In this document: in pieces, positions 1 through 64,000 of the stretch | How the letters are laid out: every line of letters starts with the position of its first letter | Position numbering within the stretch: position 1 is the first letter of the stretch | Assembly: GCA_947591785.1 (NCBI GenBank) | Contig: CANQDK010000004.1 | Location: 12,137-76,136, forward strand | Length of the DNA stretch: 64,000 nucleotides | Direction of reading: 5' to 3' | Origin: an uncultured Clostridia bacterium | Lineage (GTDB): Bacteria > Bacillota > Clostridia > Christensenellales > UBA1242 | Made by a program: the position numbers and the translations under genes | Notes under the pieces: generated by a model | What the model saw: only the letters and a program-made list of their open reading frames with translations | Told to the model about the DNA's origin: nothing | The model's database searches: none

Positions 1-846
1 GAAAATCTAAAAGAAGAGGCAGGGGAAGAATATTTGCTTTCATATCTTTTATCGGAGAAATTTAAGTATTCAAAATATTATTCAAAACTTGAAAAATTTG
101 TTGAGTGTTTCGTCAAACTTCAAAATGATGTGGACACGATTCCTCTTTTTGAGTTTGTTAAGAAGGTTGTTTCTCTTTTTGGAATTGACACTGCTTATGC
201 TGGAAAAGATGAAGAATCAATAGAAAAAATTGCCAATATTGACAGTTTAATTTCTGGCGTAAAAGAATTTTGCGAAGATAATGAAAATTCAACACTTGCT
301 GACTATTTGGCGGAAGTTATGCTCAAAACAGACACTGATCAAATTCAGGAGAATGGTGTTGTCACCCTTTCAACAATACATTCTGTGAAAGGATTGGAGT
401 TTCCTGTTGTTTTTGTTGTTGGCTTGGAAGAAGGAATTTTTCCACTTGCCAGAGCATCACTTTCAAGTGAAGAAATGGAAGAAGAACGCAGACTTATGTA
501 TGTTGCAATCACGCGTGCTGAAGAGAGAATTTTTTTGACATACACAGCAAAACGTTTTGTCTATGGAAAAACAAATCCACAAGCACCGAGCAGGTTCTTG
601 AGAGAACTTGGTATTGTTGACAAAAAGCACACAAAACTCCTCTCAAGTGACAGTGTTCGGAGTGAGAAAGAAGAGTGTTTTGATTCTGGATTTAAAATTG
701 GTGACAAAATTTTTCATAACAGATTTGGAGAAGGAACGATTGTTAATATTTCAGATGATGGGCTTGTTGCTGATATTGATTTTGAAATGTTTGGGAAGAA
801 AAGTTTGATGCTTAACATTGCTAAACTTGAAAAATTGGAGGATTGA
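1..846 (+). CDS. pcrA: ATP-dependent DNA helicase PcrA/UvrD family, C-terminal part (5' end outside window)
   Basis: The frame is open from nt 1, so the track's TTG at 34 is not a real start. UvrD-type motifs are TIHSVKGLEFPVVFVVGLEEGIFP and RRLMYVAITRAEERIFLTY. The stop is TGA at 844-846. Confidence 0.85.
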   Translation, partial: ENLKEEAGEEYLLSYLLSEKFKYSKYYSKLEKFVECFVKLQNDVDTIPLFEFVKKVVSLFGIDTAYAGKDEESIEKIANIDSLISGVKEFCEDNENSTLADYLAEVMLKTDTDQIQENGVVTLSTIHSVKGLEFPVVFVVGLEEGIFPLARASLSSEEMEEERRLMYVAITRAEERIFLTYTAKRFVYGKTNPQAPSRFLRELGIVDKKHTKLLSSDSVRSEKEECFDSGFKIGDKIFHNRFGEGTIVNISDDGLVADIDFEMFGKKSLMLNIAKLEKLED

Positions 847-847
847 C

Positions 848-2836
848 ATGAACATGAAAGATAGCGAAAAAATTAATAAAAAACCACAAGATGAAATGCA
901 AAGGATGAAACAACTTGTTGAAGAAATTTTGATGCATAACAAAAACTATTATGAATTGGACAATCCGACAATTTCTGATAAAGAATGGGATAAATTGTAT
1001 GACGAACTGCTCTCTTTGGAAAAGAAAACAGGGATTGTTTTGCCAAATTCTCCATCACAGCGTGTTGGTGGAGATATGCTTGATAAATTTGTAAAGAAAA
1101 AACATGAAATAAGACTTTATTCCTTGAACAAGGTGAGAACTTTTGCTGATTTGGGAAGCTTTTTTGATGACATGGAAAAAGCTGTCAAAAATCCAACTTT
1201 TGCGGTGGAATATAAATTTGATGGTTTGACAATCGTGACGGAATATATTGATGGAAAGTTTGTTTCGGCAACCACGCGAGGCAATGGCGAAGTTGGTGAA
1301 GATGTCACAGAGCAAGTCCGAACAATCCACAGTGTTCCACTTGAAATTCCTTTCAAACATCATCTTATTGTTCAAGGCGAAGGAATGATGACAAATAAGG
1401 CTTTCAAGCAATACAACAAAACTGCAAGCGAACCACTCAAAAATCCAAGAAATGGTGTTGCTGGAGCAATAAGGAATCTTAACCCAAAAGAAACTGCACG
1501 CAGAAAATTGGATTATTTTTGTTATGGAATCCTTCTTTGCGATGGCAAAAAGTTTACATCGCAGGCTCAAATGCACGACTTTTTGGTGGAAAATGGTTTT
1601 AAAACAGGTGATTTTTTTGAAATTGTGAAAACGCGAGAGGAAGCGGAAAATTTGATTCGTAAGATTGATAAAGTCAAAAACAGTCTTGATGTTATGATTG
1701 ATGGAATGGTTGTCAAACTCAATCAAGTTACTCCTCGAGAAGAAATTGGTTACACAAACAAGTTTCCAAAATGGGCAATGGCATTTAAGTTTGAGGCGGA
1801 AGAAGTTTCAACAATGCTGAATGATGTTGTGTGGCAAGTTGGAAAATCAGGAAAAGTGACTCCTATTGCTGTTCTTGAACCTGTCGAACTTGCTGGTGCA
1901 ACAATCAAAAGAGCAACGCTAAATAATATTGAAGACATAAAGAAAAAGAATGTTTTTTTGAAAAGTAGGGTTTTTATAAGGCGTTCTAATGAGGTTATTC
2001 CTGAAGTGCTTGGGCTTGCTGAAAAATACGATTATTCAAAGGAAATTTTAGAACCAAAAACATGCCCATGTTGTAGGCACAAACTTGTGAAAAAAGGGCC
2101 ACTTCTTTTCTGCACAAATTTCTTTGGTTGTAAAGAGCAGGTTGTTGCACGACTTGTAAACTTTGTCAGCCGTGAAGCCTTCAATATTGAAGGTTTGAGT
2201 GAAATGACATTGAATCAATTTTATGATGATTTGAACCTAAGACATTTTTCTGATATTTTCAAGTTGAAAAAAGAACAACTTATGGGGCTTGAAAAATTTG
2301 CGGACAAAAAAGCAAAGAATTTGCTTGATAGCATTGAAAAAGCAAAAAATATTGAATTTTCTCGCTTTATAAATGCGTTGGGAATAAGCGAAGTTGGGGT
2401 TAAAACTGCTCGTGACTTGGCAAAACATTTTAAGACTCTTGAAAATTTGCGAAAAGCAAAATTTGAAGAAGTTGACGAAATTGGTGATATTGGTGAAGTT
2501 ATTGCACATAATGTCGTTGATTTTTTTGCTGATAAAAACAACCAAAAGGAAATTGACAGCCTGCTTGAAGTTGGTGTTAAGATTGAAGAGGAGATGGGGG
2601 CAAAAACAAGCAAACTTGCTGGGCTGACATTTGTCTTGACAGGAACTTTGCCAAACTATTCAAGAAGTGATATGAGCAAACTTATTGAAGAAAATGGCGG
2701 AAAAACTGCGTCTAGTGTTTCAAAAAACACCTCTTATGTTCTTGCTGGCGAGGAAGCAGGAAGCAAACTTCAAAAAGCGAAAGAACTTGGAATCAAAATT
2801 ATTGACGAAAACGAAATTTTGAAAATGATGAAGTGA
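848..2836 (+). CDS. ligA: NAD-dependent DNA ligase LigA
   Basis: Adenylation motif EYKFDGLT, Cys4 zinc finger (CPCC...C..FFGC), HhH repeats and a C-terminal BRCT domain (LTFVLTGTL). GGAGG at 837-841 lies 6 nt before ATG 848, which I prefer over the TTG at 818. Confidence 0.95.
   Translation: MNMKDSEKINKKPQDEMQRMKQLVEEILMHNKNYYELDNPTISDKEWDKLYDELLSLEKKTGIVLPNSPSQRVGGDMLDKFVKKKHEIRLYSLNKVRTFADLGSFFDDMEKAVKNPTFAVEYKFDGLTIVTEYIDGKFVSATTRGNGEVGEDVTEQVRTIHSVPLEIPFKHHLIVQGEGMMTNKAFKQYNKTASEPLKNPRNGVAGAIRNLNPKETARRKLDYFCYGILLCDGKKFTSQAQMHDFLVENGFKTGDFFEIVKTREEAENLIRKIDKVKNSLDVMIDGMVVKLNQVTPREEIGYTNKFPKWAMAFKFEAEEVSTMLNDVVWQVGKSGKVTPIAVLEPVELAGATIKRATLNNIEDIKKKNVFLKSRVFIRRSNEVIPEVLGLAEKYDYSKEILEPKTCPCCRHKLVKKGPLLFCTNFFGCKEQVVARLVNFVSREAFNIEGLSEMTLNQFYDDLNLRHFSDIFKLKKEQLMGLEKFADKKAKNLLDSIEKAKNIEFSRFINALGISEVGVKTARDLAKHFKTLENLRKAKFEEVDEIGDIGEVIAHNVVDFFADKNNQKEIDSLLEVGVKIEEEMGAKTSKLAGLTFVLTGTLPNYSRSDMSKLIEENGGKTASSVSKNTSYVLAGEEAGSKLQKAKELGIKIIDENEILKMMK
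2690..2836. repeat. Direct repeat copy 1 (functional ligA 3' end), partner at 4966-5115
   Basis: Colinear with 4966-5115. A 36-nt block is exact (2742-2777 = 5019-5054). Confidence 0.85.
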
Positions 2837-2971
2837 ACGCGTGTGCAATTTTGCACTCAATGTTGTTTTGTGGCGTTATTTGTGAAATTTTGTGTAAATT
2901 TTTGTTTGTGGTTGCAAGCAAAAGATTTTGCGTACGGCTGTGATTTTTTTGACTGAAATCAAAAAAGGGGG

Positions 2972-2999
2972 TTGACAAATTCTTCTTCTATGATAAAAT
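2972..2999 (+). promoter_or_regulatory. Sigma-A-type promoter for sigma-like ORF A
   Basis: TTGACA at 2972-2977, a 16-nt spacer, and TGaTAAAAT (extended -10) ending at 2999. Confidence 0.55.
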
Positions 3000-3034
3000 A
3001 TTGATGTATTATGTATATATGAAACATCAGTAGA

Positions 3035-3050
3035 TGTGATAACTATCACA
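3035..3050. promoter_or_regulatory. Perfect TGTGA-N6-TCACA inverted repeat in the ORF A 5' UTR
   Basis: The sequence is TGTGATAACTATCACA. The 7-nt arms are exactly complementary. Confidence 0.4.
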
Positions 3051-3090
3051 AGAACATAGCACAAAAATTGCAAGCACAAAGGAAAAGCAG

Positions 3091-4992
3091 ATGGAAGAGG
3101 AAAAGAAACCAAAAAAGAAGATTGACGAAGAAACCCTGAATGGACTTAAAGAGAGTTATGGTGCTCTTCCAAAGGCTCTTGATGCCGAAAAAAATCGAGA
3201 ATTGCTTGAAAAATATAAAGAAACAGGTGACATTGAAATCCGAAATCAAATTGCGTGCGGCAATCTAAGGTTTGCTGTAAAATATGCATATAAATACTTT
3301 CAAAACGTGGTGTTTAAATGTTATAAAGATCAAGTTGGCGATTTGATACATGACCTCACAATAAGCCTTTTCAAAACGATTGAAAAGTTTGATACTTCAA
3401 AAGAATATACCTTTTTGACTTTTGCCAGCAGTGTTATTCGCAACGATTTGTTGATGAAATTCAGAAAAACAAAATTATTGAAAAACAAAGCAGTGATTGT
3501 TTCTTTTTCTTCGCCAACGCACTCTTATAAAGGTGGCGATGAAATTAGATATGAAGATGTGCTTACTGACGAGAAATTCACAGAAGAAAATTTTGTCACC
3601 AGTGCTGATTTGAAATACATTTTGGAAAAAATCGTTCCGACTCTGCCTGAAAGAGATAGAATACTTTTTACAGAATTTTTTATTGAAGGAAAGTCACGGT
3701 CGGAATGTGCAAAAAGTATCGGTTTAGCAAATGGTTCAATGCCTAAGGCTATCACAGAACTTCGTAAAAAAATTGTTCTCGCCTATGAAAATGGCATTGC
3801 AGGCAAGGAAGGCAGCAAGGGTAAAGCCACCCAAACTTATTCGCAAGGGGCGTCCTCGTTTGAAGAAATGTTGACGCAGCAAGCCAAGCGAGATCAAAAC
3901 ATTTTGAGGGATTATTTTGCAGGCAAACTTACATTGAAGGAAGTTGCAGCAAAATACAATATATCAATAGGGAATGTGAATTATATTGTCAGAGAATTTA
4001 AGTATGATTGTGAACTGCGAAATGTTGAAGTTCCAAAAAGAATGAAACCACAATCAAATTGGGCACGACAACAAGAGCAGCGTGCCCTCAGCAAACAAAA
4101 AACGCAGCAGAGAAACGAAGCTGTTGTGAAGGACTATGTAAATGGACTGCTGATGAGAGAAATTGCTGAAAAACATTCACTGACAGTCGGGAATGTGGGC
4201 TATATTGTTTCAAAGTGGAAGGCAGAACAGAAAAATGAAGGCAAAGAAGCACTTCTGACATCGAAAGTAACACTTGGGAAGAAAGAGCGAAACAAAAATA
4301 TTTTTGCGGACTATATGGCAGGTGAAATGACAACAGATGAGATTGCTGAGAAATATTCCATTTCAAAGGCACTTGTCAGGTATGTTGTCGCAAAGACAAA
4401 GGCTGAACTTACCCAGCGTGGCGAGAATGTTCCACGAAAAAAACGCGTTCAAAAGCTGAAAAATCCGGTTGTTTTGAAGCAGGCCAACCAAATTGAAGCC
4501 GCGATTTCTCTTGACGATGTTCTTGCACTGCTCACGGACAAAAGGAGAAAAATTTTTGAGAGTTATCAAAATGCTGATGGCACAGTGAAAGATGTCGCCA
4601 AAGGGCTTGGAATTTCGCAAGCTTATGTTCTCGATGTTGTCACAGAAGTGAAGAGAAAATGCAAAGAAAAAGGCATTGAAATGCCAAAAATGTCAAGACA
4701 AATTGTCAAAATCGCGGTGCTTAAAGGCTTTGAAGATGGAACTTTGACTTTTGAACAGGTTGACAAGTTTATGGGCAAACTGACTGAAAGTCAGAGACAG
4801 GCACTTTATGATTGGAAAGAGCAAAAAACACAAGAAAGAAAGCAGGAGCAATGTGCGAAAAAAACATCAGAGCCAGACCCTGAAAAAGATGTGACAGATT
4901 CTGACAGGAAAATCAACAAAGCCAAACAAAATGGTGACAAAGATGGGAAAACCGCCGAAAGTGATGAAAATGGTGGAAAAAACTGCGTCTAA
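3091..4992 (+). CDS. Sigma-70-like protein (regions 2 and 4) with a C-terminal array of four HTH-like repeats
   Basis: Region 2-like DLIHDLTISLFKTIEKFDTSKEYTFLTFASSVIRNDL and region 4-like LPERDRILFTEFFIEGKSRSECAKSIGL. Four units follow of the type (D/S)Y-x3-4-(T/L)-x2-E(I/V)A-x-K(Y/H)-x-(I/L)S-x-G/A-x-V-x-Y(I/V)V. The stop codon lies inside the ligA-tail remnant. Confidence 0.8.
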   Translation: MEEEKKPKKKIDEETLNGLKESYGALPKALDAEKNRELLEKYKETGDIEIRNQIACGNLRFAVKYAYKYFQNVVFKCYKDQVGDLIHDLTISLFKTIEKFDTSKEYTFLTFASSVIRNDLLMKFRKTKLLKNKAVIVSFSSPTHSYKGGDEIRYEDVLTDEKFTEENFVTSADLKYILEKIVPTLPERDRILFTEFFIEGKSRSECAKSIGLANGSMPKAITELRKKIVLAYENGIAGKEGSKGKATQTYSQGASSFEEMLTQQAKRDQNILRDYFAGKLTLKEVAAKYNISIGNVNYIVREFKYDCELRNVEVPKRMKPQSNWARQQEQRALSKQKTQQRNEAVVKDYVNGLLMREIAEKHSLTVGNVGYIVSKWKAEQKNEGKEALLTSKVTLGKKERNKNIFADYMAGEMTTDEIAEKYSISKALVRYVVAKTKAELTQRGENVPRKKRVQKLKNPVVLKQANQIEAAISLDDVLALLTDKRRKIFESYQNADGTVKDVAKGLGISQAYVLDVVTEVKRKCKEKGIEMPKMSRQIVKIAVLKGFEDGTLTFEQVDKFMGKLTESQRQALYDWKEQKTQERKQEQCAKKTSEPDPEKDVTDSDRKINKAKQNGDKDGKTAESDENGGKNCV

Positions 4993-5115
4993 TGTTTCAA
5001 AAAATATCTCTAATGTTTTTGCTGGCGAGGAAGCAGGAAGCAAACTTCAAAAAGTGAAAAAAACTTGGCATCAAAATCATTGACGAAAACGAATTTATTG
5101 AAAATGTTAAAATGA
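4966..5115 (+). pseudogene. Decayed duplicate of the ligA 3' end (BRCT tail)
   Basis: Aligns colinearly with 2690-2836. It has two single-A insertions (A6 at 4977-4982 versus A5; A7 at 5057-5063 versus AAAGAA) and many nonsynonymous changes. Confidence 0.85.
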
Positions 5116-5188
5116 TTTTTATGGTTGTTTGTAATGTTATAACCAATAAAAAATTTTTATTTTCTGTCCATAAATTTGAAATTTGATA

Positions 5189-5217
5189 TTGACAAATCCA
5201 ATTATGGTTGTTAGAAT
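5189..5217 (+). promoter_or_regulatory. Sigma-A-type promoter for sigma-like ORF B
   Basis: TTGACA at 5189-5194, a 17-nt spacer, TAGAAT at 5212-5217. A 10-bp inverted repeat (5193-5202 / 5222-5231) brackets it. Confidence 0.6.
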
Positions 5218-5240
5218 AAGGATTGGATTTGTGAGGTATT

Positions 5241-7508
5241 ATGGAAAATTCTGACGAAAAAGTTGGGCTTGATCTTATTTATTGGAATAAGAATTGTAAT
5301 ACAATTCATCTTAATAAAGAAGAAAGATTGGCTCTTTTAAGAGAATACAGAAAGTATGGTGAACCAGCAGTGCGTGAAAAATTGATATACGGTTCTATTG
5401 GGCTTGTTCTTGCTTTTGTTTCACACAATTATGAAGAATTTGGTAGAAAACTAGACAGAATCAATCCAGATTTTGAGGATATTTTTCAAACGGGTTTGGA
5501 AGTTTTATGTGGTGCCGTTGATAGTTTTGATCCTGATGCTTATAATTTTGAATTTTCAACTTATCTTTATCACAGAATTGATTGGAAACTTCGCAGAGAT
5601 GTTTTTCATCATAAAAGCATAATTCCTTTTGTTTCTACTGATGATAAAATAGACGATGATGGGAGATTTTTAGGAGAAATTTTACCAGATTCTAATTTTG
5701 ATATTGAACAATTAATTCAATCTATGGATATGAGTTATCTTAAAGAGAAAGTCATTCCTTTTCTCTCTTCGCAAGAAAAACGCATATTTGAATATTATTT
5801 CTTTGATGAACTTCCATATTCTGAAATTGGGAAAATTTTTGGATTTTCACAAGAAAGAGTTCGTCAACAACTTGACAGTGCAATAAAAAAAGTTACAAAA
5901 ATTTTTCAAGAAGGGCCAACTGAAATAGATAAAATAACTAGGGGCGTTCAGTTAAGGAAATCTGCCATTGAAAGAATTGAAAAAAATCAAAAGCTTTTTG
6001 AAAAATATGGGAGAGCTTTCCTTAAACAACATTTTAGGCCTCTTTTGACTCCAACACAAAAAGATGTTTTTGATAGTTTCTTTTTAAATTATCGTGGGCA
6101 AGAAGTTGCTAGGATGCTTTCCACAGTAAAAGATATTGAGAAAAAACTTGATAAGAAAGGCCCAGAACTTTTAAAGAAAAAAGAAAATGGCGAATTAGCC
6201 GTGAAGAAACCAACTCTAAGGCAACAACAATGTAAAAACAGGATAGAACGCTTGTTGAACCAGTATGGTGGGAGATTGTTCCTGCAAAAGTATTTTGTTC
6301 CTACTCTTGAACCAACCACAAAAAAAGTCTTTGAAAAAGGACTTTTAGAATACGATTTTGATTCTCTTAAGGAAATGGCGAAGCAAACGGGATTGTCACC
6401 AACAAAGTTTAAAGATATTTTGATGGAAAGTGTTGAGCAACTTAAAAATACTGATTTTGAAACTATAGTGAGAGTTGTTGATTTTAAAAATAGTTTTTGG
6501 GGAACAAGAAATATTGATGAAAAGATTGATACTGAACTTATAAGACAAAAATTTGAACTTGTGAAAAAATTTGGTGGAGAAATTGTCCTAAGAAAATATT
6601 TCTGTCCTATGCTCTCAGAAGATGAAAAGAAGGTTTTTGATTGTTTATATTTAAGACAAAATTTCACTTCTTACGAAAATGCTTCAAAAATTCTTGGTAA
6701 AACTGTTGGAGAAATTATTAGCACAGAAAAAGTGGTTTTAAGCAAACTTGAAAACACCAATTTGGAAGAACTTAAAGAAATTGAGAAAAAAGCCAATTTG
6801 TATATTAGTAAAGCATTTTCAACAAGCACTTCGCATGACAAAAATAAAATGAGAAGAAAAATTATATGCAATTATGGTGGAATCCAATTTTTGAGAGAGA
6901 GGTTTATTCCAACAATCTATGCAAAAATTGATAAAGAAATTTTTGAAAAATACATACTTCATGGAGTTCTATCAGATGAATTGAAACATCTTTTCAACAA
7001 TGGATTTGCAAAAAGAACTAATAAAGATGGATATGTTAAAGAGATAAGTGTTTCAGGAAAGATTGGATTCAGAATTAAAAATTATATATTGCCACAACTT
7101 GAAAAGTTTAAAGCCAGTTTTGAAAATTTCGAGCAAACTGTGAAAGAATTCTATATGAAAAAAGGGTTTGAAACAGTTCACTCGGAAGATTTTGAAAAAT
7201 TGACATTTGATGAAATTGCTGAAAAGACTGATGAGAAAAACAAAAAACAGTTTGAAATATTCTCTCCAGAACTTATCCAAAGAGCAGGCGGGGAGAAAGA
7301 AGTGCTTAGAAACTTCAGGCCAACATTGAATTCTGTCACGAAGCAGTTGATTTTATTTAAATCCCTTACAGAAAAAATTAGCGACATTCAAATTGCAAAG
7401 GAACTTGGGCTTACTTCTGATGAATTTAATGAATCAAAGGAAGAAATTGCAGATAAACTTCAAAATTATGTAGAGAAAAAAGAAAAGAAAGAAGGAAAAA
7501 GCAAATAA
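5241..7508 (+). CDS. Sigma-70-like protein with five C-terminal region-4-like repeat modules
   Basis: Region 2-like FEDIFQTGLEVLCGAVDSFDP..FEFSTYLYHRI and region 4-like LSSQEKRIFEYYFFDELPYSEIGKIFGFSQERVRQQL. Five modules follow with the motif (Y/F/A)GG-x3-(F/V)L-x-(K/E/N)-x-F-x-P-x-L-x4-K-x-(V/I)F. Confidence 0.8.
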   Translation: MENSDEKVGLDLIYWNKNCNTIHLNKEERLALLREYRKYGEPAVREKLIYGSIGLVLAFVSHNYEEFGRKLDRINPDFEDIFQTGLEVLCGAVDSFDPDAYNFEFSTYLYHRIDWKLRRDVFHHKSIIPFVSTDDKIDDDGRFLGEILPDSNFDIEQLIQSMDMSYLKEKVIPFLSSQEKRIFEYYFFDELPYSEIGKIFGFSQERVRQQLDSAIKKVTKIFQEGPTEIDKITRGVQLRKSAIERIEKNQKLFEKYGRAFLKQHFRPLLTPTQKDVFDSFFLNYRGQEVARMLSTVKDIEKKLDKKGPELLKKKENGELAVKKPTLRQQQCKNRIERLLNQYGGRLFLQKYFVPTLEPTTKKVFEKGLLEYDFDSLKEMAKQTGLSPTKFKDILMESVEQLKNTDFETIVRVVDFKNSFWGTRNIDEKIDTELIRQKFELVKKFGGEIVLRKYFCPMLSEDEKKVFDCLYLRQNFTSYENASKILGKTVGEIISTEKVVLSKLENTNLEELKEIEKKANLYISKAFSTSTSHDKNKMRRKIICNYGGIQFLRERFIPTIYAKIDKEIFEKYILHGVLSDELKHLFNNGFAKRTNKDGYVKEISVSGKIGFRIKNYILPQLEKFKASFENFEQTVKEFYMKKGFETVHSEDFEKLTFDEIAEKTDEKNKKQFEIFSPELIQRAGGEKEVLRNFRPTLNSVTKQLILFKSLTEKISDIQIAKELGLTSDEFNESKEEIADKLQNYVEKKEKKEGKSK

Positions 7509-7586
7509 AAGTCCAAAATTAATTCAAAATTTCCAATTTAAATTGTAATTTTAAAATTTGTAAAAGTTTTAATAAAGGGACTGGTT

Positions 7587-8402
7587 ATGTCGAGAGGATC
7601 AACAAATGAAAAATATATGTACCTTATTGGAGAATTCCCAGAAGGACTGACAAATCAAGAAAATTCTGAATTGCTTGCTCAATACAAGGTGACAGGCGAC
7701 AGGAAATTGCGTGATAAAATTATCTATGGGAATTTGAGGCTTGCAATTTCTTATTCATGGCAAAAGTTTAATGGACAAATTTATTATCAATATATTAGGA
7801 AAAACGAATATGAAGATTTAATTCAAGATTTGTCGATGATAATCTTAAATGCTGTGGAAAATTTTGATGCATCAAAAAGTTTTGCATTTTCCACTTTTCT
7901 TTGCTCTTGCATTCACAATGATTTTGTAAGAAGAATTAAAAAATCTTCTTGTCTTAAAAATAGTGCAAAGGTTATTTCTTTCTCATCTGTTTTATTTAAA
8001 GATGATAAAGGAAAAGATATAACTCTTGAGCAAGTCATTAAAGATGAAAAGCACACCGAAGATAAGATTCTTGCTTCCGCAGATGTGAAAATTATAATGG
8101 GGAAAATTCTTCCTTTCTTGCCAGAAAGACAACAACTTGTTTTTAAAAAATATTTTATCGAAGGAAAAAAACAAAATGAAATTGCACAAGAAATTGGAGT
8201 TAGTCAAGAGCAAATCAGTCGTGATTTAAGAAAATCAAAAGAGATTGTTGAGTTTATTTACAATAATGGCATAAGGGCTTATGAAATTGCTCAATCGCAA
8301 CCAAAACAAAAAAATATGGAAAAAGATACACAAAAAACTGAAAAAAATAAGCATAGCACTTCAAAAAAAGAAGTCAGCAGAACAAAATGTGCAACAAAAT
8401 GA
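7587..8402 (+). CDS. Sigma-70-like protein, short paralogue of ORF A
   Basis: DLIQDLSMIILNAVENFDASKSFAFSTFLCSCIHNDF and LPERQQLVFKKYFIEGKKQNEIAQEIGVSQEQISRDL. It is colinear with the N-terminal 240 aa of ORF A and has a Lys-rich tail. Confidence 0.8.
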   Translation: MSRGSTNEKYMYLIGEFPEGLTNQENSELLAQYKVTGDRKLRDKIIYGNLRLAISYSWQKFNGQIYYQYIRKNEYEDLIQDLSMIILNAVENFDASKSFAFSTFLCSCIHNDFVRRIKKSSCLKNSAKVISFSSVLFKDDKGKDITLEQVIKDEKHTEDKILASADVKIIMGKILPFLPERQQLVFKKYFIEGKKQNEIAQEIGVSQEQISRDLRKSKEIVEFIYNNGIRAYEIAQSQPKQKNMEKDTQKTEKNKHSTSKKEVSRTKCATK

Positions 8403-8709
8403 GTATTTTTGTTCGATTAGTCTTTTGATAAATTTTTTCGTAGATATTTTGTTTTATAATAATTTAAAATTCCTATCAAATAAAAATATTTGAGTTTTTA
8501 AATGTCGAATTTTCATTTCAAAGTTTTACTTAAATTTTATTTCAAAGTCTATTTCAAATTTTTATGTTCCCTTTCTCTCTATGTTTCCTATGGAATTTTT
8601 TATAAATACCATTTATATGATTAATCTTTGTATTTGCTTTTTATCTATATTTGGTTTTTATTAAAAATTAATATTTAATTAAAAATAATAAGAAAAAGAC
8701 AAAAAATGC

Positions 8710-8738
8710 TTGACAAGAGAAAACAATATGTGTATAAT
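8710..8738 (+). promoter_or_regulatory. Consensus sigma-A promoter
   Basis: TTGACA at 8710-8715, an exact 17-nt spacer, TATAAT at 8733-8738. Confidence 0.7.
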
Positions 8739-8744
8739 ACACTT

Positions 8745-8926
8745 TGTGTTTCGTTGTCGGAAACAGTGCTTAGGTTAAGTAAGCATAAACAAACAACAGG
8801 TGGCGGAAATCCGTTTCACCGATTGGAAAATTCATTTCCAAGAACCATTATGGTTTTGTGTTGTTCGTGTTTCAAATTGTTTAAGCATTTTTTATGGCAC
8901 GAAATCGTTTCGTGCCATTTTTTTTA
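8745..8926 (+). ncRNA. Unclassified structured RNA (independent sRNA or terminator-containing leader of the str operon)
   Basis: Bounded by the consensus promoter and an 11-bp-stem terminator. Internal hairpins lie at 8747-8765, 8799-8820, 8823-8841 and 8843-8855. There is no SD or credible ORF. Confidence 0.45.
8894..8926 (+). terminator. Rho-independent terminator
   Basis: ATGGCACGAAA-tcg-TTTCGTGCCAT followed by a T-run. Confidence 0.8.
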
Positions 8927-9019
8927 GATAGCTTTTGCTCTCAAACAAAAAATTGACAAATCTTTGTTCAAGATTTAAAAATGGAACAAATCGCCATTTG
9001 GCTTAAAAGGAGAAAAAGA

Positions 9020-9400
9020 ATGCCTACATTTAACCAACTCGTTAGAAACGGACGTAAAACTTTTGAGAAGAAGAAAAAATCTCCTCTTCTTGAAGAATGC
9101 CCTCAAAAGCGTGGTGTATGTTTGTCTGTGAGAACTGCAACTCCTAAAAAACCTAACTCTGCTCTTCGTAAAATCGCCAGAGTTAAGCTTTCAAACAAAC
9201 AAGAAGGAACTTGCTATATCCCAGGCATTGGACACAACCTTCAGGAACACAGTGTTGTGCTTGTTCGTGGCGGACGTGTGAAGGATCTTCCTGGTGTTAG
9301 ATATCATATCATCAGAGGAACTCTTGACACTGCTGGTGTTGCAAACAGAAAGCAAAGCCGTTCCAAATATGGTGCAAAAAGACCAAAAGCTGGAAAATAA
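9020..9400 (+). CDS. rpsL: 30S ribosomal protein S12
   Basis: [13 protein letters not shown]...[16 protein letters not shown] precedes ATG 9020, so the track start at 8981 is rejected. Confidence 0.97.
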
Positions 9401-9559
9401 TCTCTTTAAGAGGTTTTTAGCAGATTTTCACTTATGTATTAACTAAAAACATAAACTAAAAAATGTTCAAATGTTTATAAGTGAATGAAAATTTTAAAAT
9501 AGCACTGAAAATATTATTTTTACGTGCAAATCAATATTAACAAAAGGAGTTTATAACCA

Positions 9560-10033
9560 ATGCCAAGAAGAAATAGTGCTGTCAAAAGAGATGTTTTGCC
9601 AGATCCAATTTACAACAACAAAGTGGTTACAAAGCTTATCAATCAAGTGATGATGAGTGGTAAAAAAGGCCTTGCTCAAAGAATTGTTTATGGTGCTTTT
9701 GACATTATTAAAGAAAAGACAAGTTTAGAACCTCTTGATGTTTGCCTCACAGCAATCGAAAATGTTAAACCTATGCTTGAAACTAAAGGCCGTCGTGTTG
9801 GTGGTGCAACTTATCAAGTGCCAATGGAAATTCGTCCAGAACGCCGTCAAACTCTTGCTATTCGTTGGATTGTTGTCAATGCAAGAAAGAGAACTGGCGA
9901 ACGTAATATGGATGAAAAACTTGCTGGCGAACTTATTGATGCTTACAACAATACAGGTGCTTCAATTAAAAAACGTGACGAAATGCACAGAATGGCTGAA
10001 GCAAACAAAGCATTTGCTCACTACAAATGGTAA
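9560..10033 (+). CDS. rpsG: 30S ribosomal protein S7
   Basis: [19 protein letters not shown]... with AAGGAG upstream. Confidence 0.97.
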
Positions 10034-10234
10034 GATTTGCTGTTTGTTTGCATTCATATCTATTTGAAAAATTCGCTCGCTTCAAGATTTTTTATAAAAT
10101 TTTCAATTTAAAAATTTTTGAAGAAACGATTTGATAATGAAAATTTTACTAATAAAAATTATACTAATTTGATTAAAGGTTTTTGTCTATTCCTTTAAAA
10201 ATAGGCAAAATTTAATTAAAAGGATAGATTAATT

Positions 10235-12307
10235 ATGGCTACAAATCTAGAACTTACCAGAAATGTCGGGATTATGGCTCATATTGATGCTGGAAAAACA
10301 ACAACAACTGAACGTATTTTGTTTTATACAGGAAAAAACCATAAGATTGGCGAGGTTCATGATGGCGAAGCAACAATGGACTGGATGGCTCAGGAACAAG
10401 AACGTGGAATCACAATCACTTCTGCTTGCACAACTTGCCATTGGAAAGGCCACAAAATCAACATTATTGACACTCCAGGACACGTTGACTTCACTGTTGA
10501 AGTTGAACGTTCTTTGAAAGTGCTTGATGGTGCGGTTTTGGTGCTTTCTGCTCGTGATAAGGTTCAACCACAAACAGAAACTGTTTGGCGTCAATCAACA
10601 AAATACAAAGTTCCAACAATTATCTATGTCAACAAGATGGACCGTGATGCTGCTGACTTTTTTGGTTGCGTTGATTCAATCCGTGAAAGATTGAAAACAA
10701 ATCCGCTTGCAATTCAAATGCCTATCGGTGAGGCAGAAACATTCAGCGGAATTATTGACCTCATGACAATGAAAGCAGAAATTTATAAAGACGATATTGG
10801 AACTCAAATTGAAATTACTGATATTCCTGAACAATACAAAGCAAAAGCACAAGCTCTTCATGACGAAATGGTTGAAAAAATCGTTGAAACAGATGATGCT
10901 ATGCTTGAGAAGTTCTTTGAAGGCGAAGAAATTTCTATTGACGAATTAAAGAAAACTCTTCGTAAAGCAACAATCTCTCGTGAGATAGTCCCTGTTCTTT
11001 GTGGTTCTTCTTATAAAAACAAGGGTGTTCAAATGCTTCTTGATGCTATGGTTGAATTTTTGCCAAGTCCTCTTGACATTGACCATATTGAAGGAATTAA
11101 CCCAGAAACAGAACAAACTGAAACACGTGCTCCAAGTGAAGATGCACCTTTCGCAGGACTTGCGTTCAAAATTATGACAGACCCATTTGTTGGAAGACTT
11201 GCATTCTTCCGTGTATATTCTGGAAAATTGACTGCAGGCTCTTATGTTTACAACTCAAACAAGGGTGAAAAAGAGCGTGTTGGGCGTCTTATTCGTATGC
11301 ATGCAAATCAAAGAGAAGAAATTAAAGAAGTTGGTGCAGGGGATATTGCCGCAATCGTTGGACTTAAAGACACAATCACAGGTGAAACTCTTTGTGATGA
11401 GAAATATCCTATCGTGCTTGAAAGTATGGATTTCCCAGAACCTGTTATTCGTGTTGCAATTGAACCAAAAACAAAACTTATGCAAGAAAAAATGGTGCTT
11501 GCATTGATTAAACTTGCAGAAGAAGACCCAACTTTCAAAACCTACACAGACCAAGAAACTGGGCAAACAATTATTGCTGGAATGGGCGAACTTCACCTTG
11601 AAATTATTGTTGACAGACTTCTTCGTGAATTTAAAGTTGAAGCAAATGTTGGACAACCACAAGTTGCTTACAAAGAAACAATCCGCAAATCAACTCGTGC
11701 CGAAGGTAAATTTATTCGTCAAAGTGGTGGTAAAGGACAATACGGACATTGTATTATTGAAATGGAACCACTTGCTCCAGGATCTGGATATCAATTTGAA
11801 GATAAGACTGTTGGTGGTTCTATTCCTAAGGAATACATTCAACCAATCAACAACGGAATTCAAGAAGCAAGCAAAACTGGTGTTGTTGCTGGTTACGAAA
11901 CAGTTGACTTTAAAGTTACTGTCGTTGATGGTTCTTTCCACGAAGTTGACTCTTCTGAAATGGCATTTAAGATTGCTGGCTCAATGGCATTCAAAGATGG
12001 TGCTGCAAAAGCAAATCCTGTTCTTCTTGAACCTATTATGAAAGTTCAAGTTGAAGTCCCAGATGACTATCTTGGAACTGTAATGGGCAATCTTACATCT
12101 CGTCGTGGAATTTTGACAGGAAACGAAACTCGTCCAGGCGTTCAAGTTGTCAATGCAGAAGTTCCACTTGGAGAAATGTTTGGATATGCAACCGACCTTC
12201 GTTCTCAAACACAGGGGCGTGGCACTTTCACAATGGAATTCTTGAAATATAATGAAGTTCCAAGAAATATTGCTGAAAATATTGTTGGTGCAAGAAAGAA
12301 AGCTTAA
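10235..12307 (+). CDS. fusA: Elongation factor G
   Basis: [28 protein letters not shown], and full-length EF-G colinearity. Confidence 0.98.
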
Positions 12308-12478
12308 AAGACTGTAAAATTTAGCATTTTATTTCATAAAATTTTTGTTAATTGAAATTAAAAATATAATTTTTATAAATTTTGCAATTATTTTTTGAAA
12401 ATGTGTAAAATTATTTTGTTTTTTCAAAAAACTATGATAAAATATGAAAAGTAATTATTATTAAAGGAGATTTTTAAA

Positions 12479-13681
12479 ATGGCTACAGGAAAATATGATA
12501 ACACAAAACAGCATGTTAACGTTGGAACTATCGGCCACGTTGACCATGGTAAAACAACCCTTACAGCAGCAATCACAATGACACAAGCTGCAAAGGGATA
12601 TGCTCAACAAATGAGATATGATGAAATCGATAAAGCACCAGAAGAAAAGGCTCGTGGAATCACAATCAACACTGCTCACGTTGAATATCAAACAGATAAA
12701 CGTCACTATGCACACGTTGACTGCCCAGGACACGCTGACTATGTTAAAAACATGATTACAGGTGCGGCTCAAATGGATGGTGCAATCCTTGTTGTTGCTG
12801 CAACTGATGGCCCAATGCCTCAAACAAGAGAACATATCTTGCTTGCAAGACAAGTTGGTGTTCCATATATCGTTGTTTTCATGAATAAAACTGACCAAGT
12901 TGATGACCCAGAACTTCTTGACCTTGTTGAAATGGAAATTCGTGACCTTTTGACAGAATATGGATTCCCTGGAGATAAAACTCCAATCATTAAGGGTTCT
13001 GCTTTAAAAGCTTTGGAAGCTGCTCAAGCTGGAAAGGTTGATGATCCTGCTTGTGCTTGCATTAACGAACTTATGGATGCTCTTGACTCATACATCCCAG
13101 ACCCAGTTCGTGACACAGATAAACCATTCCTTATGCCTGTTGAAGATGTTTTCACAATCACAGGACGTGGAACTGTTGCAACAGGAAGAATTGAAAGAGG
13201 AAAAGTTAAGATTAACGATACTGTTGAAATCGTTGGTATGGGTTCTAAGAAACAAAGCGTTGTAACAGGCGTTGAAATGTTTAGAAAAACTGTTGACGAA
13301 GGTATCGCAGGATACAATGTCGGCATTCTTCTTCGTGGTATTCAAAGAAATGAAATCGAAAGAGGACAAGTTCTTTGCAAACCAGGTTCAATTCACCCAC
13401 ACACAAAATTTGCAGCTGAAGTTTACGTTTTGAAGAAAGAAGAAGGCGGACGTCATACACCATTCTTCAATGGATATCGTCCACAATTCTATTTCCGTAC
13501 AACTGACGTTACAGGAACAATTGAACTTCCACAAGGCGTTGAAATGGTTATGCCAGGCGACAATGTTAAGATGACAATCGAACTTTCAAAAGAAATCGCT
13601 ATTGAACAAGGACTTCGTTTTGCTATCCGTGAAGGTGGCAGAACAGTTGGTTCTGGTGTTGTTTCTCAAATCATTGAATAA
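12479..13681 (+). CDS. tuf: Elongation factor Tu
   Basis: [32 protein letters not shown] upstream. The last 13 codons are repeated at 14974-15012. Confidence 0.98.
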
Positions 13682-13712
13682 TAAAAAACGGCTATAATGC
13701 CCTAAAATAAAG

Positions 13713-13738
13713 GTGATCACAGATGTGGTCACTTTTTT
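13713..13738 (+). terminator. Rho-independent terminator directly after tuf (inside the islet)
   Basis: GTGATCAC-agat-GTGGTCAC (8 bp with one G-U pair) followed by T6. Confidence 0.7.
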
Positions 13739-13750
13739 GTTGTGGTCAAC

Positions 13751-13792
13751 TTTTTGGCCATTTTGGGCAATTTTGACCGCATTTTGACCACA
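13751..13792. repeat. Four tandem 10-11-bp repeats TTTTGRCCRCA
   Basis: The units are ttttggcca, ttttgggcaa, ttttgaccgca, ttttgaccaca. Inverted copies TGTGGTCA lie at 13724-13732 and 13741-13749. Confidence 0.7.
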
Positions 13793-13912
13793 CGAAATTT
13801 TTGTTGTAGTCAAAAATTGCCTTATTTTTGGGTAAAATAGGGGATTTTTGCCTATGATTTAGCAGTTTTCCATGGGTTTGATCACGCTTAACTAGAAAAA
13901 TTGAAATATACT

Positions 13913-13940
13913 TTGATATTACAAGGATTTGTGATATAAT
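13913..13940 (+). promoter_or_regulatory. Promoter placing the TSS on or next to the ATG of the cargo gene (possible leaderless mRNA)
   Basis: TTGATA at 13913-13918, a 16-nt spacer, TGaTATAAT with -10 at 13935-13940. ATG 13947 is 7 nt downstream and has no SD. Confidence 0.5.
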
Positions 13941-13946
13941 ATTCAC

Positions 13947-14786
13947 ATGGAAAAAATGAATACCAATATAGCAATGTTTATTCGTTGTGAAGATCGTCCA
14001 ACTAATGAAATAATATCAAATGAAGAAAGTTTGAAGTTGGCTGTTCAAGCTGGATTTAAAAAAATATTTATGTCTTTTAAGGCGAATCATCTGTTTGAAG
14101 GACAATATAGAAAATTTTATGATCTGGCTAAATCTTATGGTTTAGAAGTAGTATTTGTACATTTAGGATATCAAGTTAATGAAGGAATTGCAACCATTTG
14201 GGAAGAAGGACTCGCTGGAGATCAACTTGTTGCGGATTACAAAAGGGATTTGGAAATTGTTGCAAAAGATGGAATTAAAATGGTGTGTATGCACGTAACA
14301 AAAAGTAGTAAACAATCGCCTATGTCTAAAATCGGCCTTAAACGTTGGGAAGAGATAGTAAAGCACGCAGAGAAATTAGGAGTAATAGTGGCTCTTGAAA
14401 ACACTGTATGGCCTGGTTATATAGAATTTATTTTAGACAACATTCAAAGTCCAAATTTGCAAGTTTGTTTTGATAGCGGACACAATCATGTGTATTTTAA
14501 AGATGGTTTTGATTTTAAAAGGTTTAAAAATAAAATAGCATGTATTCATTTACATGATAACGACCAATCAAAAGATTTACATTTACTTCCTTTTGACGGC
14601 ACAATTGATTGGAAGTTCTTAGCTGAAAATTTGCGAGAGGCAAATTACAAAGGGGTAATAGCTTGTGAGTCTGGATACAAACGAGGCTATGTGAATGAAC
14701 TCACTCCACTAGAATTCTTTACAGAGGCGTATAGACGATTAGAAAAAATTGATGATATGGTTAATTTGCCCACACAAGCAAAATGA
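13947..14786 (+). CDS. Sugar phosphate isomerase/epimerase (xylose isomerase-like TIM barrel / AP endonuclease 2 fold)
   Basis: 279-aa ORF with family-typical strands: VFVHL, CMHV, VALEN, CFDSGHNH, IHLHDN. An alternative start exists at 13956. Confidence 0.75.
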   Translation: MEKMNTNIAMFIRCEDRPTNEIISNEESLKLAVQAGFKKIFMSFKANHLFEGQYRKFYDLAKSYGLEVVFVHLGYQVNEGIATIWEEGLAGDQLVADYKRDLEIVAKDGIKMVCMHVTKSSKQSPMSKIGLKRWEEIVKHAEKLGVIVALENTVWPGYIEFILDNIQSPNLQVCFDSGHNHVYFKDGFDFKRFKNKIACIHLHDNDQSKDLHLLPFDGTIDWKFLAENLREANYKGVIACESGYKRGYVNELTPLEFFTEAYRRLEKIDDMVNLPTQAK

Positions 14787-14813
14787 CGACCCCATTTTGG
14801 TCAAATGATTGAA

Positions 14814-14835
14814 TTTTGACCACATTTTGACCACA
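14814..14835. repeat. Two exact tandem TTTTGACCACA units
   Basis: 14814-14824 and 14825-14835 are identical to 13782-13792. An inverted GGTCAAA copy lies at 14799-14805. Confidence 0.8.
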
Positions 14836-14973
14836 TTACGTAAAATACGTTAGATATTTGTAGGAGACTCTAAGTATCAAAAAAATATTTTTACACCGAG
14901 AACGGCTTTATTTTAAAGAGGGCTAGACGTCTGTAGGTTATTCCTAGCGACGCCTAGATATTAATATCCCTAA

Positions 14974-15012
14974 ACTGTTGGCTCTGGTGTTGTTTCTCAG
15001 ATTATCGAATAA
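14974..15012 (+). pseudogene. Orphan copy of the last 12 codons plus stop of tuf
   Basis: ACT GTT GGC TCT GGT GTT GTT TCT CAG ATT ATC GAA TAA encodes [12 protein letters not shown], identical to the Tuf C-terminus. It differs from 13643-13681 at 5 positions, all synonymous. Confidence 0.85.
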
Positions 15013-15020
15013 TAAAAAAA

Positions 15021-15046
15021 AGATTGCAAGTTTGCAATCTTTTTTT
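15021..15046. terminator. Strong bidirectional rho-independent terminator (probable ancestral tuf terminator)
   Basis: AGATTGCA-agtt-TGCAATCT with an A-run before it and T6 after it. Confidence 0.8.
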
Positions 15047-15170
15047 ATTGCCTAAGGCAATTTTACTGACGCAAAGTTTTTTTTGATGACATTGTCGAAC
15101 ATGTGCAAATGCTACACACTTGTTTCTGTTCTTCTTGTCATCGAATTAAAAATGGTTTTTTTTTGAAAAA

Positions 15171-15192
15171 AAGATGCGATTTGCATCTTTTT
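15171..15192. terminator. Bidirectional rho-independent terminator
   Basis: AAGATGC-gattt-GCATCTT flanked by an A-run and a T-run. Confidence 0.6.
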
Positions 15193-15250
15193 ATTTCCCT
15201 TTGCCGTCTGCATTTCCTTTTTCTTTATTGCTTGAATCAACCTCGTATAA

Positions 15251-15346
15251 TCATTGTGTTATATACTTAATGCAGGCACTAATATATTTGTCATATGTTT
15301 TTTTCAGTAACTTTTTTGTTTCTTTGTATTTTTTTTCATAATCCAT
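15251..15346 (-). CDS. Possible 31-aa small protein (MDYEKKYKETKKLLKKTYDKYISACIKYITQ)
   Basis: AAAGAGG lies 8 nt before the ATG, and the terminator at 15171-15192 is downstream. There is no homology support. Confidence 0.2.
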   Translation of the reverse strand: MDYEKKYKETKKLLKKTYDKYISACIKYITQ

Positions 15347-15413
15347 TAAAACAACCTCTTTACTGTGCATATCTTATCACACAAAAGCAGGATAGTCAAT
15401 AAATTTTTTTAAT

Positions 15414-16829
15414 TTATTCCATTTCTTTCAAAAAGGCTTTGTAGAAAAGGTAGGCATGATAGATGTCAAGTTTAGAGGCAACTTCAAATGGTGCATGCAT
15501 TGAAAGGAGCGGAACTCCAGCATCAATGACATTCATTCCATATTCAGCCAAAATGTATGCGATTGTTCCGCCACCACCTTGGTCAACTTTACCCATTTCT
15601 GTGAATTGATAGAAAAGATTATTGTCATCTAAAATCTTACGCAGGCGTGCAATATATTCTGGAGATGCATCATTGCTATCGTATTTACCGCGACTTCCTG
15701 TGTATTTATTAAAAGAAAGTCCACAAGCAAGAAAGGCGTCTGTTTGAATGTTATAAGATGATGCCCATGAAGGGTCGTAGCCTGCTGTAACATCACTTGA
15801 AATCATATTTGAATTTGAAAGAGCTCTCTTTAATTTCAGTTCATTGTAAGTTCCAGTTAAATTAATCACTTCTGCAACACAATTTTCAAAAAATTTACTT
15901 TTCATACCTGTTGCACCATACGAACCAATTTCTTCTTTATCAACTAAAAGGCAAACAGCTGTACGCTTTGGCTTTTCACATTCCAAAATTGCTTGAAGAG
16001 AAGTGTAGGCACATGAGCGGTCGTCGTGGCCATAACCAACAATCATCGAACGGTCAAGCCCAAGGTCACGTGCTTTCCCTGCAGGAACAATTTCAATTTC
16101 AGCACTTATGAAGTCATCTTCTTCAATATTGTAGGACTTTAATATTGATTTTAAATTTTCAATTGTTTTTTCACTTTCATTTTCTGCCTTAAAACTCATG
16201 TTTGCCACAACAACATCAAGTTGTTCTCCGCTAATCTCTTGCAGTCCTTTGTCTTTTCTAAGGTGTGGGAGCAAGTCGGTGATGTAAAAAACAGGTTCAT
16301 CATCTTTTTCACCAATATTGATTTTGATAGTTTCACCATTCTTTTTTACAACAACACCATGCATTGCAAGTGGAAGTGTCACCCATTGATAGTTTTTGAT
16401 GCCACCATAATAGTGAGTGTCAAATAAGCAAAAACCATTTTTTTCATATAGTGGATTTGATTTGAGGTCAAGGCGTGGGCTGTCAATATGTGCACCAAGA
16501 ATATTTAATCCATTTTCAATTTCATCTTTTCCAATAACAAAAAGTGCAACGGTTTTGTTTTGATTAACTGCATAGACTTTGTCGCCAGGCTTTAATTTTG
16601 TTTTTGAATTTTTAAGCTCAAATAAGTTTTTAAATCCTTTTTTTTCTGCTTCAGAAACGATAAAGTTTGAACATTCACGTTCAGTTTTGTTGTTCGATAA
16701 AAAATCTTTATATTTTTCAGAAAAATTAAAAATTTTCTTCTTTTGATTATCGTCACATAAACACCATTTATTTTTTACTTTTGTAAGTTTTTCAATTTTG
16801 TTTTCAATTTTATTGTTTTTTGTTGCCAT
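15414..16829 (-). CDS. M18 family aminopeptidase
   Basis: GAHIDSPRLDLKSNP, GYGHDDRSCAY, and 471 aa of family colinearity. GGAGAA serves as the RBS. Confidence 0.9.
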   Translation of the reverse strand: MATKNNKIENKIEKLTKVKNKWCLCDDNQKKKIFNFSEKYKDFLSNNKTERECSNFIVSEAEKKGFKNLFELKNSKTKLKPGDKVYAVNQNKTVALFVIGKDEIENGLNILGAHIDSPRLDLKSNPLYEKNGFCLFDTHYYGGIKNYQWVTLPLAMHGVVVKKNGETIKINIGEKDDEPVFYITDLLPHLRKDKGLQEISGEQLDVVVANMSFKAENESEKTIENLKSILKSYNIEEDDFISAEIEIVPAGKARDLGLDRSMIVGYGHDDRSCAYTSLQAILECEKPKRTAVCLLVDKEEIGSYGATGMKSKFFENCVAEVINLTGTYNELKLKRALSNSNMISSDVTAGYDPSWASSYNIQTDAFLACGLSFNKYTGSRGKYDSNDASPEYIARLRKILDDNNLFYQFTEMGKVDQGGGGTIAYILAEYGMNVIDAGVPLLSMHAPFEVASKLDIYHAYLFYKAFLKEME

Positions 16830-17178
16830 TTTTTAATTCTCCTTTTTTCTTTGATTTTTAATTTTTTATCATTTTTTCATGTTTTTTTATCAAAAATTAT
16901 TGATTTTTATGCTAAAAAACTATTTTTTTATATTTGTTAGTTTTCATGTTATTTTATAAATTTTGATAAAAATTATTTTTTTGGACTGTGATTGTCATTT
17001 TTTTAATTAGAAAAAATTTTGTTTTAATTGTGGGAGTGAATATATTTGAAAATTTTTCTTTATTTCTATTTTAAACAATTCATTTTTTGCTGTCAAATTT
17101 ATTTCATTTATTTTGAAAATATTTTTTTTTATGATAATATTATAAAAACAATTGCTAATTTTTTATTGAGGTGATGTT

Positions 17179-17544
17179 ATGGGTTTTATGGATTATATTT
17201 ATAGAGTTTTTGGTTTTGAAAGTGATGATGTTAAAGTTACTAAAAAGAAAAACACAACTCCAAAGGCATCATATAATTTGAAAGTTTCACAAAAACTTCC
17301 AGACGAAATTGATGGAATTAAAGTCTTTTATCCAGAAACATTTGAAGAAGTAAAGGAAAAAGTTGAACTCTTGAAAAAGGGAATTCCATTTTTTATAGAT
17401 TTTCGTTCTTGTGGAAATTATGAAAAAAATAAAATTTTGGATTATTTTCATGGTGTTTTAGATGTGCTTGGTGCAAGTGAAGAACAAGTGGACAAAAATC
17501 TTATGATATTTTTGCCAAAAAATATGGAAATTGAACGAGATTAA
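17179..17544 (+). CDS. sepF: Cell division protein SepF
   Basis: Short protein with a C-terminal SepF/DUF552-like core (VFYPETFEEVKEKVELLKKGIPFFIDF...LDYFHGVLDVLG). Its context next to lspA-rluD matches Bacillus. Confidence 0.8.
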   Translation: MGFMDYIYRVFGFESDDVKVTKKKNTTPKASYNLKVSQKLPDEIDGIKVFYPETFEEVKEKVELLKKGIPFFIDFRSCGNYEKNKILDYFHGVLDVLGASEEQVDKNLMIFLPKNMEIERD

Positions 17545-17617
17545 CAAAATATATTGAAATTTTTCAACTTATTTTATGATTTTGTCAATATTTATGTTTG
17601 TTGAGAGGTAATTTGGA

Positions 17618-18133
17618 TTGAAAAAGCAGTTTTGGATTAAATTTTCTGTTATGATGGCAATTATTGTTGCAATTTTGGTTGTTGACTTAGTTACTAAATA
17701 TGTCTTTGATGCAACACTTGAATTTGGGAAATCAAAAACTATTATTCCGTATCTTTTTAATTTTAAACTTATTCACAATGTTGGAGCTGCATGGGGAATT
17801 TTAGCGGGGAAACAAGTTTTTTTGATTGTTATTTCATTTGTTTTTTTAGCAATTTTCATCTTCTATTATATTAAAGAAAAAAACAAAACGTGGCTTATGA
17901 ACATATCTTTTGGATTTCTCATTGGTGGCTGTGTTGGAAATTTGTTTGACAGGCTCTTTATTGGATATGTTCGCGATTTCATTCAATTTGCTTTTTGGCA
18001 ATCCTTTCCTGTATTTAATTTTGCAGATATTTTCTTATGCGTTGGAGTTGTTCTTTTTGCAATTTATTTGATTTTGTATTTTATAAAAAATAAAAAATCA
18101 TCAAAAAATGACGAAAAAATTGAAAAAAAATAA
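17618..18133 (+). CDS. lspA: Lipoprotein signal peptidase II
   Basis: NVGAAWG, FVRDFI, FNFADIFLCVG. Four TM segments. Confidence 0.9.
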   Translation: MKKQFWIKFSVMMAIIVAILVVDLVTKYVFDATLEFGKSKTIIPYLFNFKLIHNVGAAWGILAGKQVFLIVISFVFLAIFIFYYIKEKNKTWLMNISFGFLIGGCVGNLFDRLFIGYVRDFIQFAFWQSFPVFNFADIFLCVGVVLFAIYLILYFIKNKKSSKNDEKIEKK

Positions 18134-18160
18134 AAAAAACTCAAAAATAATATAAAAATA

Positions 18161-19093
18161 ATGGAGATAGAGAAAAAAGTGAGTATAAAAAATTTTACAG
18201 TGAATGAAAAAGGAAAAAGATTGGATATTTTTTTACTTTCATCTTTGTTTGATTTTTCTCGCTCTCATATTAAAAAAATTATTGATGATGGCAATGTCAA
18301 AGTTAATGGAAAACAAATTTCAAAAGCAGGAACAATTTTGAAAGAGGGAGATGTTGTTGAGGTTGACGTCCAACAGCCAAAGGAAATTTCAACTAAAGCT
18401 GAAAACATTCCTCTTGACATCATTTATGAAGATGACGACATCCTTGTTGTCAATAAACCGCAGGGGCTTGTTGTTCATCCTTGTGTTTCAACAAAAGACG
18501 GAACTTTGGTTAATGCTTTACTTTTTCATATTAAAAATTTAAGTGGCATAAATGGTGAACTTCGTCCAGGAATTGTTCATAGGCTTGATAAAGATACAAG
18601 TGGACTTTTGGTTGTTGCTAAAAATGATTTTTCTCATAGAAATTTGGCTGAACAAATTAAAGAGAAATCTGCACGAAGAGAATATTTAGCAGTTTTGGAA
18701 GGAAATTTGCCTGATAATTGCGGTAAAGTTGAAACTTATTTGAAACGAGATAACAAGGACAGAAAAAAAATAAGCGTGCAGTCTGAAGGTAGGCTGGCTA
18801 TCACAAAATATGAAGTTGTGAAACGTTATGAAAAATGCTGTCTTGTCCATTTTTCTTTGCAAACAGGAAGAACTCATCAAATTCGTGTTCATGCAAAATT
18901 TCTTCATCATCCTATCATTGGTGATAAACTTTATGGTCACGAAGAAAAAGGTCTTAATGGGCAACTTCTTCATGCTTTTCGTTTGACTTTTGTTCATCCA
19001 AGAACACAAAAAAGTATGACATTTGAATGTCAACTTCCAAATTATTTTCAAGACTATTTGAAAAAGCAAAAAGAAATATGTGAAGAAGAATAA
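18161..19093 (+). CDS. rluD: 23S rRNA pseudouridine synthase, RluD/RluA family
   Basis: An S4 domain followed by HRLDKDTSGLLVVAK and GRTHQIRVH. Confidence 0.9.
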   Translation: MEIEKKVSIKNFTVNEKGKRLDIFLLSSLFDFSRSHIKKIIDDGNVKVNGKQISKAGTILKEGDVVEVDVQQPKEISTKAENIPLDIIYEDDDILVVNKPQGLVVHPCVSTKDGTLVNALLFHIKNLSGINGELRPGIVHRLDKDTSGLLVVAKNDFSHRNLAEQIKEKSARREYLAVLEGNLPDNCGKVETYLKRDNKDRKKISVQSEGRLAITKYEVVKRYEKCCLVHFSLQTGRTHQIRVHAKFLHHPIIGDKLYGHEEKGLNGQLLHAFRLTFVHPRTQKSMTFECQLPNYFQDYLKKQKEICEEE

Positions 19094-19171
19094 GTTTCTA
19101 TATTATATTTTTAAATATTATAAATTAATTGAAATGTTTAAACTTTTTTTAGTGTTTTTTGAAAGAATCTC

Positions 19172-19200
19172 TTGACAAATTTTTGTTTTTTTAGTATACT
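19172..19200 (+). promoter_or_regulatory. Promoter of the rplU-prp-rpmA operon; about 145 nt of leader follows (possible L21 leader)
   Basis: TTGACA at 19172-19177, a 17-nt spacer, TATACT at 19195-19200. I could not verify the leader fold by eye. Confidence 0.6.
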
Positions 19201-19345
19201 TGCAAGGTATCCGCTTGTGTCGGGTTTAAGTTTGATTTATTTCTTCAATTAGGAAATTTATTTAAAACCTTTAATTGTAAGATATAAATTATGTCGTTTG
19301 ACATCACCTATGTTCACAGCGAGTTTGGGTAGAGGAGGTTTTAAG

Positions 19346-19654
19346 ATGTTTGCAGTTGTTCAAACAGGTGGAAAACAGTATAATGTCACAGAAAATGATG
19401 TGATTAAAGTTGAAAAACTTTCAAATGCTGTTGGAGATAAAGTTAAACTTGATGTTTTGCTTATTTCAGATGGCGATAAAACTGTTGCAGGTTCACCTAT
19501 CGTTAAAACAGCAGAGGTTGTTGCAGAAGTTCTTTCTCATGGCAAAGGCGAAAAAATTGTTGTTTTCAAATATAAGCCAAAGAAAAACGAACGCACCAAA
19601 CAGGGGCACAGACAACCTTGGACTGAGTTGAAAATCGTTTCAATAAAGATGTGA
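19346..19654 (+). CDS. rplU: 50S ribosomal protein L21
   Basis: MFAVVQTGGKQY with GAGGAGG upstream. The track start at 19298 is rejected. Confidence 0.95.
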   Translation: MFAVVQTGGKQYNVTENDVIKVEKLSNAVGDKVKLDVLLISDGDKTVAGSPIVKTAEVVAEVLSHGKGEKIVVFKYKPKKNERTKQGHRQPWTELKIVSIKM

Positions 19655-19658
19655 AAAT

Positions 19659-19988
19659 ATGACAAAGATTTTTTTGTTTAAGAAAAAAGACCATATTTTT
19701 GCTTGCCAAGTCAAAGGACATTCTGGCTATGCCGAAAATGGAAGTGATATTGTTTGCTCTGCAATTTCAACCGCTGTTCAAATGACTCTTGTTGGACTTG
19801 ATGAGGTTCTACATTTAAAGTTGGAACAAAAGAGAGATGATGGATTTTTATCTTTTAAAATTTTGGAAAACTTTGAAGACGAGAAAGCACAAACTTTGCT
19901 TTCTGCAATGGAAAAAACACTTCAAAAATTGGTGAAGGAATATGGCAAATATGTGAAGATGGAGGTTAGAAAAGATGATATTGTTTGA
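19659..19988 (+). CDS. prp: Ribosomal-processing cysteine protease Prp
   Basis: [18 protein letters not shown]. It sits between rplU and rpmA. Confidence 0.85.
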
Positions 19989-20256
19989 TATTCAACTTTT
20001 TGCTCATAAAAAGGGTGGCGGAAGCACCAAAAATGGACGTGACAGTCAAAGCAAACGTCTTGGTGTGAAGTCGTATGCAGGAGAATTTGTAACTGCTGGC
20101 TCAATTCTTGTTCGTCAGCGAGGAACAAGAGTTTATCCAGGTGCTAATGTTGGACTTGGAAAGGACTACACTCTTTTTGCTCTTAAAGATGGCAAAGTTG
20201 TGTTTGAAGAAAGCAATGGGAAAAATGTTGTTTCTATTGTGACAGAACAAAAGTAA
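19975..20256 (+). CDS. rpmA: 50S ribosomal protein L27 with a Prp-cleaved N-terminal extension
   Basis: [24 protein letters not shown]. Confidence 0.95.
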
Positions 20257-20260
20257 AAAA

Positions 20261-20283
20261 AGGGCGATTTCGCTCTTTTTTTT
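20261..20283 (+). terminator. Rho-independent terminator
   Basis: AGGGCG-attt-CGCTCT followed by T8. Confidence 0.7.
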
Positions 20284-20473
20284 GTTTATTATGATGTTGG
20301 TTTTGGACTTGTTGTAAATGTTGCAAAAGAGAAATTTTTTTAATTTTTATTATAATTTTCTTATAAAATATTTGATTAGAAACAGCTGACTATAAATTTT
20401 TGTTTTTTTTGATTTGGATTAAATATAAAGTGTATTTTTTGTGATAATATGACGATTTAGGGGTTGTCAAAAG

Positions 20474-21451
20474 ATGGAATATAAAATTTGTTCAAATAAA
20501 ATTGAAATTATTGGTAAGGAAGATTTTTGTCCAAGACATATTTTTGAGTGTGGACAAATTTTTTCATACAAAAAACTAGGAGATGACACAAAAAACAAAT
20601 GGGAAGTTTTTTCAATGGACAAGTGTGCATTTGTAGAAGAAACTGAAAATGGCTATGTGATTTCCACCAAAGATACAAAATATTTTGAAGAATTTTTTGA
20701 CTTAAAAACTGATTATTCGGCATTGAAAAGAAAACTTTCAAAATTTGAAATTCTTAAGAAACCAATCAGATTTGGCTATGGCATCAGGATTTTGCATCAA
20801 AATTTGTTTGAAACACTCATTTCGTTCATTGTTTCTGCAAATAACAACATAAAAAGAATACAATTGATTTTGGAAAGAATAAGAAAGAAATTTGGAACAG
20901 AAAAAGATGGTTTTTATTCGTTTCCAACGAGAAATCAGCTTCTTCAAGCAACAGAAGAAGATTTCAAACAACTTGGGGCAGGCTACAGGGCAAGCTATCT
21001 TTTTCGTGTTCTAAGGCAAGTTGATGAAAAAACTTTGCAAGAGTGGAGTGCATTTCCAACAAAACAGTTGCGTGAAAAACTTACAACTCTTTTTGGGGTT
21101 GGTCCAAAGGTTGCGGATTGTGTTTTGCTGTTTGGCTATGGCAGAGGAGATGTTTTTCCCGTTGACACATGGATTGAAAAGATGTTTTTGAAATTTTATG
21201 GAAACAGCATAGACTTGTCAAAGGCTCATTTAATTGGAAAAGAAAATCATAGCAAGCAAGTTGATGCAAATGGTGAAGCAAAAAGTGTTGATAAAGAATT
21301 GCAAAAAGATTGTTCTTCTGCACAAAGCAAACAGATTTCAAGAGAAAAAATTCGTGAATTTTTGACGGAAGAGTTTGGATTGCTGTCTGGATATGCACAA
21401 CAATACTTGTTTTATTATATGCGTTCAGGAGATAAGATAAGTGAAGATTAA
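20474..21451 (+). CDS. HhH-GPD DNA glycosylase (8-oxoguanine glycosylase/AlkA-like)
   Basis: LTTLFGVGPKVADCVLLFGYGRGDVFPVDTWIEK. A roughly 50-aa low-complexity insert precedes the C-terminal helix. Confidence 0.75.
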   Translation: MEYKICSNKIEIIGKEDFCPRHIFECGQIFSYKKLGDDTKNKWEVFSMDKCAFVEETENGYVISTKDTKYFEEFFDLKTDYSALKRKLSKFEILKKPIRFGYGIRILHQNLFETLISFIVSANNNIKRIQLILERIRKKFGTEKDGFYSFPTRNQLLQATEEDFKQLGAGYRASYLFRVLRQVDEKTLQEWSAFPTKQLREKLTTLFGVGPKVADCVLLFGYGRGDVFPVDTWIEKMFLKFYGNSIDLSKAHLIGKENHSKQVDANGEAKSVDKELQKDCSSAQSKQISREKIREFLTEEFGLLSGYAQQYLFYYMRSGDKISED

Positions 21452-21628
21452 TGCATATCAAAATGAGCTGTAGAAAATTTTTAAGTTTTAATTCAAAAAA
21501 ATGAACCTAATATTTGTTAAAAGTTAGAATCTGATGAAAAATTTTGAAGATATAAATAAAAAATTTAGGTTTTTATATTGCAAACTAAATAAAATTATGT
21601 TAATATAATTATATAAATTGGAGGAAAT

Positions 21629-23254
21629 ATGAAAAGATTAAAGTCAAAGGCTTTGGTTGTTGCACTTTTTGTTGGAGTTTTGACTGGTTTTGGAATGGAA
21701 TTTTCGGGCTGTTCTCAACAGCAAGAAAAACCACCTATTGTTGACAATGGTGGGAGTCAAACAAATCCAAATGGTGATAAAGAAAATCCGAATCAAATTC
21801 CGGATAAAAATCCGAGTGATGATAAAGAGAACCCAAACAAAAATCCAAATGAAAATCCTGACAAGAATCCAGGCGATAAAACTGACGATAAAGACCCTCC
21901 AATTGTCAATCCACCAGAAGAAACTCCTGCTGAAAAATTAGCAAGAGGAGTCGAAAAATTTGAAAATTTTGTTGAAAGAACAACTTCAGGAAAGAATTTC
22001 ACATATTCTCAAAAAGGTTATGAAAAAGATGTGCTTGCAGAAATTGATGGTGATGAAGTTAAGTTGACAGAAGGGAAAGATGTGACTTATTTTGAAAAGA
22101 CGACTGCAAGTCAAAATTTCTCTTATGTTTGGAATAGTGAAATTGGACTTTGGGAAAAAGATTTCAGCGAAACAAATGCAGACACTTTGATTTCTTCATT
22201 TACAGATTCAATGAAAGAGGTTAGTTGGGGTGTTTATGATGAAAAAAATCAAAAACTTGGTGGAATAAACATCGTAAATGTTAATGGAATTGACCTTGAT
22301 GCTGTGGTGCAGGTTGATATGTCTTCGGAAGACAAACTTCAAGCAACAATTGAGGTTGCAGACAACGAAGTCAAACTTGAAATAGATAAAATTGGAAGCA
22401 CAGAAGTGATCTTGCCAACAAAGGAACAAGTGCGTGACAAAACAGTGCCAAGCGAAAATGTTTATGAAATTGTCGATGGGCAATATCAATGGAACATCAA
22501 ACTGCTTGCCGATATTTTTGACAAGTGGATGAAGGGTGACAATCAATACAAGACGGATTATTACGGTCGAACTTCTAACTTGCATACAAAACAAATTCTT
22601 TATGTTAAACCTGATTTGGAAAACTTTGTTGTGGGAGTTGTTGGCGAAGATCCTCAAACAAAAGAAAATGGATTTGCAGAATTTAAGTTTACTAGCAATA
22701 ATTTTTACTCTGAACTTGGCTCTGGAACATTGAAGACCAAAGAAGATTTTGTAAACTACTTGAACACAATTAAGCCTATTCATTTTGGACCGACTTCTTC
22801 AAGTATAAAAATGGAATATTCCACAGACACTGCAACACCTGAACAGAAAAAAGAATTTGAAGCAATGACAAAAAATATTTTTGATAGGCTTGAAACAATT
22901 GGAGTGCAAGAAGGTAGTATTAATAATCAGGGGCAAAAAACATCAAAATTTGCTAATGCGAAAGTGCTTTTTGGATTTAAAACTCCTAATAGCGGAACGG
23001 GTGTTGGTTCTGATTTAGGCAATAAGCAATCTTGGCATCAGTATTATTTAATAGATTTGAATGGGCATATTGAATTTGTAGACATTATTATTGATTCTAG
23101 TATTGATGGTAAAGGGACTGCAATTGATAAATTAGTCAATAATGATTCAAAGAGATGGAAAGTTTCGGCTTTGAAAGAGAAAGAGTTGGATGCAGGCAAT
23201 AAAAATTTGTTTAACGCATATTGGTATGTAAACACAAAAGATAAGGAAAAATGA
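21629..23254 (+). CDS. Lipoprotein of unknown function
   Basis: Signal peptide with lipobox FSGC, then a Pro/Asn/Asp-rich linker (ENPNQIPDKNPSDDKENPNKNPNENPDKNPGDK). GGAGG serves as the RBS. Confidence 0.7.
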   Translation: MKRLKSKALVVALFVGVLTGFGMEFSGCSQQQEKPPIVDNGGSQTNPNGDKENPNQIPDKNPSDDKENPNKNPNENPDKNPGDKTDDKDPPIVNPPEETPAEKLARGVEKFENFVERTTSGKNFTYSQKGYEKDVLAEIDGDEVKLTEGKDVTYFEKTTASQNFSYVWNSEIGLWEKDFSETNADTLISSFTDSMKEVSWGVYDEKNQKLGGINIVNVNGIDLDAVVQVDMSSEDKLQATIEVADNEVKLEIDKIGSTEVILPTKEQVRDKTVPSENVYEIVDGQYQWNIKLLADIFDKWMKGDNQYKTDYYGRTSNLHTKQILYVKPDLENFVVGVVGEDPQTKENGFAEFKFTSNNFYSELGSGTLKTKEDFVNYLNTIKPIHFGPTSSSIKMEYSTDTATPEQKKEFEAMTKNIFDRLETIGVQEGSINNQGQKTSKFANAKVLFGFKTPNSGTGVGSDLGNKQSWHQYYLIDLNGHIEFVDIIIDSSIDGKGTAIDKLVNNDSKRWKVSALKEKELDAGNKNLFNAYWYVNTKDKEK

Positions 23255-23300
23255 TTTTTTCCTTGTTTTTTTTTGTTGTTTGTGATATGATATATTTGAA

Positions 23301-25313
23301 GTGAAAAAATTTAAGAGAATTTTGGCTGTCATATTCTGTTGTTTGTTTGTCTTTCTTGTGGGATGTGATGAAATCTTGGAGGACAATGGTGTTTCTGTGA
23401 AAGCATTTGATGGAGTGAAAGTTCTTTCAAGACCAACTGACTATTTTGATAATATTGGCGAAGTTGTTGGTGACAAAGCCTCAGAATTTTATTACAATAT
23501 TTTTTCTGCAAACATTTTGAGAGCTCTATATTTGATTTATGAAAATCCAAATTTAATAGTTTCTGATGATGATCTAAAGTTATTTTTTTCTAATTTGGAT
23601 TCAAAACCTAATGAATATACTTATAGAACAGACGGAAATCGTGTTAATGGAAATGTTGAAACAGAATTTTATTATCTTTTTGACTCTATGAGATATACAA
23701 TAACAAGTGTTTCGACAATAACAGAAGGCGACACAATCAAATCTCAAACATTGACGCTTGCAAAAACCAAGTGGAATTGGACTGTTGACACAGATGAGGT
23801 TGGCTCAATTTTCAAAAATATCTATGACAATGTATTGGGATATATCACAGAATACACTGAAAGTGACGATCTAATCACAGTTGAATTTGGCGAGCGTTTT
23901 ACAGAGGGTTCTTGGGACAAAATATATGAACGAGATATGTTTAGTTCACAAATTCATTCTTTCTCAAATCTTTATTACAGCGAAGAAATTTCGAATGGCG
24001 GAGAGGGTGAAGATAGGGTGGTGCAATATTGGACTTCACCATTTTATAACCAAGATCAAGATGGTCAGCAGATTGACGGACTGAAAAACAACTATCAAGA
24101 TGCTCTTGAATATGCCACATATATGTTTGTGCTTGGTTTTGATTATCAAGGCGATAATGAAACAACTGCTGTTATGCCAAATTTGTTTAATTTTGAAGAA
24201 AGAGATGGAAAATTCTATGTTGCAGGCTGGAATGCAGACGGAACAATAGATTCTGCAAATGCCACAGCAAATGTCACTGTTCAAGATGCTTTGGGTTTTG
24301 CAAAACAACTTTACAAAGTCAATTCAAATATTGTTGGTGTGACGCAAGAAATCCAAGAAAAAGTGAAAAGGTTTATTTTGGACGAAGTTATCGGCGAAAA
24401 TGCTTTTCTTAAAAATGACTCAATTCAAAATGACCCAAACAAGGAAGGAATTTTTTATGTGGACTTTCATGACGGAACAAAACCTAAAAAATTCAACAGA
24501 AATTATAAAAAAATCGTTGAAAACATTATAAATTATGCTTGTGAACAAGCTCCTATTGGTTATGATGAGAGCAGTAGGAAACAAATTACTCTTGGTGACT
24601 CATATATGGCATCGCAAATTCAAGATTTCCAATATAACAGTTTTCTTCTTCATCATGCAGACAAAGATGCTCACGCTTTCAAAAATATTCCAGTGGCAGA
24701 ATATCAGAGCATGATTTTCTTTCCAAAGAAAGCGGACATCAACCAATATGTTGGCACTTTGATTTTGGCGTTTGAATATTTTGAAAACCCGGACAACAAA
24801 ATTATGCTTGACAAACTTGATTTGACTGTTGGACTTCGATATTATGACCACGAAGAACGTGCCTACACCGTTGATGTTCAAACAGAAAAAAGCATTGTGA
24901 AAGGTGACTATGCAACCGTCAGCAAGGAAAACAATCCAGATATCAATTGGCTTATCATTGACAACTCCAAAGACCAAACTGCAGTTGACCTGCCAATGCC
25001 AAAAGACTTAAAGATGAAAACACAGTTTGTAAACAAAGAACCTATCTCCGCAGAATCTGGACCAGTTAGAATTACGGGAACATCTCAAGCTAGAGCATAC
25101 TACAAGCCAAATAATTCCGATTATGGCACTTTTGGCTCGCTTTATGGCGAAGTTGCTGGGCAAGAAGATTCCGCTTATCAATGCTGGGGCATGGAGAATG
25201 ATTGCGACTATTTGGAAGTTTATTTCCTTATCCACAAAACTGCAGGAAATGTCAATACAAACTACAATTTCAAAGTGGGTGTGCAGGTGTTCACTGCTGC
25301 GTTTACAGGTTGA
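23301..25313 (+). CDS. Lipoprotein of unknown function
   Basis: Signal peptide with lipobox LVGC. GTG start. I recognise no domain. Confidence 0.65.
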   Translation: MKKFKRILAVIFCCLFVFLVGCDEILEDNGVSVKAFDGVKVLSRPTDYFDNIGEVVGDKASEFYYNIFSANILRALYLIYENPNLIVSDDDLKLFFSNLDSKPNEYTYRTDGNRVNGNVETEFYYLFDSMRYTITSVSTITEGDTIKSQTLTLAKTKWNWTVDTDEVGSIFKNIYDNVLGYITEYTESDDLITVEFGERFTEGSWDKIYERDMFSSQIHSFSNLYYSEEISNGGEGEDRVVQYWTSPFYNQDQDGQQIDGLKNNYQDALEYATYMFVLGFDYQGDNETTAVMPNLFNFEERDGKFYVAGWNADGTIDSANATANVTVQDALGFAKQLYKVNSNIVGVTQEIQEKVKRFILDEVIGENAFLKNDSIQNDPNKEGIFYVDFHDGTKPKKFNRNYKKIVENIINYACEQAPIGYDESSRKQITLGDSYMASQIQDFQYNSFLLHHADKDAHAFKNIPVAEYQSMIFFPKKADINQYVGTLILAFEYFENPDNKIMLDKLDLTVGLRYYDHEERAYTVDVQTEKSIVKGDYATVSKENNPDINWLIIDNSKDQTAVDLPMPKDLKMKTQFVNKEPISAESGPVRITGTSQARAYYKPNNSDYGTFGSLYGEVAGQEDSAYQCWGMENDCDYLEVYFLIHKTAGNVNTNYNFKVGVQVFTAAFTG

Positions 25314-25489
25314 GCATTTTTCTAAATTTAGTTGTTAAAGCACAAATATGATTCCTATTGGTATCTGTTTGTGTTTTTTTGTTATCTATTTTTACATTGT
25401 GATTTATCGTAAAGTTTTAATTGCTTTCCTATTATTTTATTACAACCTAAAATTTTTGTTTTTTTAATATAAAATCTTTGATTGGGGTA

Positions 25490-25518
25490 TTGAAAAAAAC
25501 ACTCCGCTGTGCTATAAT
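25490..25518 (+). promoter_or_regulatory. Promoter of floA
   Basis: TTGAAA at 25490-25495, a 17-nt spacer, TGcTATAAT with -10 at 25513-25518. Confidence 0.55.
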
Positions 25519-25536
25519 TTCAGCATAGGAGTCTTT

Positions 25537-26529
25537 ATGAGCGAAGGTGCTATTGTTGGAATCGTTTTTGGCGGAATTGCCCTTATTGTTTTAATTGTTT
25601 TCTTTGTTTTATTACCTTGCAAAGTGTTCTTTAGTGCCTTGTTTTCTGGGTGTTTTGTTCCACCTTTCAAACTTATCTCTATGAAACTTAGAAAAGTTAA
25701 TGTTAGTCAAATTATTAGTGCGTATATTATGGCTCGAAAAACACACCTTGGTGTCACTTTGTTTGATTTGGAATTTATCTCTACCAGTGGGGGACACCCA
25801 CTACGCGTGGTTGAAGGACTCAATGCTGCAAATAGTGCTAAGTTGAAATTTGATTTGGAATTTGCTAAAGCTGTTGATATTTCTGGCAGGGATTTGCTGG
25901 AAGTTGTGCGTGAGTGTATTAGCCCTAAAACTATCGAACTTCCACTTATCACTGCTGTCGCTCAGGATAATTTTGAAATTAATGTTAAAATTTCACTAAC
26001 GCTGAAAGTCAATCTCAAAAACTTCCTTCGTGGTGCAACCGAAGAAACTATCTCTGCTCGTGCTGTTGAAACTGTTGTCACTAAAATTGCTAACACTGTT
26101 AAAAGCTCAGAACTTATTTCAAAACCTCAGTTGCTTGACAAGGCTATTTTTGATGCCGACATTGACGAAAATTGCAAGTATGAATTGCTCTCTGCAGATG
26201 TGATTTTGATTGATTTGGGAAATAACCGTGGTTTTGCTCTACAAAAAGAACAAATTGAAAAAGAACGCATTTTGACTTGTAATCAACTTGAAGAAAGAAG
26301 ATTAACCGCTGTTGCTGTCGAACAGGAAATGAAAGCAAAAGAAGCTGAGATGAAGGCTAAAGAGGCCGAAAACGAAACAGAAGTTCCTCTTGCTTTAAAA
26401 CAAGCAATTGAAGATGGAAAAATGAAAGATGTTGTGGATTTCTATCTTATGCAAAATCTTCAAGCAGACACAAATATGCGTAGGAAAATAACACAAAATA
26501 AATCTCAAGGAGTTGACGATTTTAACTGA
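25537..26529 (+). CDS. floA: Flotillin-like protein FloA (YqfA/UPF0365)
   Basis: Colinear with B. subtilis FloA as I recall it: N-terminal TM segment, AVDISGRDLLEVV, EVPLALKQAIEDGKM..D...MQNLQADTNMR. Confidence 0.9.
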   Translation: MSEGAIVGIVFGGIALIVLIVFFVLLPCKVFFSALFSGCFVPPFKLISMKLRKVNVSQIISAYIMARKTHLGVTLFDLEFISTSGGHPLRVVEGLNAANSAKLKFDLEFAKAVDISGRDLLEVVRECISPKTIELPLITAVAQDNFEINVKISLTLKVNLKNFLRGATEETISARAVETVVTKIANTVKSSELISKPQLLDKAIFDADIDENCKYELLSADVILIDLGNNRGFALQKEQIEKERILTCNQLEERRLTAVAVEQEMKAKEAEMKAKEAENETEVPLALKQAIEDGKMKDVVDFYLMQNLQADTNMRRKITQNKSQGVDDFN

Positions 26530-26638
26530 AATTGATTTTTAAAATTTGATTCTACATAAAAGTTTTTAAAACTTGATTATAAAGATTTTTTTCTTTTGAA
26601 ATATATCAAATTATGAAGTTTGAGGAGGCGAACAAACT

Positions 26639-27325
26639 ATGTTATATACCATAATTTATGTTGCAGTTATTGTTGTGCTATGTGTCACTGCTGTGTTATG
26701 TTTCGTTTTCTTAAGCAAACATGATAAAAAAAGAAGCAAAGTGCTGAAAGAGGAAGCAAAAAGACAAGTGGATATGACTCAAGATTCTTCCAAACTAAAT
26801 CCAGCAATAAATGAAATTGTAAAACATTATGATGAAGAAATTGTAGAACAGATTCAACCCACAAAGGACTTGCCAAATGATGGGTTTGAAAACTATCAAT
26901 GGGAAGACACAAAAGGTAAACAAAAACAAAAGGAAAGTGTCTCTCTAAATCCGTTTAATGTTAAGAAAAAAGATAATCAATTCGACAAAAATGATGATGA
27001 AGCTGAATTTGATGATTTTGATGATTATAACGATATAGAAGCAAAATTTAAAGAATATGAAGAATTTTTAAAAAAGAATCTTGAATTTAATGAATCAGAT
27101 GACGAAGCTGAATTTAGTTTAGAAGATGATGAGTTTGACACACCTTATTCAAATGTTAGTAATAACCACGCAGAAAGCAAGCAATCTGTTGATGAAATCT
27201 TAACAAATCTTCCGCCTAAGGCACGAGATGTTATGGTTTCTGATAAAATTTCAGAAAATAATAAAATTTCCATACAAACATCTAAAAACAATGCAAACAG
27301 TAATATTGATGGCCAAGACATATAG
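26639..27325 (+). CDS. Membrane-anchored acidic protein of unknown function
   Basis: N-terminal TM helix. It has a repeated DDEAEF motif. A terminator hairpin GCCAAGAC...GTCTTGGC overlaps the stop. Confidence 0.6.
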   Translation: MLYTIIYVAVIVVLCVTAVLCFVFLSKHDKKRSKVLKEEAKRQVDMTQDSSKLNPAINEIVKHYDEEIVEQIQPTKDLPNDGFENYQWEDTKGKQKQKESVSLNPFNVKKKDNQFDKNDDEAEFDDFDDYNDIEAKFKEYEEFLKKNLEFNESDDEAEFSLEDDEFDTPYSNVSNNHAESKQSVDEILTNLPPKARDVMVSDKISENNKISIQTSKNNANSNIDGQDI

Positions 27326-27388
27326 AAAAAAGTCTTGGCATTTTTATTTTTTGAAAAATTCAAATTTAAATTATTGATTTAAGATAAA

Positions 27389-27700
27389 TTGGTGAAAAAA
27401 GCAAGGAGAGAGCATATACATATTTTGGGTGAGAATATGTTTAATTTTCTTAATGAGCTTAAAAAGAATTTAAAAATTCCGCAAGAACTTGACTTAAATG
27501 GATTTAATATTATCAATATTGCTGGAAATTTGCTTTATGTTGAAGGACATCTTGGTTTGGTGACGCTTTCAAAAGAATTAATTTCATTTAAAGTGAAAAA
27601 AAGTGTGATTATTGTTGAGGGGAAAGATATGGTTTTAAATGAACTATCTGACAGCACTCTCAAAATTTGTGGAAAAATTAAAAAGGTGGAACAAATATGA
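27389..27700 (+). CDS. yqfC: Sporulation protein YqfC (YabP family); start uncertain (27389 / 27425 / 27437)
   Basis: Its size and its position immediately upstream of, and overlapping, yqfD support the call. YabP-like core VEGHLGLVTLSKELISFKV...IVEGKDM. Confidence 0.7.
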   Translation: MVKKARREHIHILGENMFNFLNELKKNLKIPQELDLNGFNIINIAGNLLYVEGHLGLVTLSKELISFKVKKSVIIVEGKDMVLNELSDSTLKICGKIKKVEQI

Positions 27701-28824
27701 AATTAAGAAACATAAGCAAATTTCATATTCATGGACTTAATCAAGAAAAATTGCTTAATGAAATGTGTAAAAATTTTACACTTTTTGATATTGAAAGAAT
27801 TTCTAAAAGTGACACTTTTTTTGAGTGTTCGTATTTTGATTATCGAAAGATTGAAAAATTTATCAAATCACATGGTGTTATAATTGAAAGCGTTTCTCAT
27901 GAAGGTTTTGCTCATAAACTTATGAAAATTTTTTCTTCTTATGGACTTGTTTTTGCAATTTTTATTTCTATTATACTTTATTTCTTTCAAAATCAATATG
28001 TTTTACAATATGAAGTTGTTGGTGTGGACAAACTTAGTGAAAAAGAGATTGTCGAATTTGTTAAAGATGAATTTTCTTCAAAAAAAACTGAAATTGAGAC
28101 TTCAAAAATCGAAAATGCGTTGATTAAGAAGTTTTCATGTATAAGTTTTGTTTCCTGTATAATCAAGGGGCAAACTCTTGTTTTAAATATTAAAGAAAAA
28201 TTATTGCCTAGTGAAATGTATGGAACTTTTGCACCTCTTACTGCAAATAAAAGCGGAAAAATAACAAAAATTGAACTTATTTCAGGGACTTTAAAGGTTA
28301 AGGTTGGTGATATTGTGCAAGAAGGAGATGTCCTTGTTGAACCCTTCACTTTAGATGCATCAGGAGAATTGAAAAAAGTTGAGGCACGAGCAGAAATCCT
28401 TGCAGAAGTTTATAATGAAGGTGTTTCTGAGCATTATGAAACCTTTGTTCAGGTTTCTAGAACGGGAGAAAAGCGTGTGCAGAGTGAGGTTATGCTCTTT
28501 GGATTATCCATTTACAATTTCAAACAGGAAATCCCTTTTTCATTGTTTGAGACTGAGTGTGAATATACAAATCTCTCAAAAAACCTATTTATGCCATTCA
28601 AATTAAAGAAAACAGTCTTTTATGAGCTTGTTGAAGAAACTATTGTCAGTGATTTTGAAGAAGTAAAGGACGAATTTGTTAATAAAGCAAAGATTGATGC
28701 TGAGAAAAAATGTGAAAGTCAAAATATTTTAGATGAATTTTACACTTTACGCCATATCGGGGGAGTGACTTTTGTCAATTATTGTATTGTAACAGAAGAA
28801 AAAATATGTGGTGAGAATAAATGA
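27697..28824 (+). CDS. yqfD: Sporulation protein YqfD
   Basis: ATGA overlap with yqfC, a central TM segment and YqfD-like architecture. The synteny yqfC-yqfD-ybeY-era is preserved. Confidence 0.75.
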   Translation: MKLRNISKFHIHGLNQEKLLNEMCKNFTLFDIERISKSDTFFECSYFDYRKIEKFIKSHGVIIESVSHEGFAHKLMKIFSSYGLVFAIFISIILYFFQNQYVLQYEVVGVDKLSEKEIVEFVKDEFSSKKTEIETSKIENALIKKFSCISFVSCIIKGQTLVLNIKEKLLPSEMYGTFAPLTANKSGKITKIELISGTLKVKVGDIVQEGDVLVEPFTLDASGELKKVEARAEILAEVYNEGVSEHYETFVQVSRTGEKRVQSEVMLFGLSIYNFKQEIPFSLFETECEYTNLSKNLFMPFKLKKTVFYELVEETIVSDFEEVKDEFVNKAKIDAEKKCESQNILDEFYTLRHIGGVTFVNYCIVTEEKICGENK

Positions 28825-28999
28825 TTAAAATATAATATTTTTAATCAATTTTTCTTGGTGTTAATTTTAAATAATTTTAAAATAAAGTTTAAATAATTAA
28901 AAAAAAGTTTAAAGAAAGCTTAAATGCAGGTGTAAACTTGCATTTTTTTGTATTTTATGATATTATAAATTTAAATTTTAAGAATTGGAGCTATTTTCT

Positions 29000-29461
29000 A
29001 TGATTATCGAAGGGAAGATTTCACCTTATAAGCATAAATTAACAAAACTTTTTGAGATTACAGAAGAAATTCTTGAAGAGGATTTTTCAAATGTAAATGT
29101 TTCACTTAACTTCGTTAGCGAAGATGAAATTCGAGAACTGAATAATAATTTTAGAGAAATTGATAAAGTGACTGATGTCTTGTCTTTTCCGTTTCTTGAA
29201 AAGAAAACCACTGAAAAATTAATAAATTTTTCAAAAGAAAAAGTTGATGGAATTTTGTTTTTGGGGGACATTGTTATTTGTAAAAATAAAGCTGTTTCTC
29301 AAGCAAAAGAATATGGGCACAGCTTGGAAAGAGAAATATGCTTTCTGGCATTGCATGGGCTTTTGCATCTTTTAGGATATGACCATATTGAAAAAAGTGA
29401 CGAATTAGTAATGCAAGAAAAAGCAAAACAGATTCTTGATAAATTTGGGGTTGTAAGATAA
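29000..29461 (+). CDS. ybeY: rRNA maturation endoribonuclease YbeY
   Basis: HGLLHLLGYDH zinc motif. Confidence 0.9.
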   Translation: MIIEGKISPYKHKLTKLFEITEEILEEDFSNVNVSLNFVSEDEIRELNNNFREIDKVTDVLSFPFLEKKTTEKLINFSKEKVDGILFLGDIVICKNKAVSQAKEYGHSLEREICFLALHGLLHLLGYDHIEKSDELVMQEKAKQILDKFGVVR

Positions 29462-29488
29462 AATTTAGTTTGGAAGAAAAATAAATTT

Positions 29489-30403
29489 ATGATGAAAAAA
29501 GATATAAAAAAAGAGAATTTTCATTGTGGGTATGTGGCAATTTTGGGTAGAGCAAATGCAGGAAAAAGCAGTTTGGTTAATTTTATTGTTGGTGAAGAAG
29601 TTGCAATTGTTTCTCATAGGAAGCAAACAACAAGAGAGCAAATTCTAGGCATAAAAACAGAGAAAAATTATCAAATTTTGTTTATAGATACGCCTGGTAT
29701 TCATCATAGTAAAAATATGCTCGATAAAAGAATGAATAAAAATGTTAGGAATGCTCTTGGACAAGCAGATGTTCTGGTTTATCTTTTTGATGGTGCGAAA
29801 TCTCTTGATGATGAAGAAATTCAATATTTACAAAATCTTAAAACAAAATCTGAAAATATTATAATTGTGGAAACAAAAACAGATAAAATAAATGATGCTA
29901 AAACAAAGAAAATTGAATCTGAGAATATTTTTAGACTTCAAAATGAAATTTTGAATGAGAAAATCCCTTTTGAAAAAATCTCTGTTGTTACTGGAGAAAA
30001 TATTGAAAAATTAGAAAAAAAGATTGTAAATTTTTTGCCAATAAATAAACCTATTTATGATGCTGAGCTTTACACAGATAAAAGCGTAAAATTTCTTATT
30101 GCCGAAAAAATACGTGGACTATTTTTAGAAAATTTAGATGAGGAAATTCCTCATGGTATTGCAGTTGTTATAACTTCATTTAATGAAAAAAATGATAAAG
30201 TTGAAATTGAAGCAGATATTATTTGTGAACGTGACAAACATAAGGGGATTATTATTGGAAAAAAAGGTGCAAATTTAAAAAAAATCGGTGAAAAAGCAAG
30301 ACTGTTTGCAGAAAATTTATTAGAAAAAAAATGTTTCTTGAAGTTATTTGTCAAAGTTGACGAAAATTGGCGTGAGAAAAATGTTGAAAAATATTATGAT
30401 TAA
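29489..30403 (+). CDS. era: GTPase Era
   Basis: GRANAGKSS, DTPGI, ETKTD, and a C-terminal KH domain (GIIIGKKGANLKKIG). Confidence 0.95.
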   Translation: MMKKDIKKENFHCGYVAILGRANAGKSSLVNFIVGEEVAIVSHRKQTTREQILGIKTEKNYQILFIDTPGIHHSKNMLDKRMNKNVRNALGQADVLVYLFDGAKSLDDEEIQYLQNLKTKSENIIIVETKTDKINDAKTKKIESENIFRLQNEILNEKIPFEKISVVTGENIEKLEKKIVNFLPINKPIYDAELYTDKSVKFLIAEKIRGLFLENLDEEIPHGIAVVITSFNEKNDKVEIEADIICERDKHKGIIIGKKGANLKKIGEKARLFAENLLEKKCFLKLFVKVDENWREKNVEKYYD

Positions 30404-30590
30404 AATCATATTAAAATTTAAAAAAAAATTCTATTTTAGAATTTTTTTTATTTTTATAATTTAATTTATATTAAAAAAAATTAAAAAATAAATTATATTT
30501 TTACAATTAATTAAAAATAAATTTTTAGAAATTCTTATAAATTTGTTTAATTTTTAAAAGTTTATCACAAAATAAGTTTAAGGAGGTTTT

Positions 30591-30845
30591 ATGATTATTG
30601 CAAACTATATTGCGTATGTTTTGACAATTATTGGTGCATTAAACTGGGGACTTGTTGGAATTTTTGATTTCAATCTTGTTTCTTGGATTTGTATGGGCTA
30701 TCGAAATGGTTGGGCGATTGCTATTTATGTTTTGATAATGCTTTCTGCAATTTGGCTCATTATTTCTCCAATAATTTCAAAAGGAATGTTAGATTTGGGT
30801 TGCCCTTATAAAAAAGAAATGCAAAATAAAAAAGACAGCAAATAA
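30591..30845 (+). CDS. DUF378 family small membrane protein
   Basis: IGALNWGLVGIFDFNLV. AAGGAGG serves as the RBS. Confidence 0.75.
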   Translation: MIIANYIAYVLTIIGALNWGLVGIFDFNLVSWICMGYRNGWAIAIYVLIMLSAIWLIISPIISKGMLDLGCPYKKEMQNKKDSK

Positions 30846-30866
30846 AATGCTGTCTTTCTTTTTTCA
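30831..30866 (+). terminator. Rho-independent terminator overlapping the stop codon
   Basis: AAGACAGCA...TGCTGTCTT followed by a T-run. Confidence 0.7.
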
Positions 30867-30948
30867 AAAAGTAGTGAGTTCTTTCATTTTATTGATTATA
30901 ATAATCATGAAGATAATGTTTACTTGTTTTTAACAATTAAAGCAAGGA

Positions 30949-31755
30949 TTACTTTGCCATTTCAGGTGCTTTGGAATATATTTTTGCTGGTTGATTTTCA
31001 GGGTTTATTATGCAATGTCTTTCTTGATTTGTTTTAGAGCAAAATACACGTTCTGGAATGTCTTGCAATTTATCAAAACTTGAAAGAGGTAAATTATTAA
31101 ATACAATGCAGGATTCAGTAGGGCTATTTTTTGAAAAATCCAACATTGTTGCATCATACATAACAACTCTGTCATCTAATTTAATTAAATTAAATGCATG
31201 ATGTTCTTTTCTTCCATCGACAATGATTGGAGAAATCACAAGTTCACTTTCAAAACCAAGAAATTTAAAAAGTTGATGTGCTATACATGCTCTTTCTATG
31301 CACCAAGCATTTTGTGTGCCTTTGAAAGCAGAAATATAATTTTTTTCATTTTTGTCCAATTCATCTTGATTTGTGAGATGTGAGAGTCTATCAGAGGTTG
31401 TTCCAGAGACTTCTGCTCCACCAATATATTCAAAAATTGTTGTGGTAATCAGTTTTGAAAGTTCTTCAAAATTTTGTGGCTTCTGAATATTGATTTTTTT
31501 AGATAAAGAATCACAAATCTCTGTTGTTGCATCGAAAAAATAAGAATAAACATCTCCTAATCCACTACAAATAAAAATTTCTGTTTTTTTACTGTCTAAG
31601 GTATATCTATAGGCGACAGGTTGGGGCAGGGGTTTTATATTAAGAGGAAAATGAGATTCATTATTTTCCGAAAGTAATTTTGATATGCGAGTGTTTACGA
31701 ATTCTTCTAGTTCTTTTCCCTCTTTTTTTAATAGTTTTAAAATAACATCATTCAT
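30949..31755 (-). CDS. Hypothetical protein with a possible transglutaminase-like Cys-His-Asp core
   Basis: AAGGAGAG precedes ATG 31755. NAWCIERACIAHQLFKFLG...HHAFNLI...VMYDAT resembles the C-H-D pattern. The function call is weak. Confidence 0.5.
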   Translation of the reverse strand: MNDVILKLLKKEGKELEEFVNTRISKLLSENNESHFPLNIKPLPQPVAYRYTLDSKKTEIFICSGLGDVYSYFFDATTEICDSLSKKINIQKPQNFEELSKLITTTIFEYIGGAEVSGTTSDRLSHLTNQDELDKNEKNYISAFKGTQNAWCIERACIAHQLFKFLGFESELVISPIIVDGRKEHHAFNLIKLDDRVVMYDATMLDFSKNSPTESCIVFNNLPLSSFDKLQDIPERVFCSKTNQERHCIINPENQPAKIYSKAPEMAK

Positions 31756-31909
31756 AAATGCTCTCCTTGTAAAATGGTTAACTTTTAGCAAAATAATTCA
31801 AACAATTCTTACTAATTTAAATTTTTCTCTAAACTAACTATTTCAGAGACATTATAACGCATGAATCCTATTTTGTAAATAGTTACGGAAAGAAAGTTGA
31901 TGCTTTTTG

Positions 31910-33178
31910 CTATTTTAAAGTTTTGCAACCCAAGAATGGCACAAGGACATCTGGAACTGTTACTGTGCCGTCTGCATTTTGATATTGTTCCAAAATTGCA
32001 GGAAAAATTCGACTTGTGGCAATTCCACTGGCGTTGAGTGTGTAAACAAATTCTTTATGTCCATCTTTTCGCAGAACGCGAGTGTTTGTTCGGCGTGCTT
32101 GATAGTCCAATGCTGTGCTTATACTACTTACTTCTGTGTATTTGTTCATGCTTGGAATATAAATCTCAATATCCCATGTTTGTGCCATTCCGTGTGCATA
32201 ATCTCCGCCAGCAAGTTGGACAATGCGATAATGAAGCCCAAGTTTTTGCACAATGCGTTCTGCTTTGCTCAAAAGTTCGTTCCAAGCACGTTCATTGTCC
32301 TCTGGCAAAACATATTCCACCATTTCCACTTTGTTGAATTGATGACCACGTATCATGCCTTTTTCTTCTGGGCGATTGCTACCTGCTTCGATGCGAAAAC
32401 ATGGTGTATAGGCAAAATATTTCTTTGGCAATTCTTCTTCTTTTAAAATTTCATCTCTATGCAAATTTACAAGTGCTGTTTCCGCTGTTGGAAGAAGAAA
32501 ATTGTTTGGCAAAAATTTTTTATCAATAAAATAATCTTCATTTGCGAATTTAGGAAATTGACCTGCACCAAATCCACATTCATATTTCAAAATATGTGGC
32601 AGAAGTTTAAATTCAAATCCGTCAGCAAGATGTTCGTTTATACAAAAATTTAAAATTGCCCATTCAAGTCTTGCACCAAATCCAGAGTAAATCCAATTTC
32701 CTTCGCCAGCAATTTTGATTGCACGCTCATAATCAATCAGTCCTAAATTTTTACAAATCTCAATATGTGTTTTTGGCTTGAAATTAAAAATTGGTTTTTC
32801 CTTGTATTCTCGCAAAATTTTATTATTTTGCTTTCCACCTGCAGGGGTGTTTTCTGTAACAATGTTTGGAAGTGCAAAATAAATTTCGTTAAATTCATCC
32901 ATTATTTTATTGTATTCTTTTGTAATTTCTGCCACTTGGCGAGTGTTATCACGCATTTTTTGTTGTAAATCTGTTATGTTTTGCCCATTTCGTTTTGCTA
33001 TTTCAAATTCTTTTGCACCTTTATTCTTTTGTGCAAGCAAGTTTTCTTTCTCTTGTTTTAATTTGATGGCTTTGTCATAAAGAGCAAGCATTTCATCTAA
33101 ATCAACCTCATATTCGCGTTTTGCAAAACATTCTTTATAGTATTCTTTTCGATTTTTAATATCTTTAATATCAAACAT
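31910..33178 (-). CDS. serS: Seryl-tRNA synthetase
   Basis: N-terminal coiled coil and class II motifs (FRIEAGS..., GHQFNKVEM, NASGIATSR). AAGGAG serves as the RBS. Confidence 0.97.
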   Translation of the reverse strand: MFDIKDIKNRKEYYKECFAKREYEVDLDEMLALYDKAIKLKQEKENLLAQKNKGAKEFEIAKRNGQNITDLQQKMRDNTRQVAEITKEYNKIMDEFNEIYFALPNIVTENTPAGGKQNNKILREYKEKPIFNFKPKTHIEICKNLGLIDYERAIKIAGEGNWIYSGFGARLEWAILNFCINEHLADGFEFKLLPHILKYECGFGAGQFPKFANEDYFIDKKFLPNNFLLPTAETALVNLHRDEILKEEELPKKYFAYTPCFRIEAGSNRPEEKGMIRGHQFNKVEMVEYVLPEDNERAWNELLSKAERIVQKLGLHYRIVQLAGGDYAHGMAQTWDIEIYIPSMNKYTEVSSISTALDYQARRTNTRVLRKDGHKEFVYTLNASGIATSRIFPAILEQYQNADGTVTVPDVLVPFLGCKTLK

Positions 33179-33308
33179 TTTTATCTCCTTATAGGCTTAT
33201 AGCCTTTTTTATTGTTAATTTTTTCTTTGCAACTTTATTGCACAAAAATACTTTATCCCTTTCGGGACAACTTTAAATAAGCAATAAACAGAAGATAAAA
33301 TTTCATAT

Positions 33309-33535
33309 AAAAAACCTCCAAAAGATTTTGTCTTTTAGAGGCGAATTATTTATCCGCGGTGCCACTCTAATTGGGCAAATAGCCCCACTCATTTTTTGCA
33401 TTTTTTGTTGTGCAGTTCAACCTGACTTTCGCCAGAGCCTCCAAGGTGGAAATAGTAATCGTTTCATTTGCTTTCACCAAACGCAAACTCTCTGTATCAA
33501 CTTTTACTAACAGTCTTTTCATCGGCTTTATATTA
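33309..33535 (-). promoter_or_regulatory. T-box leader of serS
   Basis: On the minus strand: AGAGAG and GGTGAAAG stem I elements, the T-box AATTAGAGTGGCACCGCGG (33354-33372) and the terminator CCTCTAAAAGA...TCTTTTGGAGG plus T6 (33309-33341). I could not assign the specifier codon with confidence; a UCC followed by A is present. Confidence 0.85.
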
Positions 33536-33618
33536 ATATGTTAACAAATAAAATCTAAGAAGTCAATATAAAATTAAGAAATAATTTTGCAAAGAAACTG
33601 TTTGTTTTCTATTGACAA

Positions 33619-33652
33619 TAAAAAATAACCTAAAATTAATTTCTTTTAGGTT
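33619..33652 (-). terminator. Rho-independent terminator ending the tRNA-Trp/phosphatase/HAD unit
   Basis: AACCTAAAA...TTTTAGGTT with a T-run on the minus strand. Confidence 0.65.
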
Positions 33653-33664
33653 ATCGTCTGTAAA

Positions 33665-33691
33665 GCACAAACAAATTAATTAGAACTCATT
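33665..33691. repeat. Direct repeat X (copy of the phosphatase gene 3' end), partner 34370-34396
   Basis: 25 of 27 nt are identical. It supplies the last 4 codons and the stop of the HAD gene, read in a different frame. Confidence 0.8.
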
Positions 33692-34329
33692 TCTTGAATT
33701 ATTTTGTCTAATTTTTCTAATGTATCATTAATGTTTGAATTGTCGAACAGAAATGTTTTTCCGCCAAGTTCTTCAAAAGGATACAAGTTTTTTATATTGT
33801 CATCAATAAAAATACTGTTTGTAGTGTTAATATTAAATTTTTCTAAAGCTTTTAAATAAAATGAAATATCTGGTTTCCTTAAACCAAAATCGCAAGAAAA
33901 TGCATCATTATCAAACAAGGACAAATCCAAAAATTTAGGCAAAATATCAACAATTTCTTTGCACATATTAGACATAATAAAAATTTTGCAACCTTTGCTT
34001 TTGATTTTTTTTATAAATTCTATTGTTTGCAAATAAACAAAATTGTTTTCTGGGTTTAATACACTATAAAAAACTTCTTTGATGACTTCATCAGGTTCTT
34101 TGCTTTTTCTTAAAATTTCACGAAAAACATCTTCTGCAAGCACAAAGCCTTTGTCCCATTCTTTAAATATTGGAAGAGAAAGATATCTTCCAACAAAATC
34201 GCATAAACCATCATTTTGATATTGTAGTTGATATTTTTTCTTTAGTTTTTCTGGCAAAATTTCCAAAATAGGAGTGTTTTTGATTCCTCTAATTACGCCA
34301 TCTAAATCAAAAATAACATTTTTTATCAT
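33676..34329 (-). CDS. HAD-superfamily hydrolase
   Basis: VIFDLDGVI (motif I), SNM, IFIDDN. GGGGAG precedes ATG 34329. Confidence 0.8.
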   Translation of the reverse strand: MIKNVIFDLDGVIRGIKNTPILEILPEKLKKKYQLQYQNDGLCDFVGRYLSLPIFKEWDKGFVLAEDVFREILRKSKEPDEVIKEVFYSVLNPENNFVYLQTIEFIKKIKSKGCKIFIMSNMCKEIVDILPKFLDLSLFDNDAFSCDFGLRKPDISFYLKALEKFNINTTNSIFIDDNIKNLYPFEELGGKTFLFDNSNINDTLEKLDKIIQEMSSN

Positions 34330-34341
34330 TTTTCTCCCCAA

Positions 34342-34376
34342 TGTTTCTATATAGGTTGTTCATGGCAGGGCACGAA
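34342..34376. repeat. Degenerate copy of the tRNA-Trp 3' end plus downstream flank, partner 34981-35015
   Basis: 26 of 35 nt match without gaps, including the exact 8-mer TGGCAGGG (the CCCTGCCA acceptor/CCA end). Confidence 0.6.
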
Positions 34377-34396
34377 CAAACTAATTAGAACTCATT
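34370..34396. repeat. Direct repeat Y (authentic phosphatase 3' end)
   Basis: See the partner at 33665-33691. Confidence 0.8.
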
Positions 34397-34966
34397 ATTA
34401 AATTTATTTTTCTTGTTAAAATCCAATATCAAAGGGCTTCCTGTTGGAATTTCAAAAGTTAGATAATTGCCATCTTTTGGCTTTCCTTTAAAATAACTCA
34501 TTAAAACACATCCAACTCCACCATGAGAGACTAATAAAATGTTATCATTAGGATTTTTCTTTAATTCATCTAACAATTCGAAAACACGTGTTTCAACATC
34601 ATTAATCGATTCTGCTTTTTCAAATTTCTGTTTTCTATTTGAATTCCAAAATCCATTAAAATCAAATTCGCTACGTGTTAAACCTTCAAACTCTCCAAAA
34701 TCTCTTTCAATCAAACGATCGTCAATCTCAACAGTTGCCGTGCCATTTGAAATTATATCACAAGTTTGTCTTGCTCTTATGAGTGGACTGCAAATTATTC
34801 TTTTAAATTTAATATTTCTAAGAAATTCTTTTGTTTTTTCAGCTTGTTTTAAGCCTGCTTCATTTAAAGGAAGATCAACTCTTCCTTGGCATTTAGGACA
34901 CTTTATTCCATCGGAATTTCTGTAATCATTCCAATCTGTAGAGCCATGTCTTACAAAATATATCAT
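34385..34966 (-). CDS. Histidine phosphatase family protein (phosphoglycerate mutase-like)
   Basis: IYFVRHGSTDWN (RHG motif) and a later SHGG. Confidence 0.85.
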   Translation of the reverse strand: MIYFVRHGSTDWNDYRNSDGIKCPKCQGRVDLPLNEAGLKQAEKTKEFLRNIKFKRIICSPLIRARQTCDIISNGTATVEIDDRLIERDFGEFEGLTRSEFDFNGFWNSNRKQKFEKAESINDVETRVFELLDELKKNPNDNILLVSHGGVGCVLMSYFKGKPKDGNYLTFEIPTGSPLILDFNKKNKFNNEF

Positions 34967-34980
34967 AATTTTCCTCTAAA

Positions 34981-35015
34981 TGATTCGATTTAGGTTTTGC
35001 TTGGCAGGGGTGGAA
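34981..35015. repeat. tRNA-Trp 3' end plus 21-nt downstream flank (partner 34342-34376)
   Basis: See the partner at 34342-34376. Confidence 0.6.
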
Positions 35016-35075
35016 GGAGTTGAACCCTCCTCTGGAGTTTTGGAGACTCTCATTCTACCGATGAACTACACCCCT
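35002..35075 (-). tRNA. trnW: tRNA-Trp (anticodon CCA), CCA end encoded
   Basis: The minus strand reads AGGGGTGTAGTTCATCGGTAGAATGAGAGTCTCCAAAACTCCAGAGGAGGGTTCAACTCCTTCCACCCCTGCCA. It folds as a cloverleaf with anticodon loop CUCCAAA and T-loop GGTTCAACTCC. Confidence 0.9.
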
Positions 35076-35233
35076 ATATTTTTTGCAATTTGATTATCAT
35101 TTTGCTATGCTATTTTACTATAATTTGCTTTTCTTGTCAAGATTTTGCTCAAGGTGTTTGAAATTTTTTTTAATTTTCAAAAAAAAGTTGTTTTTTGTAG
35201 AGAATTTTTTGTTATAATAATAGGGGGTGCGAG

Positions 35234-35878
35234 ATGACAGAAAAAATTGTGAGTGATATTATTAACAGCAATGTTTTTGTTATTGAAAAAAATTGTAACT
35301 TCATCATTATTGATGCAGGTGCAAAAGTTGATACTGTCAAACACATTATTGAAAATATTTCTAAAAAATATTCTTTGGCTGATGGAAAGGCAAATGTTTT
35401 AGGTATCTTTTTGACGCATGGGCACTATGATCATTGCTTCTTTGTGCAGGACTACGCAAACACATTTGGTTGCAAGATTTATGCCAGCAAATTTGCGAAA
35501 GAATATTTGCAAAATCCTGATTATAACTACAGCGAAGGAAAATTTAAAATTGAAGATTTTAGTGATTTTCAGTTTCTTGATGGTGATGGACAAATATGTC
35601 TTGAGGATTTTAAAATCTCTTATTATCAACTTGGAGGGCATAGCAAAAGTGATGTGTGCTTTTTGATTGATGACGAAATTTTTGTTGGCGATGTGTTGAT
35701 TGGACGTAATATGGGGAGAATAGATTTATTTGGTGGTGACAAGGCAGAAATGAAGAAAAGTTTGGAAAAACTTGTCAAAATAAATTATAATGTTATGCAT
35801 TCAGGCCACGGAGAGGACAATTCTAAAGCATCTCAAGATAAAGTTGCAAAACTTTGGATTAAATTCCTTGGTAGGTGA
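35234..35878 (+). CDS. MBL-fold metallo-hydrolase
   Basis: LTHGHYDHC motif and a later GGHS. Confidence 0.85.
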   Translation: MTEKIVSDIINSNVFVIEKNCNFIIIDAGAKVDTVKHIIENISKKYSLADGKANVLGIFLTHGHYDHCFFVQDYANTFGCKIYASKFAKEYLQNPDYNYSEGKFKIEDFSDFQFLDGDGQICLEDFKISYYQLGGHSKSDVCFLIDDEIFVGDVLIGRNMGRIDLFGGDKAEMKKSLEKLVKINYNVMHSGHGEDNSKASQDKVAKLWIKFLGR

Positions 35879-36040
35879 AAAAACTTTGGTAATAGTTTGG
35901 TTAATTTAATGATTATATACTAATTTACTATATTTAACTTTGAATTTTTATTATGAACTAATTTATTATTTTATTCAAATTCTAAGGAATTCAAACTAAA
36001 CAAAATTTTTGTTGAGTGTGTTTTGAATGGTAAATAAAAA

Positions 36041-36063
36041 ACAGGGGCAACCTGTTTTTTTTT
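36041..36063. terminator. Bidirectional rho-independent terminator between convergent genes
   Basis: ACAGG-ggcaa-CCTGT followed by T9, with an A-run upstream. Confidence 0.7.
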
Positions 36064-36163
36064 GAAAAATTTTTAAATATTTGACTCTTAAATTTTAACT
36101 TTTGAATTTTTGAATTGAAATATTTGAATCTTAAATTTATAAATCGCTGAAATCTGAAATTAA

Positions 36164-36580
36164 TTATTGAAATTTGTGAACAAGACTTCTGAAGTTGATA
36201 TATCTGATTTGAAATTCTTTTGATTTTAGCATATCTTCTTTTGTGAGATTTGATTCAAAGGTGATGTGAACAGGAGTGGTGAATTGTTCTTTCGTGAAAT
36301 CATATTCTTTTCCGTCAATTTCGTTCCAATAATGTGTTTCGCCTGTTTCTTCAACATGTCCCATACAAACTTGTCCTCCAAATCTCTCTTGAATAAGAAG
36401 TGCAATGATTTCGCTGTGTCCACAAAAAGCATTTTCGTCTGTCCAGTTTGCTTTATACTTAGGGTCACATGTGCGTCTTGAACAAAACTCTTTGAGTTTT
36501 GCTGAATATTCTTTTGCTTCTTCAATTGTTTCAAGTTTTTTTAATTCTTTTTTGCCGAGTTTTTTATTTTCTCCTTTCAT
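36164..36580 (-). CDS. YunG-like family protein (function unknown)
   Basis: CGHSEIIALLIQERFGGQV...HYWNEIDGKEYDFTKEQF resembles the YunG family as I remember it. Confidence 0.55.
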   Translation of the reverse strand: MKGENKKLGKKELKKLETIEEAKEYSAKLKEFCSRRTCDPKYKANWTDENAFCGHSEIIALLIQERFGGQVCMGHVEETGETHYWNEIDGKEYDFTKEQFTTPVHITFESNLTKEDMLKSKEFQIRYINFRSLVHKFQ

Positions 36581-36735
36581 TTTTAAAATCCCCCAAAAAT
36601 TTATCTTTCACAATTTTTTTACACTTTTTCTTTAATTTTGTCAAATATTTTGGCAAAAAAATGCTAAAAATGTGCAATTTTTTGATTTTTTTATAAAATT
36701 TTAAGTTTTTTTGCAAAGAAAAAATTATATAAAAA

Positions 36736-37623
36736 TCAATTTTTAATTCTTCGGTCTTTTCCGTTGAGTAATAAAGTTATTGAATTTTCGCGGTCGGCTA
36801 TTCGTGAAAAAATTCGTTCGTCATATCGCTCTTGAATATCTGCTAAATCCAAATTTGTTGTTATAATTGTTGGAAGTTTTCTCATTCTTCGCTCATTGAG
36901 AATCAAATAAAAGTATTCAACTGTAACATTTTTATAAAGAGGTTCTGTTCCTAAATCATCAATAAATAAGATTTCGCAGTCAAGATATTTTTGAATTATC
37001 TCTTCATTTTGAGTTTTGGAAAATTCACGGAAATCTTGATTTGCATGAAAGGCCGTGACAATTTTGACAACTTTGGCTCGTTCAATCAAATCCTGTGCCA
37101 TACATCGTATGAGATGTGTTTTTCCAACACCTGTTGGCCCAGAAAGAAGAACTAAATCTTTTTTGAAATCGCTTGCACACCATTTTTGCATAATGTCATA
37201 ATATTTTGAAAGCTCTCCGCTTGTCTTTTTTGATTGTTCAAAACTTTCCAATTTTTCAAAACCACTTCCTGCCAGCAAGATTTTGGAAATCTCTGCTTTT
37301 AAACAAGAGCACATTTCTCCATTGATATAACCAGTGTCTTTGCATTTTGGACAGGAGTAGTTTGGTTTCAAATTTTGTAAATTGTATTCTATTTTAAGTT
37401 CTTCAAGTTCTTTTCGTAAATTTTCTTCGGTTTTGTCAAATTTTTTTAAGCCATTTGCCTCTTTTCGTGCATTTTCTATCGATATTTTTGTGTAAGCCGA
37501 ATTTATTTGTGAAAATCTTTTATCTGCATAAAGAGGGCTCATTTTTTTCTTATATTCATTTTCTGCTTGAAAGCGTCTTTCTCGCAAAACTGCAAGTGCG
37601 GAATTTATCAAATCTTGTTTCAT
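36736..37623 (-). CDS. dnaI: Helicase loader DnaI/DnaC-type ATPase
   Basis: An N-terminal CPKC...CSC zinc module, Walker A LSGPTGVGKTHL and Walker B ILFIDDLG. Confidence 0.85.
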   Translation of the reverse strand: MKQDLINSALAVLRERRFQAENEYKKKMSPLYADKRFSQINSAYTKISIENARKEANGLKKFDKTEENLRKELEELKIEYNLQNLKPNYSCPKCKDTGYINGEMCSCLKAEISKILLAGSGFEKLESFEQSKKTSGELSKYYDIMQKWCASDFKKDLVLLSGPTGVGKTHLIRCMAQDLIERAKVVKIVTAFHANQDFREFSKTQNEEIIQKYLDCEILFIDDLGTEPLYKNVTVEYFYLILNERRMRKLPTIITTNLDLADIQERYDERIFSRIADRENSITLLLNGKDRRIKN

Positions 37624-37631
37624 CTTTCACC

Positions 37632-39095
37632 TCAAATTTCGATTTCGTCAATGGATTGAAACAATGCATTCATTTCTTCACGTGTGTAGGAACGCCCAGT
37701 TGAAAAATTTGCCTTGTTTTTGGCTTTTGGCGAAACTATGTCAAAAGAGTTTTTTGCATCTTCAACTGTTTTGATTTTTTTGTCATTAAAGGAAGAAAGT
37801 ATTCCAGAAAGATATTGCATTGGCTGTTCTTTTCCAACTGAAAGGGTGCAGGCGTAGGATATGACATCGTCAGGCATTTTCCAAACTTGTGTCCAAATTT
37901 TATATTTGTCACGGTCAAACTGGTTGACATTTCTAGAAAGTCCAATACTTTCCAGAACTTCCTTTATCTTCTTATCGGTTGAAAGCACTTCGGAAATATA
38001 TTCGGAGAGTGCTTGTTCAGTTAAAATTCCAAGTTTTTGAAATTTTGTTAGAGTTTTATCCATTCCATCAAGAGTGCGAATCCCAGATTTGAAACAGAAA
38101 TTTGAAATCTGTTTTAAAAATTCATTTGAAAATCCCAAATTTATCCAAGGGAGAACATAATTGTCAACCACAGGTTCAAGGTTTTCATAGTATAAGCCAA
38201 GATTTTTGACAATACTTTGTGAAATTTCTTGCATTTTTGCACTGGTTTCTTCAAAATTTTTGATGTCTTCAATTGTCAATAAGCGACTGGCGAAATATTT
38301 GTCAAGTTTATTGTTGATTGTTTGGAAAGCATAGTCCTCGCGATATTTTTTGTTTTTCCTTACTTCTTTGGCAACATATTCAACAACTTCAAGTTCAAAT
38401 CCTTGTGAAACAATCCACTTTTTGAAAAGGTCAAATTCCTGCATGGAGAGAGGGCGTTTTATAGAAAGAATCTTTAAAAGTTGGTCGATTCCAATTTTCA
38501 TACTATCCATCTCTATAATTTTTTCTTTGACAGCATCAACAGTTGTGATTCCTTGATTTGCCCATTCTTTTGCAACTGCAGTGATGTATGCATAGCCTAT
38601 TTTATCACTATTTTTATATTTAACGCAGAAATCAATAATGCTTAAAAGTGCATTCTTCTCAATATGTAATCTTTCAATGAGGTCATAATATTCGCGATAT
38701 TCGTTTGGCGTTATCATTCTACCACGCAAGATTTCTTGTGCTTGAACATTGAAGTTTTCATATTTTTTTGCATTGTATTTTTTGTTGTTATTAATCACAT
38801 CTGTTAGTGGCAAATATCTCACTTCAAAAGGAATGACATTTATTATTTGCACAAGTCCCTGTTCTTGCCAATAATTGAATGCTTTCTCAACTTCTTCAAC
38901 TGAGATATGAAGTTCGGTAGAAAACCGTTCAAGAGTGTTGTCTTGAGCATTACTGTCTTGACATTTAAAAAGGCCATATATATAAACTCTCACAGCTTGT
39001 GAATCTGCATAAGGGAGATAGTTTGTGAGAAAAATATTGTCAACTTGTGTGACGTTGTTTGCGAGATGTTCAACTGAAAATCTACAAAAAGCCAT
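37632..39095 (-). CDS. dnaB: Replication initiation/membrane attachment protein (Bacillus-type DnaB, DnaD-domain protein)
   Basis: Its size, repeated DnaD-like domains and position immediately upstream of dnaI support the call. Confidence 0.75.
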   Translation of the reverse strand: MAFCRFSVEHLANNVTQVDNIFLTNYLPYADSQAVRVYIYGLFKCQDSNAQDNTLERFSTELHISVEEVEKAFNYWQEQGLVQIINVIPFEVRYLPLTDVINNNKKYNAKKYENFNVQAQEILRGRMITPNEYREYYDLIERLHIEKNALLSIIDFCVKYKNSDKIGYAYITAVAKEWANQGITTVDAVKEKIIEMDSMKIGIDQLLKILSIKRPLSMQEFDLFKKWIVSQGFELEVVEYVAKEVRKNKKYREDYAFQTINNKLDKYFASRLLTIEDIKNFEETSAKMQEISQSIVKNLGLYYENLEPVVDNYVLPWINLGFSNEFLKQISNFCFKSGIRTLDGMDKTLTKFQKLGILTEQALSEYISEVLSTDKKIKEVLESIGLSRNVNQFDRDKYKIWTQVWKMPDDVISYACTLSVGKEQPMQYLSGILSSFNDKKIKTVEDAKNSFDIVSPKAKNKANFSTGRSYTREEMNALFQSIDEIEI

Positions 39096-39235
39096 AGGTT
39101 TTCTCCTTCAAAAGTTGCGTATGATATAAAATCTACAACATTATTTATTGATAGAATTATAACACAAAATAAGAAAGAATAAAAATAATTTTTACAAATA
39201 AAAAAACTTGCCTAACAGTGGCAAGTTTAAAAATT

Positions 39236-39667
39236 TTATTTGTTTCTAAGCACGCGGTCAATCTTTTTGTTAAACTCATGTTCGACATTTTGTTTTTCTT
39301 TGTCGCAGTTTGCCTGAAGTTCGTTTTTCTTTTGTCTTTGTTGTTCTTGTAAATAGTGAATGCAATCTTTTGTATATGTACTAAAATGTTCTTTCATGTA
39401 ATCGAATAATTTTTGCAGCTTCACTTGGTTATGGTCACGAACACCAGAAATAAACATATAATCATTTATTTCATAGAAATCAGTTCTTTCGCTATTATAA
39501 GCAGGAAAATTTTTCCACTCTACTATTGTAAGACTATTTGGAAGAAAATGACAGGTGCATTCATGATTGGAAGTTTTAACTTCGGTATTTGGCAAACCAA
39601 GTTTTCTCAAAAGTTCTGGCAATTTGTTTTGTTTTCTTAATTCTTTCAAATATTTTGTTAAATCCAT
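39236..39667 (-). CDS. Hypothetical protein
   Basis: AGGAG lies 8 nt before ATG 39667, and a terminator AAACTTGCC...GGCAAGTTT lies downstream. The longer track start at 39763 has no RBS. Confidence 0.5.
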   Translation of the reverse strand: MDLTKYLKELRKQNKLPELLRKLGLPNTEVKTSNHECTCHFLPNSLTIVEWKNFPAYNSERTDFYEINDYMFISGVRDHNQVKLQKLFDYMKEHFSTYTKDCIHYLQEQQRQKKNELQANCDKEKQNVEHEFNKKIDRVLRNK

Positions 39668-39779
39668 TTTATTCACTCCTAAATCAAATTCAATTTCATT
39701 ATAATTCAATTTTGTGAAGTTGTCAATAGGGTTTTTGAAAAAAACGCAAGATTGTTTGGACAAGCGAATATCATATTAT

Positions 39780-41267
39780 ATGAAAACAAGATTAAAGAAA
39801 ATAAATATTTTAATTATGGCTGTTTTATTGTTTGGAATTTTTTGTTTTCCAATTTTCCTTACTGGTTGTGGAAGTGAAATTGAAAAAGAAAATTTATATG
39901 AAATTTATGCAGTTTTTAATGATGAAACAAAAACACTTGCATGCTCGCAAAAAGTTGAGTATGTCAACACAAGTGACAATGCTTTGAATGAAATTTGCTT
40001 TTTTCTATATGCAAATTCTTTTAGGGAGGGGCAAAAAGTTGTCAGTGATGCTTATTTTGACAGAACTTATCCTTCAAAACAGAAAAGTTTTGGTGAGATA
40101 GAAATTTTTTCTGCAAAAATTAACGATATTTCAGCGGATTTTGAAATATGTGAAGATGGGAACATTTTGACTGTGAAACTTTCAAAAATTCTCTATCCAA
40201 ATGAGAAAGTAGAAATTTATCTTGAATATAATGTTAAACTTGCAAATATAAGACATCGGCTGGGTTATGGAAATAACACTATCAATTTTGGGAATTTCTT
40301 TCCGATTATATGTGTTTATGAAAATGGCTTTGTGAAAAATGAGTTTTCTATGTATGGAGATCCTTTTTATAGCGAAGTTTCAAATTTTGTTGTTGAAATA
40401 AATTATCCAAATAAATTTTTATTAGCTTCAAGCGGAAATATTCTTGAAACCAAGGAAGATAATGAAAATCAAGAAAGAAATATAAGCGTTTGTAGGGCGG
40501 AAAGGGTTAGAGATTTTTGTTTTGTTTTAAGTGACAGATTTGAGAAAAGAACAGAAATTGTTGATGATATTGAAGTGAATTATTATTTTTACGATGACGA
40601 ATTTTCAAACGAACATTTAAAAACGGCTGTGAAAGCAGTCCAAACTTTTGGAAATTTATTTGGAAAATATCCATATTCCCAACTTTCAGTTGTGAAGGCA
40701 GATTTTTGTTTTGGTGGAATGGAATATCCGAATTTGGTGCTTATTGCAGACGACATTTCGAAAGATGATGTGGATTATGTGATTGCACATGAAATTGCAC
40801 ATCAGTGGTGGTATGGAGTCGTTGGAAATAATCAGTTTGAAAATGCTTGGGTTGATGAGGGGTTGACAGAATTTTCAACAGCACTTTTCTTTGAAAATAA
40901 TGCGGAGTATGGAATAGAATATGAAAAAATCATGAGTGGTGCAACAGAGAATTATAAAAATTTTTTGAGAATATATAAAGAAATTTATGATGACTTTGAC
41001 GAAAGTATTGACAGAAATATAAATTCTTTCCGCACAGAACCAGAATATGTCAATCACACATATACAAAAGGAATGCTTATGTTTGACAGTTTACGAAAGA
41101 TGCTTGGTGACAGAAAATTTTTCAAAGTTTTAAAAGAGTATTATAAAGATTTTTCGTTTGAGAATTCTTCCTCTGAGAAGCTTGTGCAAAGTTTTTCTGA
41201 ACACTCTCATATAAATTTGGAAAAGTTTTTTGAAGCATGGCTTAAAGGGAAGGTTGTATTCGGTTAA
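39780..41267 (+). CDS. M1 family (gluzincin) metallopeptidase, lipoprotein
   Basis: HEIAHQWWYG-x18-E zinc motif. Signal peptide with lipobox LTGC, starting from ATG 39780. Confidence 0.9.
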   Translation: MKTRLKKINILIMAVLLFGIFCFPIFLTGCGSEIEKENLYEIYAVFNDETKTLACSQKVEYVNTSDNALNEICFFLYANSFREGQKVVSDAYFDRTYPSKQKSFGEIEIFSAKINDISADFEICEDGNILTVKLSKILYPNEKVEIYLEYNVKLANIRHRLGYGNNTINFGNFFPIICVYENGFVKNEFSMYGDPFYSEVSNFVVEINYPNKFLLASSGNILETKEDNENQERNISVCRAERVRDFCFVLSDRFEKRTEIVDDIEVNYYFYDDEFSNEHLKTAVKAVQTFGNLFGKYPYSQLSVVKADFCFGGMEYPNLVLIADDISKDDVDYVIAHEIAHQWWYGVVGNNQFENAWVDEGLTEFSTALFFENNAEYGIEYEKIMSGATENYKNFLRIYKEIYDDFDESIDRNINSFRTEPEYVNHTYTKGMLMFDSLRKMLGDRKFFKVLKEYYKDFSFENSSSEKLVQSFSEHSHINLEKFFEAWLKGKVVFG

Positions 41268-41276
41268 GTTTAGGTC

Positions 41277-41305
41277 TTGACAGAGTAAAATTTTTGTGTT
41301 AAAAT
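41277..41305 (+). promoter_or_regulatory. Sigma-A-type promoter
   Basis: TTGACA at 41277-41282, a 17-nt spacer, TGtTAAAAT ending at 41305. Confidence 0.6.
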
Positions 41306-41321
41306 GCAGAAGAGGTGAAAA

Positions 41322-41534
41322 ATGAAAACAAATAAAACTACTAAAACAGTTCCTGAAAAAATGAAGTTGACAGATAAGGAATTATCCAAAATTGCAGAAA
41401 AACAAAGTGAAGGATTGGAAAGTTTTGAATTGAATGAACCTAAGTCAAAAGGAGAAATCCCTTCAAGAACAAGAATTAATAAAATATACACTGAAAAAAT
41501 GAAGGAAGCGGAAGAAAAAATTAGACAAAAATAA
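41322..41534 (+). CDS. Small charged protein of unknown function (70 aa)
   Basis: It has its own promoter, a GAGGTG RBS and a terminator. The overlapping minus-strand ORF is rejected. Confidence 0.55.
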   Translation: MKTNKTTKTVPEKMKLTDKELSKIAEKQSEGLESFELNEPKSKGEIPSRTRINKIYTEKMKEAEEKIRQK

Positions 41535-41564
41535 AACAAAAAAATGTTTTAAATCTGTAAAAAA

Positions 41565-41588
41565 ACAGCAAAAATATGCTGTTTTTTT
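41565..41588 (+). terminator. Rho-independent terminator
   Basis: ACAGCA-aaaata-TGCTGT followed by T7. Confidence 0.75.
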
Positions 41589-41860
41589 GATTTTTTTTAT
41601 TTAAAAATATGTTTTTTATGTTTTTTTTCATTTTTTTGTTATTTTCATAGAAAATTATATTTTTTTGCAGTTTTTATATTTTTTATTTTCATTTATTTTT
41701 TTAATTTTATTTTATATTGAAATTTGTATTGAATTTATTTTATTTTTATTTAACTTCTTATAAAGAATCTTTTTAATTTTTTATCGCAATATTATAAAAG
41801 TTTTTGTAGTTTTGATAAAATTTGCAATTTTGCACAAAATTGTTTTGACAAGGAGAAAAT

Positions 41861-42667
41861 ATGGCAAAAATAAAAACTGCAATTCAATTTGGACTTGTTT
41901 ACATTCCAGTCACACTTCATTCATGCACAAAAAATACTGATATTGGTTTCAATCTTCTTTATAAAAAAACTGGACAAAGAATTAGATATAAAAAAACTTG
42001 TGAAAATTGTCCTGCAAAAATATCGCAAGATGATATTGTGAAGGGGTATGAATATGAGAGAGGAAAATATGTTATTTTGACTTCTCAAGAATTTGAAAAA
42101 CTTAAAACAAAAAAAGATGAAAATATTGAAATTTTCCAGTTTTCACGTCTTGAAGAAATTGATCCAATTTTTTACGAGGATTCATATTATGTTGAGCCTG
42201 TTGGAGCAAAGAATGCTTATTTTCTACTTTCAAAAGCGTTAGAAAGCGAGAAGAAAGTTGGGATAGCAAAAACTGTCTTGGGGCATACAGAGAGTTTAAT
42301 CGCTTTACGGGTTATTGAAGGGCTTCTTGTTATGTCAAAATTGCATTTTGCTGACGAGGTTCAAGAAAATCCTGTTGAAAAATCTAAAAGCACTGTAAAA
42401 AAAGAAGAACTTGAACTCGCAAAAAAATTGATTGAAAATATGACAAAAAAGTTTGATATAAATGACTATAAAAACGAATATAAGGAAAGAGTTCAAAAGG
42501 CGATTGAAAATAAAATTGCTGGACAAGAAATTCAAACGCCAAAATCCGCAAAAACAAAAACGATTGCCAATATTATGGATGCACTTAGACAATCAATTAA
42601 AAACGAGGAAAATGATGATGAAAATGAATATGAAAATAAAATTGTTAAAATGAAAAAACGAGCATAA
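41861..42667 (+). CDS. ku: Non-homologous end joining protein Ku
   Basis: IQFGLVYIPVTLHS, DIVKGYEYERGKYVILT, EIDPIFYEDSYYVEP. It is colinear with B. subtilis YkoV as I recall it. Confidence 0.92.
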   Translation: MAKIKTAIQFGLVYIPVTLHSCTKNTDIGFNLLYKKTGQRIRYKKTCENCPAKISQDDIVKGYEYERGKYVILTSQEFEKLKTKKDENIEIFQFSRLEEIDPIFYEDSYYVEPVGAKNAYFLLSKALESEKKVGIAKTVLGHTESLIALRVIEGLLVMSKLHFADEVQENPVEKSKSTVKKEELELAKKLIENMTKKFDINDYKNEYKERVQKAIENKIAGQEIQTPKSAKTKTIANIMDALRQSIKNEENDDENEYENKIVKMKKRA

Positions 42668-42910
42668 ATTCTCGTTTTTTAGTTTTTTTATTAGAAAATT
42701 GATTTTTTTTGTGTTTTTTTTGTTTTTTTTATTATTTTTAGTATCTTAACTATTTTATTATTTTCTTAATTTATTTCTAAATTTTATTTTTGTTATTGTT
42801 ATTTTTTTTAATTTTTATTTATTATTTTTAATTTTTATTGTTTTTGTTTTAATTTTTTAATTCTATCAAAATCCATATTTTTATTTCAATTAAACTTTTA
42901 ATTTAAATTT

Positions 42911-43774
42911 TTAATTGTCAAGAGAGGATATTGTTCCAAGATTTTTATAGATAAGGCCAAGTTGATAATTCTGATTGTTGTAGGAAAAGTTAAATGTTAT
43001 TAAATATGTTTTTGTGTTGGAATCGTAACTTACATTTCTTGTATAAGAAGCTTGTGGATTTTGCTCTGTGTAGCTTTCTGGTTGAAATAAGACATTTATA
43101 TCAAACTCTCTATAAGAACCATTAAATGTTGCATCAACATGAATCCTTTGTGCTTGATTTGGATCTAGTTTCAAAACATTTGTAACTTTCTTTTCAGGAA
43201 AAACAAGAACATTATCTTTTATGCTTAAATTTGATTCAGAAAAAGTGAGAACTGAATTGCTTGATTGAACTATATCAAAACTTGCATCAAGAATTGGCGA
43301 TGATGAGCCATCATCTATTTGAGGCGGGATTGAAGAATCGGTTGTCAGATATAATGAATCAAATTTTACATATTTCATTTTTTTATCTTCAAAAATGGCA
43401 GTGTATTGTCCCTGTGTGTTTTTATTGACTCTAAATGACAATTCACTTGATACGATAATTTCTTCGTCATTCACAACCTGAGTTTCATTTTTGATTGTAT
43501 ATCTCGAATCCGATTCAAGTTCGGTTTCTTCTTGGAACAGCCATGTAATAAATTTGCCATAACTTCCATCATTTTTCGGATTTGAGGTTGCTCTTAATGT
43601 TATCAATGTTCCTTCTTTATATGGCGTTGAACTTATCTTTTCAACTTTTCCTTCATTCCACGAATTCACTTCGACAGTAATAAGAAAGGATTCCACCTTT
43701 TCATTGCAACCAAAAAGAGCAACTAAAGGAAAGAAAGATAGTAGCAATAAAAATATCACAATTTTTTTTCTCAT
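42911..43774 (-). CDS. Lipoprotein of unknown function
   Basis: GGAGGA precedes ATG 43774. Signal peptide with lipobox LFGC. Confidence 0.65.
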   Translation of the reverse strand: MRKKIVIFLLLLSFFPLVALFGCNEKVESFLITVEVNSWNEGKVEKISSTPYKEGTLITLRATSNPKNDGSYGKFITWLFQEETELESDSRYTIKNETQVVNDEEIIVSSELSFRVNKNTQGQYTAIFEDKKMKYVKFDSLYLTTDSSIPPQIDDGSSSPILDASFDIVQSSNSVLTFSESNLSIKDNVLVFPEKKVTNVLKLDPNQAQRIHVDATFNGSYREFDINVLFQPESYTEQNPQASYTRNVSYDSNTKTYLITFNFSYNNQNYQLGLIYKNLGTISSLDN

Positions 43775-44147
43775 GGACTCCTCCAAAAAGACGCTTGTCT
43801 ATTTTTATCAAATTTTAAACTTTGTTTTTCAAGCCTTGTTTTAACTCTAATTCTCATTTTTAAATTTAAGAAAATTTAGCGTTTTATGTTGTATTTTTGA
43901 ATTTTGTGTTACTAAAAAACTTTCTTATTAAACTAAATTAAAGTTATAAGTTAAACCACTCAATTTTATAATACTTATTTTTTTAGAAAAAAGCAAATTT
44001 TTTTGTGAGTTTACTTAAAATCGTCAAAAAAAATTATTTGTTTTTTTGAGTATTTTTAAACTGCTTGCATAAAATAGTTGTTGTGTAGGGTTTGTGCGAA
44101 TCTTTATGTTACGCAAACTTGCAAAATGAGTCTTACAAGGAGTTTTT

Positions 44148-44918
44148 ATGTGGGAACTTTCAATTTCGGTGAGTTCAAAAAACCTTGAAATTGCCAGATT
44201 TATTTATCAAACACTTAAAACAAAAACTGAAAACTGTGCATCTGTAATCACTTGTTATGAAGAATTTGATAACTTTTTTATTTTATTTGGCTGCCCGATT
44301 GAAGAACAGGTGACGGCACGTATGGAAATCGAGAAGTGCATTGTTAAGGCAATTTGTAATTTTTACAAAGAAAGATACTTGACTGAAAATTTGCACTTGC
44401 CTGCACATGAAAATATGAGTTTGACTGCCTTTAAGAAAGCCTTGATAAATTTTGATAAGGAAACTGATTTTTATATCATAAGCAAAAATCTCAAATTGGA
44501 AAAAAATCTATATTTAGACGAATTTTATCTTTTCAAACTTAAATCATTGCGTGAAAAGTGGGCGGAACTCGTTGCACTTGCAAATGAAAATAGTGATTAT
44601 TTAGTCAGCAATGAAGCCTTTTTTGATCTTTTGAAATTTTTAATAGATAATCTTGAAGTCTGTGAAGAAGAAATCAATGTTTTTGAAAAAAATAACGGCT
44701 ATTTTATTAAGGCGAAAGACAAAGATTTGTTCTGTGAAAATTTGTCTCAAGAAGGGCTTGTTTCAAGTTTAATTGAGTTATGTCCAAAGAAAATAAATTT
44801 GTTTTGTCGCTCTGATGACAACACTGCTGGTTTTTTGAGTCGTATTTTTGACGAACGAATAAACGTTTGCTATAACAAAAATTTAGAAAAAGTTGATAAA
44901 TTTTCTGTTTTAAAATAA
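44148..44918 (+). CDS. ytxC: Putative sporulation protein YtxC
   Basis: Its position directly upstream of thrS matches Bacillus. Its size and the LYLDEFYLFKL region are YtxC-like. Confidence 0.65.
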   Translation: MWELSISVSSKNLEIARFIYQTLKTKTENCASVITCYEEFDNFFILFGCPIEEQVTARMEIEKCIVKAICNFYKERYLTENLHLPAHENMSLTAFKKALINFDKETDFYIISKNLKLEKNLYLDEFYLFKLKSLREKWAELVALANENSDYLVSNEAFFDLLKFLIDNLEVCEEEINVFEKNNGYFIKAKDKDLFCENLSQEGLVSSLIELCPKKINLFCRSDDNTAGFLSRIFDERINVCYNKNLEKVDKFSVLK

Positions 44919-44934
44919 ATTTTCTGTTTTAAAA
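44897..44934. repeat. Perfect tandem duplication (2 x 19 bp, TAAATTTTCTGTTTTAAAA) spanning the ytxC stop codon
   Basis: 44897-44915 is identical to 44916-34. Confidence 0.9.
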
Positions 44935-45114
44935 ATAGATTTAATTATTTTAAGAATACAGTTGCAACTTGTATTAATGATTACCGAATTTCTATTGTTT
45001 TATGACACTTTAAGTTTATCTTCACTTAATTATTTCCTATATTTAAAGCTTTGTTGCACATTCAAAGCATCGATGTGGGTGATTGTTAACAAATGAATTA
45101 GTTCATTAATAAGT

Positions 45115-45131
45115 GGGGGGGGGAAAAAAAA
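45115..45131. repeat. G9 followed by A8 homopolymer pair
   Basis: Read directly: gggggggggaaaaaaaa. Confidence 0.9.
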
Positions 45132-45333
45132 TTGTTAAAATGAATATGTTAATTAATAATTTGTAAATGACTTATCTATTATATTATGTTTCATTTCATA
45201 TTCAAATTAAATTATTTTGAAATCCTATTATTTTGAAACTAAAATAATTTTATTGAAACGCAAAAAAATAAATGTAAACACAAACTTTTAGAAAAGAAAA
45301 TTTCAACTAAGATTAAAAAATTGTTAAAATGTC

Positions 45334-45362
45334 TTGACAGAAACTTATTTTTCATATATAAT
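45334..45362 (+). promoter_or_regulatory. Consensus promoter of the thrS leader
   Basis: TTGACA at 45334-45339, a 17-nt spacer, TATAAT at 45357-45362. Confidence 0.7.
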
Positions 45363-45368
45363 TGTTTT

Positions 45369-45598
45369 GTATTTGTAGAGACAAGTAGATTTTGCAGTTT
45401 TGTGCACAGAGAAGGGTTGGTTGGTGTAAAACCTTGACATACGCAATTTTGAAACCACTTTACACATTGCTATGAATTGTAGCTTTGAAAAAAAATACCA
45501 AAATTTAATAAGAGTGGCACGGATTGTTGTGCAATTAAGGTGGAACCGCGGTAAAATATCGTCCTTAAAAACATTATGATTGTTTTTGAGGATTTTTT
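45369..45598 (+). promoter_or_regulatory. T-box leader of thrS (specifier ACC)
   Basis: AGAGA boxes, the distal GGTGTAAAA, the specifier context GAA-ACC-A (45454-45456), the T-box AATTAAGGTGGAACCGCGG (45533-45551) and the terminator 45563-45598. Confidence 0.9.
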
Positions 45599-45625
45599 AT
45601 TTCCTCAAAACAAAAGGAGATTTTT

Positions 45626-47395
45626 ATGAAAATTGTTAAAGATGAAAAACTAAACATGGCAAGACATGGGCTTGCTCACATTCTTGCAAAGGCTCTTGTA
45701 AGTCTTTATCCAGACACAAAATTGGCTATTGGACCAGCAATTGAAGATGGTTTTTATTATGATGTTGACACAAAAGAGCAATTGACTCCAGACCATTTTG
45801 ATGCTATTGAAAAAAAGATGCATGAAATCCTTGGAAAAGGAGAACCTTTTGTTAGAGAAGAAATTTCAAGGAGTGAAGCCCTTAAACTTTTCTCTGGCAA
45901 TCCTTATAAAGAAGAAATTATCAACGAACTTCCTAAAGATGCTGTTATTTCAATTTACAAGACGGGAGATGACTTTTTTGATTTGTGTTCTGGCCCTCAT
46001 GTTGAAAGTAGCAAAAATTTGCAAAACTATGCTTTCAAAATTCATGCTGTGAATGGTGCATATTGGCGTGGTGATGAAAAAAATAAGATGCTTCAAAGAG
46101 TGTATGTCTATGCTTTTGCCGATAAAAAACAACTTGCAGAACATATTAGAATGTTGGAAGAGGCAAAGAAACGCGACCATAATAAGCTTGGCAGAGAACT
46201 TGAAATTTTTACAACAGTTGACTATATTGGACAGGGGCTTCCAATTATTTTGCCAAAAGGTGCAAAAATCATTCAAATTATGCAAAGGTTTGTTGAAGAT
46301 GAAGAGGCAAGACGCGGTTGGCAGTTGACAAAAACTCCATATATGGCAAAAAGTGACCTCTATAAAATTTCGGGACATTGGGATCATTATAAAGAAGGTA
46401 TGTTTGTGCTGGGAGATGAAAAAAAGGATAAGGAAGTTTTTGCACTTAGGCCAATGACTTGTCCTTTCCAATATCAAGCTTATTTAAACAAAGCTCGTTC
46501 ATATAAGGATTTGCCTTTACGCTATGATGAAACTTCAACATTGTTTAGAAATGAAGCAAGTGGGGAAATGCATGGATTGATTCGCGTTAGACAGTTCACG
46601 ATTTCAGAAGGACATTTGATGTGCACACCAGAACAACTGGAACAGGAATTTAAATCTTGTCTTGAACTTGCAATTTTTATGTTGAAAGCAGTTGGACTTT
46701 ATGAAGATGCATCATATCGTTTTTCACAATGGGACCCGAAAGATAAGTCAAAATATATTGGAACTGAAGAACAATGGACTCAAACGCAAAACACTATGCA
46801 AAAAATTTTGGACCATTTGGATATTCCTTATGAAGTTGCTATTGGTGAAGCTGCGTTTTATGGCCCTAAACTTGACATTCAAATTAGGAATGTTTTTGGA
46901 AAGGAAGACACTCTTATAACAATCCAAATAGACCAGATGCAAGCGGAACTTTTTGGAATGGAATACACAGATAAAGATGGCAAAAAGAAATATCCAACAA
47001 TCATTCACAGAACAAGTATTGGTTGTTATGAAAGAACTCTTGCCTATTTGATTGAAAAGTATGCTGGAGCATTTCCACTTTGGCTTGCACCAGTGCAAGT
47101 TAAGGTTTTGTCTTTGACGGAGCGTAATAACGATTATGCAAAAGAAGTCTTTGACATATTGCAGTCAAAGGGATTTAGAGCAGAACTTGATGATAGAAAT
47201 GAAAAAATTGGCTATAAAATCCGTGAAGCAAGTGCTATGAAAATCCCTTATCTTATTATTGTTGGTGATGAAGAAGAAAAAACAAAGACAATTTCCATTA
47301 GAGGCCGTGGCTTTGAAAACAAGAGTGGGCTTATGCTTGAAGACTTCATGGTTCGACTTAATGATGAAGTTGAAAAGAGAGTCCTAAAAAAATAA
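45626..47395 (+). CDS. thrS: Threonyl-tRNA synthetase (no N-terminal TGS domain)
   Basis: It begins just before the RHGLAH editing-domain motif. Class II core and anticodon-binding domain are present. AAGGAG serves as the RBS. Confidence 0.97.
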   Translation: MKIVKDEKLNMARHGLAHILAKALVSLYPDTKLAIGPAIEDGFYYDVDTKEQLTPDHFDAIEKKMHEILGKGEPFVREEISRSEALKLFSGNPYKEEIINELPKDAVISIYKTGDDFFDLCSGPHVESSKNLQNYAFKIHAVNGAYWRGDEKNKMLQRVYVYAFADKKQLAEHIRMLEEAKKRDHNKLGRELEIFTTVDYIGQGLPIILPKGAKIIQIMQRFVEDEEARRGWQLTKTPYMAKSDLYKISGHWDHYKEGMFVLGDEKKDKEVFALRPMTCPFQYQAYLNKARSYKDLPLRYDETSTLFRNEASGEMHGLIRVRQFTISEGHLMCTPEQLEQEFKSCLELAIFMLKAVGLYEDASYRFSQWDPKDKSKYIGTEEQWTQTQNTMQKILDHLDIPYEVAIGEAAFYGPKLDIQIRNVFGKEDTLITIQIDQMQAELFGMEYTDKDGKKKYPTIIHRTSIGCYERTLAYLIEKYAGAFPLWLAPVQVKVLSLTERNNDYAKEVFDILQSKGFRAELDDRNEKIGYKIREASAMKIPYLIIVGDEEEKTKTISIRGRGFENKSGLMLEDFMVRLNDEVEKRVLKK

Positions 47396-47519
47396 AAGAG
47401 AAAAATATTTGTAAAAGAACATTCGACAAATTTCTTGCTTTATCGTAAAAAAAATGAAAAATTTGTTTGAAAATAAAGTGTCGATGTGTTAGTATATTAA
47501 AAGGAGTTGCTTAAATTAT

Positions 47520-47594
47520 ATGGGCTTCAACGAAGTTTTTTTGCCAATTGCTGTGATTTTGTTTGTGCTTGTTGTTGGATTTTATTTTAAATAG
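47520..47594 (+). CDS. Possible 24-aa hydrophobic micropeptide (MGFNEVFLPIAVILFVLVVGFYFK)
   Basis: AAGGAG lies 13 nt upstream. A possible promoter is TTGAAA-17-TAGTAT at 47467-47495. It would form a single TM helix. There is no homology support. Confidence 0.25.
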   Translation: MGFNEVFLPIAVILFVLVVGFYFK

Positions 47595-47776
47595 ATTTTT
47601 TCTTAAAATTTAAAATAAGGCAAATTCAAAAATAATAATAACCAATCAGTTGTTTCTAATTAAATAAAAACACAAATTAAATATAAAAACAAAAAATTTG
47701 GTTAGATGGTTATGGAAAATCGTAAAAATTGTCAAAATTACAAAATTAACAAAAAATAAAAAAATAGGAGTGAAAA

Positions 47777-48256
47777 ATGGATCAGGTTTGGAATTATGTA
47801 TTGATTGCTGTCGTTGCTCTTCTTCTTATTGCAATGCCAATCATGATGAACGCTCGCAATAAGCGTGAAACACAAAAAGTGCAAGAACAGACAAATTCTC
47901 TTAAAGTTGGAGATAAGGTTTTGACAACAAGTGGAGTTTATGGCACAATCACAGAGGTTAAGTTTGATGACAGCAAAAAAACTGTTGTTATTGAAACAGG
48001 TGGAAAAACAAAAAGCTATTTGACTGTTGATGCTTATGCAATTTACACTGTCTTTAAGAGTGATGAAGAACTTAAACGCGAGGCAGAGGCAAAACTTAAA
48101 GCAGAAGAGGAACAAAAGAAAATAGAAGATAAAAAGAACGAAGAGAAAAAAAATAAGAAAAAATCATCAGCCAAAGATAATAAAAATGATGCTGCCGAAA
48201 TCATTGAACAAAATGAAAAAACAAATAATGATGAAGCAAAGCAAGAAAATGCTTAA
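47777..48256 (+). CDS. yajC: Preprotein translocase subunit YajC with a Lys/Glu-rich C-terminal extension
   Basis: A TM helix followed by VGDKVLTTSGVYGTITEV. Confidence 0.85.
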   Translation: MDQVWNYVLIAVVALLLIAMPIMMNARNKRETQKVQEQTNSLKVGDKVLTTSGVYGTITEVKFDDSKKTVVIETGGKTKSYLTVDAYAIYTVFKSDEELKREAEAKLKAEEEQKKIEDKKNEEKKNKKKSSAKDNKNDAAEIIEQNEKTNNDEAKQENA

Positions 48257-48287
48257 AATTTTAGTAAAAATTAGAATTATAATAAAA

Positions 48288-48313
48288 ACACGAAAAATAA
48301 TTCGTGTTTTTTT
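48288..48313 (+). terminator. Rho-independent terminator
   Basis: ACACGAA-aaataa-TTCGTGT followed by T7. Confidence 0.75.
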
Positions 48314-48361
48314 AATTTTATGTTATAATAATTTCAAATAAATCTATATATGGAGGAAAAT

Positions 48362-49246
48362 ATGAAAAAATCTGTTGTGTATTTTACAAAAGATATTTCA
48401 CCAAAAGGCTTGATTAAAATTTATGAAGCCCTGGGAAGAGAACTTAAGGGTAAGGTTGCTGTTAAAATTTCAACAGGTGAGCCTGGTGGACATAATTTTT
48501 TAAATCCAAAACTTATTAAAGATTTGGTAAATAAAATTGACGGAACTATTGTGGAATGTTGCACCGCTTATCGTGGAAACCGTTTTGATGTAAAAAATCA
48601 TTGGAAGGCAATAAAAGAACATGGCTTTTTGGATATTGCTCCTTGTGACATTATGGATGAGGACGGAGAAATCAAAATTCCTATTGCCAAAGGAAAGCAT
48701 CTTGGTGGTTTTGATATTGTTGGTTCTCATATCAAAAATTATAACTCTATGCTTGTTCTGTCGCATTTTAAGGGACATGCTATGGGTGGATTTGGTGGAG
48801 CACTCAAAAATTTGAGTATTGGAGTTGCTTCAAGAAACGGTAAAGCGTGGATTCACTCTGTTGGAAGAACTGAAAACCCTGACGCAATGTGGGGGCTTAT
48901 TGATGATCAAGATGGCTTTCTGGAAAGTATGGCTGAGGCTTGTGAGGGGGTTATCTCTTATTTCAAACCAGAGAACATGGCATACATTAATATTGCAAAC
49001 AGATTGTCTATTGATTGTGATTGCGACTCCAATCCACATGAACCAGAAATGGCAGATATTGGAATTTTTGCTTCTCTTGACCCTGTTGCTCTTGACCAGT
49101 GCTGTTATGATGCAATAATAAACTCAAAAGATGCAGGCAAGAAATCCCTTGTGGACAGAATGTATCAAAAACATGCCATTCACACTGTTGAAACTGCTTT
49201 TGAACTTGGAATTGGAAATCGAGAATATGAGATTGTTGAAATTTAA
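48362..49246 (+). CDS. DUF362 domain protein (COG2768-like)
   Basis: VAVKISTGEPGG, LSHFKGHAMGGFGGALKNLSIGVASRNGK. GGAGG lies 5 nt before ATG 48362. Confidence 0.75.
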   Translation: MKKSVVYFTKDISPKGLIKIYEALGRELKGKVAVKISTGEPGGHNFLNPKLIKDLVNKIDGTIVECCTAYRGNRFDVKNHWKAIKEHGFLDIAPCDIMDEDGEIKIPIAKGKHLGGFDIVGSHIKNYNSMLVLSHFKGHAMGGFGGALKNLSIGVASRNGKAWIHSVGRTENPDAMWGLIDDQDGFLESMAEACEGVISYFKPENMAYINIANRLSIDCDCDSNPHEPEMADIGIFASLDPVALDQCCYDAIINSKDAGKKSLVDRMYQKHAIHTVETAFELGIGNREYEIVEI

Positions 49247-49510
49247 TTAACATCAAAAAAGATGAATATTATGATGAATAATAAATAACGATAAGTCAAG
49301 ATTGTCAAAAAATTTCAAAAAATAATTTGTCTATCCACCTACAGAACAGGTTAAATTTTTAAAAATTAAGAAAATTGACTTCAAATTAAAGATGTGTTTT
49401 TCACATCTTTTTCTTTTTTGTTTTGATTAACTTTTTGGACATGTCATTTTGAAGAAAATGTGTGCATAAATTAAAGTGTTGAAGTTTATTTATTTGGAGG
49501 TTTGGCAATA

Positions 49511-49915
49511 ATGAAAGTGAAAACTTTAAAAAGCGAAAATTCGGGAAAAAGTCTTTTGCTTGCAATTTTAAAAGGTGTTGTTGTTGGGCTTTGTGTTGCA
49601 CTCATTGGCATTCTTGTTTTTGCATTTATCTTGCGTTTTACTTCCATTCCTGACAGTGTGATTTCTCCTGTCAATCAAGTTATTAAAGGAGTTTCGATAT
49701 TTTTAGGCGTTTTTTTCGGCATGAAAAAACACAAAAATATGGGACTTATATCTGGACTGCTGATTGGAGTTTTGTTTACAATTTTCGCTTTTTTGGTGTT
49801 TTCTATCCTTGATGGGGCATTTGTTTTTGACAAAACTTTTCTTAGTGACATCTTGTTTGGCGGAGTGTTGGGTGCGATTTGTGGCATTATTTGTGTTAAT
49901 TTGAAAAAAATTTAG
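49511..49915 (+). CDS. Small multi-pass membrane protein (TIGR04086/YrzE-like)
   Basis: It has three or four TM helices and GGAGG 10 nt upstream. The family call rests on memory of general sequence character only. Confidence 0.5.
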   Translation: MKVKTLKSENSGKSLLLAILKGVVVGLCVALIGILVFAFILRFTSIPDSVISPVNQVIKGVSIFLGVFFGMKKHKNMGLISGLLIGVLFTIFAFLVFSILDGAFVFDKTFLSDILFGGVLGAICGIICVNLKKI

Positions 49916-49923
49916 AGTTTTTA

Positions 49924-49952
49924 TTTGACAAATTCCCCTTTATGGTTTATAA
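49924..49952 (+). promoter_or_regulatory. Consensus promoter of secDF
   Basis: TTGACA at 49924-49929, a 17-nt spacer, TATAAT at 49947-49952. Confidence 0.7.
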
Positions 49953-49995
49953 TGAACAAGTATATTTATAGTTTGACTATTTTAAGGGGACTTTG

Positions 49996-51387
49996 ATGGC
50001 TAGAAGTTTAAATAAAAGCAAACGCAATTCAATACTTAATTTTGTTGCTGTTGTTGTTTTAACAATATTTGGAATTGTTTTGTCTATTGGGAATTTTAAA
50101 ATTCCTTTCACAAATTATATCTATAAAGGGTTTGCAAACTCTATCTCGCTTGGACTTGACCTTGCGGGTGGAGTTTCTGTTATCTATAATTGTGATGTTG
50201 ATGAAGGACAAGACCTTGATAAAGCAATTGATGCAACAGTAACTCGTTTAAGTGATGTTATTGGAAGCAAATATTCCGAAGTAAACATTCAAAGACAGGG
50301 GACAAATCAAATTCGTATTGAAGTTCCTTCTGTGACAGACAGTGAAGCAATCTTTGAACTTATTGGTGACCCAACACCTCTTTATATGCTCACACAAGAC
50401 TCTGCAGAAACAATGGATGAGGCAGAAGAAAAAGGCTTTGTTCGTGTTGTTGGAACAGATATTAAAGATGTTTTTGTTTCCTACCAAAACGATTCTTACG
50501 GGGTGACGATTGTCTTTACAGACGAAGGAAAACAAAAATTTGCAGAACTTACTGAATTTGAAGCTGCAAATACAAATGAAGATGGGAGTGACCAGAAAAT
50601 TCATGTTTATATCGGTGAAGTTGGTGGAAAAAACACAAAACAACTGACTTTAACTTGTGAAGAAGCAATAACTTCTGGAAGCACTTTCATTTCAAGTGAT
50701 GATTTTAAAGATGATTATGAAGCTGCACAAGACTATGCTCTCACAATTATGAGTGGAACTTTCAATGCAAAACTTGATCTCTTCCAAAGCACAATCGTTT
50801 CAGCAACTTTGGGTGCTGATGCGTTGAGATATTGCATCATTGGTGGTTTTATTGGACTTCTGTGTATCATGGCAATTCTTTGGTGGAGATATGGTGATTT
50901 CGGTTTGCTTGCAGGTTTTGCTCTTGTGATTTATCTTGTTCTCATGCTGTTCTTCTTGCAAGCAATCTCATTTGTTCAACTGACTCTTCCAGGACTTGCT
51001 GGTATCATACTTTCAATTGGTATGGCGGTTGATGGCACTGTTATTATCTTTGAAAGATTTCGTGAAGAATATAAGTCTGGCAAGAAAATTCCTCTTTCTG
51101 TAAAGGGTGGATTCAAACGTGCCTTCTGGCCAATTTTTGATAGTAATATCACAACAATTATCACTGCTGTTGTTCTTTATATCTTGGGAACAGCATCGAT
51201 TCAAGGCTTTGCAATCACACTTTTGATTGGAATTTTGCTTTCTATGTTTATGAATCTTGTCATTTTACGATTCTTTGTGAAATGGTATCTTCCTTTCAAC
51301 AGTGTGAAAGGGAAAAAATTGCACCTTCCAAAACAAGAAAGATTGACAAAAGAAGTTGTGGTTGAAGGAGGGGCAGCAAATGACTAA
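49996..51387 (+). CDS. secD: Protein translocase subunit SecD
   Basis: LGLDLAGG, a large periplasmic loop and six TM segments with LPGLAGIILSIGMAVD. Confidence 0.92.
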   Translation: MARSLNKSKRNSILNFVAVVVLTIFGIVLSIGNFKIPFTNYIYKGFANSISLGLDLAGGVSVIYNCDVDEGQDLDKAIDATVTRLSDVIGSKYSEVNIQRQGTNQIRIEVPSVTDSEAIFELIGDPTPLYMLTQDSAETMDEAEEKGFVRVVGTDIKDVFVSYQNDSYGVTIVFTDEGKQKFAELTEFEAANTNEDGSDQKIHVYIGEVGGKNTKQLTLTCEEAITSGSTFISSDDFKDDYEAAQDYALTIMSGTFNAKLDLFQSTIVSATLGADALRYCIIGGFIGLLCIMAILWWRYGDFGLLAGFALVIYLVLMLFFLQAISFVQLTLPGLAGIILSIGMAVDGTVIIFERFREEYKSGKKIPLSVKGGFKRAFWPIFDSNITTIITAVVLYILGTASIQGFAITLLIGILLSMFMNLVILRFFVKWYLPFNSVKGKKLHLPKQERLTKEVVVEGGAAND

Positions 51388-52525
51388 GAAGTTCAAAAAG
51401 ACAAACAAGTTCTCTCTCGACAATTGTATTGAAAAAAGCAAATTTGATTATTGTAAAAATTTAAAGTGGTTTTTAATTGTTCCAGTTGCAATTATTCTTG
51501 TTGGTGTAATCATGTTAAGCACACTTGGTTTTAATCTTGGCATTGATTTTACAGGTGGCTCAACAATGACAATTTTCATTGATGAAGATGGACTTTTCAC
51601 TGAACAAAAACTTGATATTAATGCTGATTATGGAAAAATCGAACAAAAAGTAAATAAGGTTTTGAAAAAATATGAACTTGCGTTGTCAACTTTACAAAAA
51701 ACTGAAGTTGGGGACACTGAAGATGCAAATCGCCTTGGTATTCAGGGGAAAAGTGCAGTTATTATTAAATATCAAAACGATAACTCAAAAAAATCTGAAG
51801 AAATTGAACAAACAAATAATGAAATCAAACTTTCTCTTTTGAAAGAATTTGGATTTGTTGCAGAAAACGTTGAATATAAAGATTTGAAAGACCTTGATGA
51901 AAATTTGCTTGTTGAAAATGGTGGGATTATTTCTGCGAGTGCAAGTGCAGAGCTTATGATGAAATCTTTCATAGCTCTTCTTGTTGCAATGGTTTTAATC
52001 TTAATTTATGTTGGATTTAGATTTGAATTGACAAGTGGGCTTGCTGCTATTTTAGCATTGTTCCACGATGTCCTTGTCACTGCATCAATTATGCTTATTT
52101 GCAGAATTCAAATTAATGTTGCTTTCATTGCAGCGTTAATCACAATTCTTGGATATTCAATCAACAACACTATCATTATTTTTGACCGTATGCGTGATGA
52201 TATTAAAGTTGCGAGAAACGGAAACTTAAAAATAGACAACAAGTCTGTTGCAAATAAAGCAGTGAAGGACACAATGATGCGTTCAATTTTGACAATGGTT
52301 ACAACTTTCGTTATGATTTTCTTTATCACAGTTATAGGTGTTGCTGACATAAGAGAATTCGCATTCCCAATTATGATTGGAATTTTGGCTGGATTCTATT
52401 CTTCAGTTTTCATAACACCAGGGCTTTGGGCTGTGGCATACAGGCCAAGAAAACGCAAAAATTTGCAAAAGACAACACCATCTGAAACTAAGAATGAAGA
52501 TGTCGTTGAAATCGAAAATGCATAA
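51380..52525 (+). CDS. secF: Protein translocase subunit SecF
   Basis: GIDFTGG, ALFHDVLVT, GYSINNTIIIFDRMRD. It overlaps the secD stop by 8 nt. Confidence 0.92.
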   Translation: MTKKFKKTNKFSLDNCIEKSKFDYCKNLKWFLIVPVAIILVGVIMLSTLGFNLGIDFTGGSTMTIFIDEDGLFTEQKLDINADYGKIEQKVNKVLKKYELALSTLQKTEVGDTEDANRLGIQGKSAVIIKYQNDNSKKSEEIEQTNNEIKLSLLKEFGFVAENVEYKDLKDLDENLLVENGGIISASASAELMMKSFIALLVAMVLILIYVGFRFELTSGLAAILALFHDVLVTASIMLICRIQINVAFIAALITILGYSINNTIIIFDRMRDDIKVARNGNLKIDNKSVANKAVKDTMMRSILTMVTTFVMIFFITVIGVADIREFAFPIMIGILAGFYSSVFITPGLWAVAYRPRKRKNLQKTTPSETKNEDVVEIENA

Positions 52526-52529
52526 AAAA

Positions 52530-52553
52530 ACTTGGAGTTTTCCAAGTTTTTTT
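52530..52553. terminator. Bidirectional rho-independent terminator
   Basis: ACTTGGA-gttt-TCCAAGT followed by T7, with A7 upstream. Confidence 0.8.
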
Positions 52554-52710
52554 GTTTTACTTATTTAAAATATTTCTTTCTTATGAATTTTTACATATTG
52601 TTGTACTGTTAAGTGCATAAATTAATTTTTTTTCATAGAATTTATTGTTACTAAACATTTTTTTATGCTGTTATTAAAACAATCTTTTAATGTTGCTACT
52701 AATAATTTTT

Positions 52711-53385
52711 TTATTTAATAAATTCTCTGTAAACTCTTGAATTTTCTGGATGACGCATTTTAACCAATGCTTTTGCTTCAATTTGTCTTATTCTCTCCAG
52801 AGTAAGGTTATTCTCTCTGCCAATTGATGCAAGAGTTTTTGCACCTTTGCCGTCAAGTCCATATCGTAATTTGAGGACATATTGTTCTGTGCCTGTGAGA
52901 GTTTTTATACCTTTCAAAAGTCCAGCACGCAAAGATTTATTATTGATTTCTCTGTCGGCAAGTTCGTCAATTTCTGGGTTGTTTGCTTTGTCGGGAGTAA
53001 CTATATGTGAAAAGTTTAGATCTTGATTGTGCTTTTTGTTATTTTCATGTAACATATTAAAACTTTCTTCAAGATATTTAGCAAGATATCTTTTGTATGT
53101 CAAATATCTCTTTGGAGTTGCATGAGGGGTTTTTAAAAAATCATTCATCAAAAGATAGGTTGTTTGCAAAGCATCTTCAAATGTTTGACTGCTGAGTGAT
53201 TTTTCAATATAAAAATGAGTAACATATTTGAATGCGAGCATAAGGCTTTTTTGCTTAAAAGTTTTATTTTCAGTCCCAAATTGAGTTAAATTTTTGTATT
53301 CATCTTCGCTCATAACTTCTTCATTGTCCAGTTTAAAACCGTAGTTCTTTTTGATTATTTCAAAATATTCCTCTCTTGTTGACAT
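52711..53385 (-). CDS. Divergent short sigma-70 family protein (RpoD-type region 4, barely recognisable region 2)
   Basis: [45 protein letters not shown] is a near-textbook region 4. The N-terminal 150 aa lack the DLxQEGxxGL and aromatic region 2.3 signatures. Confidence 0.65.
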
Positions 53386-53415
53386 TTTTTTCTCCTTTCT
53401 CCTTTATTTTTAATA

Positions 53416-53444
53416 AGTATATCATAGAATGTTGATGTTGTCAA
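53416..53444 (-). promoter_or_regulatory. Promoter of the divergent sigma gene
   Basis: On the minus strand, TTGACA (53444-53439), a 17-nt spacer, TATACT (53421-53416). Confidence 0.55.
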
Positions 53445-53448
53445 TATC

Positions 53449-53620
53449 GAAAAATTAAGTAATGTTTTATTTATCAAAAAAATAAATAATATTATTTCTA
53501 TTAAAAATTAAGTAATGGTTTTCCGTTAAAATATTGAGTAGTGGTTTTTATTAAGAATTAAACTAACACTTTTTAATTAAGAATTAAACAAATATTTTTT
53601 AATTAAGAAAATAAATTTTT
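53449..53620. repeat. Two families of degenerate ~25-27-bp tandem repeats in the divergent promoter region
   Basis: AAAAATTAAGTAATGKTTT occurs 3 times (53449, 53501, 53526). TTAAGAATTAAACWAAYAYTTTTTAA occurs 2-3 times (53551, 53577, 53603). Confidence 0.5.
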
Positions 53621-53821
53621 ATTGTTTATAAAAAAGTTATTGCTGATTTAAAATTTTTTTCAAAAGATATGTCCTGACTGGTTATACAAAATGAAGTGTG
53701 ATATGATGAATACTACACCATATATTGAGATTTTATAGTCCTATTTTTTTCTTATAAATAAAATTGTTGGTTTTCCTTTGATTTGAGTATGATTTTGGTG
53801 TATAATGATTTTGTCGAAAAA

Positions 53822-55006
53822 ATGGCTGTGGAGTGTTACGTGAAAAGCAAAATTATTCAATTTAGAAAAAAGAAATTGTTTAAAAATGGGCTTATGCTTA
53901 ATCTTGAAACAGGAGAAAGTCCACTTGTTGACATTTTGCTTGATGGACAAAATATTGTTGACATTAAACCAAGTGGAACATTTGATGAATTTGACACAGA
54001 AGTTGTTGATTTGAAAAGGAATTTTGTTTTACCACATTTTGTTAATGCGTTTTGTGATAGTTCTAAAGCTTTTGAAAATTCTTATAAAAGAGAATTTGTT
54101 GAAGTTGAAAACAGGTTGCTTGGGACAGGACTTTTTAAAGCTAAAACCTATGATTTTCAATCACTTATTGTGCTAAATTTGTTCGCAAAAAATGTGCTTG
54201 CTGGTTCTGGAATCGTTAATGATGTTGCTGGATATGAATTTTATAAAGAAAATTTCATTAAAGCAAGATGTTTGGAAAATATTGATGAGAAAAACGACAA
54301 AGAACTGGATTCTTTTTTAGAGGGAATTCATAAGGATAAACTCAGACCTTTTCTTAATGTTGGGCGAACTCTTGACGAACTTGGCAGTGTCGATAAAATT
54401 TACAACAAACCGCTTTCACAAGTGTTAGAGGACTTTGGCTTTCTGGATTTAAAACCAATTATCGTTGGTGGAAATTGTTTTGAAAAAGACGAACTTGAAC
54501 TTTTGAAACAGTATGACTGCAATTTTGTTTTAACTCCTTTTGAAGATGGAAAGGTTGGAAGAAGAGCAAACAATCTTGTTTCTTTGAGAGGAAAAGAATT
54601 TTTAATTGGTATTGGGAGTGGCTATGCAACAGAAATCGACTTCTTTGCTTATATGCGACAAATATTGATGAACAATCGTTCAATGTTTGAAAATCCAAAT
54701 GTTGTCACAGAAAAAGAAGTTTTGGATATGGCTTTTAATCAAAGTTCACTTGTTTTGAATGTTGACAATCGTATTAAAATTGGGAATCCTGCTTCGTTTA
54801 TCGTTGTTAGAAACTGTTCCTCGCTTTATGACGACATTTTTAAGACTCTTGTCTGGGAAAAAAGTAAGCATGATGTTGTTATGACAGTTTTTTGTGGAGA
54901 AATTATGCAAAAAAATGGTGAAATCCTTATACAAAATTTCCCAGATTGTGATACAATTAAAGAAACAATAAAATTATTTTCAAGGAGAAAAAAAGATGAC
55001 AATTGA
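53822..55006 (+). CDS. Amidohydrolase-fold protein lacking the canonical metal ligands (putative pseudoenzyme)
   Basis: Its layout resembles MtaD/guanine-deaminase enzymes. The HxH position reads NAFCD (54044-54058) and the GTD Asp position reads IGIGSG (54605-54622). A TTGATT-17-TATAAT promoter (53778-53806) lies just upstream of ATG 53822. Confidence 0.6.
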   Translation: MAVECYVKSKIIQFRKKKLFKNGLMLNLETGESPLVDILLDGQNIVDIKPSGTFDEFDTEVVDLKRNFVLPHFVNAFCDSSKAFENSYKREFVEVENRLLGTGLFKAKTYDFQSLIVLNLFAKNVLAGSGIVNDVAGYEFYKENFIKARCLENIDEKNDKELDSFLEGIHKDKLRPFLNVGRTLDELGSVDKIYNKPLSQVLEDFGFLDLKPIIVGGNCFEKDELELLKQYDCNFVLTPFEDGKVGRRANNLVSLRGKEFLIGIGSGYATEIDFFAYMRQILMNNRSMFENPNVVTEKEVLDMAFNQSSLVLNVDNRIKIGNPASFIVVRNCSSLYDDIFKTLVWEKSKHDVVMTVFCGEIMQKNGEILIQNFPDCDTIKETIKLFSRRKKDDN

Positions 55007-57152
55007 AGAAAGACTTTCAAGTGAATTTGGACTGCGTGCCGATTATACGCAAAATATTATTAATTTGATTGATGAGGGGAATACAATTCCTTTTATTGCT
55101 CGATACAGAAAGGAAATGCATGGTTCATGTGATGATCAAGTGCTTCGTAATTTTGCTGACAGATTGAAATATTTAAGAAATCTTGATGAAGAAAAGGCAA
55201 AAGTGCAGAAAGTGATAACCGAACAAGGTAAGTGGACTGACGAACTTGCTGTTGCTCTTGAATCAGCAATGACTTTGACTGAAGTTGAGGATATTTATCG
55301 TCCTTATAAACCAAAACGCAAGACAAGAGCATCTGTTGCCATTGCAAAAGGGCTTGAACCTCTTGCAGATATTCTACAAGCACAAAGAAAGGATATTGAT
55401 GTATGGGAAGAGGCAAAGAAATTTATCACAGAAGAAGTTGCAACTGTAGAAGATGCAATTGCAGGAGCAAAGGATATTATTGCAGAAAGAATTTCAGATA
55501 GTGCGGATTTAAGAAAGGAACTGCGTGAAATTATTGCAAACAAAGCATTTATTGTTTGCACTTTGCTTGAAAATGAAAATAATTTGACTTATGAAACATA
55601 TTCTGGCTTTAAGCAAGAAGTTAAAAATTTGCCAAGCCATAGAATTTTGGCTATTAATCGTGGCGAAAAAGAAAAATGTTTGAAAGTTGAAATTCAAATT
55701 GACGAAAAATTGACAATACCTGTGATTGAAAAAGAATTCAAGAAAGACAATGAAAACACAAATCAGCTTATGGATGAAGTGATTGCTGATGCTTATGACA
55801 GACTTTTGTTCCCTGCACTTGAAAGAGAATGCCGAAACAATTTAACAGATGTTGCTGATGAGCAAGCAATAAAAATGTTTGAGGTTAATTTAAGGCCTCT
55901 TCTTCTCGAAGCACCCCTTAAAAACAACATAATTTTGGGATTCGATCCAGGCTATCATAATGGATGTAAGATTGCTGTTATTGATAAAAATGGTTCTGTG
56001 CTTGACACAACAGTTGTTTATCCAACTCCACCTCGTTCAAAAACAGAAGAAGCGTTGGAGAAACTTAAAACTATGATTGAAAAGAACAAGGTTGATATTA
56101 TTGCCATTGGAAATGGAACTGCATCAAAAGAAAGTGAAATTTTTGTTGCAGAACTGATAAAACATGTTGATAGACCAGTGAGTTATGCTGTTGTCAGTGA
56201 AGCAGGAGCATCTGTCTATTCTGCGTCAAAATTGGCTGCAGAAGAATTCCCTGAATATGATGTCAATCTTAGAAGTGCAGTGTCTATTGCTCGTAGATTG
56301 CAAGATCCTCTTGCTGAACTTATTAAAATTGATGTTAAATCAATTGGAGTTGGACAATATCAACATGATATGCCACAAAACCGCTTGACAGAAGTTTTGA
56401 CTGGTGTTGTTGAAGATTGTGTTAATAGTGTTGGTGTTGACCTTAATACAGCAAGTCCAAGTTTGCTTTCATATGTTTCGGGACTTAATATGAGCATTGC
56501 AAAAAATATTGTTGAATTTAGGACAAAGAAAAAAGGCTTCAAATCTCGTGAAGAACTTCTTTCAGTTCCAAAACTTGGGCCAAAAGCGTATGAGCAATGT
56601 GCAGGATTCTTGCGTGTTGTTGGCGGTGAAAACGTGCTTGACAACACTGCTGTGCATCCAGAAAGTTACGAAGGAGCACGTAAACTTTTAAGATTGTTCA
56701 ATTTGTCCGAAGAAGATGTTAAAAACAACAACCTTATTCTCTTGCCAAAAATGGTTGAACAAAAAGGTGAGAAAAAAGTTGCGGAAGAATGTGGAATCGG
56801 TGTTCCAACGCTTGTTGATATTACAAATGAGCTTTTAAAACCAGGGCGTGATATTCGTGAAACAATGCCAAAACCTGTTCTTAGAAGTGATGTTATTCAC
56901 ATTGAAGATTTGAAAGAAGGAATGGTTTTCTCTGGTGTTGTCAGAAATGTTGTCGATTTTGGTGCTTTTGTTGATATTGGTGTGCATCAAGATGGATTGG
57001 TTCATATTTCACAACTCTCTGACAGTTTTGTTAAACATCCAAGCGATGTTGTGAAAGTTGGCGATGTTGTTGATGTGAAAGTGACAGGGGTTGACCTTGC
57101 AAAGAAGAGGATTTCTCTCACAATGAAAGGTATTGATAAGGAGCAAAATTAA
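54996..57152 (+). CDS. tex: Tex-like transcription accessory protein (S1 domain)
   Basis: IPFIARYRKE, a YqgF-like domain, HhH, and a C-terminal S1 domain (GVVRNVVDFGAFVDIGVHQDGLVHIS). Confidence 0.92.
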   Translation: MTIEERLSSEFGLRADYTQNIINLIDEGNTIPFIARYRKEMHGSCDDQVLRNFADRLKYLRNLDEEKAKVQKVITEQGKWTDELAVALESAMTLTEVEDIYRPYKPKRKTRASVAIAKGLEPLADILQAQRKDIDVWEEAKKFITEEVATVEDAIAGAKDIIAERISDSADLRKELREIIANKAFIVCTLLENENNLTYETYSGFKQEVKNLPSHRILAINRGEKEKCLKVEIQIDEKLTIPVIEKEFKKDNENTNQLMDEVIADAYDRLLFPALERECRNNLTDVADEQAIKMFEVNLRPLLLEAPLKNNIILGFDPGYHNGCKIAVIDKNGSVLDTTVVYPTPPRSKTEEALEKLKTMIEKNKVDIIAIGNGTASKESEIFVAELIKHVDRPVSYAVVSEAGASVYSASKLAAEEFPEYDVNLRSAVSIARRLQDPLAELIKIDVKSIGVGQYQHDMPQNRLTEVLTGVVEDCVNSVGVDLNTASPSLLSYVSGLNMSIAKNIVEFRTKKKGFKSREELLSVPKLGPKAYEQCAGFLRVVGGENVLDNTAVHPESYEGARKLLRLFNLSEEDVKNNNLILLPKMVEQKGEKKVAEECGIGVPTLVDITNELLKPGRDIRETMPKPVLRSDVIHIEDLKEGMVFSGVVRNVVDFGAFVDIGVHQDGLVHISQLSDSFVKHPSDVVKVGDVVDVKVTGVDLAKKRISLTMKGIDKEQN

Positions 57153-57316
57153 ATAAAAGCTCGAAAATCTTGAAGTTTGATAAAATCTAATTTTTAGAAA
57201 TTTAAAAATAAAAACATAACAAAAATTTGTTGAAACATTTTTAAAAATTTGAGATTTTTAGAGAAAGTTTAATGCCTATTTGCAAAACAATATATTGGTT
57301 TTATTTGAGGTTTAAA

Positions 57317-57484
57317 ATGAGTCAAAATGATGAAATCATTGTTTGTCAAAAGTGTGGCACTTCTGTGAAAGAAATTATGGAAACAGGCTTTGTTGGCTGT
57401 GAAAAATGTTATGATATCCCTGCTGTCAAGGAAGCTGTTAACAAGATGTTTGGAGGAAAAAGAAATCCACAAAAGAATGATTAG
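57317..57484 (+). CDS. mcsA: Minimal McsA-like zinc-finger protein (55 aa)
   Basis: CQKCG...GFVGCEKCY matches the second CxxC pair of B. subtilis McsA as I recall it. GAGG lies 6 nt before the ATG. It sits immediately upstream of mcsB. Confidence 0.6.
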   Translation: MSQNDEIIVCQKCGTSVKEIMETGFVGCEKCYDIPAVKEAVNKMFGGKRNPQKND

Positions 57485-57516
57485 CCTTTTTGATGATAGG
57501 CTTTTGTTAGGAGTGT

Positions 57517-58530
57517 TTGTTGGGCGAAAATTTTGAAAATATTGCTATATCTTCAAGAATAAGACTCGCACGTAATATGTCTGGGTTTAATTTTTTCACG
57601 AAACTAACAAATGACGAAGATGCAAAATTTATTGTTAAATCTGTGTCATCAGCAATTCTAAAATTTGGTGATTTTGATATTATCTCTTTGAAAAACCTAT
57701 CTTTGAATGAATGTAATTCTTTGTTGGAAAGACATATCATCAGCAAGGAACTCATTGAAAATAAGGATATTTCTGCGGTTGCTCTTTCAGAAGACGAACA
57801 TCTTATTGTTATGATGAATGAAGAGGATCATATTAGGGAACAATGCATTGAAAGTGGATTTAATCTCTATCGTGCTTTCCGTCGAATTAAACAACTTGAT
57901 GATGTTCTTTTGAGTGAACTTGATGTTGCTTATCGTGATGATTTTGGTTTTGTTACTTCAAGTCCTGCAAATTTGGGAACTGGAATGAGAGCAAGTGTTA
58001 TGCTTTTTCTTCCTGCCCTTGAAAGATTTAAAGATGTTCAACTTATCATTAAAGAAGCACGAGAAAAGGGGTTTACCGTGCGTGGGCTTTATGGCGAAGG
58101 AACTGACACCTATGGGAGTTTTTATCAAATATCCAATCAAAATTCACTTGGAATGACAGAAGAAGAAATTGTTGACAGTGTTTCAGAATTTGTCTATCAA
58201 ATTTGCGAAATGGAACTCTCTGCTCGCGAAGATTTGCTTGCAACAAATCATGAGCAACTTAAAGATGAAATATTTCGTGCATTTGGCATTTTGAAAGAGT
58301 GTCAACTTTTAAGTGAAAAAGAAATGATTGAAAAACTTGCACTTATTAGATTTGGACAAGCCCTTGGCTTTTTGGTAATCAATGATGAACGCTCTTTTGA
58401 ACGGCTTTTTATTGAAGGTTGTGGGGCAAATTTGGAAGAACTTGAAAATTTTTCAGCACTAAACAAGGAAGAACGGGTTCGAAGTGAGTATATAAATAAG
58501 AAGATAAAAGAACTTGTGCGTAAATTATAA
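57517..58530 (+). CDS. mcsB: Protein arginine kinase McsB
   Basis: Guanido kinase core: SSRIRLARN, NEEDHIR, SPANLGTGMRASV. Confidence 0.92.
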   Translation: MLGENFENIAISSRIRLARNMSGFNFFTKLTNDEDAKFIVKSVSSAILKFGDFDIISLKNLSLNECNSLLERHIISKELIENKDISAVALSEDEHLIVMMNEEDHIREQCIESGFNLYRAFRRIKQLDDVLLSELDVAYRDDFGFVTSSPANLGTGMRASVMLFLPALERFKDVQLIIKEAREKGFTVRGLYGEGTDTYGSFYQISNQNSLGMTEEEIVDSVSEFVYQICEMELSAREDLLATNHEQLKDEIFRAFGILKECQLLSEKEMIEKLALIRFGQALGFLVINDERSFERLFIEGCGANLEELENFSALNKEERVRSEYINKKIKELVRKL

Positions 58531-58576
58531 AAATTTTGACTGACAAATCTTGTTTTTGGCATAAAAGGAGGAAATT

Positions 58577-61018
58577 ATGGCACTTAACAGTGGACTTTTT
58601 TCAGATAGTATTGAAAAGGTTATCAAAAACGCAAGTAAGATTGCTTTGCGTTTTGGGAGTAATTTGGTTGGCACAGAACATATTTTGTATGGTTTGGTTA
58701 GCGTGAGTGAATGCACTGCATCTAAACTTCTCAGACAATATAATGTCACAGAAAACGCTCTTTTTGAAATTTTTGAAGAAAATGCGAGTGGAGTTTCTCT
58801 TTTTGGGAATGTTGAATTAACACCTCGCACAAAAGAACTTTTCCAAATCGCTCAAAGCATTGCGATGGATTTGGGACATTCTTTCATTGGAACAGAACAT
58901 CTCTTGCTTGCTATTCTTTCAAATAAAAGCTGTTATGCAACAAGAATGCTTGAAAACTTCTTCAATCTTGATGTTGATGAGGTTAAATCAAAACTTTTGG
59001 CTTCTTTGCAAGTTTCTTCTGGAAAAGATGGCAAGAAAAAAACAGATGATGGTGTGTCAAACTCAAATCAAGCTGGAAGCGAACTCCCAGAAAAACTTCT
59101 TGATATGGGGAGTGACATAACTTTAAAGGCAAGACAACACAAACTTGACCCTGTGATTGGAAGAGAAGAAGAAATACAAAGAGTTATTGAAATTTTGTGT
59201 CGAAAGACAAAAAATAATCCTTGCCTTATTGGAGAAGCAGGGGTTGGTAAGACGGCTGTGGTTGAAGGACTTGCTCTTGCAATAGCCAGTGGAGATGTTC
59301 CAGACGAAATCAAAAATAAAAACATTTTTGCACTCGAAATTGGCGGACTTATGGCAGGAACAAAATATCGTGGACAAATGGAAGAAAAATTAAAAGATGC
59401 CATTGAAACGATTATTGAAAATGGAAACATTATTGTTTTCATTGATGAAATTCACACTCTTGCTCAAGCAGGGAGCGAGAAAGGAGAAACAAGCCCTGCG
59501 GATATGTTGAAACCATATCTTGCAAGAGGAGAACTTCAAACTATTGGAGCAACCACGACAGATGAATATCGAAAATATATTGAAAAAGATAAGGCCCTTG
59601 AAAGACGTTTTCAACCTGTTATGGTAAATCCACCAAGTGTTGAACAAACTATTGAGATTTTGAAAGGCCTTAAAGACACTTATGAGGCATTTCATAAAAT
59701 TATAATAACTGATGAGGCTATTTCTGCCGCTGCAAATCTTTCTGACCGTTATATTACAGACAGAAGTCTTCCAGATAAGGCTATTGACCTTATTGATGAA
59801 GCATGCTCGCGTGCAAAAGTGAATTTCACGCTAAAACCTCAAAAAGTTAGAGATTTGGAAGATAAAATCAAAAGTCTTTCTGCAAGTCGAGATGAAGCAT
59901 CTCTTCAAAGAAACTATGAAAAGGCAGCAAAATTGCAGTCAGAAATTATCAATTTGGAAAATGAACTTAAAAATCATAACGATAAGATTGTAAAGAAAAG
60001 TGGAAGCGGGCAGATTGGAGAAAATGAAATTGCAGAAGTTGTTTCAAAATGGACTGGTATTCCTGTCACAAAATTGACAGAAGGTGAAAAAGAAAAACTT
60101 TTGCATTTGGAAGAAATTTTACACAAGCGTGTTGTTGGACAAGATGAAGCTATTAATGCGGTTTCAAAGGCGATAAGAAGGGCAAGGGTTGGACTTCAAG
60201 ACAGCAAACGTCCAATAGGTTCGTTTTTGTTTATGGGCCCAACAGGTGTTGGAAAGACAGAACTTTCCAAAGCAATTGCTGAGGCACTTTTTGACAATGA
60301 AAACAACATTGTTCGTATTGATATGAGCGAATATATGGAAAGTCATACCGTTTCAAAACTTATTGGTTCACCACCAGGATATGTTGGATTTGATGAAGGC
60401 GGACAGTTGACTGAGGCTGTTAGAAGAAAGCCATACAGCGTTGTGCTTTTTGACGAAATAGAAAAGGCTCACCCTGAGGTTTTAAACAGTTTGCTCCAAA
60501 TTTTAGATGATGGCAGATTAACCGACAGCAAAGGCAGAACTGTAAGTTTTAAAAACACAGTTATCATTATGACAAGCAACATTGGTGCAAATGAAATTCG
60601 CACATCAAAACAACTTGGATTTGCAACAGAAAACGGAGAAAGATTGGCAGAACGTGACATCTATATGGATGCATTAAAGAAGAAATTTAAACCAGAACTT
60701 ATCAACAGAATTGATGTGATTTGCATTTTTGAGAGTCTTTCAAAGCAGGATTTAATCAAAATATCCAGAATTATGATTGACAACATAAATAAGAGGTTAA
60801 ATTCAAAAGGTATGAAACTTGTTGTAAAACCGCAAGCAGTGGATTTTATTGTTTCAAAAGGAGCAAATTTAATATATGGTGCAAGGCCATTGAAGCGATT
60901 TATTGAACAAGAAATTGAAGACCGCATTGCAGAAAAAATCTTGCTTGGTGAACTTCCTGACAGTGGAACTATTGAAGTCGATGTTGAAGGAAATCAACTT
61001 TTCTTTAATGCAAAATAA
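58577..61018 (+). CDS. clpC: ATP-dependent Clp protease ATPase subunit ClpC
   Basis: Clp-N repeats, two AAA modules (GEAGVGKTA, GPTGVGKTE) and a UVR-like linker. Confidence 0.97.
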   Translation: MALNSGLFSDSIEKVIKNASKIALRFGSNLVGTEHILYGLVSVSECTASKLLRQYNVTENALFEIFEENASGVSLFGNVELTPRTKELFQIAQSIAMDLGHSFIGTEHLLLAILSNKSCYATRMLENFFNLDVDEVKSKLLASLQVSSGKDGKKKTDDGVSNSNQAGSELPEKLLDMGSDITLKARQHKLDPVIGREEEIQRVIEILCRKTKNNPCLIGEAGVGKTAVVEGLALAIASGDVPDEIKNKNIFALEIGGLMAGTKYRGQMEEKLKDAIETIIENGNIIVFIDEIHTLAQAGSEKGETSPADMLKPYLARGELQTIGATTTDEYRKYIEKDKALERRFQPVMVNPPSVEQTIEILKGLKDTYEAFHKIIITDEAISAAANLSDRYITDRSLPDKAIDLIDEACSRAKVNFTLKPQKVRDLEDKIKSLSASRDEASLQRNYEKAAKLQSEIINLENELKNHNDKIVKKSGSGQIGENEIAEVVSKWTGIPVTKLTEGEKEKLLHLEEILHKRVVGQDEAINAVSKAIRRARVGLQDSKRPIGSFLFMGPTGVGKTELSKAIAEALFDNENNIVRIDMSEYMESHTVSKLIGSPPGYVGFDEGGQLTEAVRRKPYSVVLFDEIEKAHPEVLNSLLQILDDGRLTDSKGRTVSFKNTVIIMTSNIGANEIRTSKQLGFATENGERLAERDIYMDALKKKFKPELINRIDVICIFESLSKQDLIKISRIMIDNINKRLNSKGMKLVVKPQAVDFIVSKGANLIYGARPLKRFIEQEIEDRIAEKILLGELPDSGTIEVDVEGNQLFFNAK

Positions 61019-61111
61019 AATCTCATAAATTCAATTTTTCAATTAAAACATTTGGAAAAAAAATTGAAATTTGATATTATTATATAGACAATTAAAAAGG
61101 AGAAAAATTAT

Positions 61112-61639
61112 ATGAAAATAACATTTGTTGAAAATAAATTTAAGATTGCAAAAAGATTTAAAGATGTGATGACAGAAAAATTGAATAAATTGGACAAATA
61201 TTTTGGTGAGACTGCAACTGCTCGTGTTGTTTGCTCTAAACAAGGAAAAAATGAAAAGTTGGAAGTTACAATCACAAATAAGGGGCTTCTGTATCGCAGT
61301 GAAGTTATGGGAATGAACAACTATGAAAATATTGACTTGGCTTTGCCAAAACTTGAAAAACAAATTGTAAGAAATCGTGAAAAATTGACTCAGAAAAAAC
61401 GCACAGCACCAAAGAATTTGGGCTTTGAATTTTTGGAGGAAATGCCAGAACTCAAACTTCCAGAAATTTATAAGAAAAAAGTATTTGATCTTGAACCTAT
61501 TGTTTTGGAAGAAGCAAAAGATGCAATTGAACGTTTGGGGCATTCTTTCTATGTTTTCTTAAATGCTGAAACAGGAAAGGTGAATGTGCTTTATCGCAGA
61601 AATGATGAAAAATTTGGACTTATTGAAGTAAATTTTTAA
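61112..61639 (+). CDS. hpf: Ribosome hibernation promoting factor (long HPF)
   Basis: An N-terminal RaiA/HPF fold (LNKLDKYF) and a C-terminal dimerisation domain (HSFYVFLNAETGKVNVLYRRNDEKFGLIE). Confidence 0.9.
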   Translation: MKITFVENKFKIAKRFKDVMTEKLNKLDKYFGETATARVVCSKQGKNEKLEVTITNKGLLYRSEVMGMNNYENIDLALPKLEKQIVRNREKLTQKKRTAPKNLGFEFLEEMPELKLPEIYKKKVFDLEPIVLEEAKDAIERLGHSFYVFLNAETGKVNVLYRRNDEKFGLIEVNF

Positions 61640-61886
61640 ATTTTTTCTATTTTCCTCTTAAAATTCAAAAGAACAGCCTTTAATAGACTGTTTTTTTTGT
61701 TTTATCGCTTTATTTTTACGATTTTTAAATTTTTATTTATTTTTAAATAAAAAAAGTTAGATTATATTAAAAATAAAAGCAATCCCAGATTTTATATTTA
61801 AAAATAAAAACAATCCTAATATAAAATTTAACAAAAATATTTTATCAAGGTGATTTTAGCATAAAAAAACAAAAGGTTCACAAAAT

Positions 61887-62405
61887 ATGACTATGAAAAG
61901 GTTTTTTATAGTTTTATTATGTGTATGTTTATGCTTTCTGGCTGGTTGTGAAGACGAAACCAAACTTACTTCTGCCCATATAAGTGACATTACAGGTGCG
62001 TTATCAACTGACTATGCAATCAAGGTTGTGCTTGATGAAGATGATAGAGTTGTTGATAAAAATGTTGGACTGCAAATTATGAGTAATGTTGAAAATTTAT
62101 CTCTAAAATTTGGAGAAGAGTTGGGTGATGATTATACGTTAACTCTTCCAAGAAAAGATTATTGGTATAATCTAACCTATCTTATCAGCAAGACAAATGG
62201 GGTTGGGAAAGAAGCTGGTTATCTTGGATATGAAGAGTATGGTGACAGAGTGTTTCGATTCTCTTCCAATCAAGATGTTGAATTGACTTTCCGAATGGTT
62301 GTTGGAAAAACTAAGGTTAATTCAAAAACGGGAGAGGAAATTTTAGTGCTATCAGAACCAATCAGTGAAGAAGTGAAAGTTAATGTGAAGAAAGCAAAAA
62401 AATAA
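61887..62405 (+). CDS. Lipoprotein of unknown function
   Basis: Signal peptide with lipobox LAGC. Confidence 0.6.
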   Translation: MTMKRFFIVLLCVCLCFLAGCEDETKLTSAHISDITGALSTDYAIKVVLDEDDRVVDKNVGLQIMSNVENLSLKFGEELGDDYTLTLPRKDYWYNLTYLISKTNGVGKEAGYLGYEEYGDRVFRFSSNQDVELTFRMVVGKTKVNSKTGEEILVLSEPISEEVKVNVKKAKK

Positions 62406-62442
62406 AAGGAAAATATCCTTTTATTTTTCTTTCTAAAAATTT

Positions 62443-63093
62443 TTATTCTTCAATTATTTTTCCATGTTCAAAATATATTTTTCTTTTACATATTTTTTCT
62501 GCAATTTCGGGACGCGAGCAAGCCAATAATAATGTGGTTTCAGGGCCTTTGAGTTTTTTTATCATGCTCAAAATTGCATCAACATACACATCGGAAATTT
62601 CATCAAAAATATTGTCGATAAGCAAGAGATCAAGAGGGCGGAATGTTAGACGAATGAGTGAAAGAATATATTTATCTTCTTTCCTAATATTTCTTACTTT
62701 TTCATCACGAATTTTTTCAAGAGAGAAATCAATAATTGCATTGTTTATAATCTTTTCAGCCTCTGCTGGTTTGACACCTTTTTTATTTAGTAAATAGCGG
62801 AAATTTTCATAGACAGATTTATTCTCTAAAAATGAAGGACAATATGGAACATAGCCAACACTTAAATCAGTTTTATAATCAATTTTTTTGAGCGGAATTT
62901 TGTTGATATAAACTTCGCCACTGTCTGGAGCTTCAAGTTTGGCAAGAACACGTAACAGGGTGGTTTTTCCGCTGTTAAGCTCTCCAACAAGAGCAACACT
63001 TTCTCCAACAGCAACATTAAAACTGATATCCTCAAGTGCATGAAATTCTTTTGTATATTTGAGATTTAGGTTTTTGACTGATAACATAAGCAC
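62443..63093 (-). CDS. Degenerate ABC-type ATPase-fold protein (Walker A only)
   Basis: GELNSGKTTLL is intact. The Q-loop Gln, the LSGGQ signature, the Walker B Glu (LLLIDN) and the H-loop His are all substituted. No permease gene is adjacent. Confidence 0.7.
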   Translation of the reverse strand: MLMLSVKNLNLKYTKEFHALEDISFNVAVGESVALVGELNSGKTTLLRVLAKLEAPDSGEVYINKIPLKKIDYKTDLSVGYVPYCPSFLENKSVYENFRYLLNKKGVKPAEAEKIINNAIIDFSLEKIRDEKVRNIRKEDKYILSLIRLTFRPLDLLLIDNIFDEISDVYVDAILSMIKKLKGPETTLLLACSRPEIAEKICKRKIYFEHGKIIEE

Positions 63094-63195
63094 TCCAAAA
63101 ATAGATTTTCAATTTCATTTTAACATATTTTGCAGAAAAATAAAAATGTTTTGATGTGCTTTTAGGTTTAAAGGAAAAAGAATTGAATGAATTTG

Positions 63196-63762
63196 TCACA
63201 AATCTTCATAGGATTCATCGGATTTTATTATATTTGAATTTTCTGTTTTTGCATTTGAATTCTTATGAGTTTGACTTTCTTTTTTTGAGGATAATAGGTT
63301 GGAAAAAAGTTGAGAGGCGAGTGGATTTTGCAAAGTTGTATTTCCGTTTGAGAGAGTTTTTGCAAGTAATTCGTCAGGGTTAGTGTTTTTTAAAAGAAAT
63401 AACAAATTTTCAAAATTTAAGGCTTTTTTTTGATTTTTTATGAATTTTTCGTTAATATTTTGAGAATTTTCATTTTTTGAATCGTCTTGTTGGCTTAAAT
63501 TTGAAAAATTCGTTACTGTTTCAGCATAATTATTTTTTTCTTGAAAAAAAGTATCATCTTGTGATTTTGAGTTTTGTTCTAAGTATGAAAAATCTTGTTG
63601 AAATTGTGAGAAATCAAGAGTGGATGAATTTTCACTTTCTTTTTTATTGTTTTCTGGAACAGAAAGTGTTTCTGGATAATATTGACTTGCTCGATTTTCT
63701 TGACTGTTTTGAAAACCCTGTCCATTTTGCATATTGTTTTGGTGTTGAAAAAAATAGTTCAT
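63196..63762 (-). CDS. Gln/Asn/Ser-rich low-complexity protein of unknown function
   Basis: 188-aa ORF co-oriented with and upstream of the ABC-like gene. Confidence 0.5.
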   Translation of the reverse strand: MNYFFQHQNNMQNGQGFQNSQENRASQYYPETLSVPENNKKESENSSTLDFSQFQQDFSYLEQNSKSQDDTFFQEKNNYAETVTNFSNLSQQDDSKNENSQNINEKFIKNQKKALNFENLLFLLKNTNPDELLAKTLSNGNTTLQNPLASQLFSNLLSSKKESQTHKNSNAKTENSNIIKSDESYEDL

Positions 63763-63844
63763 AACTTATTTATATGTTTGTTTTTGTCGATTGTGTAATA
63801 AATTTCTTTACTTTCATATATTGTTTTTATCAAAGGAGTTTTAT

Positions 63845-64000
63845 ATGAGATTAAGTGAAATGAACAAGCAAAGTGGACAAGTGAACTATTCAGCAAAAAA
63901 ACAAAACGTTTATCAAAAAGAAACTGGCTCAAAAAATGAAATAAGACAACAAAAATCAAAAAATAATATTATGGATTCTTATGAAAATTTGAAAAATTGC
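63845..64000 (+). CDS. Hypothetical protein, 5' part (runs off the window)
   Basis: AGGAG lies 6 nt before ATG 63845, and 52 open codons run to the window end. Confidence 0.4.
   Translation, partial: MRLSEMNKQSGQVNYSAKKQNVYQKETGSKNEIRQQKSKNNIMDSYENLKNC

Follow-up and report, generated by a model that had tools for sequence, protein, structure and literature searches.

Cis-mobilizable elements (CIMEs) and their tandem accretion were described for the ICESt1-related elements of streptococci (Pavlovic et al., 2004; reviewed in PMC5704250). CIMEs keep attL and attR flanks while integration and transfer genes are gone; because one repeat contains the target's 3′ end (that of a housekeeping gene or of a tRNA gene), the target is not disrupted. 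The distal att site can take up another unit. Here, we analyzed a 64-kb window (the whole stretch of DNA under study) from an uncultured gut Firmicute, in which accessory genes behind tuf, tRNA-Trp, and ligA are bracketed by leftover copies of the host-gene ends (Table 1). We conclude that two of the loci probably hold decayed integrative elements without an integrase, CIME-like and with probable tandem accretion, and that the third carries a probable illegitimate-recombination scar. The sequence-only reading had likened the units to integrase-less CIMEs but could not map them onto a described system. The comparison was apt, with att-type repeats and arm doublets at tuf and no integrase in the window, and the pattern does correspond to the published definition of CIMEs with tandem accretion at attR (PMC5704250). 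The window shares with CIMEs the attL/attR flanks, the loss of integration and transfer genes, the host-gene 3′ end within one repeat, and a possible distal addition, that of the HAD gene after the phosphatase gene. It differs in the far smaller size of its units (0.7-1.3 kb with a single gene), in having tuf and tRNA-Trp as targets, and in cognate integrases that look phage-borne, not ICE-borne; no functional partner element is seen for the modules, and any cis-mobilization is putative.

In temperate phages, attP may carry the 3′ end of a host gene, as in phage HP1 with its long attP/attB identity, and tRNA-targeting integrases were reportedly surveyed by Williams in 2002. As in such phages, the core repeat in the window restores the target-gene 3′ end and is flanked by arm-type sites (putative here), and an integrase adjoins attL in the intact relatives (L127, L106, L125, L119), but the window unit has no phage genes. 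Integron gene cassettes resemble the phosphatase and HAD genes in being promoterless or single-gene units arrayed behind a fixed site; in a promoter scan, neither gene seems to have its own promoter. However, the window has no intI, attI, or attC-type imperfect palindromes common to the units. An integron was rejected: no integrase was found in the window, and the junction repeats are copies of host-gene ends.

Self-BLAST of the whole 64-kb window (dust on, E ≤ 1e-3) gave four matches. Three of them were the gene-tail repeats at ligA, tuf, and phosphatase/HAD, which are therefore far above chance. We consider it likely that most of the pattern consists of scars of site-specific integration by tyrosine integrases at the 3′ ends of conserved genes, with later loss of the integrase. 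An element's attP would carry its own copy of the host-gene end; upon integration, this copy would complete the host gene (attL), and the native gene end would be displaced downstream, beside the native terminator (attR). The sites have no shared core because different targets have different integrases.

Table 1. Features of the window, with positions, strands, and the evidence for each.
Feature	Position	Strand	Evidence
ligA (NAD-dependent DNA ligase), intact, likely start ATG 848	848..2836	+	Pfam, start and RBS, exact protein on record
Resident ligA 3′ end (BRCT domain tail), repeat copy 1	2686..2836	+	Repeat alignment, self-BLAST
Sigma-70-like gene (sigma633), 633 aa, several HTH modules; sigma865 ortholog	3091..4992	+	Pfam, L099 synteny
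Pseudo-ligA tail, repeat copy 2	4962..5115	+	136/151, three 1-nt A insertions, AT-biased decay
Two more sigma-like genes, 755 aa and 271 aa	5241..8402	+	Pfam; absent from relatives L099 and L100
tuf (EF-Tu), intact	12479..13681	+	Pfam
attL core: element-supplied last 12 tuf codons, stop, and 7 nt	13642..13688	+	Repeat alignment, L091/provirus comparison
Terminator hairpin for tuf, element-supplied	13709..13736	+	Terminator scan; conserved in L091
P′ arm doublet AATTTTGACCGC/ATTTTGACCAC, 11-nt period; putative arm-type integrase sites	13769..13791	+	Layout
Promoter-like site TTGATA-16-TATAAT, 11/12, TG; would drive TIM-barrel gene	13913..13940	+	Promoter scan; conserved in L091
Cargo: xylose-isomerase-like TIM-barrel gene (PF01261)	13947..14786	+	Pfam
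P arm doublet AATTTTGACCAC/ATTTTGACCAC, 11-nt period; putative	14812..14834	+	Layout
attR core: displaced ancestral tuf 3′ end	14973..15019	+	Orthologous, with downstream DNA, to L100 tuf tail and terminator
Ancestral tuf terminator hairpin, bidirectional	15015..15046	.	Terminator scan, relative comparison
Junction J3: displaced J2 copy, then AT-rich hairpin and T-run	33625..33709	-	Hairpin by eye, missed by terminator scan
Cargo 2: HAD hydrolase (PF00702); ORF ends within J3	33676..34329	-	Pfam; absent in L094-L097
Junction J2: phosphatase tail, degenerate tRNA-Trp 3′-half copy (…GTGCCCTGCCA), trailer	34352..34413	-	Repeat alignment
Cargo 1: histidine phosphatase (PF00300)	34385..34966	-	Pfam; after tRNA-Trp also in 88%-identical relative L093
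tRNA-Trp (CCA)	35002..35075	-	Promoter-like site at 35140-35112
Perfect 19-bp tandem over ytxC stop codon	44897-44915 / 44916-44934	+	Judged unrelated

The tuf module and tuf-targeting proviruses

The two tuf repeats match at 42 of 47 positions, in keeping with the flanking repeat of about 45 nt claimed earlier. The five differences are all synonymous third positions, and the longest stretch of perfect identity is 17 nt. Between the repeats, the TIM-barrel gene is the sole ORF of at least 80 aa, and the module has no integrase or transfer genes. The gene also lies behind tuf in the relative L091, as the third gene of an operon. Its DNA identity to the L091 copy is 95.2%, compared with 68% for rpsL, rpsG, and fusA and about 76% for tuf. 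At all five positions that differ between the window copies, the resident tuf tail (attL core) agrees with the L091 tuf tail; the displaced tail and terminator are orthologous to the tuf end of L100. L091 has the TIM-barrel module and the P′ doublet but lacks the attR core, a point against an integration scar.

We found the tuf tail in 26 IMG/VR contigs, mostly at the contig edge. In L127, L106, and L125, a PF00589 integrase immediately follows the tuf stop; in L105, the distance from the tuf tail to the downstream PF00589 integrase is about 1.5 kb. Both ends (L119, L196) were found for a provirus of about 41 kb, 3300045988_149796, which has a 44-nt attL/attR repeat. This repeat starts at AACAGTTGG (AACWGTTGG), the same nucleotide as window positions 13642 and 14973, and ends just beyond the stop codon, as does the window repeat. 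The same junction occurs seven more times (in L133, with an intact attP, L138, L151, L169, L178, L180, and L186). The nearest integrases of cultured phages are <30% identical, and in a limited literature search no report of integration at tuf turned up.

All 16 scanned provirus copies with sequence in the region carry an 11-nt-period doublet between +92 and +102, counted from the core start, and six of seven scanned P-arm copies (attR/attP) have it at -124/-125. In the window, TTTTGACCRC doublets lie at +127 and -161 relative to the tuf core, and only 16 doublets of this type occur across the whole 64 kb. Doublets of the "…CCAC" type with 11-nt spacing mark both arms of the proviruses and both inner flanks of the TIM-barrel module. 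Judged by this layout, they may bind integrase, at a spacing of +127/-161 here vs about +95/-125 in the proviruses. The arms that go with the 47-nt tuf core in the window are of the TTTTGACCAC type.

The module is thus flanked by attL/attR repeats with the proviral core start, nearly the same end, and doublets on both flanks, and it has lost integrase and transfer genes. It fits the definition of a CIME because both att sites are complete and no integrase is present. The leftover at tuf is therefore an attachment-site scar left by a family of phage integrases, and the module represents, in small and decayed form, a type of mobile element that is already known. An integrase of the phage family would have inserted an element whose core was the last 40 nt of tuf and a few bases. 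The remnant would be a 1.3-kb module of a replacement terminator, arm-type sites on both sides, a promoter, and one TIM-barrel gene, upstream of which two genes appear to have been lost through in-frame deletion. The modules may still be mobile today; the one at tuf would depend for this on an integrase acting in trans, and its TIM-barrel DNA, 95% identical behind tuf in a genome whose nearby genes are at 68-76%, is indirect evidence of mobilization by a related element.

Recombinases were sought in the window with Pfam (about 40 ORFs) and with tblastn (six phage integrases as queries). Nothing significant was obtained, remnants included, which bears out the earlier remark that no recombinase is in sight; the cognate integrase of this organism was sought within the 64-kb window and not found there. 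A Ku gene is present in the window.

Tandem units behind tRNA-Trp

The repeat of the tRNA-Trp end consists of 8 nt of the tRNA (CCCTGCCA) and 11 nt of trailer, matching at 16 of 19 positions. With gaps allowed, a degenerate match extends as far as the T-loop, more clearly so in the relative L093. Of the 35-nt repeat reported before, the degenerate gapped match holds, but the solid part is short. The direct repeats around the HAD gene (34370-34413 and 33665-33709), claimed as a 27-nt phosphatase tail, match at about 39 of 43 positions, with about 15 nt as the longest perfect match. Homology among junctions J1, J2, and J3 extends for some 20-60 nt, with a degenerate tRNA-derived part and a crossover interval of only 1 nt.

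The HAD gene is absent, with one hybrid repeat left, from four contigs (L094-L097) that are 97-99.7% identical to the window. Such presence/absence polymorphism had been set beforehand as a test. The empty allele changes from J2-type to J3-type over a single shared base, a switch that does not fit a tyrosine recombinase with a clean 6-8-nt overlap and does not fit a RecA-mediated deletion either. L093 has a Peptidase_S51 gene at the same nucleotide where the window has the HAD gene. One provirus, L261, carries a full tRNA-Trp with a PF00589 integrase 120 nt downstream, a single example of tRNA-Trp as an integrase target. The phosphatase gene lies between tRNA-Trp and a degenerate copy of the tRNA 3′ half, and the HAD gene would have joined at this distal copy by tandem accretion; the order of integration events is a reconstruction. 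Together, the match of the tuf core to proviral att sites, the HAD polymorphism, and the provirus using tRNA-Trp support the sequence-only reading of the repeats as integration footprints at gene 3′ ends.

The ligA repeat

That reading did not hold for ligA and its sigma-like gene. The repeat is real but matches at 136 of 151 positions with three 1-nt A insertions (about 88-90%), not at 147 of 150. In the closest relative, L099, sigma865, the ortholog of sigma633, lies directly behind ligA with no repeat, so the sigma gene is not clearly cargo. In the window, the 3′ end of sigma633 (ORF A) is truncated and reads into the pseudo-ligA tail; as noted before, this ORF and the HAD ORF both terminate within displaced copies. 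The left edge of pseudo-ligA, inside the sigma ORF, coincides with a microhomology of about 20 nt to the sigma 3′ end that is visible in L099: AGAAAATGGCGGCAAAACGGCG (start of the ligA tail) vs AGAAGATGGCGG--AAACGGCG (sigma865 3′ end), with a score at the 95th percentile of shuffles. A search for a donor arrangement of this junction found none, and a viral-contig scan for a ligA-targeting integrase gave ligA tails but no two-copy contig and no adjacent integrase. Site-specific integration at the ligA 3′ end was rejected on the grounds that this viral-contig scan found no two-copy provirus and that L099 has the sigma ortholog without a repeat. A diversity-generating retroelement was also rejected: most changes between the ligA copies are G>A or C>T and reflect decay of the displaced one, not changes confined to template adenines. 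Pfam found no reverse transcriptase among the window ORFs (about 40).

The ligA repeat is probably a different event from those at tuf and tRNA-Trp. A microhomology-mediated illegitimate join would have fused the resident sigma gene, at its 3′ end, to a fragment of a ligA tail, either after one-sided homologous recombination with a relative's DNA or by internal deletion within a formerly larger insert. Homology-facilitated illegitimate recombination (HFIR), reportedly treated by de Vries and Wackernagel and by Prudhomme et al. in 2002, is similar in that foreign genes are caught between a homologous anchor, placed in a conserved gene, and a junction at a microhomology. It differs in that experimental demonstrations are known only from competent species and E. 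coli conjugation; here a single junction suggests it, and the tuf site does not fit.

Alternative origins of the repeats

HFIR at all sites, with no site-specific recombinase, seems unlikely. Donor DNA of the same gene order, taken up for example by transformation, would undergo a homologous crossover in the conserved gene on one side and an illegitimate join (by microhomology or end-joining) on the other; the donor would give the intact gene end and the downstream genes, and the recipient's truncated end would be left as a direct repeat. The process is documented in competent bacteria and E. coli (PMC3240628). It would account for the ligA junction at its microhomology, the truncation of sigma633 and HAD, the variable repeat lengths (151, 47, and about 44 nt) without a shared core, and tuf differences that are all synonymous, as two functional alleles would show. 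It is also consistent with the Ku gene and with relatives that keep the backbone gene order and vary in content between anchors. However, any competence of this organism is putative, and HFIR does not predict the start of the tuf repeat at the exact nucleotide used by integrase-bearing proviruses, phage-type doublets on both module flanks, or two different cargos at one nucleotide after the phosphatase gene.

A recombinase-free "homology cassette", a circle of one gene tail and cargo freed by repeat recombination that re-enters a conserved tail by RecA in Campbell fashion, would leave the same footprint, and we regard it as quite improbable. Across lineages, the tuf tail is similar enough to supply homology, and the TIM-barrel module lies behind tuf in two genomes whose neighbouring genes are only 68-76% identical. 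Two isolates, Blautia producta DSM 2950 and Ruminococcus sp. Marseille-P6503, have the same tuf architecture in their genomes, one complete genome included. Their repeats begin 13 nt further upstream than that of the window, and the Blautia repeat of 166 nt, about 96-99% identical and running through the terminator and non-coding DNA, is unusual for an att site and in favor of such cassettes. However, perfect matches of 15-17 nt, as at HAD and tuf, are below the usual minimum for RecA-mediated recombination; a tuf tail of donor type at five of five variable positions would require that the crossover fell at the very left end of the repeat; and the arm-type doublets and shared core start indicate an integrase. 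That the duplications are apparent only, through serial joining of strain variants in assembly, is scarcely credible. The window does derive from a metagenome, short Logan contigs end near the tuf repeat, and the L099 contig stops at the tuf core start. Yet three independent ENA assemblies (SPAdes, different samples) are 100% identical over both tuf copies, perfect identity of at most 17 nt is too short for collapse or mis-joining in a k-mer graph, and isolate genomes have the same architecture. The artefact, named earlier as a possible refutation, is excluded at the tuf site specifically; the ligA pair and the tRNA-Trp locus lie outside the span of the three assemblies. Site-specific integration with later integrase loss is thus our preferred reading for tuf and tRNA-Trp.

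The tandem duplication at ytxC, proposed as a fifth site, is real and perfect but has no link to the other sites; it is unrelated slippage.

Direct repeats at gene 3′ ends

The window has a G+C content of 32% and consists of core chromosome: pcrA-ligA, the str operon (rpsL, rpsG, fusA, tuf), sepF, lspA, rluD, rplU and rpmA, the sporulation genes yqfD and ytxC, and serS, tRNA-Trp, dnaI, Ku, thrS, secDF and clpC. In a GTDB scan of species-representative genomes, the best EF-Tu among the matches listed was 84% identical and came from uncultured Clostridia, and none of the matches listed had useful synteny with the window. A metagenome scan with ligA as the query gave relatives at 58-68% only. The host, a gut Firmicute, has been poorly sampled. 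In three ENA assemblies, each from a different sample, the fetched parts (6479-19681) were 100% identical to the window.

Self-BLAST of the whole window with a low-complexity filter gave four matches at E<=1e-3, three of which were gene-tail repeats already described in a sequence-only reading of this DNA. The ligA repeat proved less exact than the 147/150 given there, and the repeat of the tRNA-Trp 3′ end is present but short. The perfect tandem at ytxC exists as well, but nothing ties it to the other sites, and it is unrelated to them. Pfam and tblastn with phage integrases found no recombinase within the window, in agreement with that reading. Its proposed refutation, that the repeats are assembly artefacts, is ruled out at the tuf site, where the three assemblies are identical to the window.

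Positions of repeats, genes and inserts, with the sequence to which the numbering refers
Feature	Sequence	Position	Details
ligA repeat	window	2686-2836 / 4962-5115	136/151, plus three 1-nt A insertions
tuf repeat	window	13642-13688 / 14973-15019	42/47; 5/5 differences at synonymous third positions
Phosphatase/HAD repeat	window	34370-34413 / 33665-33709	~39/43
tRNA-Trp repeat	window	34352-34370 / 34991-35009	16/19; just 8 nt of tRNA and 11 nt of trailer
ytxC repeat	window	44897-44915 / 44916-44934	perfect 19-bp tandem
Inner repeat around TIM-barrel gene	window	13752-13792 / 14795-14835	
DNA extra relative to L099	window	4915-8745	pseudo-ligA tail at its start (4962-5115)
Sigma-70-like family	window	3091-4992, 5241-7508, 7587-8402 (+); 52711-53385 (-)	
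Sigma-70-like family	L099	12264-14861	
M18 aminopeptidase gene	window	15414-16829 (-)	
Ku gene	window	41861-42667 (+)	PF02735, non-homologous end joining
ORF adjoining Ku	window	42911-43786 (-)	291 aa, no Pfam match
Tandem repeats directly after tuf terminator	L100 (GCA_947588355.1)	17532-17802	142-150 nt
Extra small genes in str operon	L099 (GCA_947625165.1)	16376-16744, 18918-19403	
Blautia producta DSM 2950 insert	L081 (NZ_CP039126.1)	11141-12481	
Ruminococcus sp. Marseille-P6503 insert	L021	11147-12096	
Direct repeats around DUF1846 gene	L014	11241-11383 / 13078-13221	144 nt, 76% identity

An integrase-less module behind tuf

In the relative L100, the locus is a bare backbone of tuf, terminator and sepF. 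The end of tuf and the terminator in L100 can be aligned to the displaced tuf copy of the window and the DNA downstream of it. This copy is thus the original end of the gene, still at its original position. In another relative (L091; GCA_947630745.1), tuf is followed by a replacement terminator, TTTTGACCAC motifs and a promoter, all as in the window, and the three genes downstream of tuf encode a P-loop protein, an inositol-monophosphatase-like protein and a TIM-barrel protein. DNA identity between L091 and the window varied sharply along the region: it was ~68% for rpsL, rpsG and fusA, 76% for tuf and the non-coding leader in a single alignment (77-89% in 60-nt windows over the last 70 nt of tuf and the leader), and 95.2% for the TIM-barrel gene plus 40 nt. 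The TIM-barrel gene sits behind tuf in both genomes, and its identity far exceeds that of its neighbours, so the module has passed from one lineage to another. The promoter in the window is joined in frame with the start of the TIM-barrel gene, and the two upstream genes were thus apparently lost. None of the TIM homologs at 60% identity adjoins tuf.

A pattern search of IMG/VR with the tuf tail matched 26 viral contigs, mostly at contig edges. Three of these (L127, L106, L125) encode a PF00589 tyrosine integrase immediately behind the stop codon of tuf, and in L105 an integrase lies ~1.5 kb downstream of the tuf tail. A ~41-kb provirus with both ends (IMGVR_UViG_3300045988_149796; attL and attR in L119/L196) is bounded by a 44-nt repeat, AACAGTTGG…GAATAATATA, which starts at the same nucleotide as the tuf repeat of the window and ends at about the same place. 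The same junction was found in seven further IMG/VR contigs, among them L133, which holds an intact attP around 8853 (IMGVR_UViG_3300045988_154237). L133 and the provirus in L119/L196 belong to an uncultured family of prophages whose integration target is the last 40 nt of tuf, with the layout core, terminator hairpin, 11-nt doublet and then integrase. The attP had no DNA match in cultured phages, whose integrases were <30% identical to those of the tuf phages; a tuf-like match in Moraxella phage Mcat7 was uninformative. A search of the literature for integration at tuf returned nothing relevant, and the attachment of an uncultured prophage family at tuf, a recognisable layout of core, terminator and doublet, and the very small size of the surviving units may each be new. 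In three other IMG/VR contigs (L109, L114, L118) the integrase adjoins the 3′ end of guaA, a known target, and tuf lies only in the host flank.

The proviruses carry a doublet, "…CCAC/CTAC", with an 11-nt period 92-102 nt from the core start in 16/16 scanned copies with sequence there, and the same doublet at -124/-125 in 6/7 P-arm copies scanned. In the window, TTTTGACCRC doublets are located at +127 and -161, and the complete 64 kb contains just 16 such doublets. The inner repeat around the TIM-barrel gene, with its TTTTGACCAC motifs, is thus best read from these patterns as putative arm-type integrase sites; a genome-wide repeat was ruled out, as TTTTGACCAC was found solely around the TIM module. 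Cis-mobilizable elements (CIMEs) are defined by complete attL and attR with the integrase absent (PMC5704250). The TIM module has both complete att sites without an integrase and so matches this definition, although the sequence-only reading could not map the units onto a described system; it qualifies as a decayed integrase-less integrative element. The 3′ end of tuf is a recurrent attachment site for an uncultured prophage family of gut Firmicutes, and accessory genes pile up directly behind such essential genes without disrupting them. Short repeats of a gene 3′ end reliably mark past integration, even at sites that have no recombinase left, and the layout of core, terminator and 11-nt doublet can be used to annotate similar scars elsewhere.

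An M18 aminopeptidase gene lies between the ancestral tuf terminator and sepF and is missing in L100; no flanking repeat was detected around it, and it is another gain or loss at the tuf locus. L100 itself has tandem repeats directly after the tuf terminator, and one of their motifs, CTTCTTGTCATCGAA, is also present as a single copy in the window, beyond the displaced tuf tail on its downstream side. The str operon of L099 contains two extra small genes, a 122-aa ORF that separates rpsG from fusA and a DUF5680 gene that separates fusA from tuf. This contig breaks off at 20755, at the very nucleotide where the tuf att core would begin, a hint that L099 may also have a repeat or polymorphism at this point.

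The tRNA-Trp and ligA sites

On the minus strand, the order is tRNA-Trp, phosphatase gene, junction J2, HAD gene, junction J3, a hairpin with a T-run, and serS. The AT-rich hairpin was read by eye; the terminator scan makes no call. J2 consists of a degenerate tRNA 3′ half and trailer, and J3 is a diverged copy of J2; the gapped, degenerate match to tRNA-Trp extends to the T-loop and is clearer in the relative L093. An empty site of the kind that the earlier reading proposed to look for in relatives was found for HAD: four contigs from other samples (L094-L097), 99.7% identical to the window from the tRNA through the phosphatase gene, then run straight into the post-J3 DNA at 97% identity, lacking HAD and retaining one hybrid repeat, GTGCCCT|ACAGATG. 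L093, 88% identical, keeps the pseudo-tRNA end after the phosphatase gene, and a Peptidase_S51 gene replaces HAD from the same nucleotide onward. In one IMG/VR provirus, an integrase lies 120 nt downstream of tRNA-Trp. The locus looks like tandem accretion at a distal att site, although the crossover interval is only 1 base and HAD may have been either inserted or deleted. Upstream of the tRNA-Trp promoter, the sequence of the HAD-less contigs is unrelated to that of the window (L094 1-235 versus window 35316-35082), with serS at 97% and the phosphatase gene at 99.7%, and the locus is a recombination mosaic.

At ligA, the closest relative, L099 (ligA 89% identical at the protein level), has the order pcrA-ligA-sigma865-rpsL and, from 13 to 4358, aligns collinearly with the window (81% DNA identity). 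Its sigma865 (named, like the others, by length in aa) is the ortholog of sigma633 in the window (62% amino-acid identity), and it has no ligA repeat, no sigma755 and no sigma271; in L100 the sigma gene is absent from this position altogether. The junction with the extra DNA of the window lies inside the sigma ORF; the C-terminus of sigma865 is missing from sigma633, which runs on into the pseudo-ligA tail. Changes in the displaced ligA copy are mostly G>A and C>T.

Several origins of this repeat were weighed. The differences are not adenine-specific, which rules out a DGR. Simple tandem duplication of the ligA tail with the sigma gene is also ruled out, since sigma755 has no detectable similarity to sigma633 while the tails are ~88% identical. 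A search for a donor with a ligA-sigma755 arrangement found none, the sole homolog of sigma755 (39%, L102) being next to an oxidoreductase gene, and a 37-aa "ligA cluster representative" (P0019) was spurious. As for an att site, a viral-contig scan with the ligA tail found neither a ligA-specific integrase nor a two-copy provirus and gives no evidence for it. Of all downstream sequence in L099, the 3′ end of sigma865 best matches the beginning of the ligA tail, through a microhomology of ~20 nt that scores at the 95th percentile of shuffled controls. From these alignments, the ligA repeat is read as a putative illegitimate, microhomology-mediated join, a look-alike of different origin than the tuf and tRNA-Trp repeats. 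Such a join could have arisen by one-sided homologous recombination with a relative's DNA, or a larger insert could have undergone an internal deletion. The sporulating low-GC Firmicute host has a Ku gene, which may bear on the join. Three sigma-70-like genes follow ligA consecutively in the window. The long members (633, 755 and 865 aa) have several tandem HTH or region-4-like modules, and sigma755 has a single detectable homolog, at 39% identity, in a set of 5.8 billion proteins.

One-gene units and small inserts behind tuf elsewhere

Rather than dead remnants, the one-gene units could represent a functional class of very small cassettes that lack an integrase but retain a complete core and arm sites and are still mobile, which we consider unlikely. 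Integrases of community-resident prophages would then act in trans and move the units from the 3′ end of one housekeeping gene to that of another, an integron-like gene-exchange layer but on phage attachment sites. Compatible with such mobility are both putative arm doublets and both cores, intact around the TIM-barrel gene; the 95% identity of TIM DNA behind tuf in two genomes where neighbours are at 68-76%; the presence or absence of HAD among contigs 97-99.7% identical to the window; the different gene at the same nucleotide in L093; and comparable small tuf-flanked units in Blautia producta and Ruminococcus. If true, gut communities would have a route for the exchange of single genes that has been overlooked.

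The latter units came from a control scan for tuf-tail repeats in 88 loci, mostly tuf surroundings in other bacteria. In the cultured isolate Blautia producta DSM 2950, a near-perfect 166-nt repeat (95.8% identity) that spans the tuf terminator surrounds a nucleotidyltransferase-HEPN (MNT-HEPN) pair, and in Ruminococcus sp. Marseille-P6503, also cultured, tuf-tail repeats bracket a 139-aa ORF. Both repeats begin 13 nt before the phage-type core, and these cases may reflect another integrase family or another mechanism. In a Ructibacterium sp. MAG (L014), the direct repeats around a DUF1846 gene start 38 nt past the tuf stop and are intergenic DNA, not gene tail.

Follow-up and report, generated by a model that had tools for sequence, protein, structure and literature searches.

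Prophages and islands in tRNA or tmRNA genes, and SCCmec in rlmH/orfX, integrate into a gene's 3' end and reconstitute the gene. Campbell-type integration of circular DNA by a single crossover duplicates the shared segment as direct repeats around the insert. In homology-facilitated illegitimate recombination (HFIR), seen in natural transformation of S. pneumoniae, Acinetobacter baylyi and Pseudomonas stutzeri, one side of the exchange falls within or beside a region of homology, and the joint on the other uses a few bases in common (summarised in PMC3240628). In C-terminal displacement arrays, known from Rhs/CDI toxins and from T6SS effector-immunity clusters, successive events give rise to tandem arrays (Kirchberger et al. 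2017, PMC5361080, with the Rhs literature it cites).

The window analysed here is a stretch of 64,000 nucleotides from an uncultured Clostridia bacterium, in which we found the gene order pcrA, ligA, ORF A, a dead ligA fragment, ORF B, ORF C, rpsL. The second ligA tail is probably the scar of one additive recombination event, in which an extra sigma gene was stacked before older ones. The features of the locus are as follows.

848..2836, + strand: ligA, NAD-dependent DNA ligase, intact, 662 aa (NF005932 match; Pfam adenylation, OB, HHH_2 and BRCT)
2686..2836, + strand: copy 1, the working last ~49 ligA codons and stop, second half of BRCT (MAFFT, repeat search, blastn)
2837..3090, + strand: leader of the ORF A module, intergenic, with a promoter-like site and RBS (promoter scan)
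3091..4992, + strand: ORF A, sigma-70 family by domain content (Pfam, NCBIfam, repeat HMM)
4962..5115, + strand: copy 2, the dead ligA 3' fragment (MAFFT, repeat search, blastn)
5116..5240, + strand: ORF B leader, with a promoter-like site (alignment, promoter scan)
5241..7508, + strand: ORF B, sigma-70 family by domain content (Pfam, NCBIfam)
7587..8402, + strand: ORF C, sigma-70 family by domain content, of ordinary length (Pfam, NCBIfam)
8710..9019, + strand: rpsL promoter and conserved structured leader (promoter scan, homology to the closest relative, covariation)

The ligA reading frame at 848-2836, which has identical coordinates in the ENA gene call, matches the NF005932 LigA model end to end with 735 bits, and its BRCT domain is in place at residues 587-660. 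The preliminary description was therefore right to take copy 1 for the authentic ligA end. It had also reported that the ligA 3' end is present twice, and MAFFT, a repeat search and blastn agree that 2686-2836 recurs colinearly at 4962-5115 with ~88-90% identity. The blastn alignment of the two copies has 88.3% identity over 154 columns (E = 6e-47). The repeat search pairs 2701-2785 with 4978-5062 (92%) and 2780-2825 with 5058-5103 (85%), at a spacing of 2277/2278. The exact 36-nt block noted earlier (2742-2777 = 5019-5054) was verified and has a mismatch on each side. In the MAFFT alignment the similarity ceases exactly at the ligA stop codon, which is still recognisable in copy 2 at 5111-5113. 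Copy 2 had been credited with two +1 insertions, but it has three, at 4977-4982, 5057-5063 and ~5097, and because of these it measures 150 nt against 147 nt for copy 1.

Besides these insertions, 15 substitutions separate the two copies. Twelve substitutions fall on the copy 2 branch, three synonymous and nine non-synonymous; eight are GC-to-AT, four are A/T swaps and none is AT-to-GC. The copy 1 branch has taken 2-3 changes since the duplication, all synonymous. Copy 2 is a pseudogenised partial ligA duplicate, with similarity far above chance and coding constraint lost; the frameshifts and the nine non-synonymous changes bear out its earlier description as a decayed copy. Judged from these substitutions, the decay is neutral or near-neutral and AT-biased. 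Both copies share 14 states, spread over 2701-2824, against the closest relative (L057), and both therefore derive from the ligA of their own lineage. The duplicated ligA piece is thus native, and only the module of promoter and ORF A appears imported.

ORF A encodes sigma2 and sigma4 domains followed by four extra sigma4-like HTH repeats (Pfam, NCBIfam, repeat HMM), and ORF B has about five sigma4-like repeats of ~95 aa. Pfam Sigma70_r2 and Sigma70_r4 lie in canonical order in ORFs A, B and C, all of which match sigma factors in the PDB and exceed the TIGR02937 cutoff of 42.9 bits (125.6, 97.4 and 78.2 bits, respectively), and by this domain content we assign all three to the sigma-70 family. 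The sigma core of ORF A shares 20% identity with that of ORF B, whose repeats are of another type, and 38% with ORF C. Elsewhere, related genes also occur in tandem arrays, beside another ribosomal operon. ORF A, with sigma and HTH domains only, is the sole gene in 2837-4965. ORF and domain searches found no integrase or recombinase between the repeats, and beyond the generic sigma core no relatives turned up in phages or plasmids. The non-coding leader at 2837-3090 is ~80-87% identical to the sequence directly after the ligA stop in L057 and carries a promoter-like site at 2972-2999 (TTGACA-16-TAAAAT with TG; 11/12 match in the promoter scan). The ORF B leader, which directly adjoins copy 2, has one at 5189-5217 (TTGACA-17-TAGAAT with TG). 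As noted in the preliminary description, ORF A continues into copy 2, where it is read in the frame of ligA (...SDENGGK) up to a stop made by a frameshift: its final nine codons and stop codon fall inside copy 2, and the stop is the TAA at 4990-4992, which follows an A5-to-A6 expansion at 4977-4982.

The GC3 of ORF A (0.341) is the highest among the 49 ORFs of the window (mean 0.239, sd 0.037); ORF B and ORF C, at 0.216 and 0.217, fall in the typical range. Compared with L057, pS reaches 0.30 (0.26-0.35) in ORF A, 0.66 (0.60-0.72) in ligA, 0.59 (0.50-0.68) in pcrA and 0.48 in fusA; at fourfold sites the divergence amounts to 0.25 in ORF A and 0.51 in ligA. The pS of ORF A is about half that of ligA and pcrA, which makes ORF A the more recent arrival, although such low synonymous divergence could in principle stem from constraint instead of recent transfer. 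The dN/dS of ORF A against its L057 ortholog (~0.35) shows that ORF A works as a gene. A foreign origin of ORF A had previously been argued from G+C counts of single 60-nt lines. The counts of 29 and 28 in ORF A were correct, but the line at 5581-5640 in ORF B has 19, not 18. Three hand-picked lines set against ORF B are invalid as an argument alone; the GC3 comparison over 49 ORFs agrees with their direction, and together with the pS values it upholds the foreign origin.

Both ligA and rpsL are conserved in 21 relatives, across which the gap between them ranges from 0.4 to 3.5 kb. Full-length ORF B-type genes (25-32% aa identity) lie in this gap in five relatives (L002, L011, L017, L018 and L068), and an ORF A-type gene was found only in L057, the closest of the 21 compared. 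The order in L057 is ligA, ORF A, rpsL, without ORF B; its sequence aligns colinearly with the window from pcrA as far as 4914 and from 8746 onwards, with 4915-8745 missing. The L057 ortholog of ORF A has a longer native tail, whose GATGGCGGAAAC and AACGGCGGGAAAGG are similar to AATGGCGGAAAAAC of ligA at the joint; over the last ~25 nt the tails cannot be aligned. The microhomology reading given below leans on the L057 tail, poorly conserved over those last ~25 nt, as a proxy for the tail that the ancestral ORF A had. No ligA remnant was found downstream of ligA in the loci of 75 other species, nor was a genome found in which the sequence from 5116 onwards follows ligA directly, the closest in the databases searched being L057 with 89% LigA identity. 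On the right, the rpsL promoter at 8710-8738 (12/12 match in the promoter scan) precedes a leader with a terminator-like hairpin at 8894-8918 and a covarying structure across 14 relatives, and homology to L057 resumes at 8746. On its right side, the variable region has its fixed limit in this promoter and leader. In this uncultured gut Clostridia group, the site between the ligA stop and the rpsL promoter is variable and often accommodates fast-evolving sigma-factor-like genes.

From this pattern we infer in what order the events occurred, which way the transfer went and by what molecular mechanism, as follows. ORF B would be the older occupant of the site, and the lineage would have started from ligA, ORF B (and ORF C), rpsL. 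A 2.1-kb module of promoter and ORF A, sharing with the L057 lineage a common ancestry more recent than that of the surrounding genes, would have been joined in. Its left end would have been placed at the ligA stop codon, and its right end, within the Gly/Lys/Asp-rich ORF A tail, would have been fused to ligA codon ~614 (…EENGGK), with a short similar stretch (AATGGCGGAAA-like) as the probable guide. Because the right joint would lie 147 nt upstream of the left joint, 147 nt of the lineage's own ligA would come to flank the module on either side. Of these two copies, the upstream one still completes the ligase and is under selection, and the downstream one is non-functional and has drifted under AT-biased mutation. 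ORF A would have lost its own tail and been read at first in frame into the ligase fragment, today's stop being the codon exposed by the first A-run slip. HFIR, unequal exchange between conspecific haplotypes and template switching are candidate mechanisms. A point against this account is that the left border of the young module lies within ~12 nt of the ligA stop, a position hard to get by ordinary homologous crossover. On our best reading the event was illegitimate, possibly guided by microhomology, and left a scar of an ordinary kind.

Considering that the source is a metagenome assembly with ~7-8x coverage and that Logan unitigs break within the 36-nt block, two co-occurring strains, ligA-ORF A and ligA-ORF B, could have been fused at their common ligA sequence. 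However, the duplication structure is found at 99.99-100% identity in four concordant SPAdes assemblies at ENA (ERZ27060145, ERZ27249446, ERZ27249440 and ERZ27249451), and one Logan unitig (L083, k = 31) covers 2748-5048 and runs through both joints. The ends of the unitigs lie exactly k-1 = 30 nt inside the exact block, as a true repeat predicts. The joint of the ORF A tail to copy 2 is not at a shared k-mer, and the 15 substitutions and three insertions of copy 2 also speak against a chimera, to which we assign a negligible probability. The agreement of the assemblies and the junction-crossing unitigs means that the structure is not a misassembly; the duplication is fixed. Each repeat copy is followed by a promoter and a same-strand sigma-family gene, as in a plain tandem segmental duplication of the ligA 3' end and a downstream sigma gene with ORF A and ORF B as diverged copies. 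This history is contradicted, since the sequence after copy 2 is not homologous to that after copy 1: alignment found no similarity between the leaders at 5116-5240 and 2837-3090. The ligA fragments are ~90% identical, yet the similarity stops at the stop codon and the two ORFs retain only 20% identity over the sigma core, with different repeat types; an unselected fragment cannot far exceed adjacent selected genes in conservation, which makes such a duplication hardly credible. A site-specific integrative element with ORF A as cargo, targeting the ligA 3' end and bringing a replacement gene end so that the tails are attL and attR, would account for direct repeats around a compositionally odd insert and for the intact target gene. 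We consider it very unlikely: the insert holds ORF A and no integrase or recombinase, the repeat is 147 nt long, 88-90% identical and frameshifted instead of a short exact core, and L057 has the same module without the repeat. Recurrent att use is also absent (a ligA remnant in 0 of the 75 other species), as are phage or plasmid relatives beyond the generic sigma core.

Synteny alone would allow ORF A to be the older occupant in the clade of the window and L057, since L057 lacks ORF B. With the polarity reversed, ORF A would have resided after ligA, and a segment of ligA 3' fragment, ORF B and ORF C would have arrived from a conspecific ligA-ORF B strain, anchored by homology on the rpsL/rpsG/fusA side, with an illegitimate joint inside the ORF A tail. 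This has a real, if minor, chance of being correct: it fits the colinearity with L057 on either side of the missing 4915-8745, the highly conserved rpsL-fusA flank would be a good anchor, and the boundary between copy 2 and the ORF B leader coincides precisely with the ligA stop. However, the GC3 outlier is ORF A, ORF B and ORF C being typical; measured against L057, ORF A is younger than the genes beside it; and ORF B-type genes occupy the site in the five more distant relatives. The own-lineage ligA states of copy 2 would make the donor conspecific, which merges this history with the addition of ORF A before ORF B that we prefer. We also consider it unlikely, though conceivable, that the interval from the ligA stop to the rpsL promoter is a dedicated exchange site, where a TTGACAAAT-type promoter with a giant sigma-like gene (4-7 extra sigma4-type repeats) is swapped between species and sometimes stacked. 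The ligA remnant would then be the first visible footprint of a directed, undescribed cassette exchange. This is suggested by the module border, which coincides exactly with the ligA stop in the window and in L057 alike, by a module younger than the flanks in both, and by the tandem arrays elsewhere.

Taken as an addition of ORF A, the scar is a clean, datable record of a regulatory gene added to a bacterial chromosome without mobile-element machinery, in which both joints, the native duplicated segment and its neutral decay are legible. It also draws attention to ligA-rpsL as a variable site where uncultured gut Clostridia encode sigma-like proteins of an unusual and rare class. Annotators should label 4962-5115 a ligA pseudogene fragment, discard the 50-aa ORF that some assemblies call in it, and regard the last nine ORF A codons as ligase-derived.

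Among the known systems, 3'-end integrative elements likewise leave the target gene intact and its 3' end repeated beyond the insert, but the ligA case lacks a recombinase and recurrent occupation, its repeat is long and imperfect, and its insert is one regulatory gene. Campbell-type integration has the same geometry and would explain why both copies are native, but would require a hypothetical 2.28-kb circle carrying 147 nt of ligA and the ORF A module. The locus resembles HFIR in the addition of foreign DNA beside a conserved gene, in the combination of insertion with local duplication or deletion, and in the absence of mobile-element genes; the imported DNA beside the conserved anchor is represented by ORF A, a GC3 outlier with a pS of 0.30 against 0.59-0.66 in the flanks. 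It differs in that the event is read from a scar instead of being observed, that the homologous anchor is unmappable here, copy 1 being native to ~12 nt before the stop, and that the change is a 147-nt duplication, whereas deletion is more usual in HFIR. Compared with displacement arrays, the constant gene is a housekeeping ligase outside the system, the cargo consists of sigma-70-family regulators instead of toxin or immunity genes, and there is a single displaced fragment at ligA, in one lineage only. The arrangement is nevertheless alike: a new module follows a constant upstream gene, and the old one, beginning with the ORF B leader, has been pushed downstream directly behind a fragment of that gene's 3' region, copy 2.

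The final ~150 nt of ligA are repeated 2.28 kb downstream, within the gene order pcrA, ligA, ORF A, ligA fragment, ORF B, ORF C, rpsL, rpsG, fusA. The elements concerned are as follows.

848-2836, ligA, encoding a complete LigA with its BRCT domain intact
2686-2836, copy 1, the functional ligA 3' end
2837-3090, non-coding leader of ORF A, including its promoter (2972-2999) and RBS
3091-4992 (+), ORF A
4962-5115, copy 2, the decayed ligA 3' fragment
5241-7508 (+), ORF B
7587-8402 (+), ORF C
8403-8705, spacer between ORF C and the rpsL promoter
8710-8738 (+), rpsL promoter, a 12/12 sigma-70 match
8710-9019 (+), stretch containing the rpsL leader of ~270 nt
8894-8918, terminator hairpin at the end of that leader, followed by a T-run

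The duplication of the ligA 3' end, reported in the preliminary description, was recovered by MAFFT, a repeat finder and blastn (154 columns, 88.3% identity, E = 6e-47). The repeat finder gave 92% identity for 2701-2785 versus 4978-5062 and 85% for 2780-2825 versus 5058-5103. The ligA stop codon marks the precise limit of similarity; the sequences from 2837 and from 5116 onward are unrelated in the MAFFT alignment. The exact 36-nt block described earlier (2742-2777 = 5019-5054) is present, with a mismatch at either edge. We rejected it as a functional core and gave it no special weight, since a 150-nt stretch with ~18 differences would be expected to contain a run of ~30 by chance. Copy 2 carries three single-base insertions, namely the two noted previously (A5-to-A6 at 4977-4982 and in the A-run at 5057-5063) and a third near 5097 that the earlier count of two had missed. 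ORF A enters copy 2 in the ligA frame (...SDENGGK) and, past the first A-run slip, stops there at TAA 4990-4992, as had been stated. Overall, the earlier finding was correct and its interpretation essentially right, with small factual corrections. No RNA element was found in the repeat or insert by an Rfam search of 2780-5300, even at E <= 1.

The A-run slip also made an in-frame A AAA AAC heptamer at 4977-4983, three codons upstream of the ORF A stop. A AAA AAC is a classic -1 slippery pattern, and the -1 frame runs for ~25 further codons, not in the ligA frame. A programmed -1 frameshift yielding a fusion protein was rejected because the shift would miss the ligA frame; the heptamer is probably meaningless. 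Some ENA assemblies (L081, L082, L089 and L091) annotate a 50-aa gene at 4931-5083. This ORF is the dead copy 2 read in the ligA frame and should be left out of gene annotation.

An assembly chimera is excluded. Four ENA assemblies contain the same arrangement (99.99-100% identity), and one Logan unitig (L083) corresponds to window 2748-5048 and spans both joints. The ends of Logan unitigs lie precisely 30 nt (k-1) into the 36-nt block, as a true repeat predicts. The joint between the ORF A tail and copy 2 coincides with no shared k-mer; therefore, a repeat-induced misjoin is impossible.

The origin of the two copies was examined by a three-way comparison with ligA of L057, the locus of the closest relative. 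At 14 sites over 2701-2824 the two copies agree and L057 differs, so the source of both was this lineage's own ligA and not an L057-like donor. On the copy 2 branch there are 12 substitutions and the 3 insertions; by hand count, 3 substitutions are synonymous and 9 non-synonymous, with 8 GC-to-AT, 4 A/T swaps and 0 AT-to-GC. All of the 2-3 changes on the copy 1 branch are synonymous. Judged from these counts, copy 2 is in neutral AT-biased decay and copy 1 is under purifying selection. Each branch dates the duplication to about 0.08-0.1 substitutions per neutral site, less than half of the window-L057 divergence of ORF A (dS 0.39) and far below that of ligA (dS saturated, at least 1.2).

The promoter and ORF A module is compositionally high for the window genome, which has 31.9% GC in the window and a mean GC3 of 0.239 (sd 0.037, 49 ORFs). 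ORF A has the highest GC3 of the 49 (0.341; ligA 0.297), and ORF B (0.216) and ORF C (0.217) are typical. L057 has 41% GC, and the GC3 of its ORF A ortholog (0.40) is unremarkable there. Synonymous divergence from L057 is lowest in ORF A.

Table. Synonymous differences (pS, Nei-Gojobori), window versus L057, with 95% intervals where given.
ORF A: 0.30 [0.26-0.35]
ligA: 0.66 [0.60-0.72]
pcrA: 0.59 [0.50-0.68]
fusA: 0.48
rpsG: 0.49
rpsL: 0.38

Fourfold-site differences are 0.51 for ligA and 0.25 for ORF A, and the leader is 80-87% identical to that of L057 from the first base past the stop. Therefore, the common ancestor of the module in the window and in L057 is more recent than that of the flanking core genes. 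The dN/dS of ORF A (~0.35 versus the L057 ortholog) indicates a working gene. Within ligA, pS is 0.42 at 2591-2833 versus 0.70 upstream. Co-transfer of this 3' end with ORF A was not accepted: pS falls equally low in other ligA windows (0.46-0.50), the 3' end keeps a native GC3 in each genome (0.30 vs 0.54), and copy 1 and copy 2 have the 14 native states in common.

The bacterium is one of the uncultured gut Clostridia near Candidatus Caccovivens. In 21 related species with rpsL after ligA, the gap between them ranges from 388 to 3487 nt and may be empty or hold a small Zn-ribbon protein, membrane proteins, or an ORF B-type gene (L002, L011, L017, L018 and L068; 25-32% aa identity, full length). 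An ORF A-type gene occurs only in L057 (LigA 89%). Colinearity between L057 and the window extends from pcrA to 4914; 4915-8745 has no L057 equivalent, and the match picks up again at 8746 in the rpsL promoter/leader. The ligA stop codon on one side and the rpsL promoter on the other therefore delimit the variable region. Within it, ORF B and ORF C seem to be native, and genes of their type are old at this site. No ligA remnant was found downstream of ligA in any of 75 other species. In a search for an empty site, two JGI metagenome scans, with the ORF B promoter 29-mer and with the exact 36-mer, gave 0 hits, and LigA had no match between 89% and 100% among 5.8 billion proteins. The zinc-ribbon-like protein (~120-170 aa; CPVC...CNNP.CP motifs) lies directly 3' of ligA in many relatives (L004 11989-12405; L007 4956-5330; L010 11965-12330; L011 11293-11667; L016 12067-12432; L055 12001-12510; L068 4249-4659) and is absent from the window. 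The spacer after ORF C is very AT-rich (17% GC), with no L057 counterpart.

ORF A, ORF B and ORF C all belong to the sigma-70 family (TIGR02937, Sigma70_r2, Sigma70_r4), with core identities (A/C 38%, B/C 27%, A/B 20%) that make them distant paralogs. ORF A carries four additional sigma4-like HTH repeats, and seven are present in its L057 ortholog (12180-14849); ORF B has about five tandem ~95-aa sigma4-like units of another type. Among 1.84 billion representative proteins, 80 relatives of the ORF A repeat region were found at E <= 1e-3 and 12 at <= 1e-10, some with up to 8 matched stretches. ORF B has one other homolog only (39%), in an unrelated context. A search for a vehicle matched only the generic sigma core (about 30%) in phage and plasmid collections, and generic sigma and HTH families in PHROGs. 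Tandem pairs of A/C-type genes also occur on other contigs (L086 5165-7855; L094 166-2019; L095), one of them located ~3 kb ahead of the S10 ribosomal operon. All of these genes are preceded by a promoter of their own, TTGACAAATTCTTC...TGATATAAT, like that of ORF A.

The rpsL leader is conserved in 14 relatives. Its predicted fold combines a long-range helix (AAACAAACAACAGGTGG ... CCACCGATT / GTGTTGTTCGTGTTT) with a pair of inner hairpins, and compensatory changes occur in 14/35 predicted pairs (alignment A4). Rfam gave no family at gathering score and nothing credible at E <= 1. The leader is a candidate ribosomal-protein (S12/S7) attenuator.

These observations probably reflect addition of the module beside older ORF B and ORF C. 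The left end of the module would lie at the ligA stop, and its right end would have been attached 147 nt 5' of that stop, thereby duplicating those 147 nt. The L057 ORF A has ~20 extra codons of Gly/Lys/Asp-rich tail, so the window ORF A would have been cut inside its tail. GATGGCGGAAAC and AACGGCGGGAAAGG in the L057 tail resemble ligA AATGGCGGAAAAAC at the joint, and the last ~25 nt of the tails are unalignable. It is plausible that microhomology guided the join in an unchanged codon phase (NGGK), the mapping being only suggestive, and this would explain the in-frame entry of ORF A into the ligA fragment. The route may have been homology-facilitated illegitimate recombination (PMC3240628), template switching, the entry of a circular molecule by a Campbell-type event, or unequal exchange in which A-type and B-type haplotypes of the same species took part. 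Tandem duplication is excluded because similarity ends at the ligA stop codon. An integrative element, likewise excluded, is contradicted by the lack of a recombinase, the long and imperfect repeat and the lack of recurrence. Composition, the divergence of ORF A and the distribution of ORF B-type genes weaken the case for the opposite polarity, in which ORF B and ORF C were the arrivals; with a conspecific partner, that scenario would be the same as addition of the module.

More unusual than the scar are its surroundings: a ligA-rpsL site of variable content, rare proteins with multiple sigma4 repeats, and the conserved structured leader of rpsL. The ligA scar itself is a well-preserved example of an event of a known kind. 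In Rhs, CDI and T6SS displacement arrays, an incoming module shoves the old one downstream together with a piece of the constant gene (PMC5361080), and the architecture of ligA, ORF A, ligA fragment and ORF B parallels that of these arrays.

Follow-up and report, generated by a model that had tools for sequence, protein, structure and literature searches.

Tandem sigma-70-family paralogues between ligA and the str operon, two of which carry C-terminal arrays of sigma-4-derived units

Sigma factors are a textbook case of fixed modular design, assembled from the domains sigma-2, sigma-3 and sigma-4. In SigI, a single distinct C-terminal domain replaces the canonical sigma-4, and activity is controlled by RsgI anti-sigma factors. 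SigI of Clostridia and Bacilli resembles the proteins described here in being a Firmicutes sigma-70 factor with non-canonical domains that often occurs as several paralogues (PMC10575876); unlike SigI, the present proteins keep a canonical sigma-4, which is then repeated in two of them. A second point of comparison is provided by ECF sigma factors with C-terminal extensions (ECF41/42/238/264 and others; Casas-Pastor et al. 2021, PMC7826278), in which a sigma-2/sigma-4 core is likewise fused to a long extension and no anti-sigma gene lies alongside. Those extensions are regulatory rather than DNA-binding, and their presence typically accompanies the absence of an anti-sigma factor. Known examples are SnoaL-like, TPR, Cys-rich, DUF1835 or transmembrane, with no HTH or sigma-4 array among them (PMC7826278). 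The extensions reported here differ from the SnoaL-like and TPR domains of ECF41/42 in being arrays of HTH, sigma-4-like units. Full-text literature searches on YlxM and on sigma factors bearing additional or tandemly repeated region 4 domains returned no description of the architecture reported here.

Three open reading frames, A (633 aa, 3091..4992), B (755 aa, 5241..7508) and C (271 aa, 7587..8402), lie between ligA (818-2836) and rpsL in the window, the whole 64,000-nucleotide stretch that was analyzed; A, B and C and the parts of the locus mapped below are all on the plus strand. The arrangement is as described in an earlier sequence-only reading, and the peptides quoted there (FASSVIRN in A, YLYHRIDW in B, FLCSCIHN in C, and two long colinear stretches) were all located. 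The locus is present in three independent ENA assemblies, identical or with one base changed per 12,000, and a 2.3 kb Logan contig matches window positions 2748-5048, covering the 3′ end of ligA, gene A and the start of a ligA remnant. The genome is present in rabbit-gut samples (ERZ27060145, ERZ27249446). The neighbors of the sigma block are ligA, other sigma genes and rpsL; no anti-sigma-like gene adjoins A, B or C in the window.

Profile and pairwise comparisons confirm that A, B and C are paralogues of the sigma-70 family with a compact sigma-2/sigma-4 core, as the sequence-only reading had proposed. Searches against the region 2 and region 4 models gave significant matches. The NCBIfam superfamily model TIGR02937 (cut-off 42.9) scores 125.6, 97.4 and 78.2 bits for A, B and C, respectively, and all three pass the Pfam Sigma70_r4 threshold of 24.1 (61.4, 54.3 and 32.5 bits). 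For Sigma70_r2 (cut-off 24), the scores are 35.5 bits in A, 17.6 in B and 39.8 in C, with only B falling short. By BLASTP, A and C share 38% identity over 227 aa (E=1.5e-53) and B and C 27% over 214 aa (E=1e-20), with no direct similarity detected between the cores of A and B. A neighbor-joining tree places C as sister to all A-type cores.

In order, the predicted core has a region 1.2-like helix and sigma-2, then an acidic linker similar to region 3.2 with no folded sigma-3, and finally sigma-4, a layout that resembles SigE and SigK. In A, sigma-2 (aa 31-133, 3181..3489) includes the region 1.2-like helix and regions 2.1-2.4, aligns to SigK residues 26-126, and is modeled by AF2 with a pLDDT of 75-86. 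The linker (aa 134-172, 3490..3606; SFSSP...GGDEI.YEDVLTDE) carries a net charge of −5, with an AF2 pLDDT below 50 over aa 126-172; its likeness to region 3.2 was judged by eye against SLETPIG..D..LGDFIED. Sigma-4 follows at aa 173-236 (3607..3798), where the best Sigma70_r4_2 stretch is 178-227 and AF2 places helices at 174-234. Foldseek matches the AF2 model of A to sigma32, sigmaS and SigA. The core of B (5310..5909) contains sigma-2 (aa 24-125), an acidic linker and sigma-4 (aa 156-223), with the TIGR02937 match spanning aa 73-220 and the Sigma70_r4 match aa 175-218. C is a core-only sigma with sigma-2 at aa 21-125, sigma-4 at aa 164-226 and a lysine-rich tail.

None of the three proteins reaches the cut-off of a well-characterized sigma subgroup model. 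SigE and SigK are the top NCBIfam subgroup models for A, yet the scores are about 65-75 bits against equivalog cut-offs of 252-349 (SigE 74.2 versus 339, SigK 65.2 versus 298.65); C likewise falls below both (SigK 60.9, SigE 57.3 bits). Besides the overall core layout and length, SigE and SigK have in common with these ORFs an N-terminal ALP..L..EE motif, and SigK (LATYAARCIENEILMHLR) and A (FLTFASSVIRNDLLMKFR) share the region 2.3/2.4 pattern T[YF]A..[CV]I.N..LM. No hydrophobic pro-sequence of the SigE/SigK kind was recognized by eye, the N-termini being charged, and neither spoIIGA nor spoIVFB adjoins A, B or C. SigE and SigK also have no C-terminal arrays, unlike A and B. The SigB/F/G model TIGR02980 gives 54.5, 40.9 and 62 bits for A, B and C against a cut-off of 234, and the FliA/WhiG model TIGR02479 gives 38.8-44.7 bits against 189.6. 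SigF has about 35-40 residues between sigma-2 and sigma-4 that lack a counterpart here, where the linker of A is disordered in the AF2 model. The two-domain layout of ECF sigmas is present, together with the region 1.2-like helix, an element that ECF sigmas lack; ECF sigmas also usually have a co-transcribed anti-sigma factor. The best subgroup models are those of group 3, and PF07638 (Sigma70_ECF) matches 2 of 43 B-type members.

The sequence-only reading had noted the loss of the conserved aromatic residues of region 2.3 and had suggested that promoter melting may be unusual. The loss holds for the tryptophans; at the position equivalent to Y430, an aromatic residue is retained in A, B and C (F, Y and F). 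The functional consequence finds no support, because the same tryptophans are missing from the working factors SigK, SigF (FSTYAVPMIIGEIQRF), SigB (FEAFLVPTVIGEIKRY) and WhiG (FETYAITRIRGAMIDEL), which were compared with A in PDB alignments. Only primary sigmas carry the WW pair.

We propose that the cores would bind RNA polymerase and open promoters like those of other alternative sigmas. Weighed against this are the sub-threshold Pfam score and poor AF2 model of B sigma-2, along with changes to the core-binding residues of region 2.2 in A (DLIHDLTISL) and C (DLIQDLSMIIL). The same low Pfam score and altered region 2.2 would favor proteins that are no longer initiation factors, namely sigma-derived multi-HTH regulators or nucleoid-associated proteins whose sigma-2 does not bind RNA polymerase, as would relatives consisting of arrays in which no full sigma core was detected (e.g., P0055, P0066, P0084). 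We consider such a loss of initiation function improbable. Sigma-2 is the most strongly constrained part of A (dN/dS 0.21), and C consists of a sigma core alone. Furthermore, the identity of B sigma-2 is secured, despite the Pfam result, by a 43-member B-family profile that matches SigF (1l0o_C) across both domains at E=6e-31, with sigma-2 matched at a conditional E of 1.5e-27; the family consensus retains EDLlQeGvlaLmkaiekFd and a region 3.2-like SLDe motif.

The most unusual feature of the locus is what follows the cores of A and B, for which the sequence-only reading had given lengths and not content. In B, five tandem sigma-4-derived units occupy aa 243-328, 329-430, 431-531, 532-668 and 669-755 (5967..7505), each of roughly 100 residues and bearing the motif YGG..FL.KYF.P.L....K.VF. 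The units align to the family sigma-4 with an hhalign probability of 97% (E=1.1e-10), and the B-unit HMM in turn matches sigma-4 in all three proteins. Only the repeat units of the AF2 model of B were used, since the core was modeled poorly (pLDDT about 30). These units resemble YlxM/UPF0122 (1xsv, 1s7o) with Foldseek probabilities of 0.99-1.0 and target TM-scores of 0.54-0.62. YlxM (PF04297) belongs to the same fold class, in which an extra helix precedes a sigma-4-like HTH; it differs in being a stand-alone, unrepeated protein of about 110 aa that is encoded beside ffh and has no sigma core fused to it. The likeness to YlxM lies in the fold of the repeat unit alone. PF04297 also matches A (36.4 bits, cut-off 22.7), while the YlxM equivalog NF045758 (cut-off 80) is reached by neither A (53.6 bits) nor B (19.2 bits).

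The order of the B units is itself conserved. In six of seven other family members, the best match to each unit is the unit of the same number, with R1 deviating once; in the seventh, the numbering is shifted by one because the first unit went undetected. Match scores are 103-284 across members versus 69-95 within B. On these comparisons, the five units are positional orthologues across the family, old and individually conserved.

The array of A (3859..4866) is built differently, from short HTH units at aa 257-310, 340-382, 399-442 and 473-530 and a helical domain at 535-592, which AF2 models as separate helical modules (pLDDT 70-87) joined by basic linkers with a pI of about 11. It amounts to four or five minimal three-helix units, and their number varies among close relatives. 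The unit profile aligns to the family sigma-4 with an hhalign probability of 95.6% (E=1.2e-8), and among 17 A-type units considered alone, 6 match Sigma70_r4, 7 match HTH_28 and 5 match Mor. Mor/C activators and HTH_23/HTH_28 transposase-type domains share this minimal three-helix form; they are single domains, whereas in A-type proteins a sigma factor bears 2-7 of them in tandem, and their profile aligns best to the family's own sigma-4. The dN/dS of the A extension (0.31) is nearly that of the core (0.32), by which measure the extension is functional and under the same purifying selection. The net charge of A (+23), its basic linkers and the matches to DNA-binding HTH families (r4, HTH_28, Mor) make DNA binding by this array plausible.

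A and B have thus duplicated their own sigma-4 into C-terminal arrays, with C remaining a bare core. We propose that the extra HTH modules would trail from the C-terminus of sigma-4 and be positioned upstream of the −35 element, where they would add contacts to upstream promoter DNA, either sequence-specific or DNA-wrapping. The arrays would in effect serve as a built-in activator or UP-element reader. Several observations weigh against arrays that read DNA. The recognition-helix positions are the least conserved part of the B units, the HTH halves of these units are neutral to acidic (pI 4.7-6.8), and their most conserved motif is the first sigma-4 helix rather than the DNA-reading helix. In addition, no upstream DNA repeat array could be convincingly tied to A, B or C, and the fused extensions of ECF sigmas are regulatory (PMC7826278).

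The same observations bear on the main rival among array functions, in which the units would regulate the sigma factor in cis by folding onto sigma-2/sigma-4 or by competing with sigma-4 for the beta-flap or a partner. By analogy with ECF sigmas carrying C-terminal extensions, activity could then be controlled with no need for a separate anti-sigma factor, and the absence of an anti-sigma-like gene next to A, B and C fits the pairing typical of those proteins (PMC7826278). Conservation of the first sigma-4 helix and hydrophobic core in the B units, with recognition helices that are variable and not basic, points the same way. However, an array of five units that are each conserved, with as many as eight in relatives, far exceeds what autoinhibition would need. 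AF2 packs no units confidently on the core (pTM 0.24-0.26), and the basic linkers and net charge of A look like those of a nucleic-acid binder. We judge cis regulation rather unlikely overall, with upstream DNA contacts the likeliest of the array functions. The combined account, in which these are sigma factors with sigma-4 arrays, B being resident and A recombined in, and the arrays supply extra upstream DNA contacts, stands at about an even chance of being correct.

B belongs to a wider family. An exhaustive repeat-profile search, the only approach that revealed the family, found 88 representatives of B-type unit proteins at E<=1e-3 (31 at E<=1e-30), about 42 of which have a full sigma core and 2-8 units, with lengths of up to 1017 aa. 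Among 43 B-type members, r4 was matched in 39 and r2 in 31. The sources are exclusively metagenome-assembled genomes and metagenome assemblies, several labeled as animal gut, and no source gives the family a name among the representatives found. Word-indexed searches yielded 8 relatives of A and 2 of B, whereas C recovered itself and, beyond that, weak matches to primary sigmas; JGI metagenome scans with the B alignment and with the unit 2 alignment gave no match. Loci L011-L015 from the genome scan were set aside as ordinary SigG/SigF-type sporulation sigmas that share a short motif only.

In five of eight genomes that were examined (the window, L016/L017, L018, L030 and L032), a B-type gene immediately follows pcrA-ligA, even though the B proteins of these genomes share just 23-35% identity. 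This position argues that B is an ancestral, vertically inherited resident, and the suggestion that the block is oddly placed where core genes would be expected finds no support, the location of the B-type gene being conserved in the lineage. Gene A has a different history. Between A and B lies a decayed duplicate of the ligA 3′ end (4962..5116), which matches window positions 2686-2836 and supplies the last codons of A; blastn aligns it at 89.7% over 145 nt (4962-5106) with 3 gaps, and pairwise alignments extend the similarity to the ligA stop, at about position 5116. As read from these alignments, the remnant marks the recombination that placed A before B.

This scar, the difference in GC content (38-41% for A versus 28-31% for B and C) and matches of the cores to PHROG sigma families would also suit a sigma cassette brought in recently by a mobile element or prophage. 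We regard such an origin as highly improbable, given that the block is flanked by pcrA-ligA and the str operon and that the B-type position is constant across the divergent genomes above. Scans of IMG/VR, each pattern-seeded on two short core-region peptide motifs rather than on repeat units, gave no B relative and only generic sigmas, 28-34% identical, for A; phage origin was rejected on this result. The best PADLOC hit was a weak single-stretch match (E=1.6e-6), so the proteins are assigned to no known defense system.

The B-type giants, with the A-type proteins in parallel, could possibly represent an unrecognized sigma-70 class, a proposal we make tentatively, in which positional-orthologue sigma-4 domains read a series of upstream elements or bridge partners and so merge sigma factor and activator. 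Known C-terminal extensions are sensory or regulatory, and a sigma-4 multiplied two to eight times, with copies individually conserved over deep divergence in proteins of about 1000 residues, would be a new way to build promoter specificity. Should the extra domains read DNA, no separate activator would be needed to recognize long composite promoters; should they not, they would constitute a novel form of sigma regulation built into the protein. The conserved location of these genes, next to pcrA-ligA and to ribosomal-protein operons (str, S10 or L21), may point to a role in growth-related expression in a clade of uncultured gut Clostridia. The B-type family is, in any event, a concrete target for annotation.

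A scan for promoter-like sites agreed with the earlier assignment of consensus promoters to A and B and none to C. The site of gene A (2972..2999, TTGACA-16-TAAAAT, 11/12 matches) lies about 90 nt before the start codon, and that of gene B (5189..5217) reads TTGACA-17-TAGAAT; both have a TG before the −10 element. A perfect 11-nt inverted repeat (5192-5202/5222-5232) brackets the B site and is not kept upstream of the B-type genes in L007, L016, L018 and L019. AT-rich arrays at 8508-8562 and 53445-53623 were considered as binding sites and rejected, as nothing links them to the sigma proteins. Upstream of C, the best promoter match is 9/12 (7530-7557). No terminator-like site was seen between A, B and C, and with a B-C gap of 78 nt, C is probably co-transcribed with B. 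Because A, B and a neighboring RNA gene bear near-perfect TTGACA/TATAAT promoters, a canonical housekeeping sigma is probably encoded elsewhere in the genome.

ORFs A (3091–4992, 633 aa), B (5241–7508, 755 aa) and C (7587–8402, 271 aa) share one strand, with the 3′ end of pcrA (34–846) and ligA (818–2836) on one flank and rpsL, rpsG, fusA and tuf on the other. The three ORFs, and every peptide string quoted for them in the sequence-only reading, were found in the window; no fourth sigma-like ORF occurs in its 64 kb. Three independent ENA metagenome assemblies carry the same 12 kb, identical or with one base different, and a 2.3 kb Logan contig matches 2748–5048, from the 3′ end of ligA through gene A into the first part of a ligA remnant. 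Gene callers annotated A, B and C in the matching assemblies.

The assignment of all three proteins to the sigma factors, proposed from the sequence alone, is secure: each exceeds the TIGR02937 (NCBIfam) cut-off of 42.9 bits (A, 125.6; B, 97.4; C, 78.2) and that of Pfam Sigma70_r4. A and C also score above the Sigma70_r2 cut-off, with B below it (17.6 vs 24 bits). Among 43 B-type relatives, which carry B-like repeat units, Sigma70_r2 was detected in 31 and Sigma70_r4 in 39, and their joint profile aligned both sigma-2 and sigma-4 to the SigF structure 1l0o_C (E=6e-31). At the level of profile comparison, the sigma-2 identity of B is thus confirmed through its family despite its own Pfam shortfall. 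In the AlphaFold2 model of A (mean pLDDT 66), a well-modeled sigma-2 (aa 32–133) is separated from sigma-4 (aa 174–234) by a disordered linker (126–172), and Foldseek matched the model to sigma32, sigmaS and SigA. Compared by eye, the acidic linker of A (SFSSP...GGDEI.YEDVLTDE) resembles region 3.2 of SigA (SLETPIG..D..LGDFIE), whereas some 35–40 residues of the sigma-3 of SigF have no counterpart here. No NCBIfam subgroup model came near its cut-off for A, B or C, the best being SigK (75 vs 252 bits) and SigE (74 vs 339) for A and SigG (71.5 vs 457) for C.

The earlier suggestion that lost region 2.3 aromatics might make promoter melting unusual is unfounded. In PDB alignments, region 2.3 reads LATYAARCIENEILMHLR in SigK, FSTYAVPMIIGEIQRF in SigF, FEAFLVPTVIGEIKRY in SigB and FETYAITRIRGAMIDEL in WhiG; ORF A (FLTFASSVIRNDLLMKFR) matches SigK at almost every position. 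Because the WW pair is missing from these working alternative sigmas as well, and A, B and C retain an aromatic at the Y430-equivalent position, the missing pair points to nothing unusual.

The paralogy claim held: C shares 38% identity with A over 227 aa (E=1.5e-53) and 27% with B over 214 aa (E=1e-20). In a core-domain neighbor-joining tree, which lacks bootstrap support, was built on an alignment guided by the family HMM and is indicative only, C is the sister of the A-type cores as a whole, with the B-types in a clade of their own; jointly, both clades fall nearer a SigE/K-like protein than SigF/G.

Beyond the core, B carries five units of ~85–135 residues (aa 243–328, 329–430, 431–531, 532–668 and 669–755), each consisting of the motif YGG..FL.KYF.P.L....K.VF followed by a helix-turn-helix (HTH). 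Profile–profile alignment matched the B-unit profile to the family's own sigma-4 over 55 columns (97% probability, E=1.1e-10), and an HMM built from B units alone also recovered sigma-4 domains, those of the A-type relatives as well as those of A, B and C. AlphaFold2 renders the units as helical bundles (pLDDT 70–88) that resemble the YlxM/UPF0122 structures 1xsv and 1s7o. The model of A contains shorter HTH units (aa 257–310, 340–382, 399–442 and 473–530), then a helical domain (aa 535–592). A profile of 17 units from A and its relatives aligned to sigma-4 from the ERER motif on (95.6%, E=1.2e-8); singly, six of these units match Sigma70_r4, and others match HTH_28 or Mor. Judged by profile similarity, A and B thus each end in an array of modules derived from sigma-4. 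The tail of C is lysine-rich and carries no array.

The arrays are maintained by selection. Between A and P0002, its 77% identical ortholog at locus L006, the extension and the core have dN/dS values of 0.31 and 0.32, respectively; sigma-2 has 0.21 and two linkers have 0.76–0.90. P0002 has three units more than A and shorter relatives have two units, so A-type arrays gain or lose whole units. B units 1–5 best match the unit of the same ordinal position in six of the seven other family members compared; P0030 is offset by one, its first unit being undetected, and in P0029 the best match to the first unit of B is the second. The best cross-protein unit scores are 103–284 (92–284 including that first-unit exception) vs 69–95 for the best within B. 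The five-unit B array is old, and every unit has been individually retained. Across 149 units, conservation is strongest at the YGG turn and in the helix FL.KYF.P.L, the counterpart of sigma-4 helix 1, and the recognition-helix positions are variable.

Word-indexed homolog searches returned almost no relatives. When the B-unit profile was run exhaustively with HMMER against 1.84 billion representative proteins, 88 matched at E≤1e-3; 55 of these reached E≤1e-10 and 31 reached E≤1e-30, and most are 500–1017 aa long with 4–8 matched stretches. Local HMMs showed a full sigma core at the N-terminus, with 2–8 units behind it, in about 42 of these 88, the remainder being fragments or array-only proteins. 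The relatives were retrieved from metagenome-assembled genomes at NCBI and from assemblies in ENA and Logan; scans of IMG/VR, seeded on core-region peptide motifs, and of JGI metagenomes yielded none. Organism labels, where given, read "uncultured Clostridia bacterium", for rabbit samples (isolates named "Lapin-"), and two more probably belong, by accession series, to a project labeled "Eubacteriales bacterium". No source names the B-type proteins. Some members, such as P0023 (aa 1–60) and P0040 (aa 30–100), have a strongly acidic N-terminal extension (e.g., DEFESEYLGEEELEEDVFEDFDPHEFDYLNFDDEDEELDD) that is absent from B in the window and recalls region 1.1 of primary sigmas. Among more distant proteins that likewise carry tandem sigma-4/YlxM-like units, P0062 (987 aa; L020) joins a sigma-2-containing N-terminal part (Sigma70_r2, faint r4) to approximately nine near-identical r4-like repeats, P0084 (998 aa) and P0055 (663 aa) are array-only with 7–10 and 5–7 units, respectively, and P0008 (630 aa) has a SigE/K-like core plus two more r4-like segments. 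Multiplication of sigma-4 seems to be a recurrent theme among uncultured bacteria.

Of eight genomes examined, five have a B-type gene immediately 3′ of pcrA-ligA: the window, GCA_944381135 (L016; the ENA contig L017 encodes the same protein, P0108), GCA_965335205 (L018), GCA_054291635 (L030) and GCA_052840345 (L032). The B proteins in this slot of the other four are only 23–35% identical to that of the window. rpsL follows the slot in the window and in the first three of these other genomes, whose contigs extend further. B-type genes occur in other contexts at L007, L031 and L019, the last upstream of rplU-rpmA. A-type genes in other genomes sit elsewhere, e.g., after an ABC transporter (L005, L009); that of L005 is 2.9 kb upstream of the S10 operon.

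How A reached B is shown by a recombination scar, a decayed ligA duplicate between the two genes. Directly after A, 4962–5106 is a 145-nt copy of the ligA 3′ end (2686–2827), 89.7% identical with three single-base indels; in pairwise alignments the similarity runs on to the ligA stop at ~5116 (4962–5116 vs 2686–2836). The last codons of A (ENGGKNCV*) and its stop lie within the copy, where ligA itself encodes ENGGKTASSV. The ancestral order would have been pcrA-ligA-B, into which a ligA-A segment, arranged as in L006, may have recombined, with the right junction at a short GAAAATGGyGGAAAAA match within the resident ligA. This history is our reading of the scar, with a tentative direction of recombination. 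GC content (A, 38–41%; B and C, 28–31%) agrees with separate histories.

The cores of A, B and C most likely act as ordinary alternative sigmas. For the arrays, we favor added contacts to DNA upstream of the −35 element, because sigma-4-type HTH units attached to the sigma-4 C-terminus would be placed there, the units are under purifying selection, and A is strongly basic (net charge +23; linker pI ~11). Counting against such contacts for B, its units have HTH halves of neutral to acidic character, and the recognition helices are their least conserved part. The main rival is that the arrays regulate the sigma in cis: in ECF sigmas, having a C-terminal extension goes along with having no anti-sigma factor (PMC7826278), and A, B and C have no anti-sigma gene next to them. 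Described sigma C-terminal extensions are of SnoaL-like, TPR, Cys-rich, DUF1835 or transmembrane type (PMC7826278), and SigI factors have a distinct domain organization of their own (PMC10575876). A literature search of incomplete coverage turned up no sigma factor in which sigma-4 is repeated, and an earlier description is possible. The interest lies in an unnamed sigma family combining tandem sigma-4 arrays with a conserved genomic slot.

The promoters that the sequence-only reading assigned to A and B are near-consensus sites of sigma-A type with an upstream TG (2972–2999 and 5189–5217); C has at best a 9/12 match. These sites would imply a canonical housekeeping sigma encoded elsewhere. 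C is probably co-transcribed with B, given this weak match, the 78-nt gap and the lack of a terminator-like site between them. A perfect 11-nt inverted repeat around the −10 of the B promoter (5192–5202/5222–5232; ACAAATCCAAT-N19-ATTGGATTTGT) looks operator-like; it has no conserved counterpart ahead of the B-type genes in four further genomes.

In the AT-rich spacer 3′ of C, ATTTCAAAGTTT occurs about four times with a 12/24-nt period (8508–8562). A candidate structured RNA of ~180 nt (8710–8928, + strand) lies between C and rpsL, starting after a perfect TTGACA-17-TATAAT promoter (8710–8738); it terminates in a strong terminator-like hairpin and T-run (8894–8918), and the fold z-score of the RNA is −5.2. 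It recurs at L006 (12714–12945), L018 (~8030–8320) and L016 (~10780–11130), is missing from L030, and matches no Rfam family. Four genomes share unchanged blocks such as GTGTTTCGTTGTCGGAAAC and AGCATAAACAAACAACAGGTGG; insertions in the hairpin loops vary, and the terminator stem shows compensatory changes. The RNA could act as a leader/attenuator of the rpsL operon or as a small RNA. Elsewhere in the window, the ORFs at 21629–23254, 23301–25313 and 26639–27325 match nothing in Pfam at E≤1e-5. The divergent intergenic region between ORFs 52711–53385 (−) and 53783–55006 (+) holds four to six direct repeats of ~26–27 nt (ATTAAGTAATGgTTT / TTAATTAAGAATTAAAC; 53445–53623), where a regulator might bind at multiple sites. 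At 27697–28824, a homolog of YqfD (stage IV sporulation; 187.8 bits vs Pfam) suggests present or past endospore formation in this organism.

Follow-up and report, generated by a model that had tools for sequence, protein, structure and literature searches.

How did two unrelated single genes come to lie between a tRNA-Trp gene and a terminator, each followed by what looks like a copy of the tRNA 3' end? This question is raised by a locus of an uncultured gut Clostridia bacterium, found in the window (the whole stretch of 64,000 nt that was analysed). We consider it likely that site-specific insertion at the tRNA-Trp 3' end built the locus, a small array of promoterless cassettes that each carry one gene and are exchanged laterally. 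The insertion mechanism is inferred.

Organization of the tRNA-Trp locus

On the minus strand, tRNA-Trp is followed by a phosphatase gene and a gene for a HAD-like hydrolase. This order, and the two repeats associated with it, had been proposed in a sequence-only reading and were recovered with positions unchanged. The features are as follows.

35112..35140, minus strand: sigma-70-type promoter 5' of tRNA-Trp, TTGACA-17-TAAAAT (11/12 hexamer positions)
35002..35075, minus strand: tRNA-Trp (anticodon CCA) with encoded CCA end (55.9 bits)
35009..35002, minus strand: core CCCTGCCA, the last 8 nt of tRNA-Trp
34967..35001, minus strand: tRNA 3' flank and phosphatase 5' leader, AGCAAAACCTAAATCGAATCATTTAGAGGAAAATT
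34385..34966, minus strand: cassette 1, promoterless gene of the histidine phosphatase superfamily (His_Phos_1), 193 aa (PF00300, E=6e-43)
34371..34396, minus strand: cassette-end element, copy 1, AATGAGTTCTAATTAGTTTGTTCGTG, containing the phosphatase stop codon
34330..34370, minus strand: internal tRNA-end copy (CCCTGCCA, 34370..34363), flank and HAD ribosome-binding site
33676..34329, minus strand: cassette 2, promoterless gene for a HAD-like hydrolase, 217 aa from the ATG at 34329 (PF00702, PF13419)
33666..33691, minus strand: cassette-end element, copy 2, AATGAGTTCTAATTAATTTGTTTGTG, providing the final codons and stop of the HAD gene in another frame
33618..33665, minus strand: decayed third core CTTTACAG and copy of the tRNA flank (..ATAACCTAAAAGAAAT..), 22/37 in register

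Each cassette is 0.65-0.7 kb long and has one ORF, and both have the same orientation. The phosphatase ORF starts 35 nt past tRNA-Trp. The two spacers (35 and 55 nt) each contain only a ribosome-binding site, and the promoter scan lists no site in either of them. The 11/12 site 5' of tRNA-Trp is the strongest promoter-like site on the minus strand up to the terminator; a weaker one (9/12) lies inside the HAD coding region, and other weaker minus-strand sites are found in the serS leader region. No terminator-like site precedes 33655..33618. There, an AT-rich 12-bp hairpin with a U-run closes the unit, as had been proposed, and the left arm of this hairpin (33655..33624, followed by the U-run) is at the same time the flank part of the third copy. 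The terminator is absent from the output of a simple terminator scan, probably because its stem has fewer than 3 G-C pairs, the minimum of the scan being 3. Co-transcription is inferred: transcription from the tRNA promoter may read through both genes, giving a single tRNA-mRNA transcript that would end at the terminator past the last junction.

Repeats and composite junction

The segment 34376..34342 matches the tRNA 3' end and its flank (35015..34981) at 26 of 35 positions without gaps, CCCTGCCA included. This repeat extends to 41 nt, as far as the ribosome-binding site, with a score of 21. The score was reached in none of 2000 dinucleotide shuffles, nor in any of 300 shuffles when the full 1.5 kb downstream was searched; against real upstream regions (46 genes of the window), P is 0.002. 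The second repeat (33691..33665 against 34396..34370) is identical at 25 of 27 positions. This 27-mer has only two sites in 64 kb at up to 3 mismatches (0 expected, P<0.001), and the two stop regions score 27, against a maximum of 20 among real gene pairs. Both ORFs end within it in different frames, the phosphatase with NNEF-stop and the HAD protein with MSSN-stop. On the positions, the match counts and the ORF ends the sequence-only reading was correct. The tests against chance, one half of the check that could have refuted it, left both repeats significant.

Chance similarity in AT-rich sequence has some appeal, in that AT-rich leaders and trailers of real window genes reach local scores of 20-21. 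The shuffled and empirical nulls are exceeded, however, and the null pairs with high scores consist of promoter-like runs of low complexity, which CCCTGCCA..AACCTA does not resemble. A metagenome assembly artefact might be suspected from the contigs of relatives, which break, or may be chimeric, at the tRNA. Identity across the region is 100% among four independent assemblies from this species, so it is not an artefact, and the junction recurs in other species. Chance and artefact are effectively refuted by this evidence; what probability remains to them is negligible.

Being adjacent, with an overlap at 34370-34376, the two repeats form one composite junction. Its order is a 26-nt element at the ORF 3' end, then CCCTGCCA, then a copy of the tRNA 3' flank. 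The copy behind the HAD gene is likewise followed, without a shift in register, by a degenerate copy of the tRNA end and flank (P about 8e-5). The cassette-end consensus is AATGrGTTCkAATTAGTTTGTTyGTG (about 26 nt), and its first copy together with the internal tRNA-end copy makes up an imperfect palindrome of roughly 58 nt. The earlier description, in which each cassette is closed by a repeat of the 3' end of the preceding unit, does not stand as worded: all units share one ending, the composite junction.

Elsewhere in the 64-kb window, and in the other loci fetched from relatives, the junction motif has no further copy. Likewise, no further copy of the cassette ends was found in the fetched loci outside the arrays, in IMG/VR or in plasmids (the remaining genome was not covered). 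A motif match in L019 lies within a coding region and was dismissed as coincidental.

Gene content behind tRNA-Trp in relatives

The tRNA-Trp loci of relatives are polymorphic at exactly the same site. Genes are present in some and absent from others, with boundaries at the repeats, and five configurations were found, including that of the window. The comparison is limited to four to five species, all represented by metagenome assemblies (PHOS, phosphatase gene).

L038: tRNA-Trp, HAD, junction, terminator
L039-41: tRNA-Trp, HAD
L032: tRNA-Trp, PHOS, junction-terminator, thymidine kinase gene
Window: tRNA-Trp, PHOS, junction, HAD, junction, terminator
L027-29: tRNA-Trp, orf63, junction, PHOS, junction, terminator, then 400 nt, then HAD

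The L038 arrangement, with HAD directly behind tRNA-Trp and no phosphatase gene, is the state expected prior to phosphatase insertion. One junction type is common to the 3' sides of three unrelated genes, among them orf63, a conserved small gene. The element plus core, TTAGTTTGTTCGTGCCCTGC, is identical at 20/20 positions after orf63 in L027 and after the phosphatase gene in the window; over 34390..34365 of the window (element TTCTAA into core), the match to the L027 junction behind orf63 is 24/26. The junctions proximal to the tRNA are intact (core 8/8 in the window, 7/8 in L027). Differences at the distal junctions are mostly C-to-T changes, a decay that fits a greater age. In L032, L027 and L033, the junctions were recognised by homology to the window junction and not independently; an ungapped search for downstream tRNA-end repeats was, on its own, not significant in these three. 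In L033, the spacers before and after the phosphatase gene resemble each other.

The tRNA-Trp gene itself is 97-100% identical in L032 and L027. The adjoining block AAYCTAAATCGAA is found beside the tRNA in four species regardless of the downstream gene, which leaves the exact cassette boundary and the crossover point undefined. No empty site was obtained from any close relative. The sole example resembling one is a distant record (MT835862.1), in which a 96% identical tRNA-Trp is directly followed by a terminator. In a scan of species-representative genomes anchored at serS, none of 19 relatives (serS 74-94% identical) carries tRNA-Trp, PHOS or HAD upstream, so synteny is not kept and serS provides no route to an empty site.

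Distant phosphatase homologues are found in a ruvB-queA operon or behind tRNA-Arg, and a more distant HAD gene has its own promoter and lies behind a phosphoglycerate mutase gene. Neither the HAD upstream region of L085 nor the 400-nt spacer of L027 has a significant relic of the tRNA end, and such relics were rejected. JGI metagenomes gave no match to the pattern of tRNA end plus flank, and with a HAD profile only homologues of 39% identity or less. IMG/VR has no match for the junction, the cassette-end element or the tRNA 3' half; plasmids gave no match, and in phage records the tRNA gene alone was matched.

Lateral exchange of the cassette genes

At conserved residues, the fraction encoded by the same codon was compared with expectation. 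It is 0.79 for HAD between the window and L038 (0.56 expected), and 0.69 for PHOS between the window and either L032 or L027 (0.51 expected in both cases). Six flanking genes are at expectation. Synonymous divergence points in the same direction, with dS at 0.5-0.8 for the cassettes and saturated in the flanking genes. The proteins are 78-81% identical for the cassettes and 41-67% for the flanks; the HAD genes of the window and L038 are identical at 81% of amino acids and 84% of nucleotides. Slow protein evolution could account for part of the contrast in identity, but not for the signal at synonymous sites. Synonymous similarity in the cassette genes, combined with saturated flanks, thus indicates that the cassette genes moved laterally between genomes. 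The low GC content of the L038 HAD gene (30% within a 43% GC locus) is suggestive of transfer, yet this locus has another low-GC stretch, and we do not count it as evidence. With significant repeats, polymorphism and a lateral signal, the proposed serial accretion of minimal cassettes is supported.

It is improbable, in our estimate, that the region is instead a vertically inherited tRNA-mRNA operon whose repeats are functional RNA elements under selection rather than traces of insertion. These would be intercistronic hairpins, or signals for processing or partial termination, that mimic the tRNA 3' end and its trailer. The internal junction does fold into a stable RNA hairpin in the window (-17.5 kcal/mol, z=-3.1), and the third copy forms the left arm of the terminator, as it does in L032 and L027. 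The conservation of the tRNA-proximal flank in four species and the likeness of the two phosphatase spacers in L033 would also be accommodated. Such an operon does not, however, account for five different gene contents among relatives, or for lateral cassette genes beside saturated flanks. We also rejected a conserved RNA hairpin at the junction: it is absent from the equivalent L027 junction (z=+0.98), and no Rfam family matched. On direct reading, the junction has no 5' partner with which it could mimic an acceptor stem. A role in processing could be compatible with a cassette history.

Proposed insertion mechanism

In the array reading, a cassette would consist of a short leader with a ribosome-binding site, one ORF and the element of about 26 nt at the ORF 3' end. 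Behind each cassette would lie a copy of the terminal CCCTGC(CA) of the tRNA and of the tRNA 3' flank. A new cassette would enter beside the tRNA and push older ones outward. For this genome, we infer that HAD came first and that the phosphatase gene was later inserted between tRNA and HAD.

No recombinase or transposase domain was detected by Pfam scans of 42 window ORFs across the 64 kb, nor in the genes at 27697..30403 and 35234..41267, which were annotated only by precomputed Pfam hits on the identical contig. All window genes that match Pfam are of housekeeping type. Most likely, a recombinase or transposase encoded elsewhere acts on the junction in trans, the crossover lying within or next to CCCTGC; this enzyme is inferred.

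A reading that dispenses with dedicated mobile machinery relies on RecA-dependent recombination between variant tRNA-Trp operons, e.g. after DNA uptake from relatives. The conserved tRNA would be one anchor, and the repeated module of tRNA end and flank the other; stacking would arise from unequal exchange between the post-gene module of a donor and the tRNA module of a recipient. The absence of a recombinase from the window is in its favour, as is the near-identity of the tRNA between species, and homology on the other side comes from the roughly 40 nt of core and flank in the repeated module. Homology between species begins 4 nt before the tRNA 5' end in L027 and about 30 nt before it in L032, and in one contig from the same species the sequence becomes unrelated precisely at the 5' end of the tRNA. 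Imperfect homology of 8-40 nt is, however, short for efficient exchange by RecA. Left unexplained are the origin of the first tRNA-end copy and of the 26-nt element, as well as the presence of this element after three unrelated genes. The 20/20 junction shared by the window and L027 beside 81% identical genes suggests that the junction is under constraint. As an account of the whole locus we regard this as unlikely, though worth keeping in mind; for the stacking step alone, RecA-dependent unequal exchange between junction modules is a serious alternative.

It is possible, but no more than a tentative suggestion, that the array belongs to a gene-capture platform of uncultured gut Clostridia that has not been described before, run by an unlinked and as yet unknown recombinase or transposase. 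The tRNA-Trp 3' end would then have the role of attI and the tRNA promoter that of Pc. The junction of about 58 nt (element, CCCTGC, flank copy) would correspond to attC, and the enzyme would insert and excise one-gene cassettes.

If real, this is the smallest form so far of tRNA-anchored gene accretion, in which single promoterless ORFs borrow the tRNA promoter, stack co-oriented and are exchanged among genomes with synonymously saturated core genes. Integron-like capture of cassettes would then be possible without a linked integrase, in Firmicutes, and the 20-nt motif TTAGTTTGTTCGTGCCCTGC could serve as a search handle for further arrays and for the enzyme. Metagenome contigs break, or may be chimeric, at tRNA-Trp, and arrays of this kind are therefore easily overlooked in metagenomes.

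Comparison with known systems

Mobile insertion cassettes and MITE-like elements, such as the qnrD mic (PMC3913671), also carry a single passenger gene without transposase. The cassettes may have terminal inverted repeats (CA...TG, about 26 nt), and the direct repeat CCCTGC(CA) of 6-8 bp that flanks them could be a target duplication. The inverted-repeat register is the same in 5/6 cassettes and is strong against shuffles; against real gene flanks, P is 0.006 in L038 but only 0.08 and 0.30 in the window. The inverted repeats are thus weakly supported in the window and convincing only in L038, and a transposon-like reading is tentative. No cognate insertion sequence is known. Further differences are the strict reuse of one target and a direct repeat far longer than 8 bp. 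The internal junction has an 8/8 copy of CCCTGCCA and the distal junction a decayed one. The repeat continues for about another 30 nt, for which target duplication does not account.

At E. coli tyrT, too, a tRNA gene is followed within its transcribed region by copies of its own 3' end; the distal repeats there are 178-bp units, each with the last ~19 nt of tRNA-Tyr. Those units are tandem duplications of one sequence, whereas the units here contain unrelated genes.

Integrons (IntI, attI, attC) share promoterless one-gene cassettes in one orientation behind a single upstream promoter, with the newest cassette (here by inference) closest to the fixed site. In both, an imperfectly palindromic junction ends each cassette and may overlap the stop codon, although the palindrome seen in the window is not kept in L027. 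The present locus differs in that it lacks an adjacent IntI gene, has the tRNA-Trp 3' end with the tRNA promoter as its fixed site, and shows a repeat that covers about 40 nt of the fixed-site flank. The attC boxes RYYYAAC/GTTRRRY were not seen in the junction on direct reading. Xer/dif-like sites were considered and not seen on direct reading either. To our knowledge, integrons are essentially absent from Firmicutes.

Accreted islands at tRNA and tmRNA genes also use the 3' end of a tRNA-type gene as insertion site, with a direct repeat of this end bounding each unit, newer units (here by inference) displacing older ones outward, and content differing among relatives. Lower GC and a lateral signal are likewise shared. 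In the tandem islands at ssrA of Dehalococcoides, the 3'-end direct repeat is preceded by an element-specific motif unlike the host gene (PMC3146451), and here, too, such a motif without match to the host gene lies just upstream of the repeat. The class takes in integrase-less, cis-mobilizable remnants; further examples of it are Prochlorococcus tycheposons (10.1101/2020.12.28.424599) and the CIMEs reviewed in PMC5704250. Classic tRNA integration, invoked from the sequence alone, is not shown here: there is no integrase in 64 kb, and the units are about 10-fold smaller than ordinary tRNA-linked islands. Such islands span several kb to more than 10 kb and have integration modules, whereas the array described here consists of co-oriented units of 0.65-0.7 kb, each with one promoterless ORF that would depend on the tRNA promoter.

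Gene order and transcription

The array lies on the minus strand behind a tRNA-Trp gene. Downstream of its terminator is serS, with a T-box leader between.

Features of the array region (all on the minus strand)
35140..35112, strong sigma-70-type promoter in front of tRNA-Trp
35075..35002, tRNA-Trp(CCA) with the CCA end encoded
34966..34385, histidine-phosphatase-superfamily gene (PHOS), starting 35 nt past tRNA-Trp
34329..33676, HAD-like hydrolase gene (HAD), 55 nt past PHOS
33655..33618, AT-rich hairpin with U-run (terminator) after HAD
33531..33334, T-box leader before serS (80.5 bits)
33314-33342, terminator-like hairpin after the T-box leader

The T-box leader (33334-33531) scores under the Rfam gathering cut-off of 93 and is thus missed by a default scan. 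No promoter-like site was found in the tRNA-PHOS or PHOS-HAD spacer, and the only one on the minus strand from tRNA promoter to terminator is a weaker site (9/12) within the HAD coding region, so that expression of PHOS and HAD is predicted from sequence to rest on read-through from the tRNA promoter.

Composite junctions

The sequence-only reading had reported a match of 26/35 between the tRNA end and the PHOS-HAD spacer, and one of 25/27 between the ends of PHOS and HAD. Both were reproduced exactly. The tRNA-end match lengthens to 41 nt, from CCCTGCCA through to the ribosome-binding site. It withstood shuffling, being equalled in 0/2000 dinucleotide shuffles of the spacer and in 0/300 shuffles with a search span of 1.5 kb downstream of the tRNA. 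With the real upstream regions of 46 window genes as the null, P=0.002, the few equal scorers being low-complexity promoter-like runs. The 27-mer occurs at only two places in 64 kb when up to 3 mismatches are allowed (0 expected), and it scores 27 versus a maximum of 20 among pairs of real stop regions. The region is identical across four independent same-species assemblies.

The two repeats abut and form a single composite junction.

Parts of the junction
Part 1, 26-nt cassette-end element AATGAGTTCTAATTAGTTTGTTCGTG, with the stop codon inside
Part 2 (core), CCCTGCCA, the last 8 nt of tRNA-Trp
Part 3, copy of the tRNA 3' flank (..AACCTAwAT.GAA..), leading into the next ribosome-binding site

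The window holds three copies of the junction: one at tRNA-Trp, where the tRNA body stands in place of the cassette-end element; one at the PHOS/HAD boundary; and one past HAD, whose core is a decayed CTTTACAG and whose flank copy (22/37 against the tRNA copy, in register; P about 8e-5) also forms the terminator's left arm. The two distal copies match the tRNA copy at 27/37 and 22/37, and each other at 16/37. PHOS and HAD end at different stops of the cassette-end element. Its first 16 nt (AATGAGTTCTAATTAG, 34381-34396, minus strand) hold stops in all three frames (TGA, TAA, TAG), a property not kept in L038, a relative's locus. The block AAYCTAAATCGAA is found beside the tRNA whichever gene follows, which leaves the cassette boundary undefined. 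A hairpin at the junction (z=-3.1 in the window) is not conserved in L027, another relative's locus; a role in RNA processing or stability is possible.

tRNA-Trp loci of relatives

The use of serS as an anchor failed. In 19 relatives at species level, which are labelled uncultured Clostridia, Christensenella or Onthoplasma and whose serS is 74-94% identical, other genes lie upstream of serS. Loci were obtained with the two cassette proteins as anchors. They cover only four or five species, every one of which comes from metagenome assemblies. Serial accretion of single-gene cassettes had been proposed; relatives are indeed polymorphic, with five configurations at the site, that of the window included.

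Arrangements in relatives (protein identity to the window)
L038 (HAD 81%), tRNA-Trp end and flank, HAD directly, AATGGTTCGAATTAGTTTGTTTGTG-CTCTTCCA, GC-rich terminator
L039-41 (HAD 72%), more divergent tRNA-Trp, HAD directly
L032 (PHOS 79%), PHOS, shortened junction merged with terminator, thymidine kinase gene; no HAD
L027-29 (PHOS 78%), orf63 (a 63-codon ORF), TTAGTTTGTTCGTGCCCTGC, PHOS, decayed junction and terminator, 400 nt, HAD

The same junction thus follows three unrelated genes; TTAGTTTGTTCGTGCCCTGC after orf63 is 20/20 identical to the junction in the window. With two more clusters of homologues (83-84% identity), orf63 is a real gene. An empty tRNA-Trp site was not found in a close relative. 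More distant PHOS homologues belong to a ruvB-(def)-queA-tgt operon or follow tRNA-Arg at 23 nt, and a 55%-identical HAD homologue, located after a phosphoglycerate mutase gene, is preceded by a promoter of its own.

Several further loci deserve mention.

(a) In L033 (1497-2190), tRNA-Arg(TCG) is followed after 23 nt by a phosphatase gene of 73% identity. The spacers on its two sides are alike (AATTTTAAGGAGAAAG before the gene, AAATTTTAAAGGAAAC after), and downstream of the gene no repeat of the tRNA-Arg end was seen.

(b) L034 and L035 encode the same phosphatase protein, behind ruvCAB in one sample and behind a minus-strand block of small genes including ArdA in the other. Their sequences part at a G-run, which lies about 190 nt ahead of the phosphatase gene (3501). 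The difference looks like a conjugative-element-like segment inserted beside that gene.

(c) L095 (MT835862.1, 'Bacteriophage sp.', unverified; 356-480) displays the plain tRNA-plus-terminator arrangement: a 96%-identical tRNA-Trp without encoded CCA has a terminator directly after it. Past this is a CorA-like gene (from reading the ORF translation, without domain search). The record is probably of bacterial DNA deposited under a phage label.

(d) L003 (1-353; same species, contig ERZ27060145 NODE_1241) agrees with the window at 100% identity, starting at the first base of tRNA-Trp. The sequence ahead of the tRNA is unrelated, visibly more GC-rich and without a match in the window; it has the look of a coding-region 3' end, a terminator and a further promoter. 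Either the assembly is chimeric at the conserved tRNA, or there was recombination at the 5' edge of the tRNA.

(e) In several relatives, contigs start inside or just past tRNA-Trp, directly upstream of the first cassette (L038 1-63, L039 1-92, L040, L041, L004). Such assembly breaks at the tRNA fit strain-level variation or sequence common to co-occurring species.

(f) The block from tRNA-Trp through the cassettes has opposite orientations relative to its neighbours (MBL, Era, DUF378) among species (window versus L027 and L038), so the locus was inverted more than once.

Lateral relatedness of the cassette genes and inferred direction of growth

Between the window and L038, L032 or L027, flanking proteins are 41-67% identical and cassette proteins 78-81%. 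The fraction of conserved residues with the same codon was compared with the expectation from codon usage.

Same-codon fraction (observed, expected)
HAD, window-L038: 0.79, 0.56
PHOS, window-L032: 0.69, 0.51
PHOS, window-L027: 0.69, 0.51
Flanking MBL, DnaI, DnaB_2, Era, YbeY, YqfD: at expectation

The contrast extends to synonymous sites and so cannot be put down to slow protein evolution alone. NG86 dS is 0.5-0.8 for the cassettes, whereas the flanks are saturated. In L027, HAD is not part of the junction-bounded array, and it too is saturated when compared with HAD of the window. GC content of HAD in L038 is 30% versus 43% for the locus, where another low-GC stretch is present. The shared ancestors of the cassette genes are therefore much younger than the host genomes.

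In both two-cassette arrays (window and L027), the tRNA-proximal junction is intact, with a consensus cassette-end element and a core of 8/8 (window) or 7/8 (L027), while most of the differences seen in the distal junction are C-to-T changes. Together with the direct succession of tRNA-Trp and HAD in L038, this indicates an inferred order of insertion. PHOS would have entered the window lineage between tRNA-Trp and an already resident HAD cassette, and orf63 would have entered ahead of PHOS in L027 by the same route.

Possible mechanisms

No recombinase or transposase domain was detected by Pfam in the 64 kb, and all window genes with a Pfam family match are of housekeeping type. The junction motif was not found elsewhere in the window, in fetched loci outside the arrays, in IMG/VR or in plasmids. 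Separately, three consecutive plus-strand genes (3091-8402; 633, 755 and 271 aa) have sigma-70 region 2/4 domains. Those of 633 and 755 aa are unusually long, and the 633-aa gene has weak matches further along to several other helix-turn-helix families, with no separate stretch above threshold.

The array anatomy is compatible with three routes. In the first, a recombinase supplied in trans would act on the junction, and the crossover would fall within CCCTGC or next to it. The inner window junction reads GTTCGTG-CCCTGC-CATGAAC, which we take to be the form of a tyrosine-recombinase core site. In tandem ssrA islands, as in the array, the direct repeat is preceded by an element-specific motif (PMC3146451). 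In the second, a transposase would act on terminal inverted repeats, and CCCTGC(CA) would be the target duplication. In 5/6 cassettes the left flank does align, in one register, with the reverse complement of the cassette-end element, but against real gene flanks this is convincing in L038 only (P=0.006; window P=0.08 and 0.30), and the direct repeat is far longer than a target duplication. RecA-dependent unequal exchange, for which the tRNA and the repeated junction module would provide the homology, would explain the stacking but not the origin of the first junction. Without strong grounds, and with no enzyme identified, we favour recombinase or transposase, taken together, over RecA exchange.

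How the array compares with known systems

The array comes nearest to integrative elements that accrete in tandem at tRNA/tmRNA 3' ends, integrase-less remnants included (PMC3146451, PMC5704250, 10.1101/2020.12.28.424599). Integron cassette arrays have a similar architecture; a likeness to mobile insertion cassettes (PMC3913671) is only possible. Unlike tandem integrative elements and integrons, the array has no integrase or IntI; it also lacks the attC boxes of integrons and the cognate insertion sequence of mobile insertion cassettes. Its units are one promoterless ORF each, at odds with the defining tests of the compared families. As these tests fail for each family, the array is assigned to none of them.
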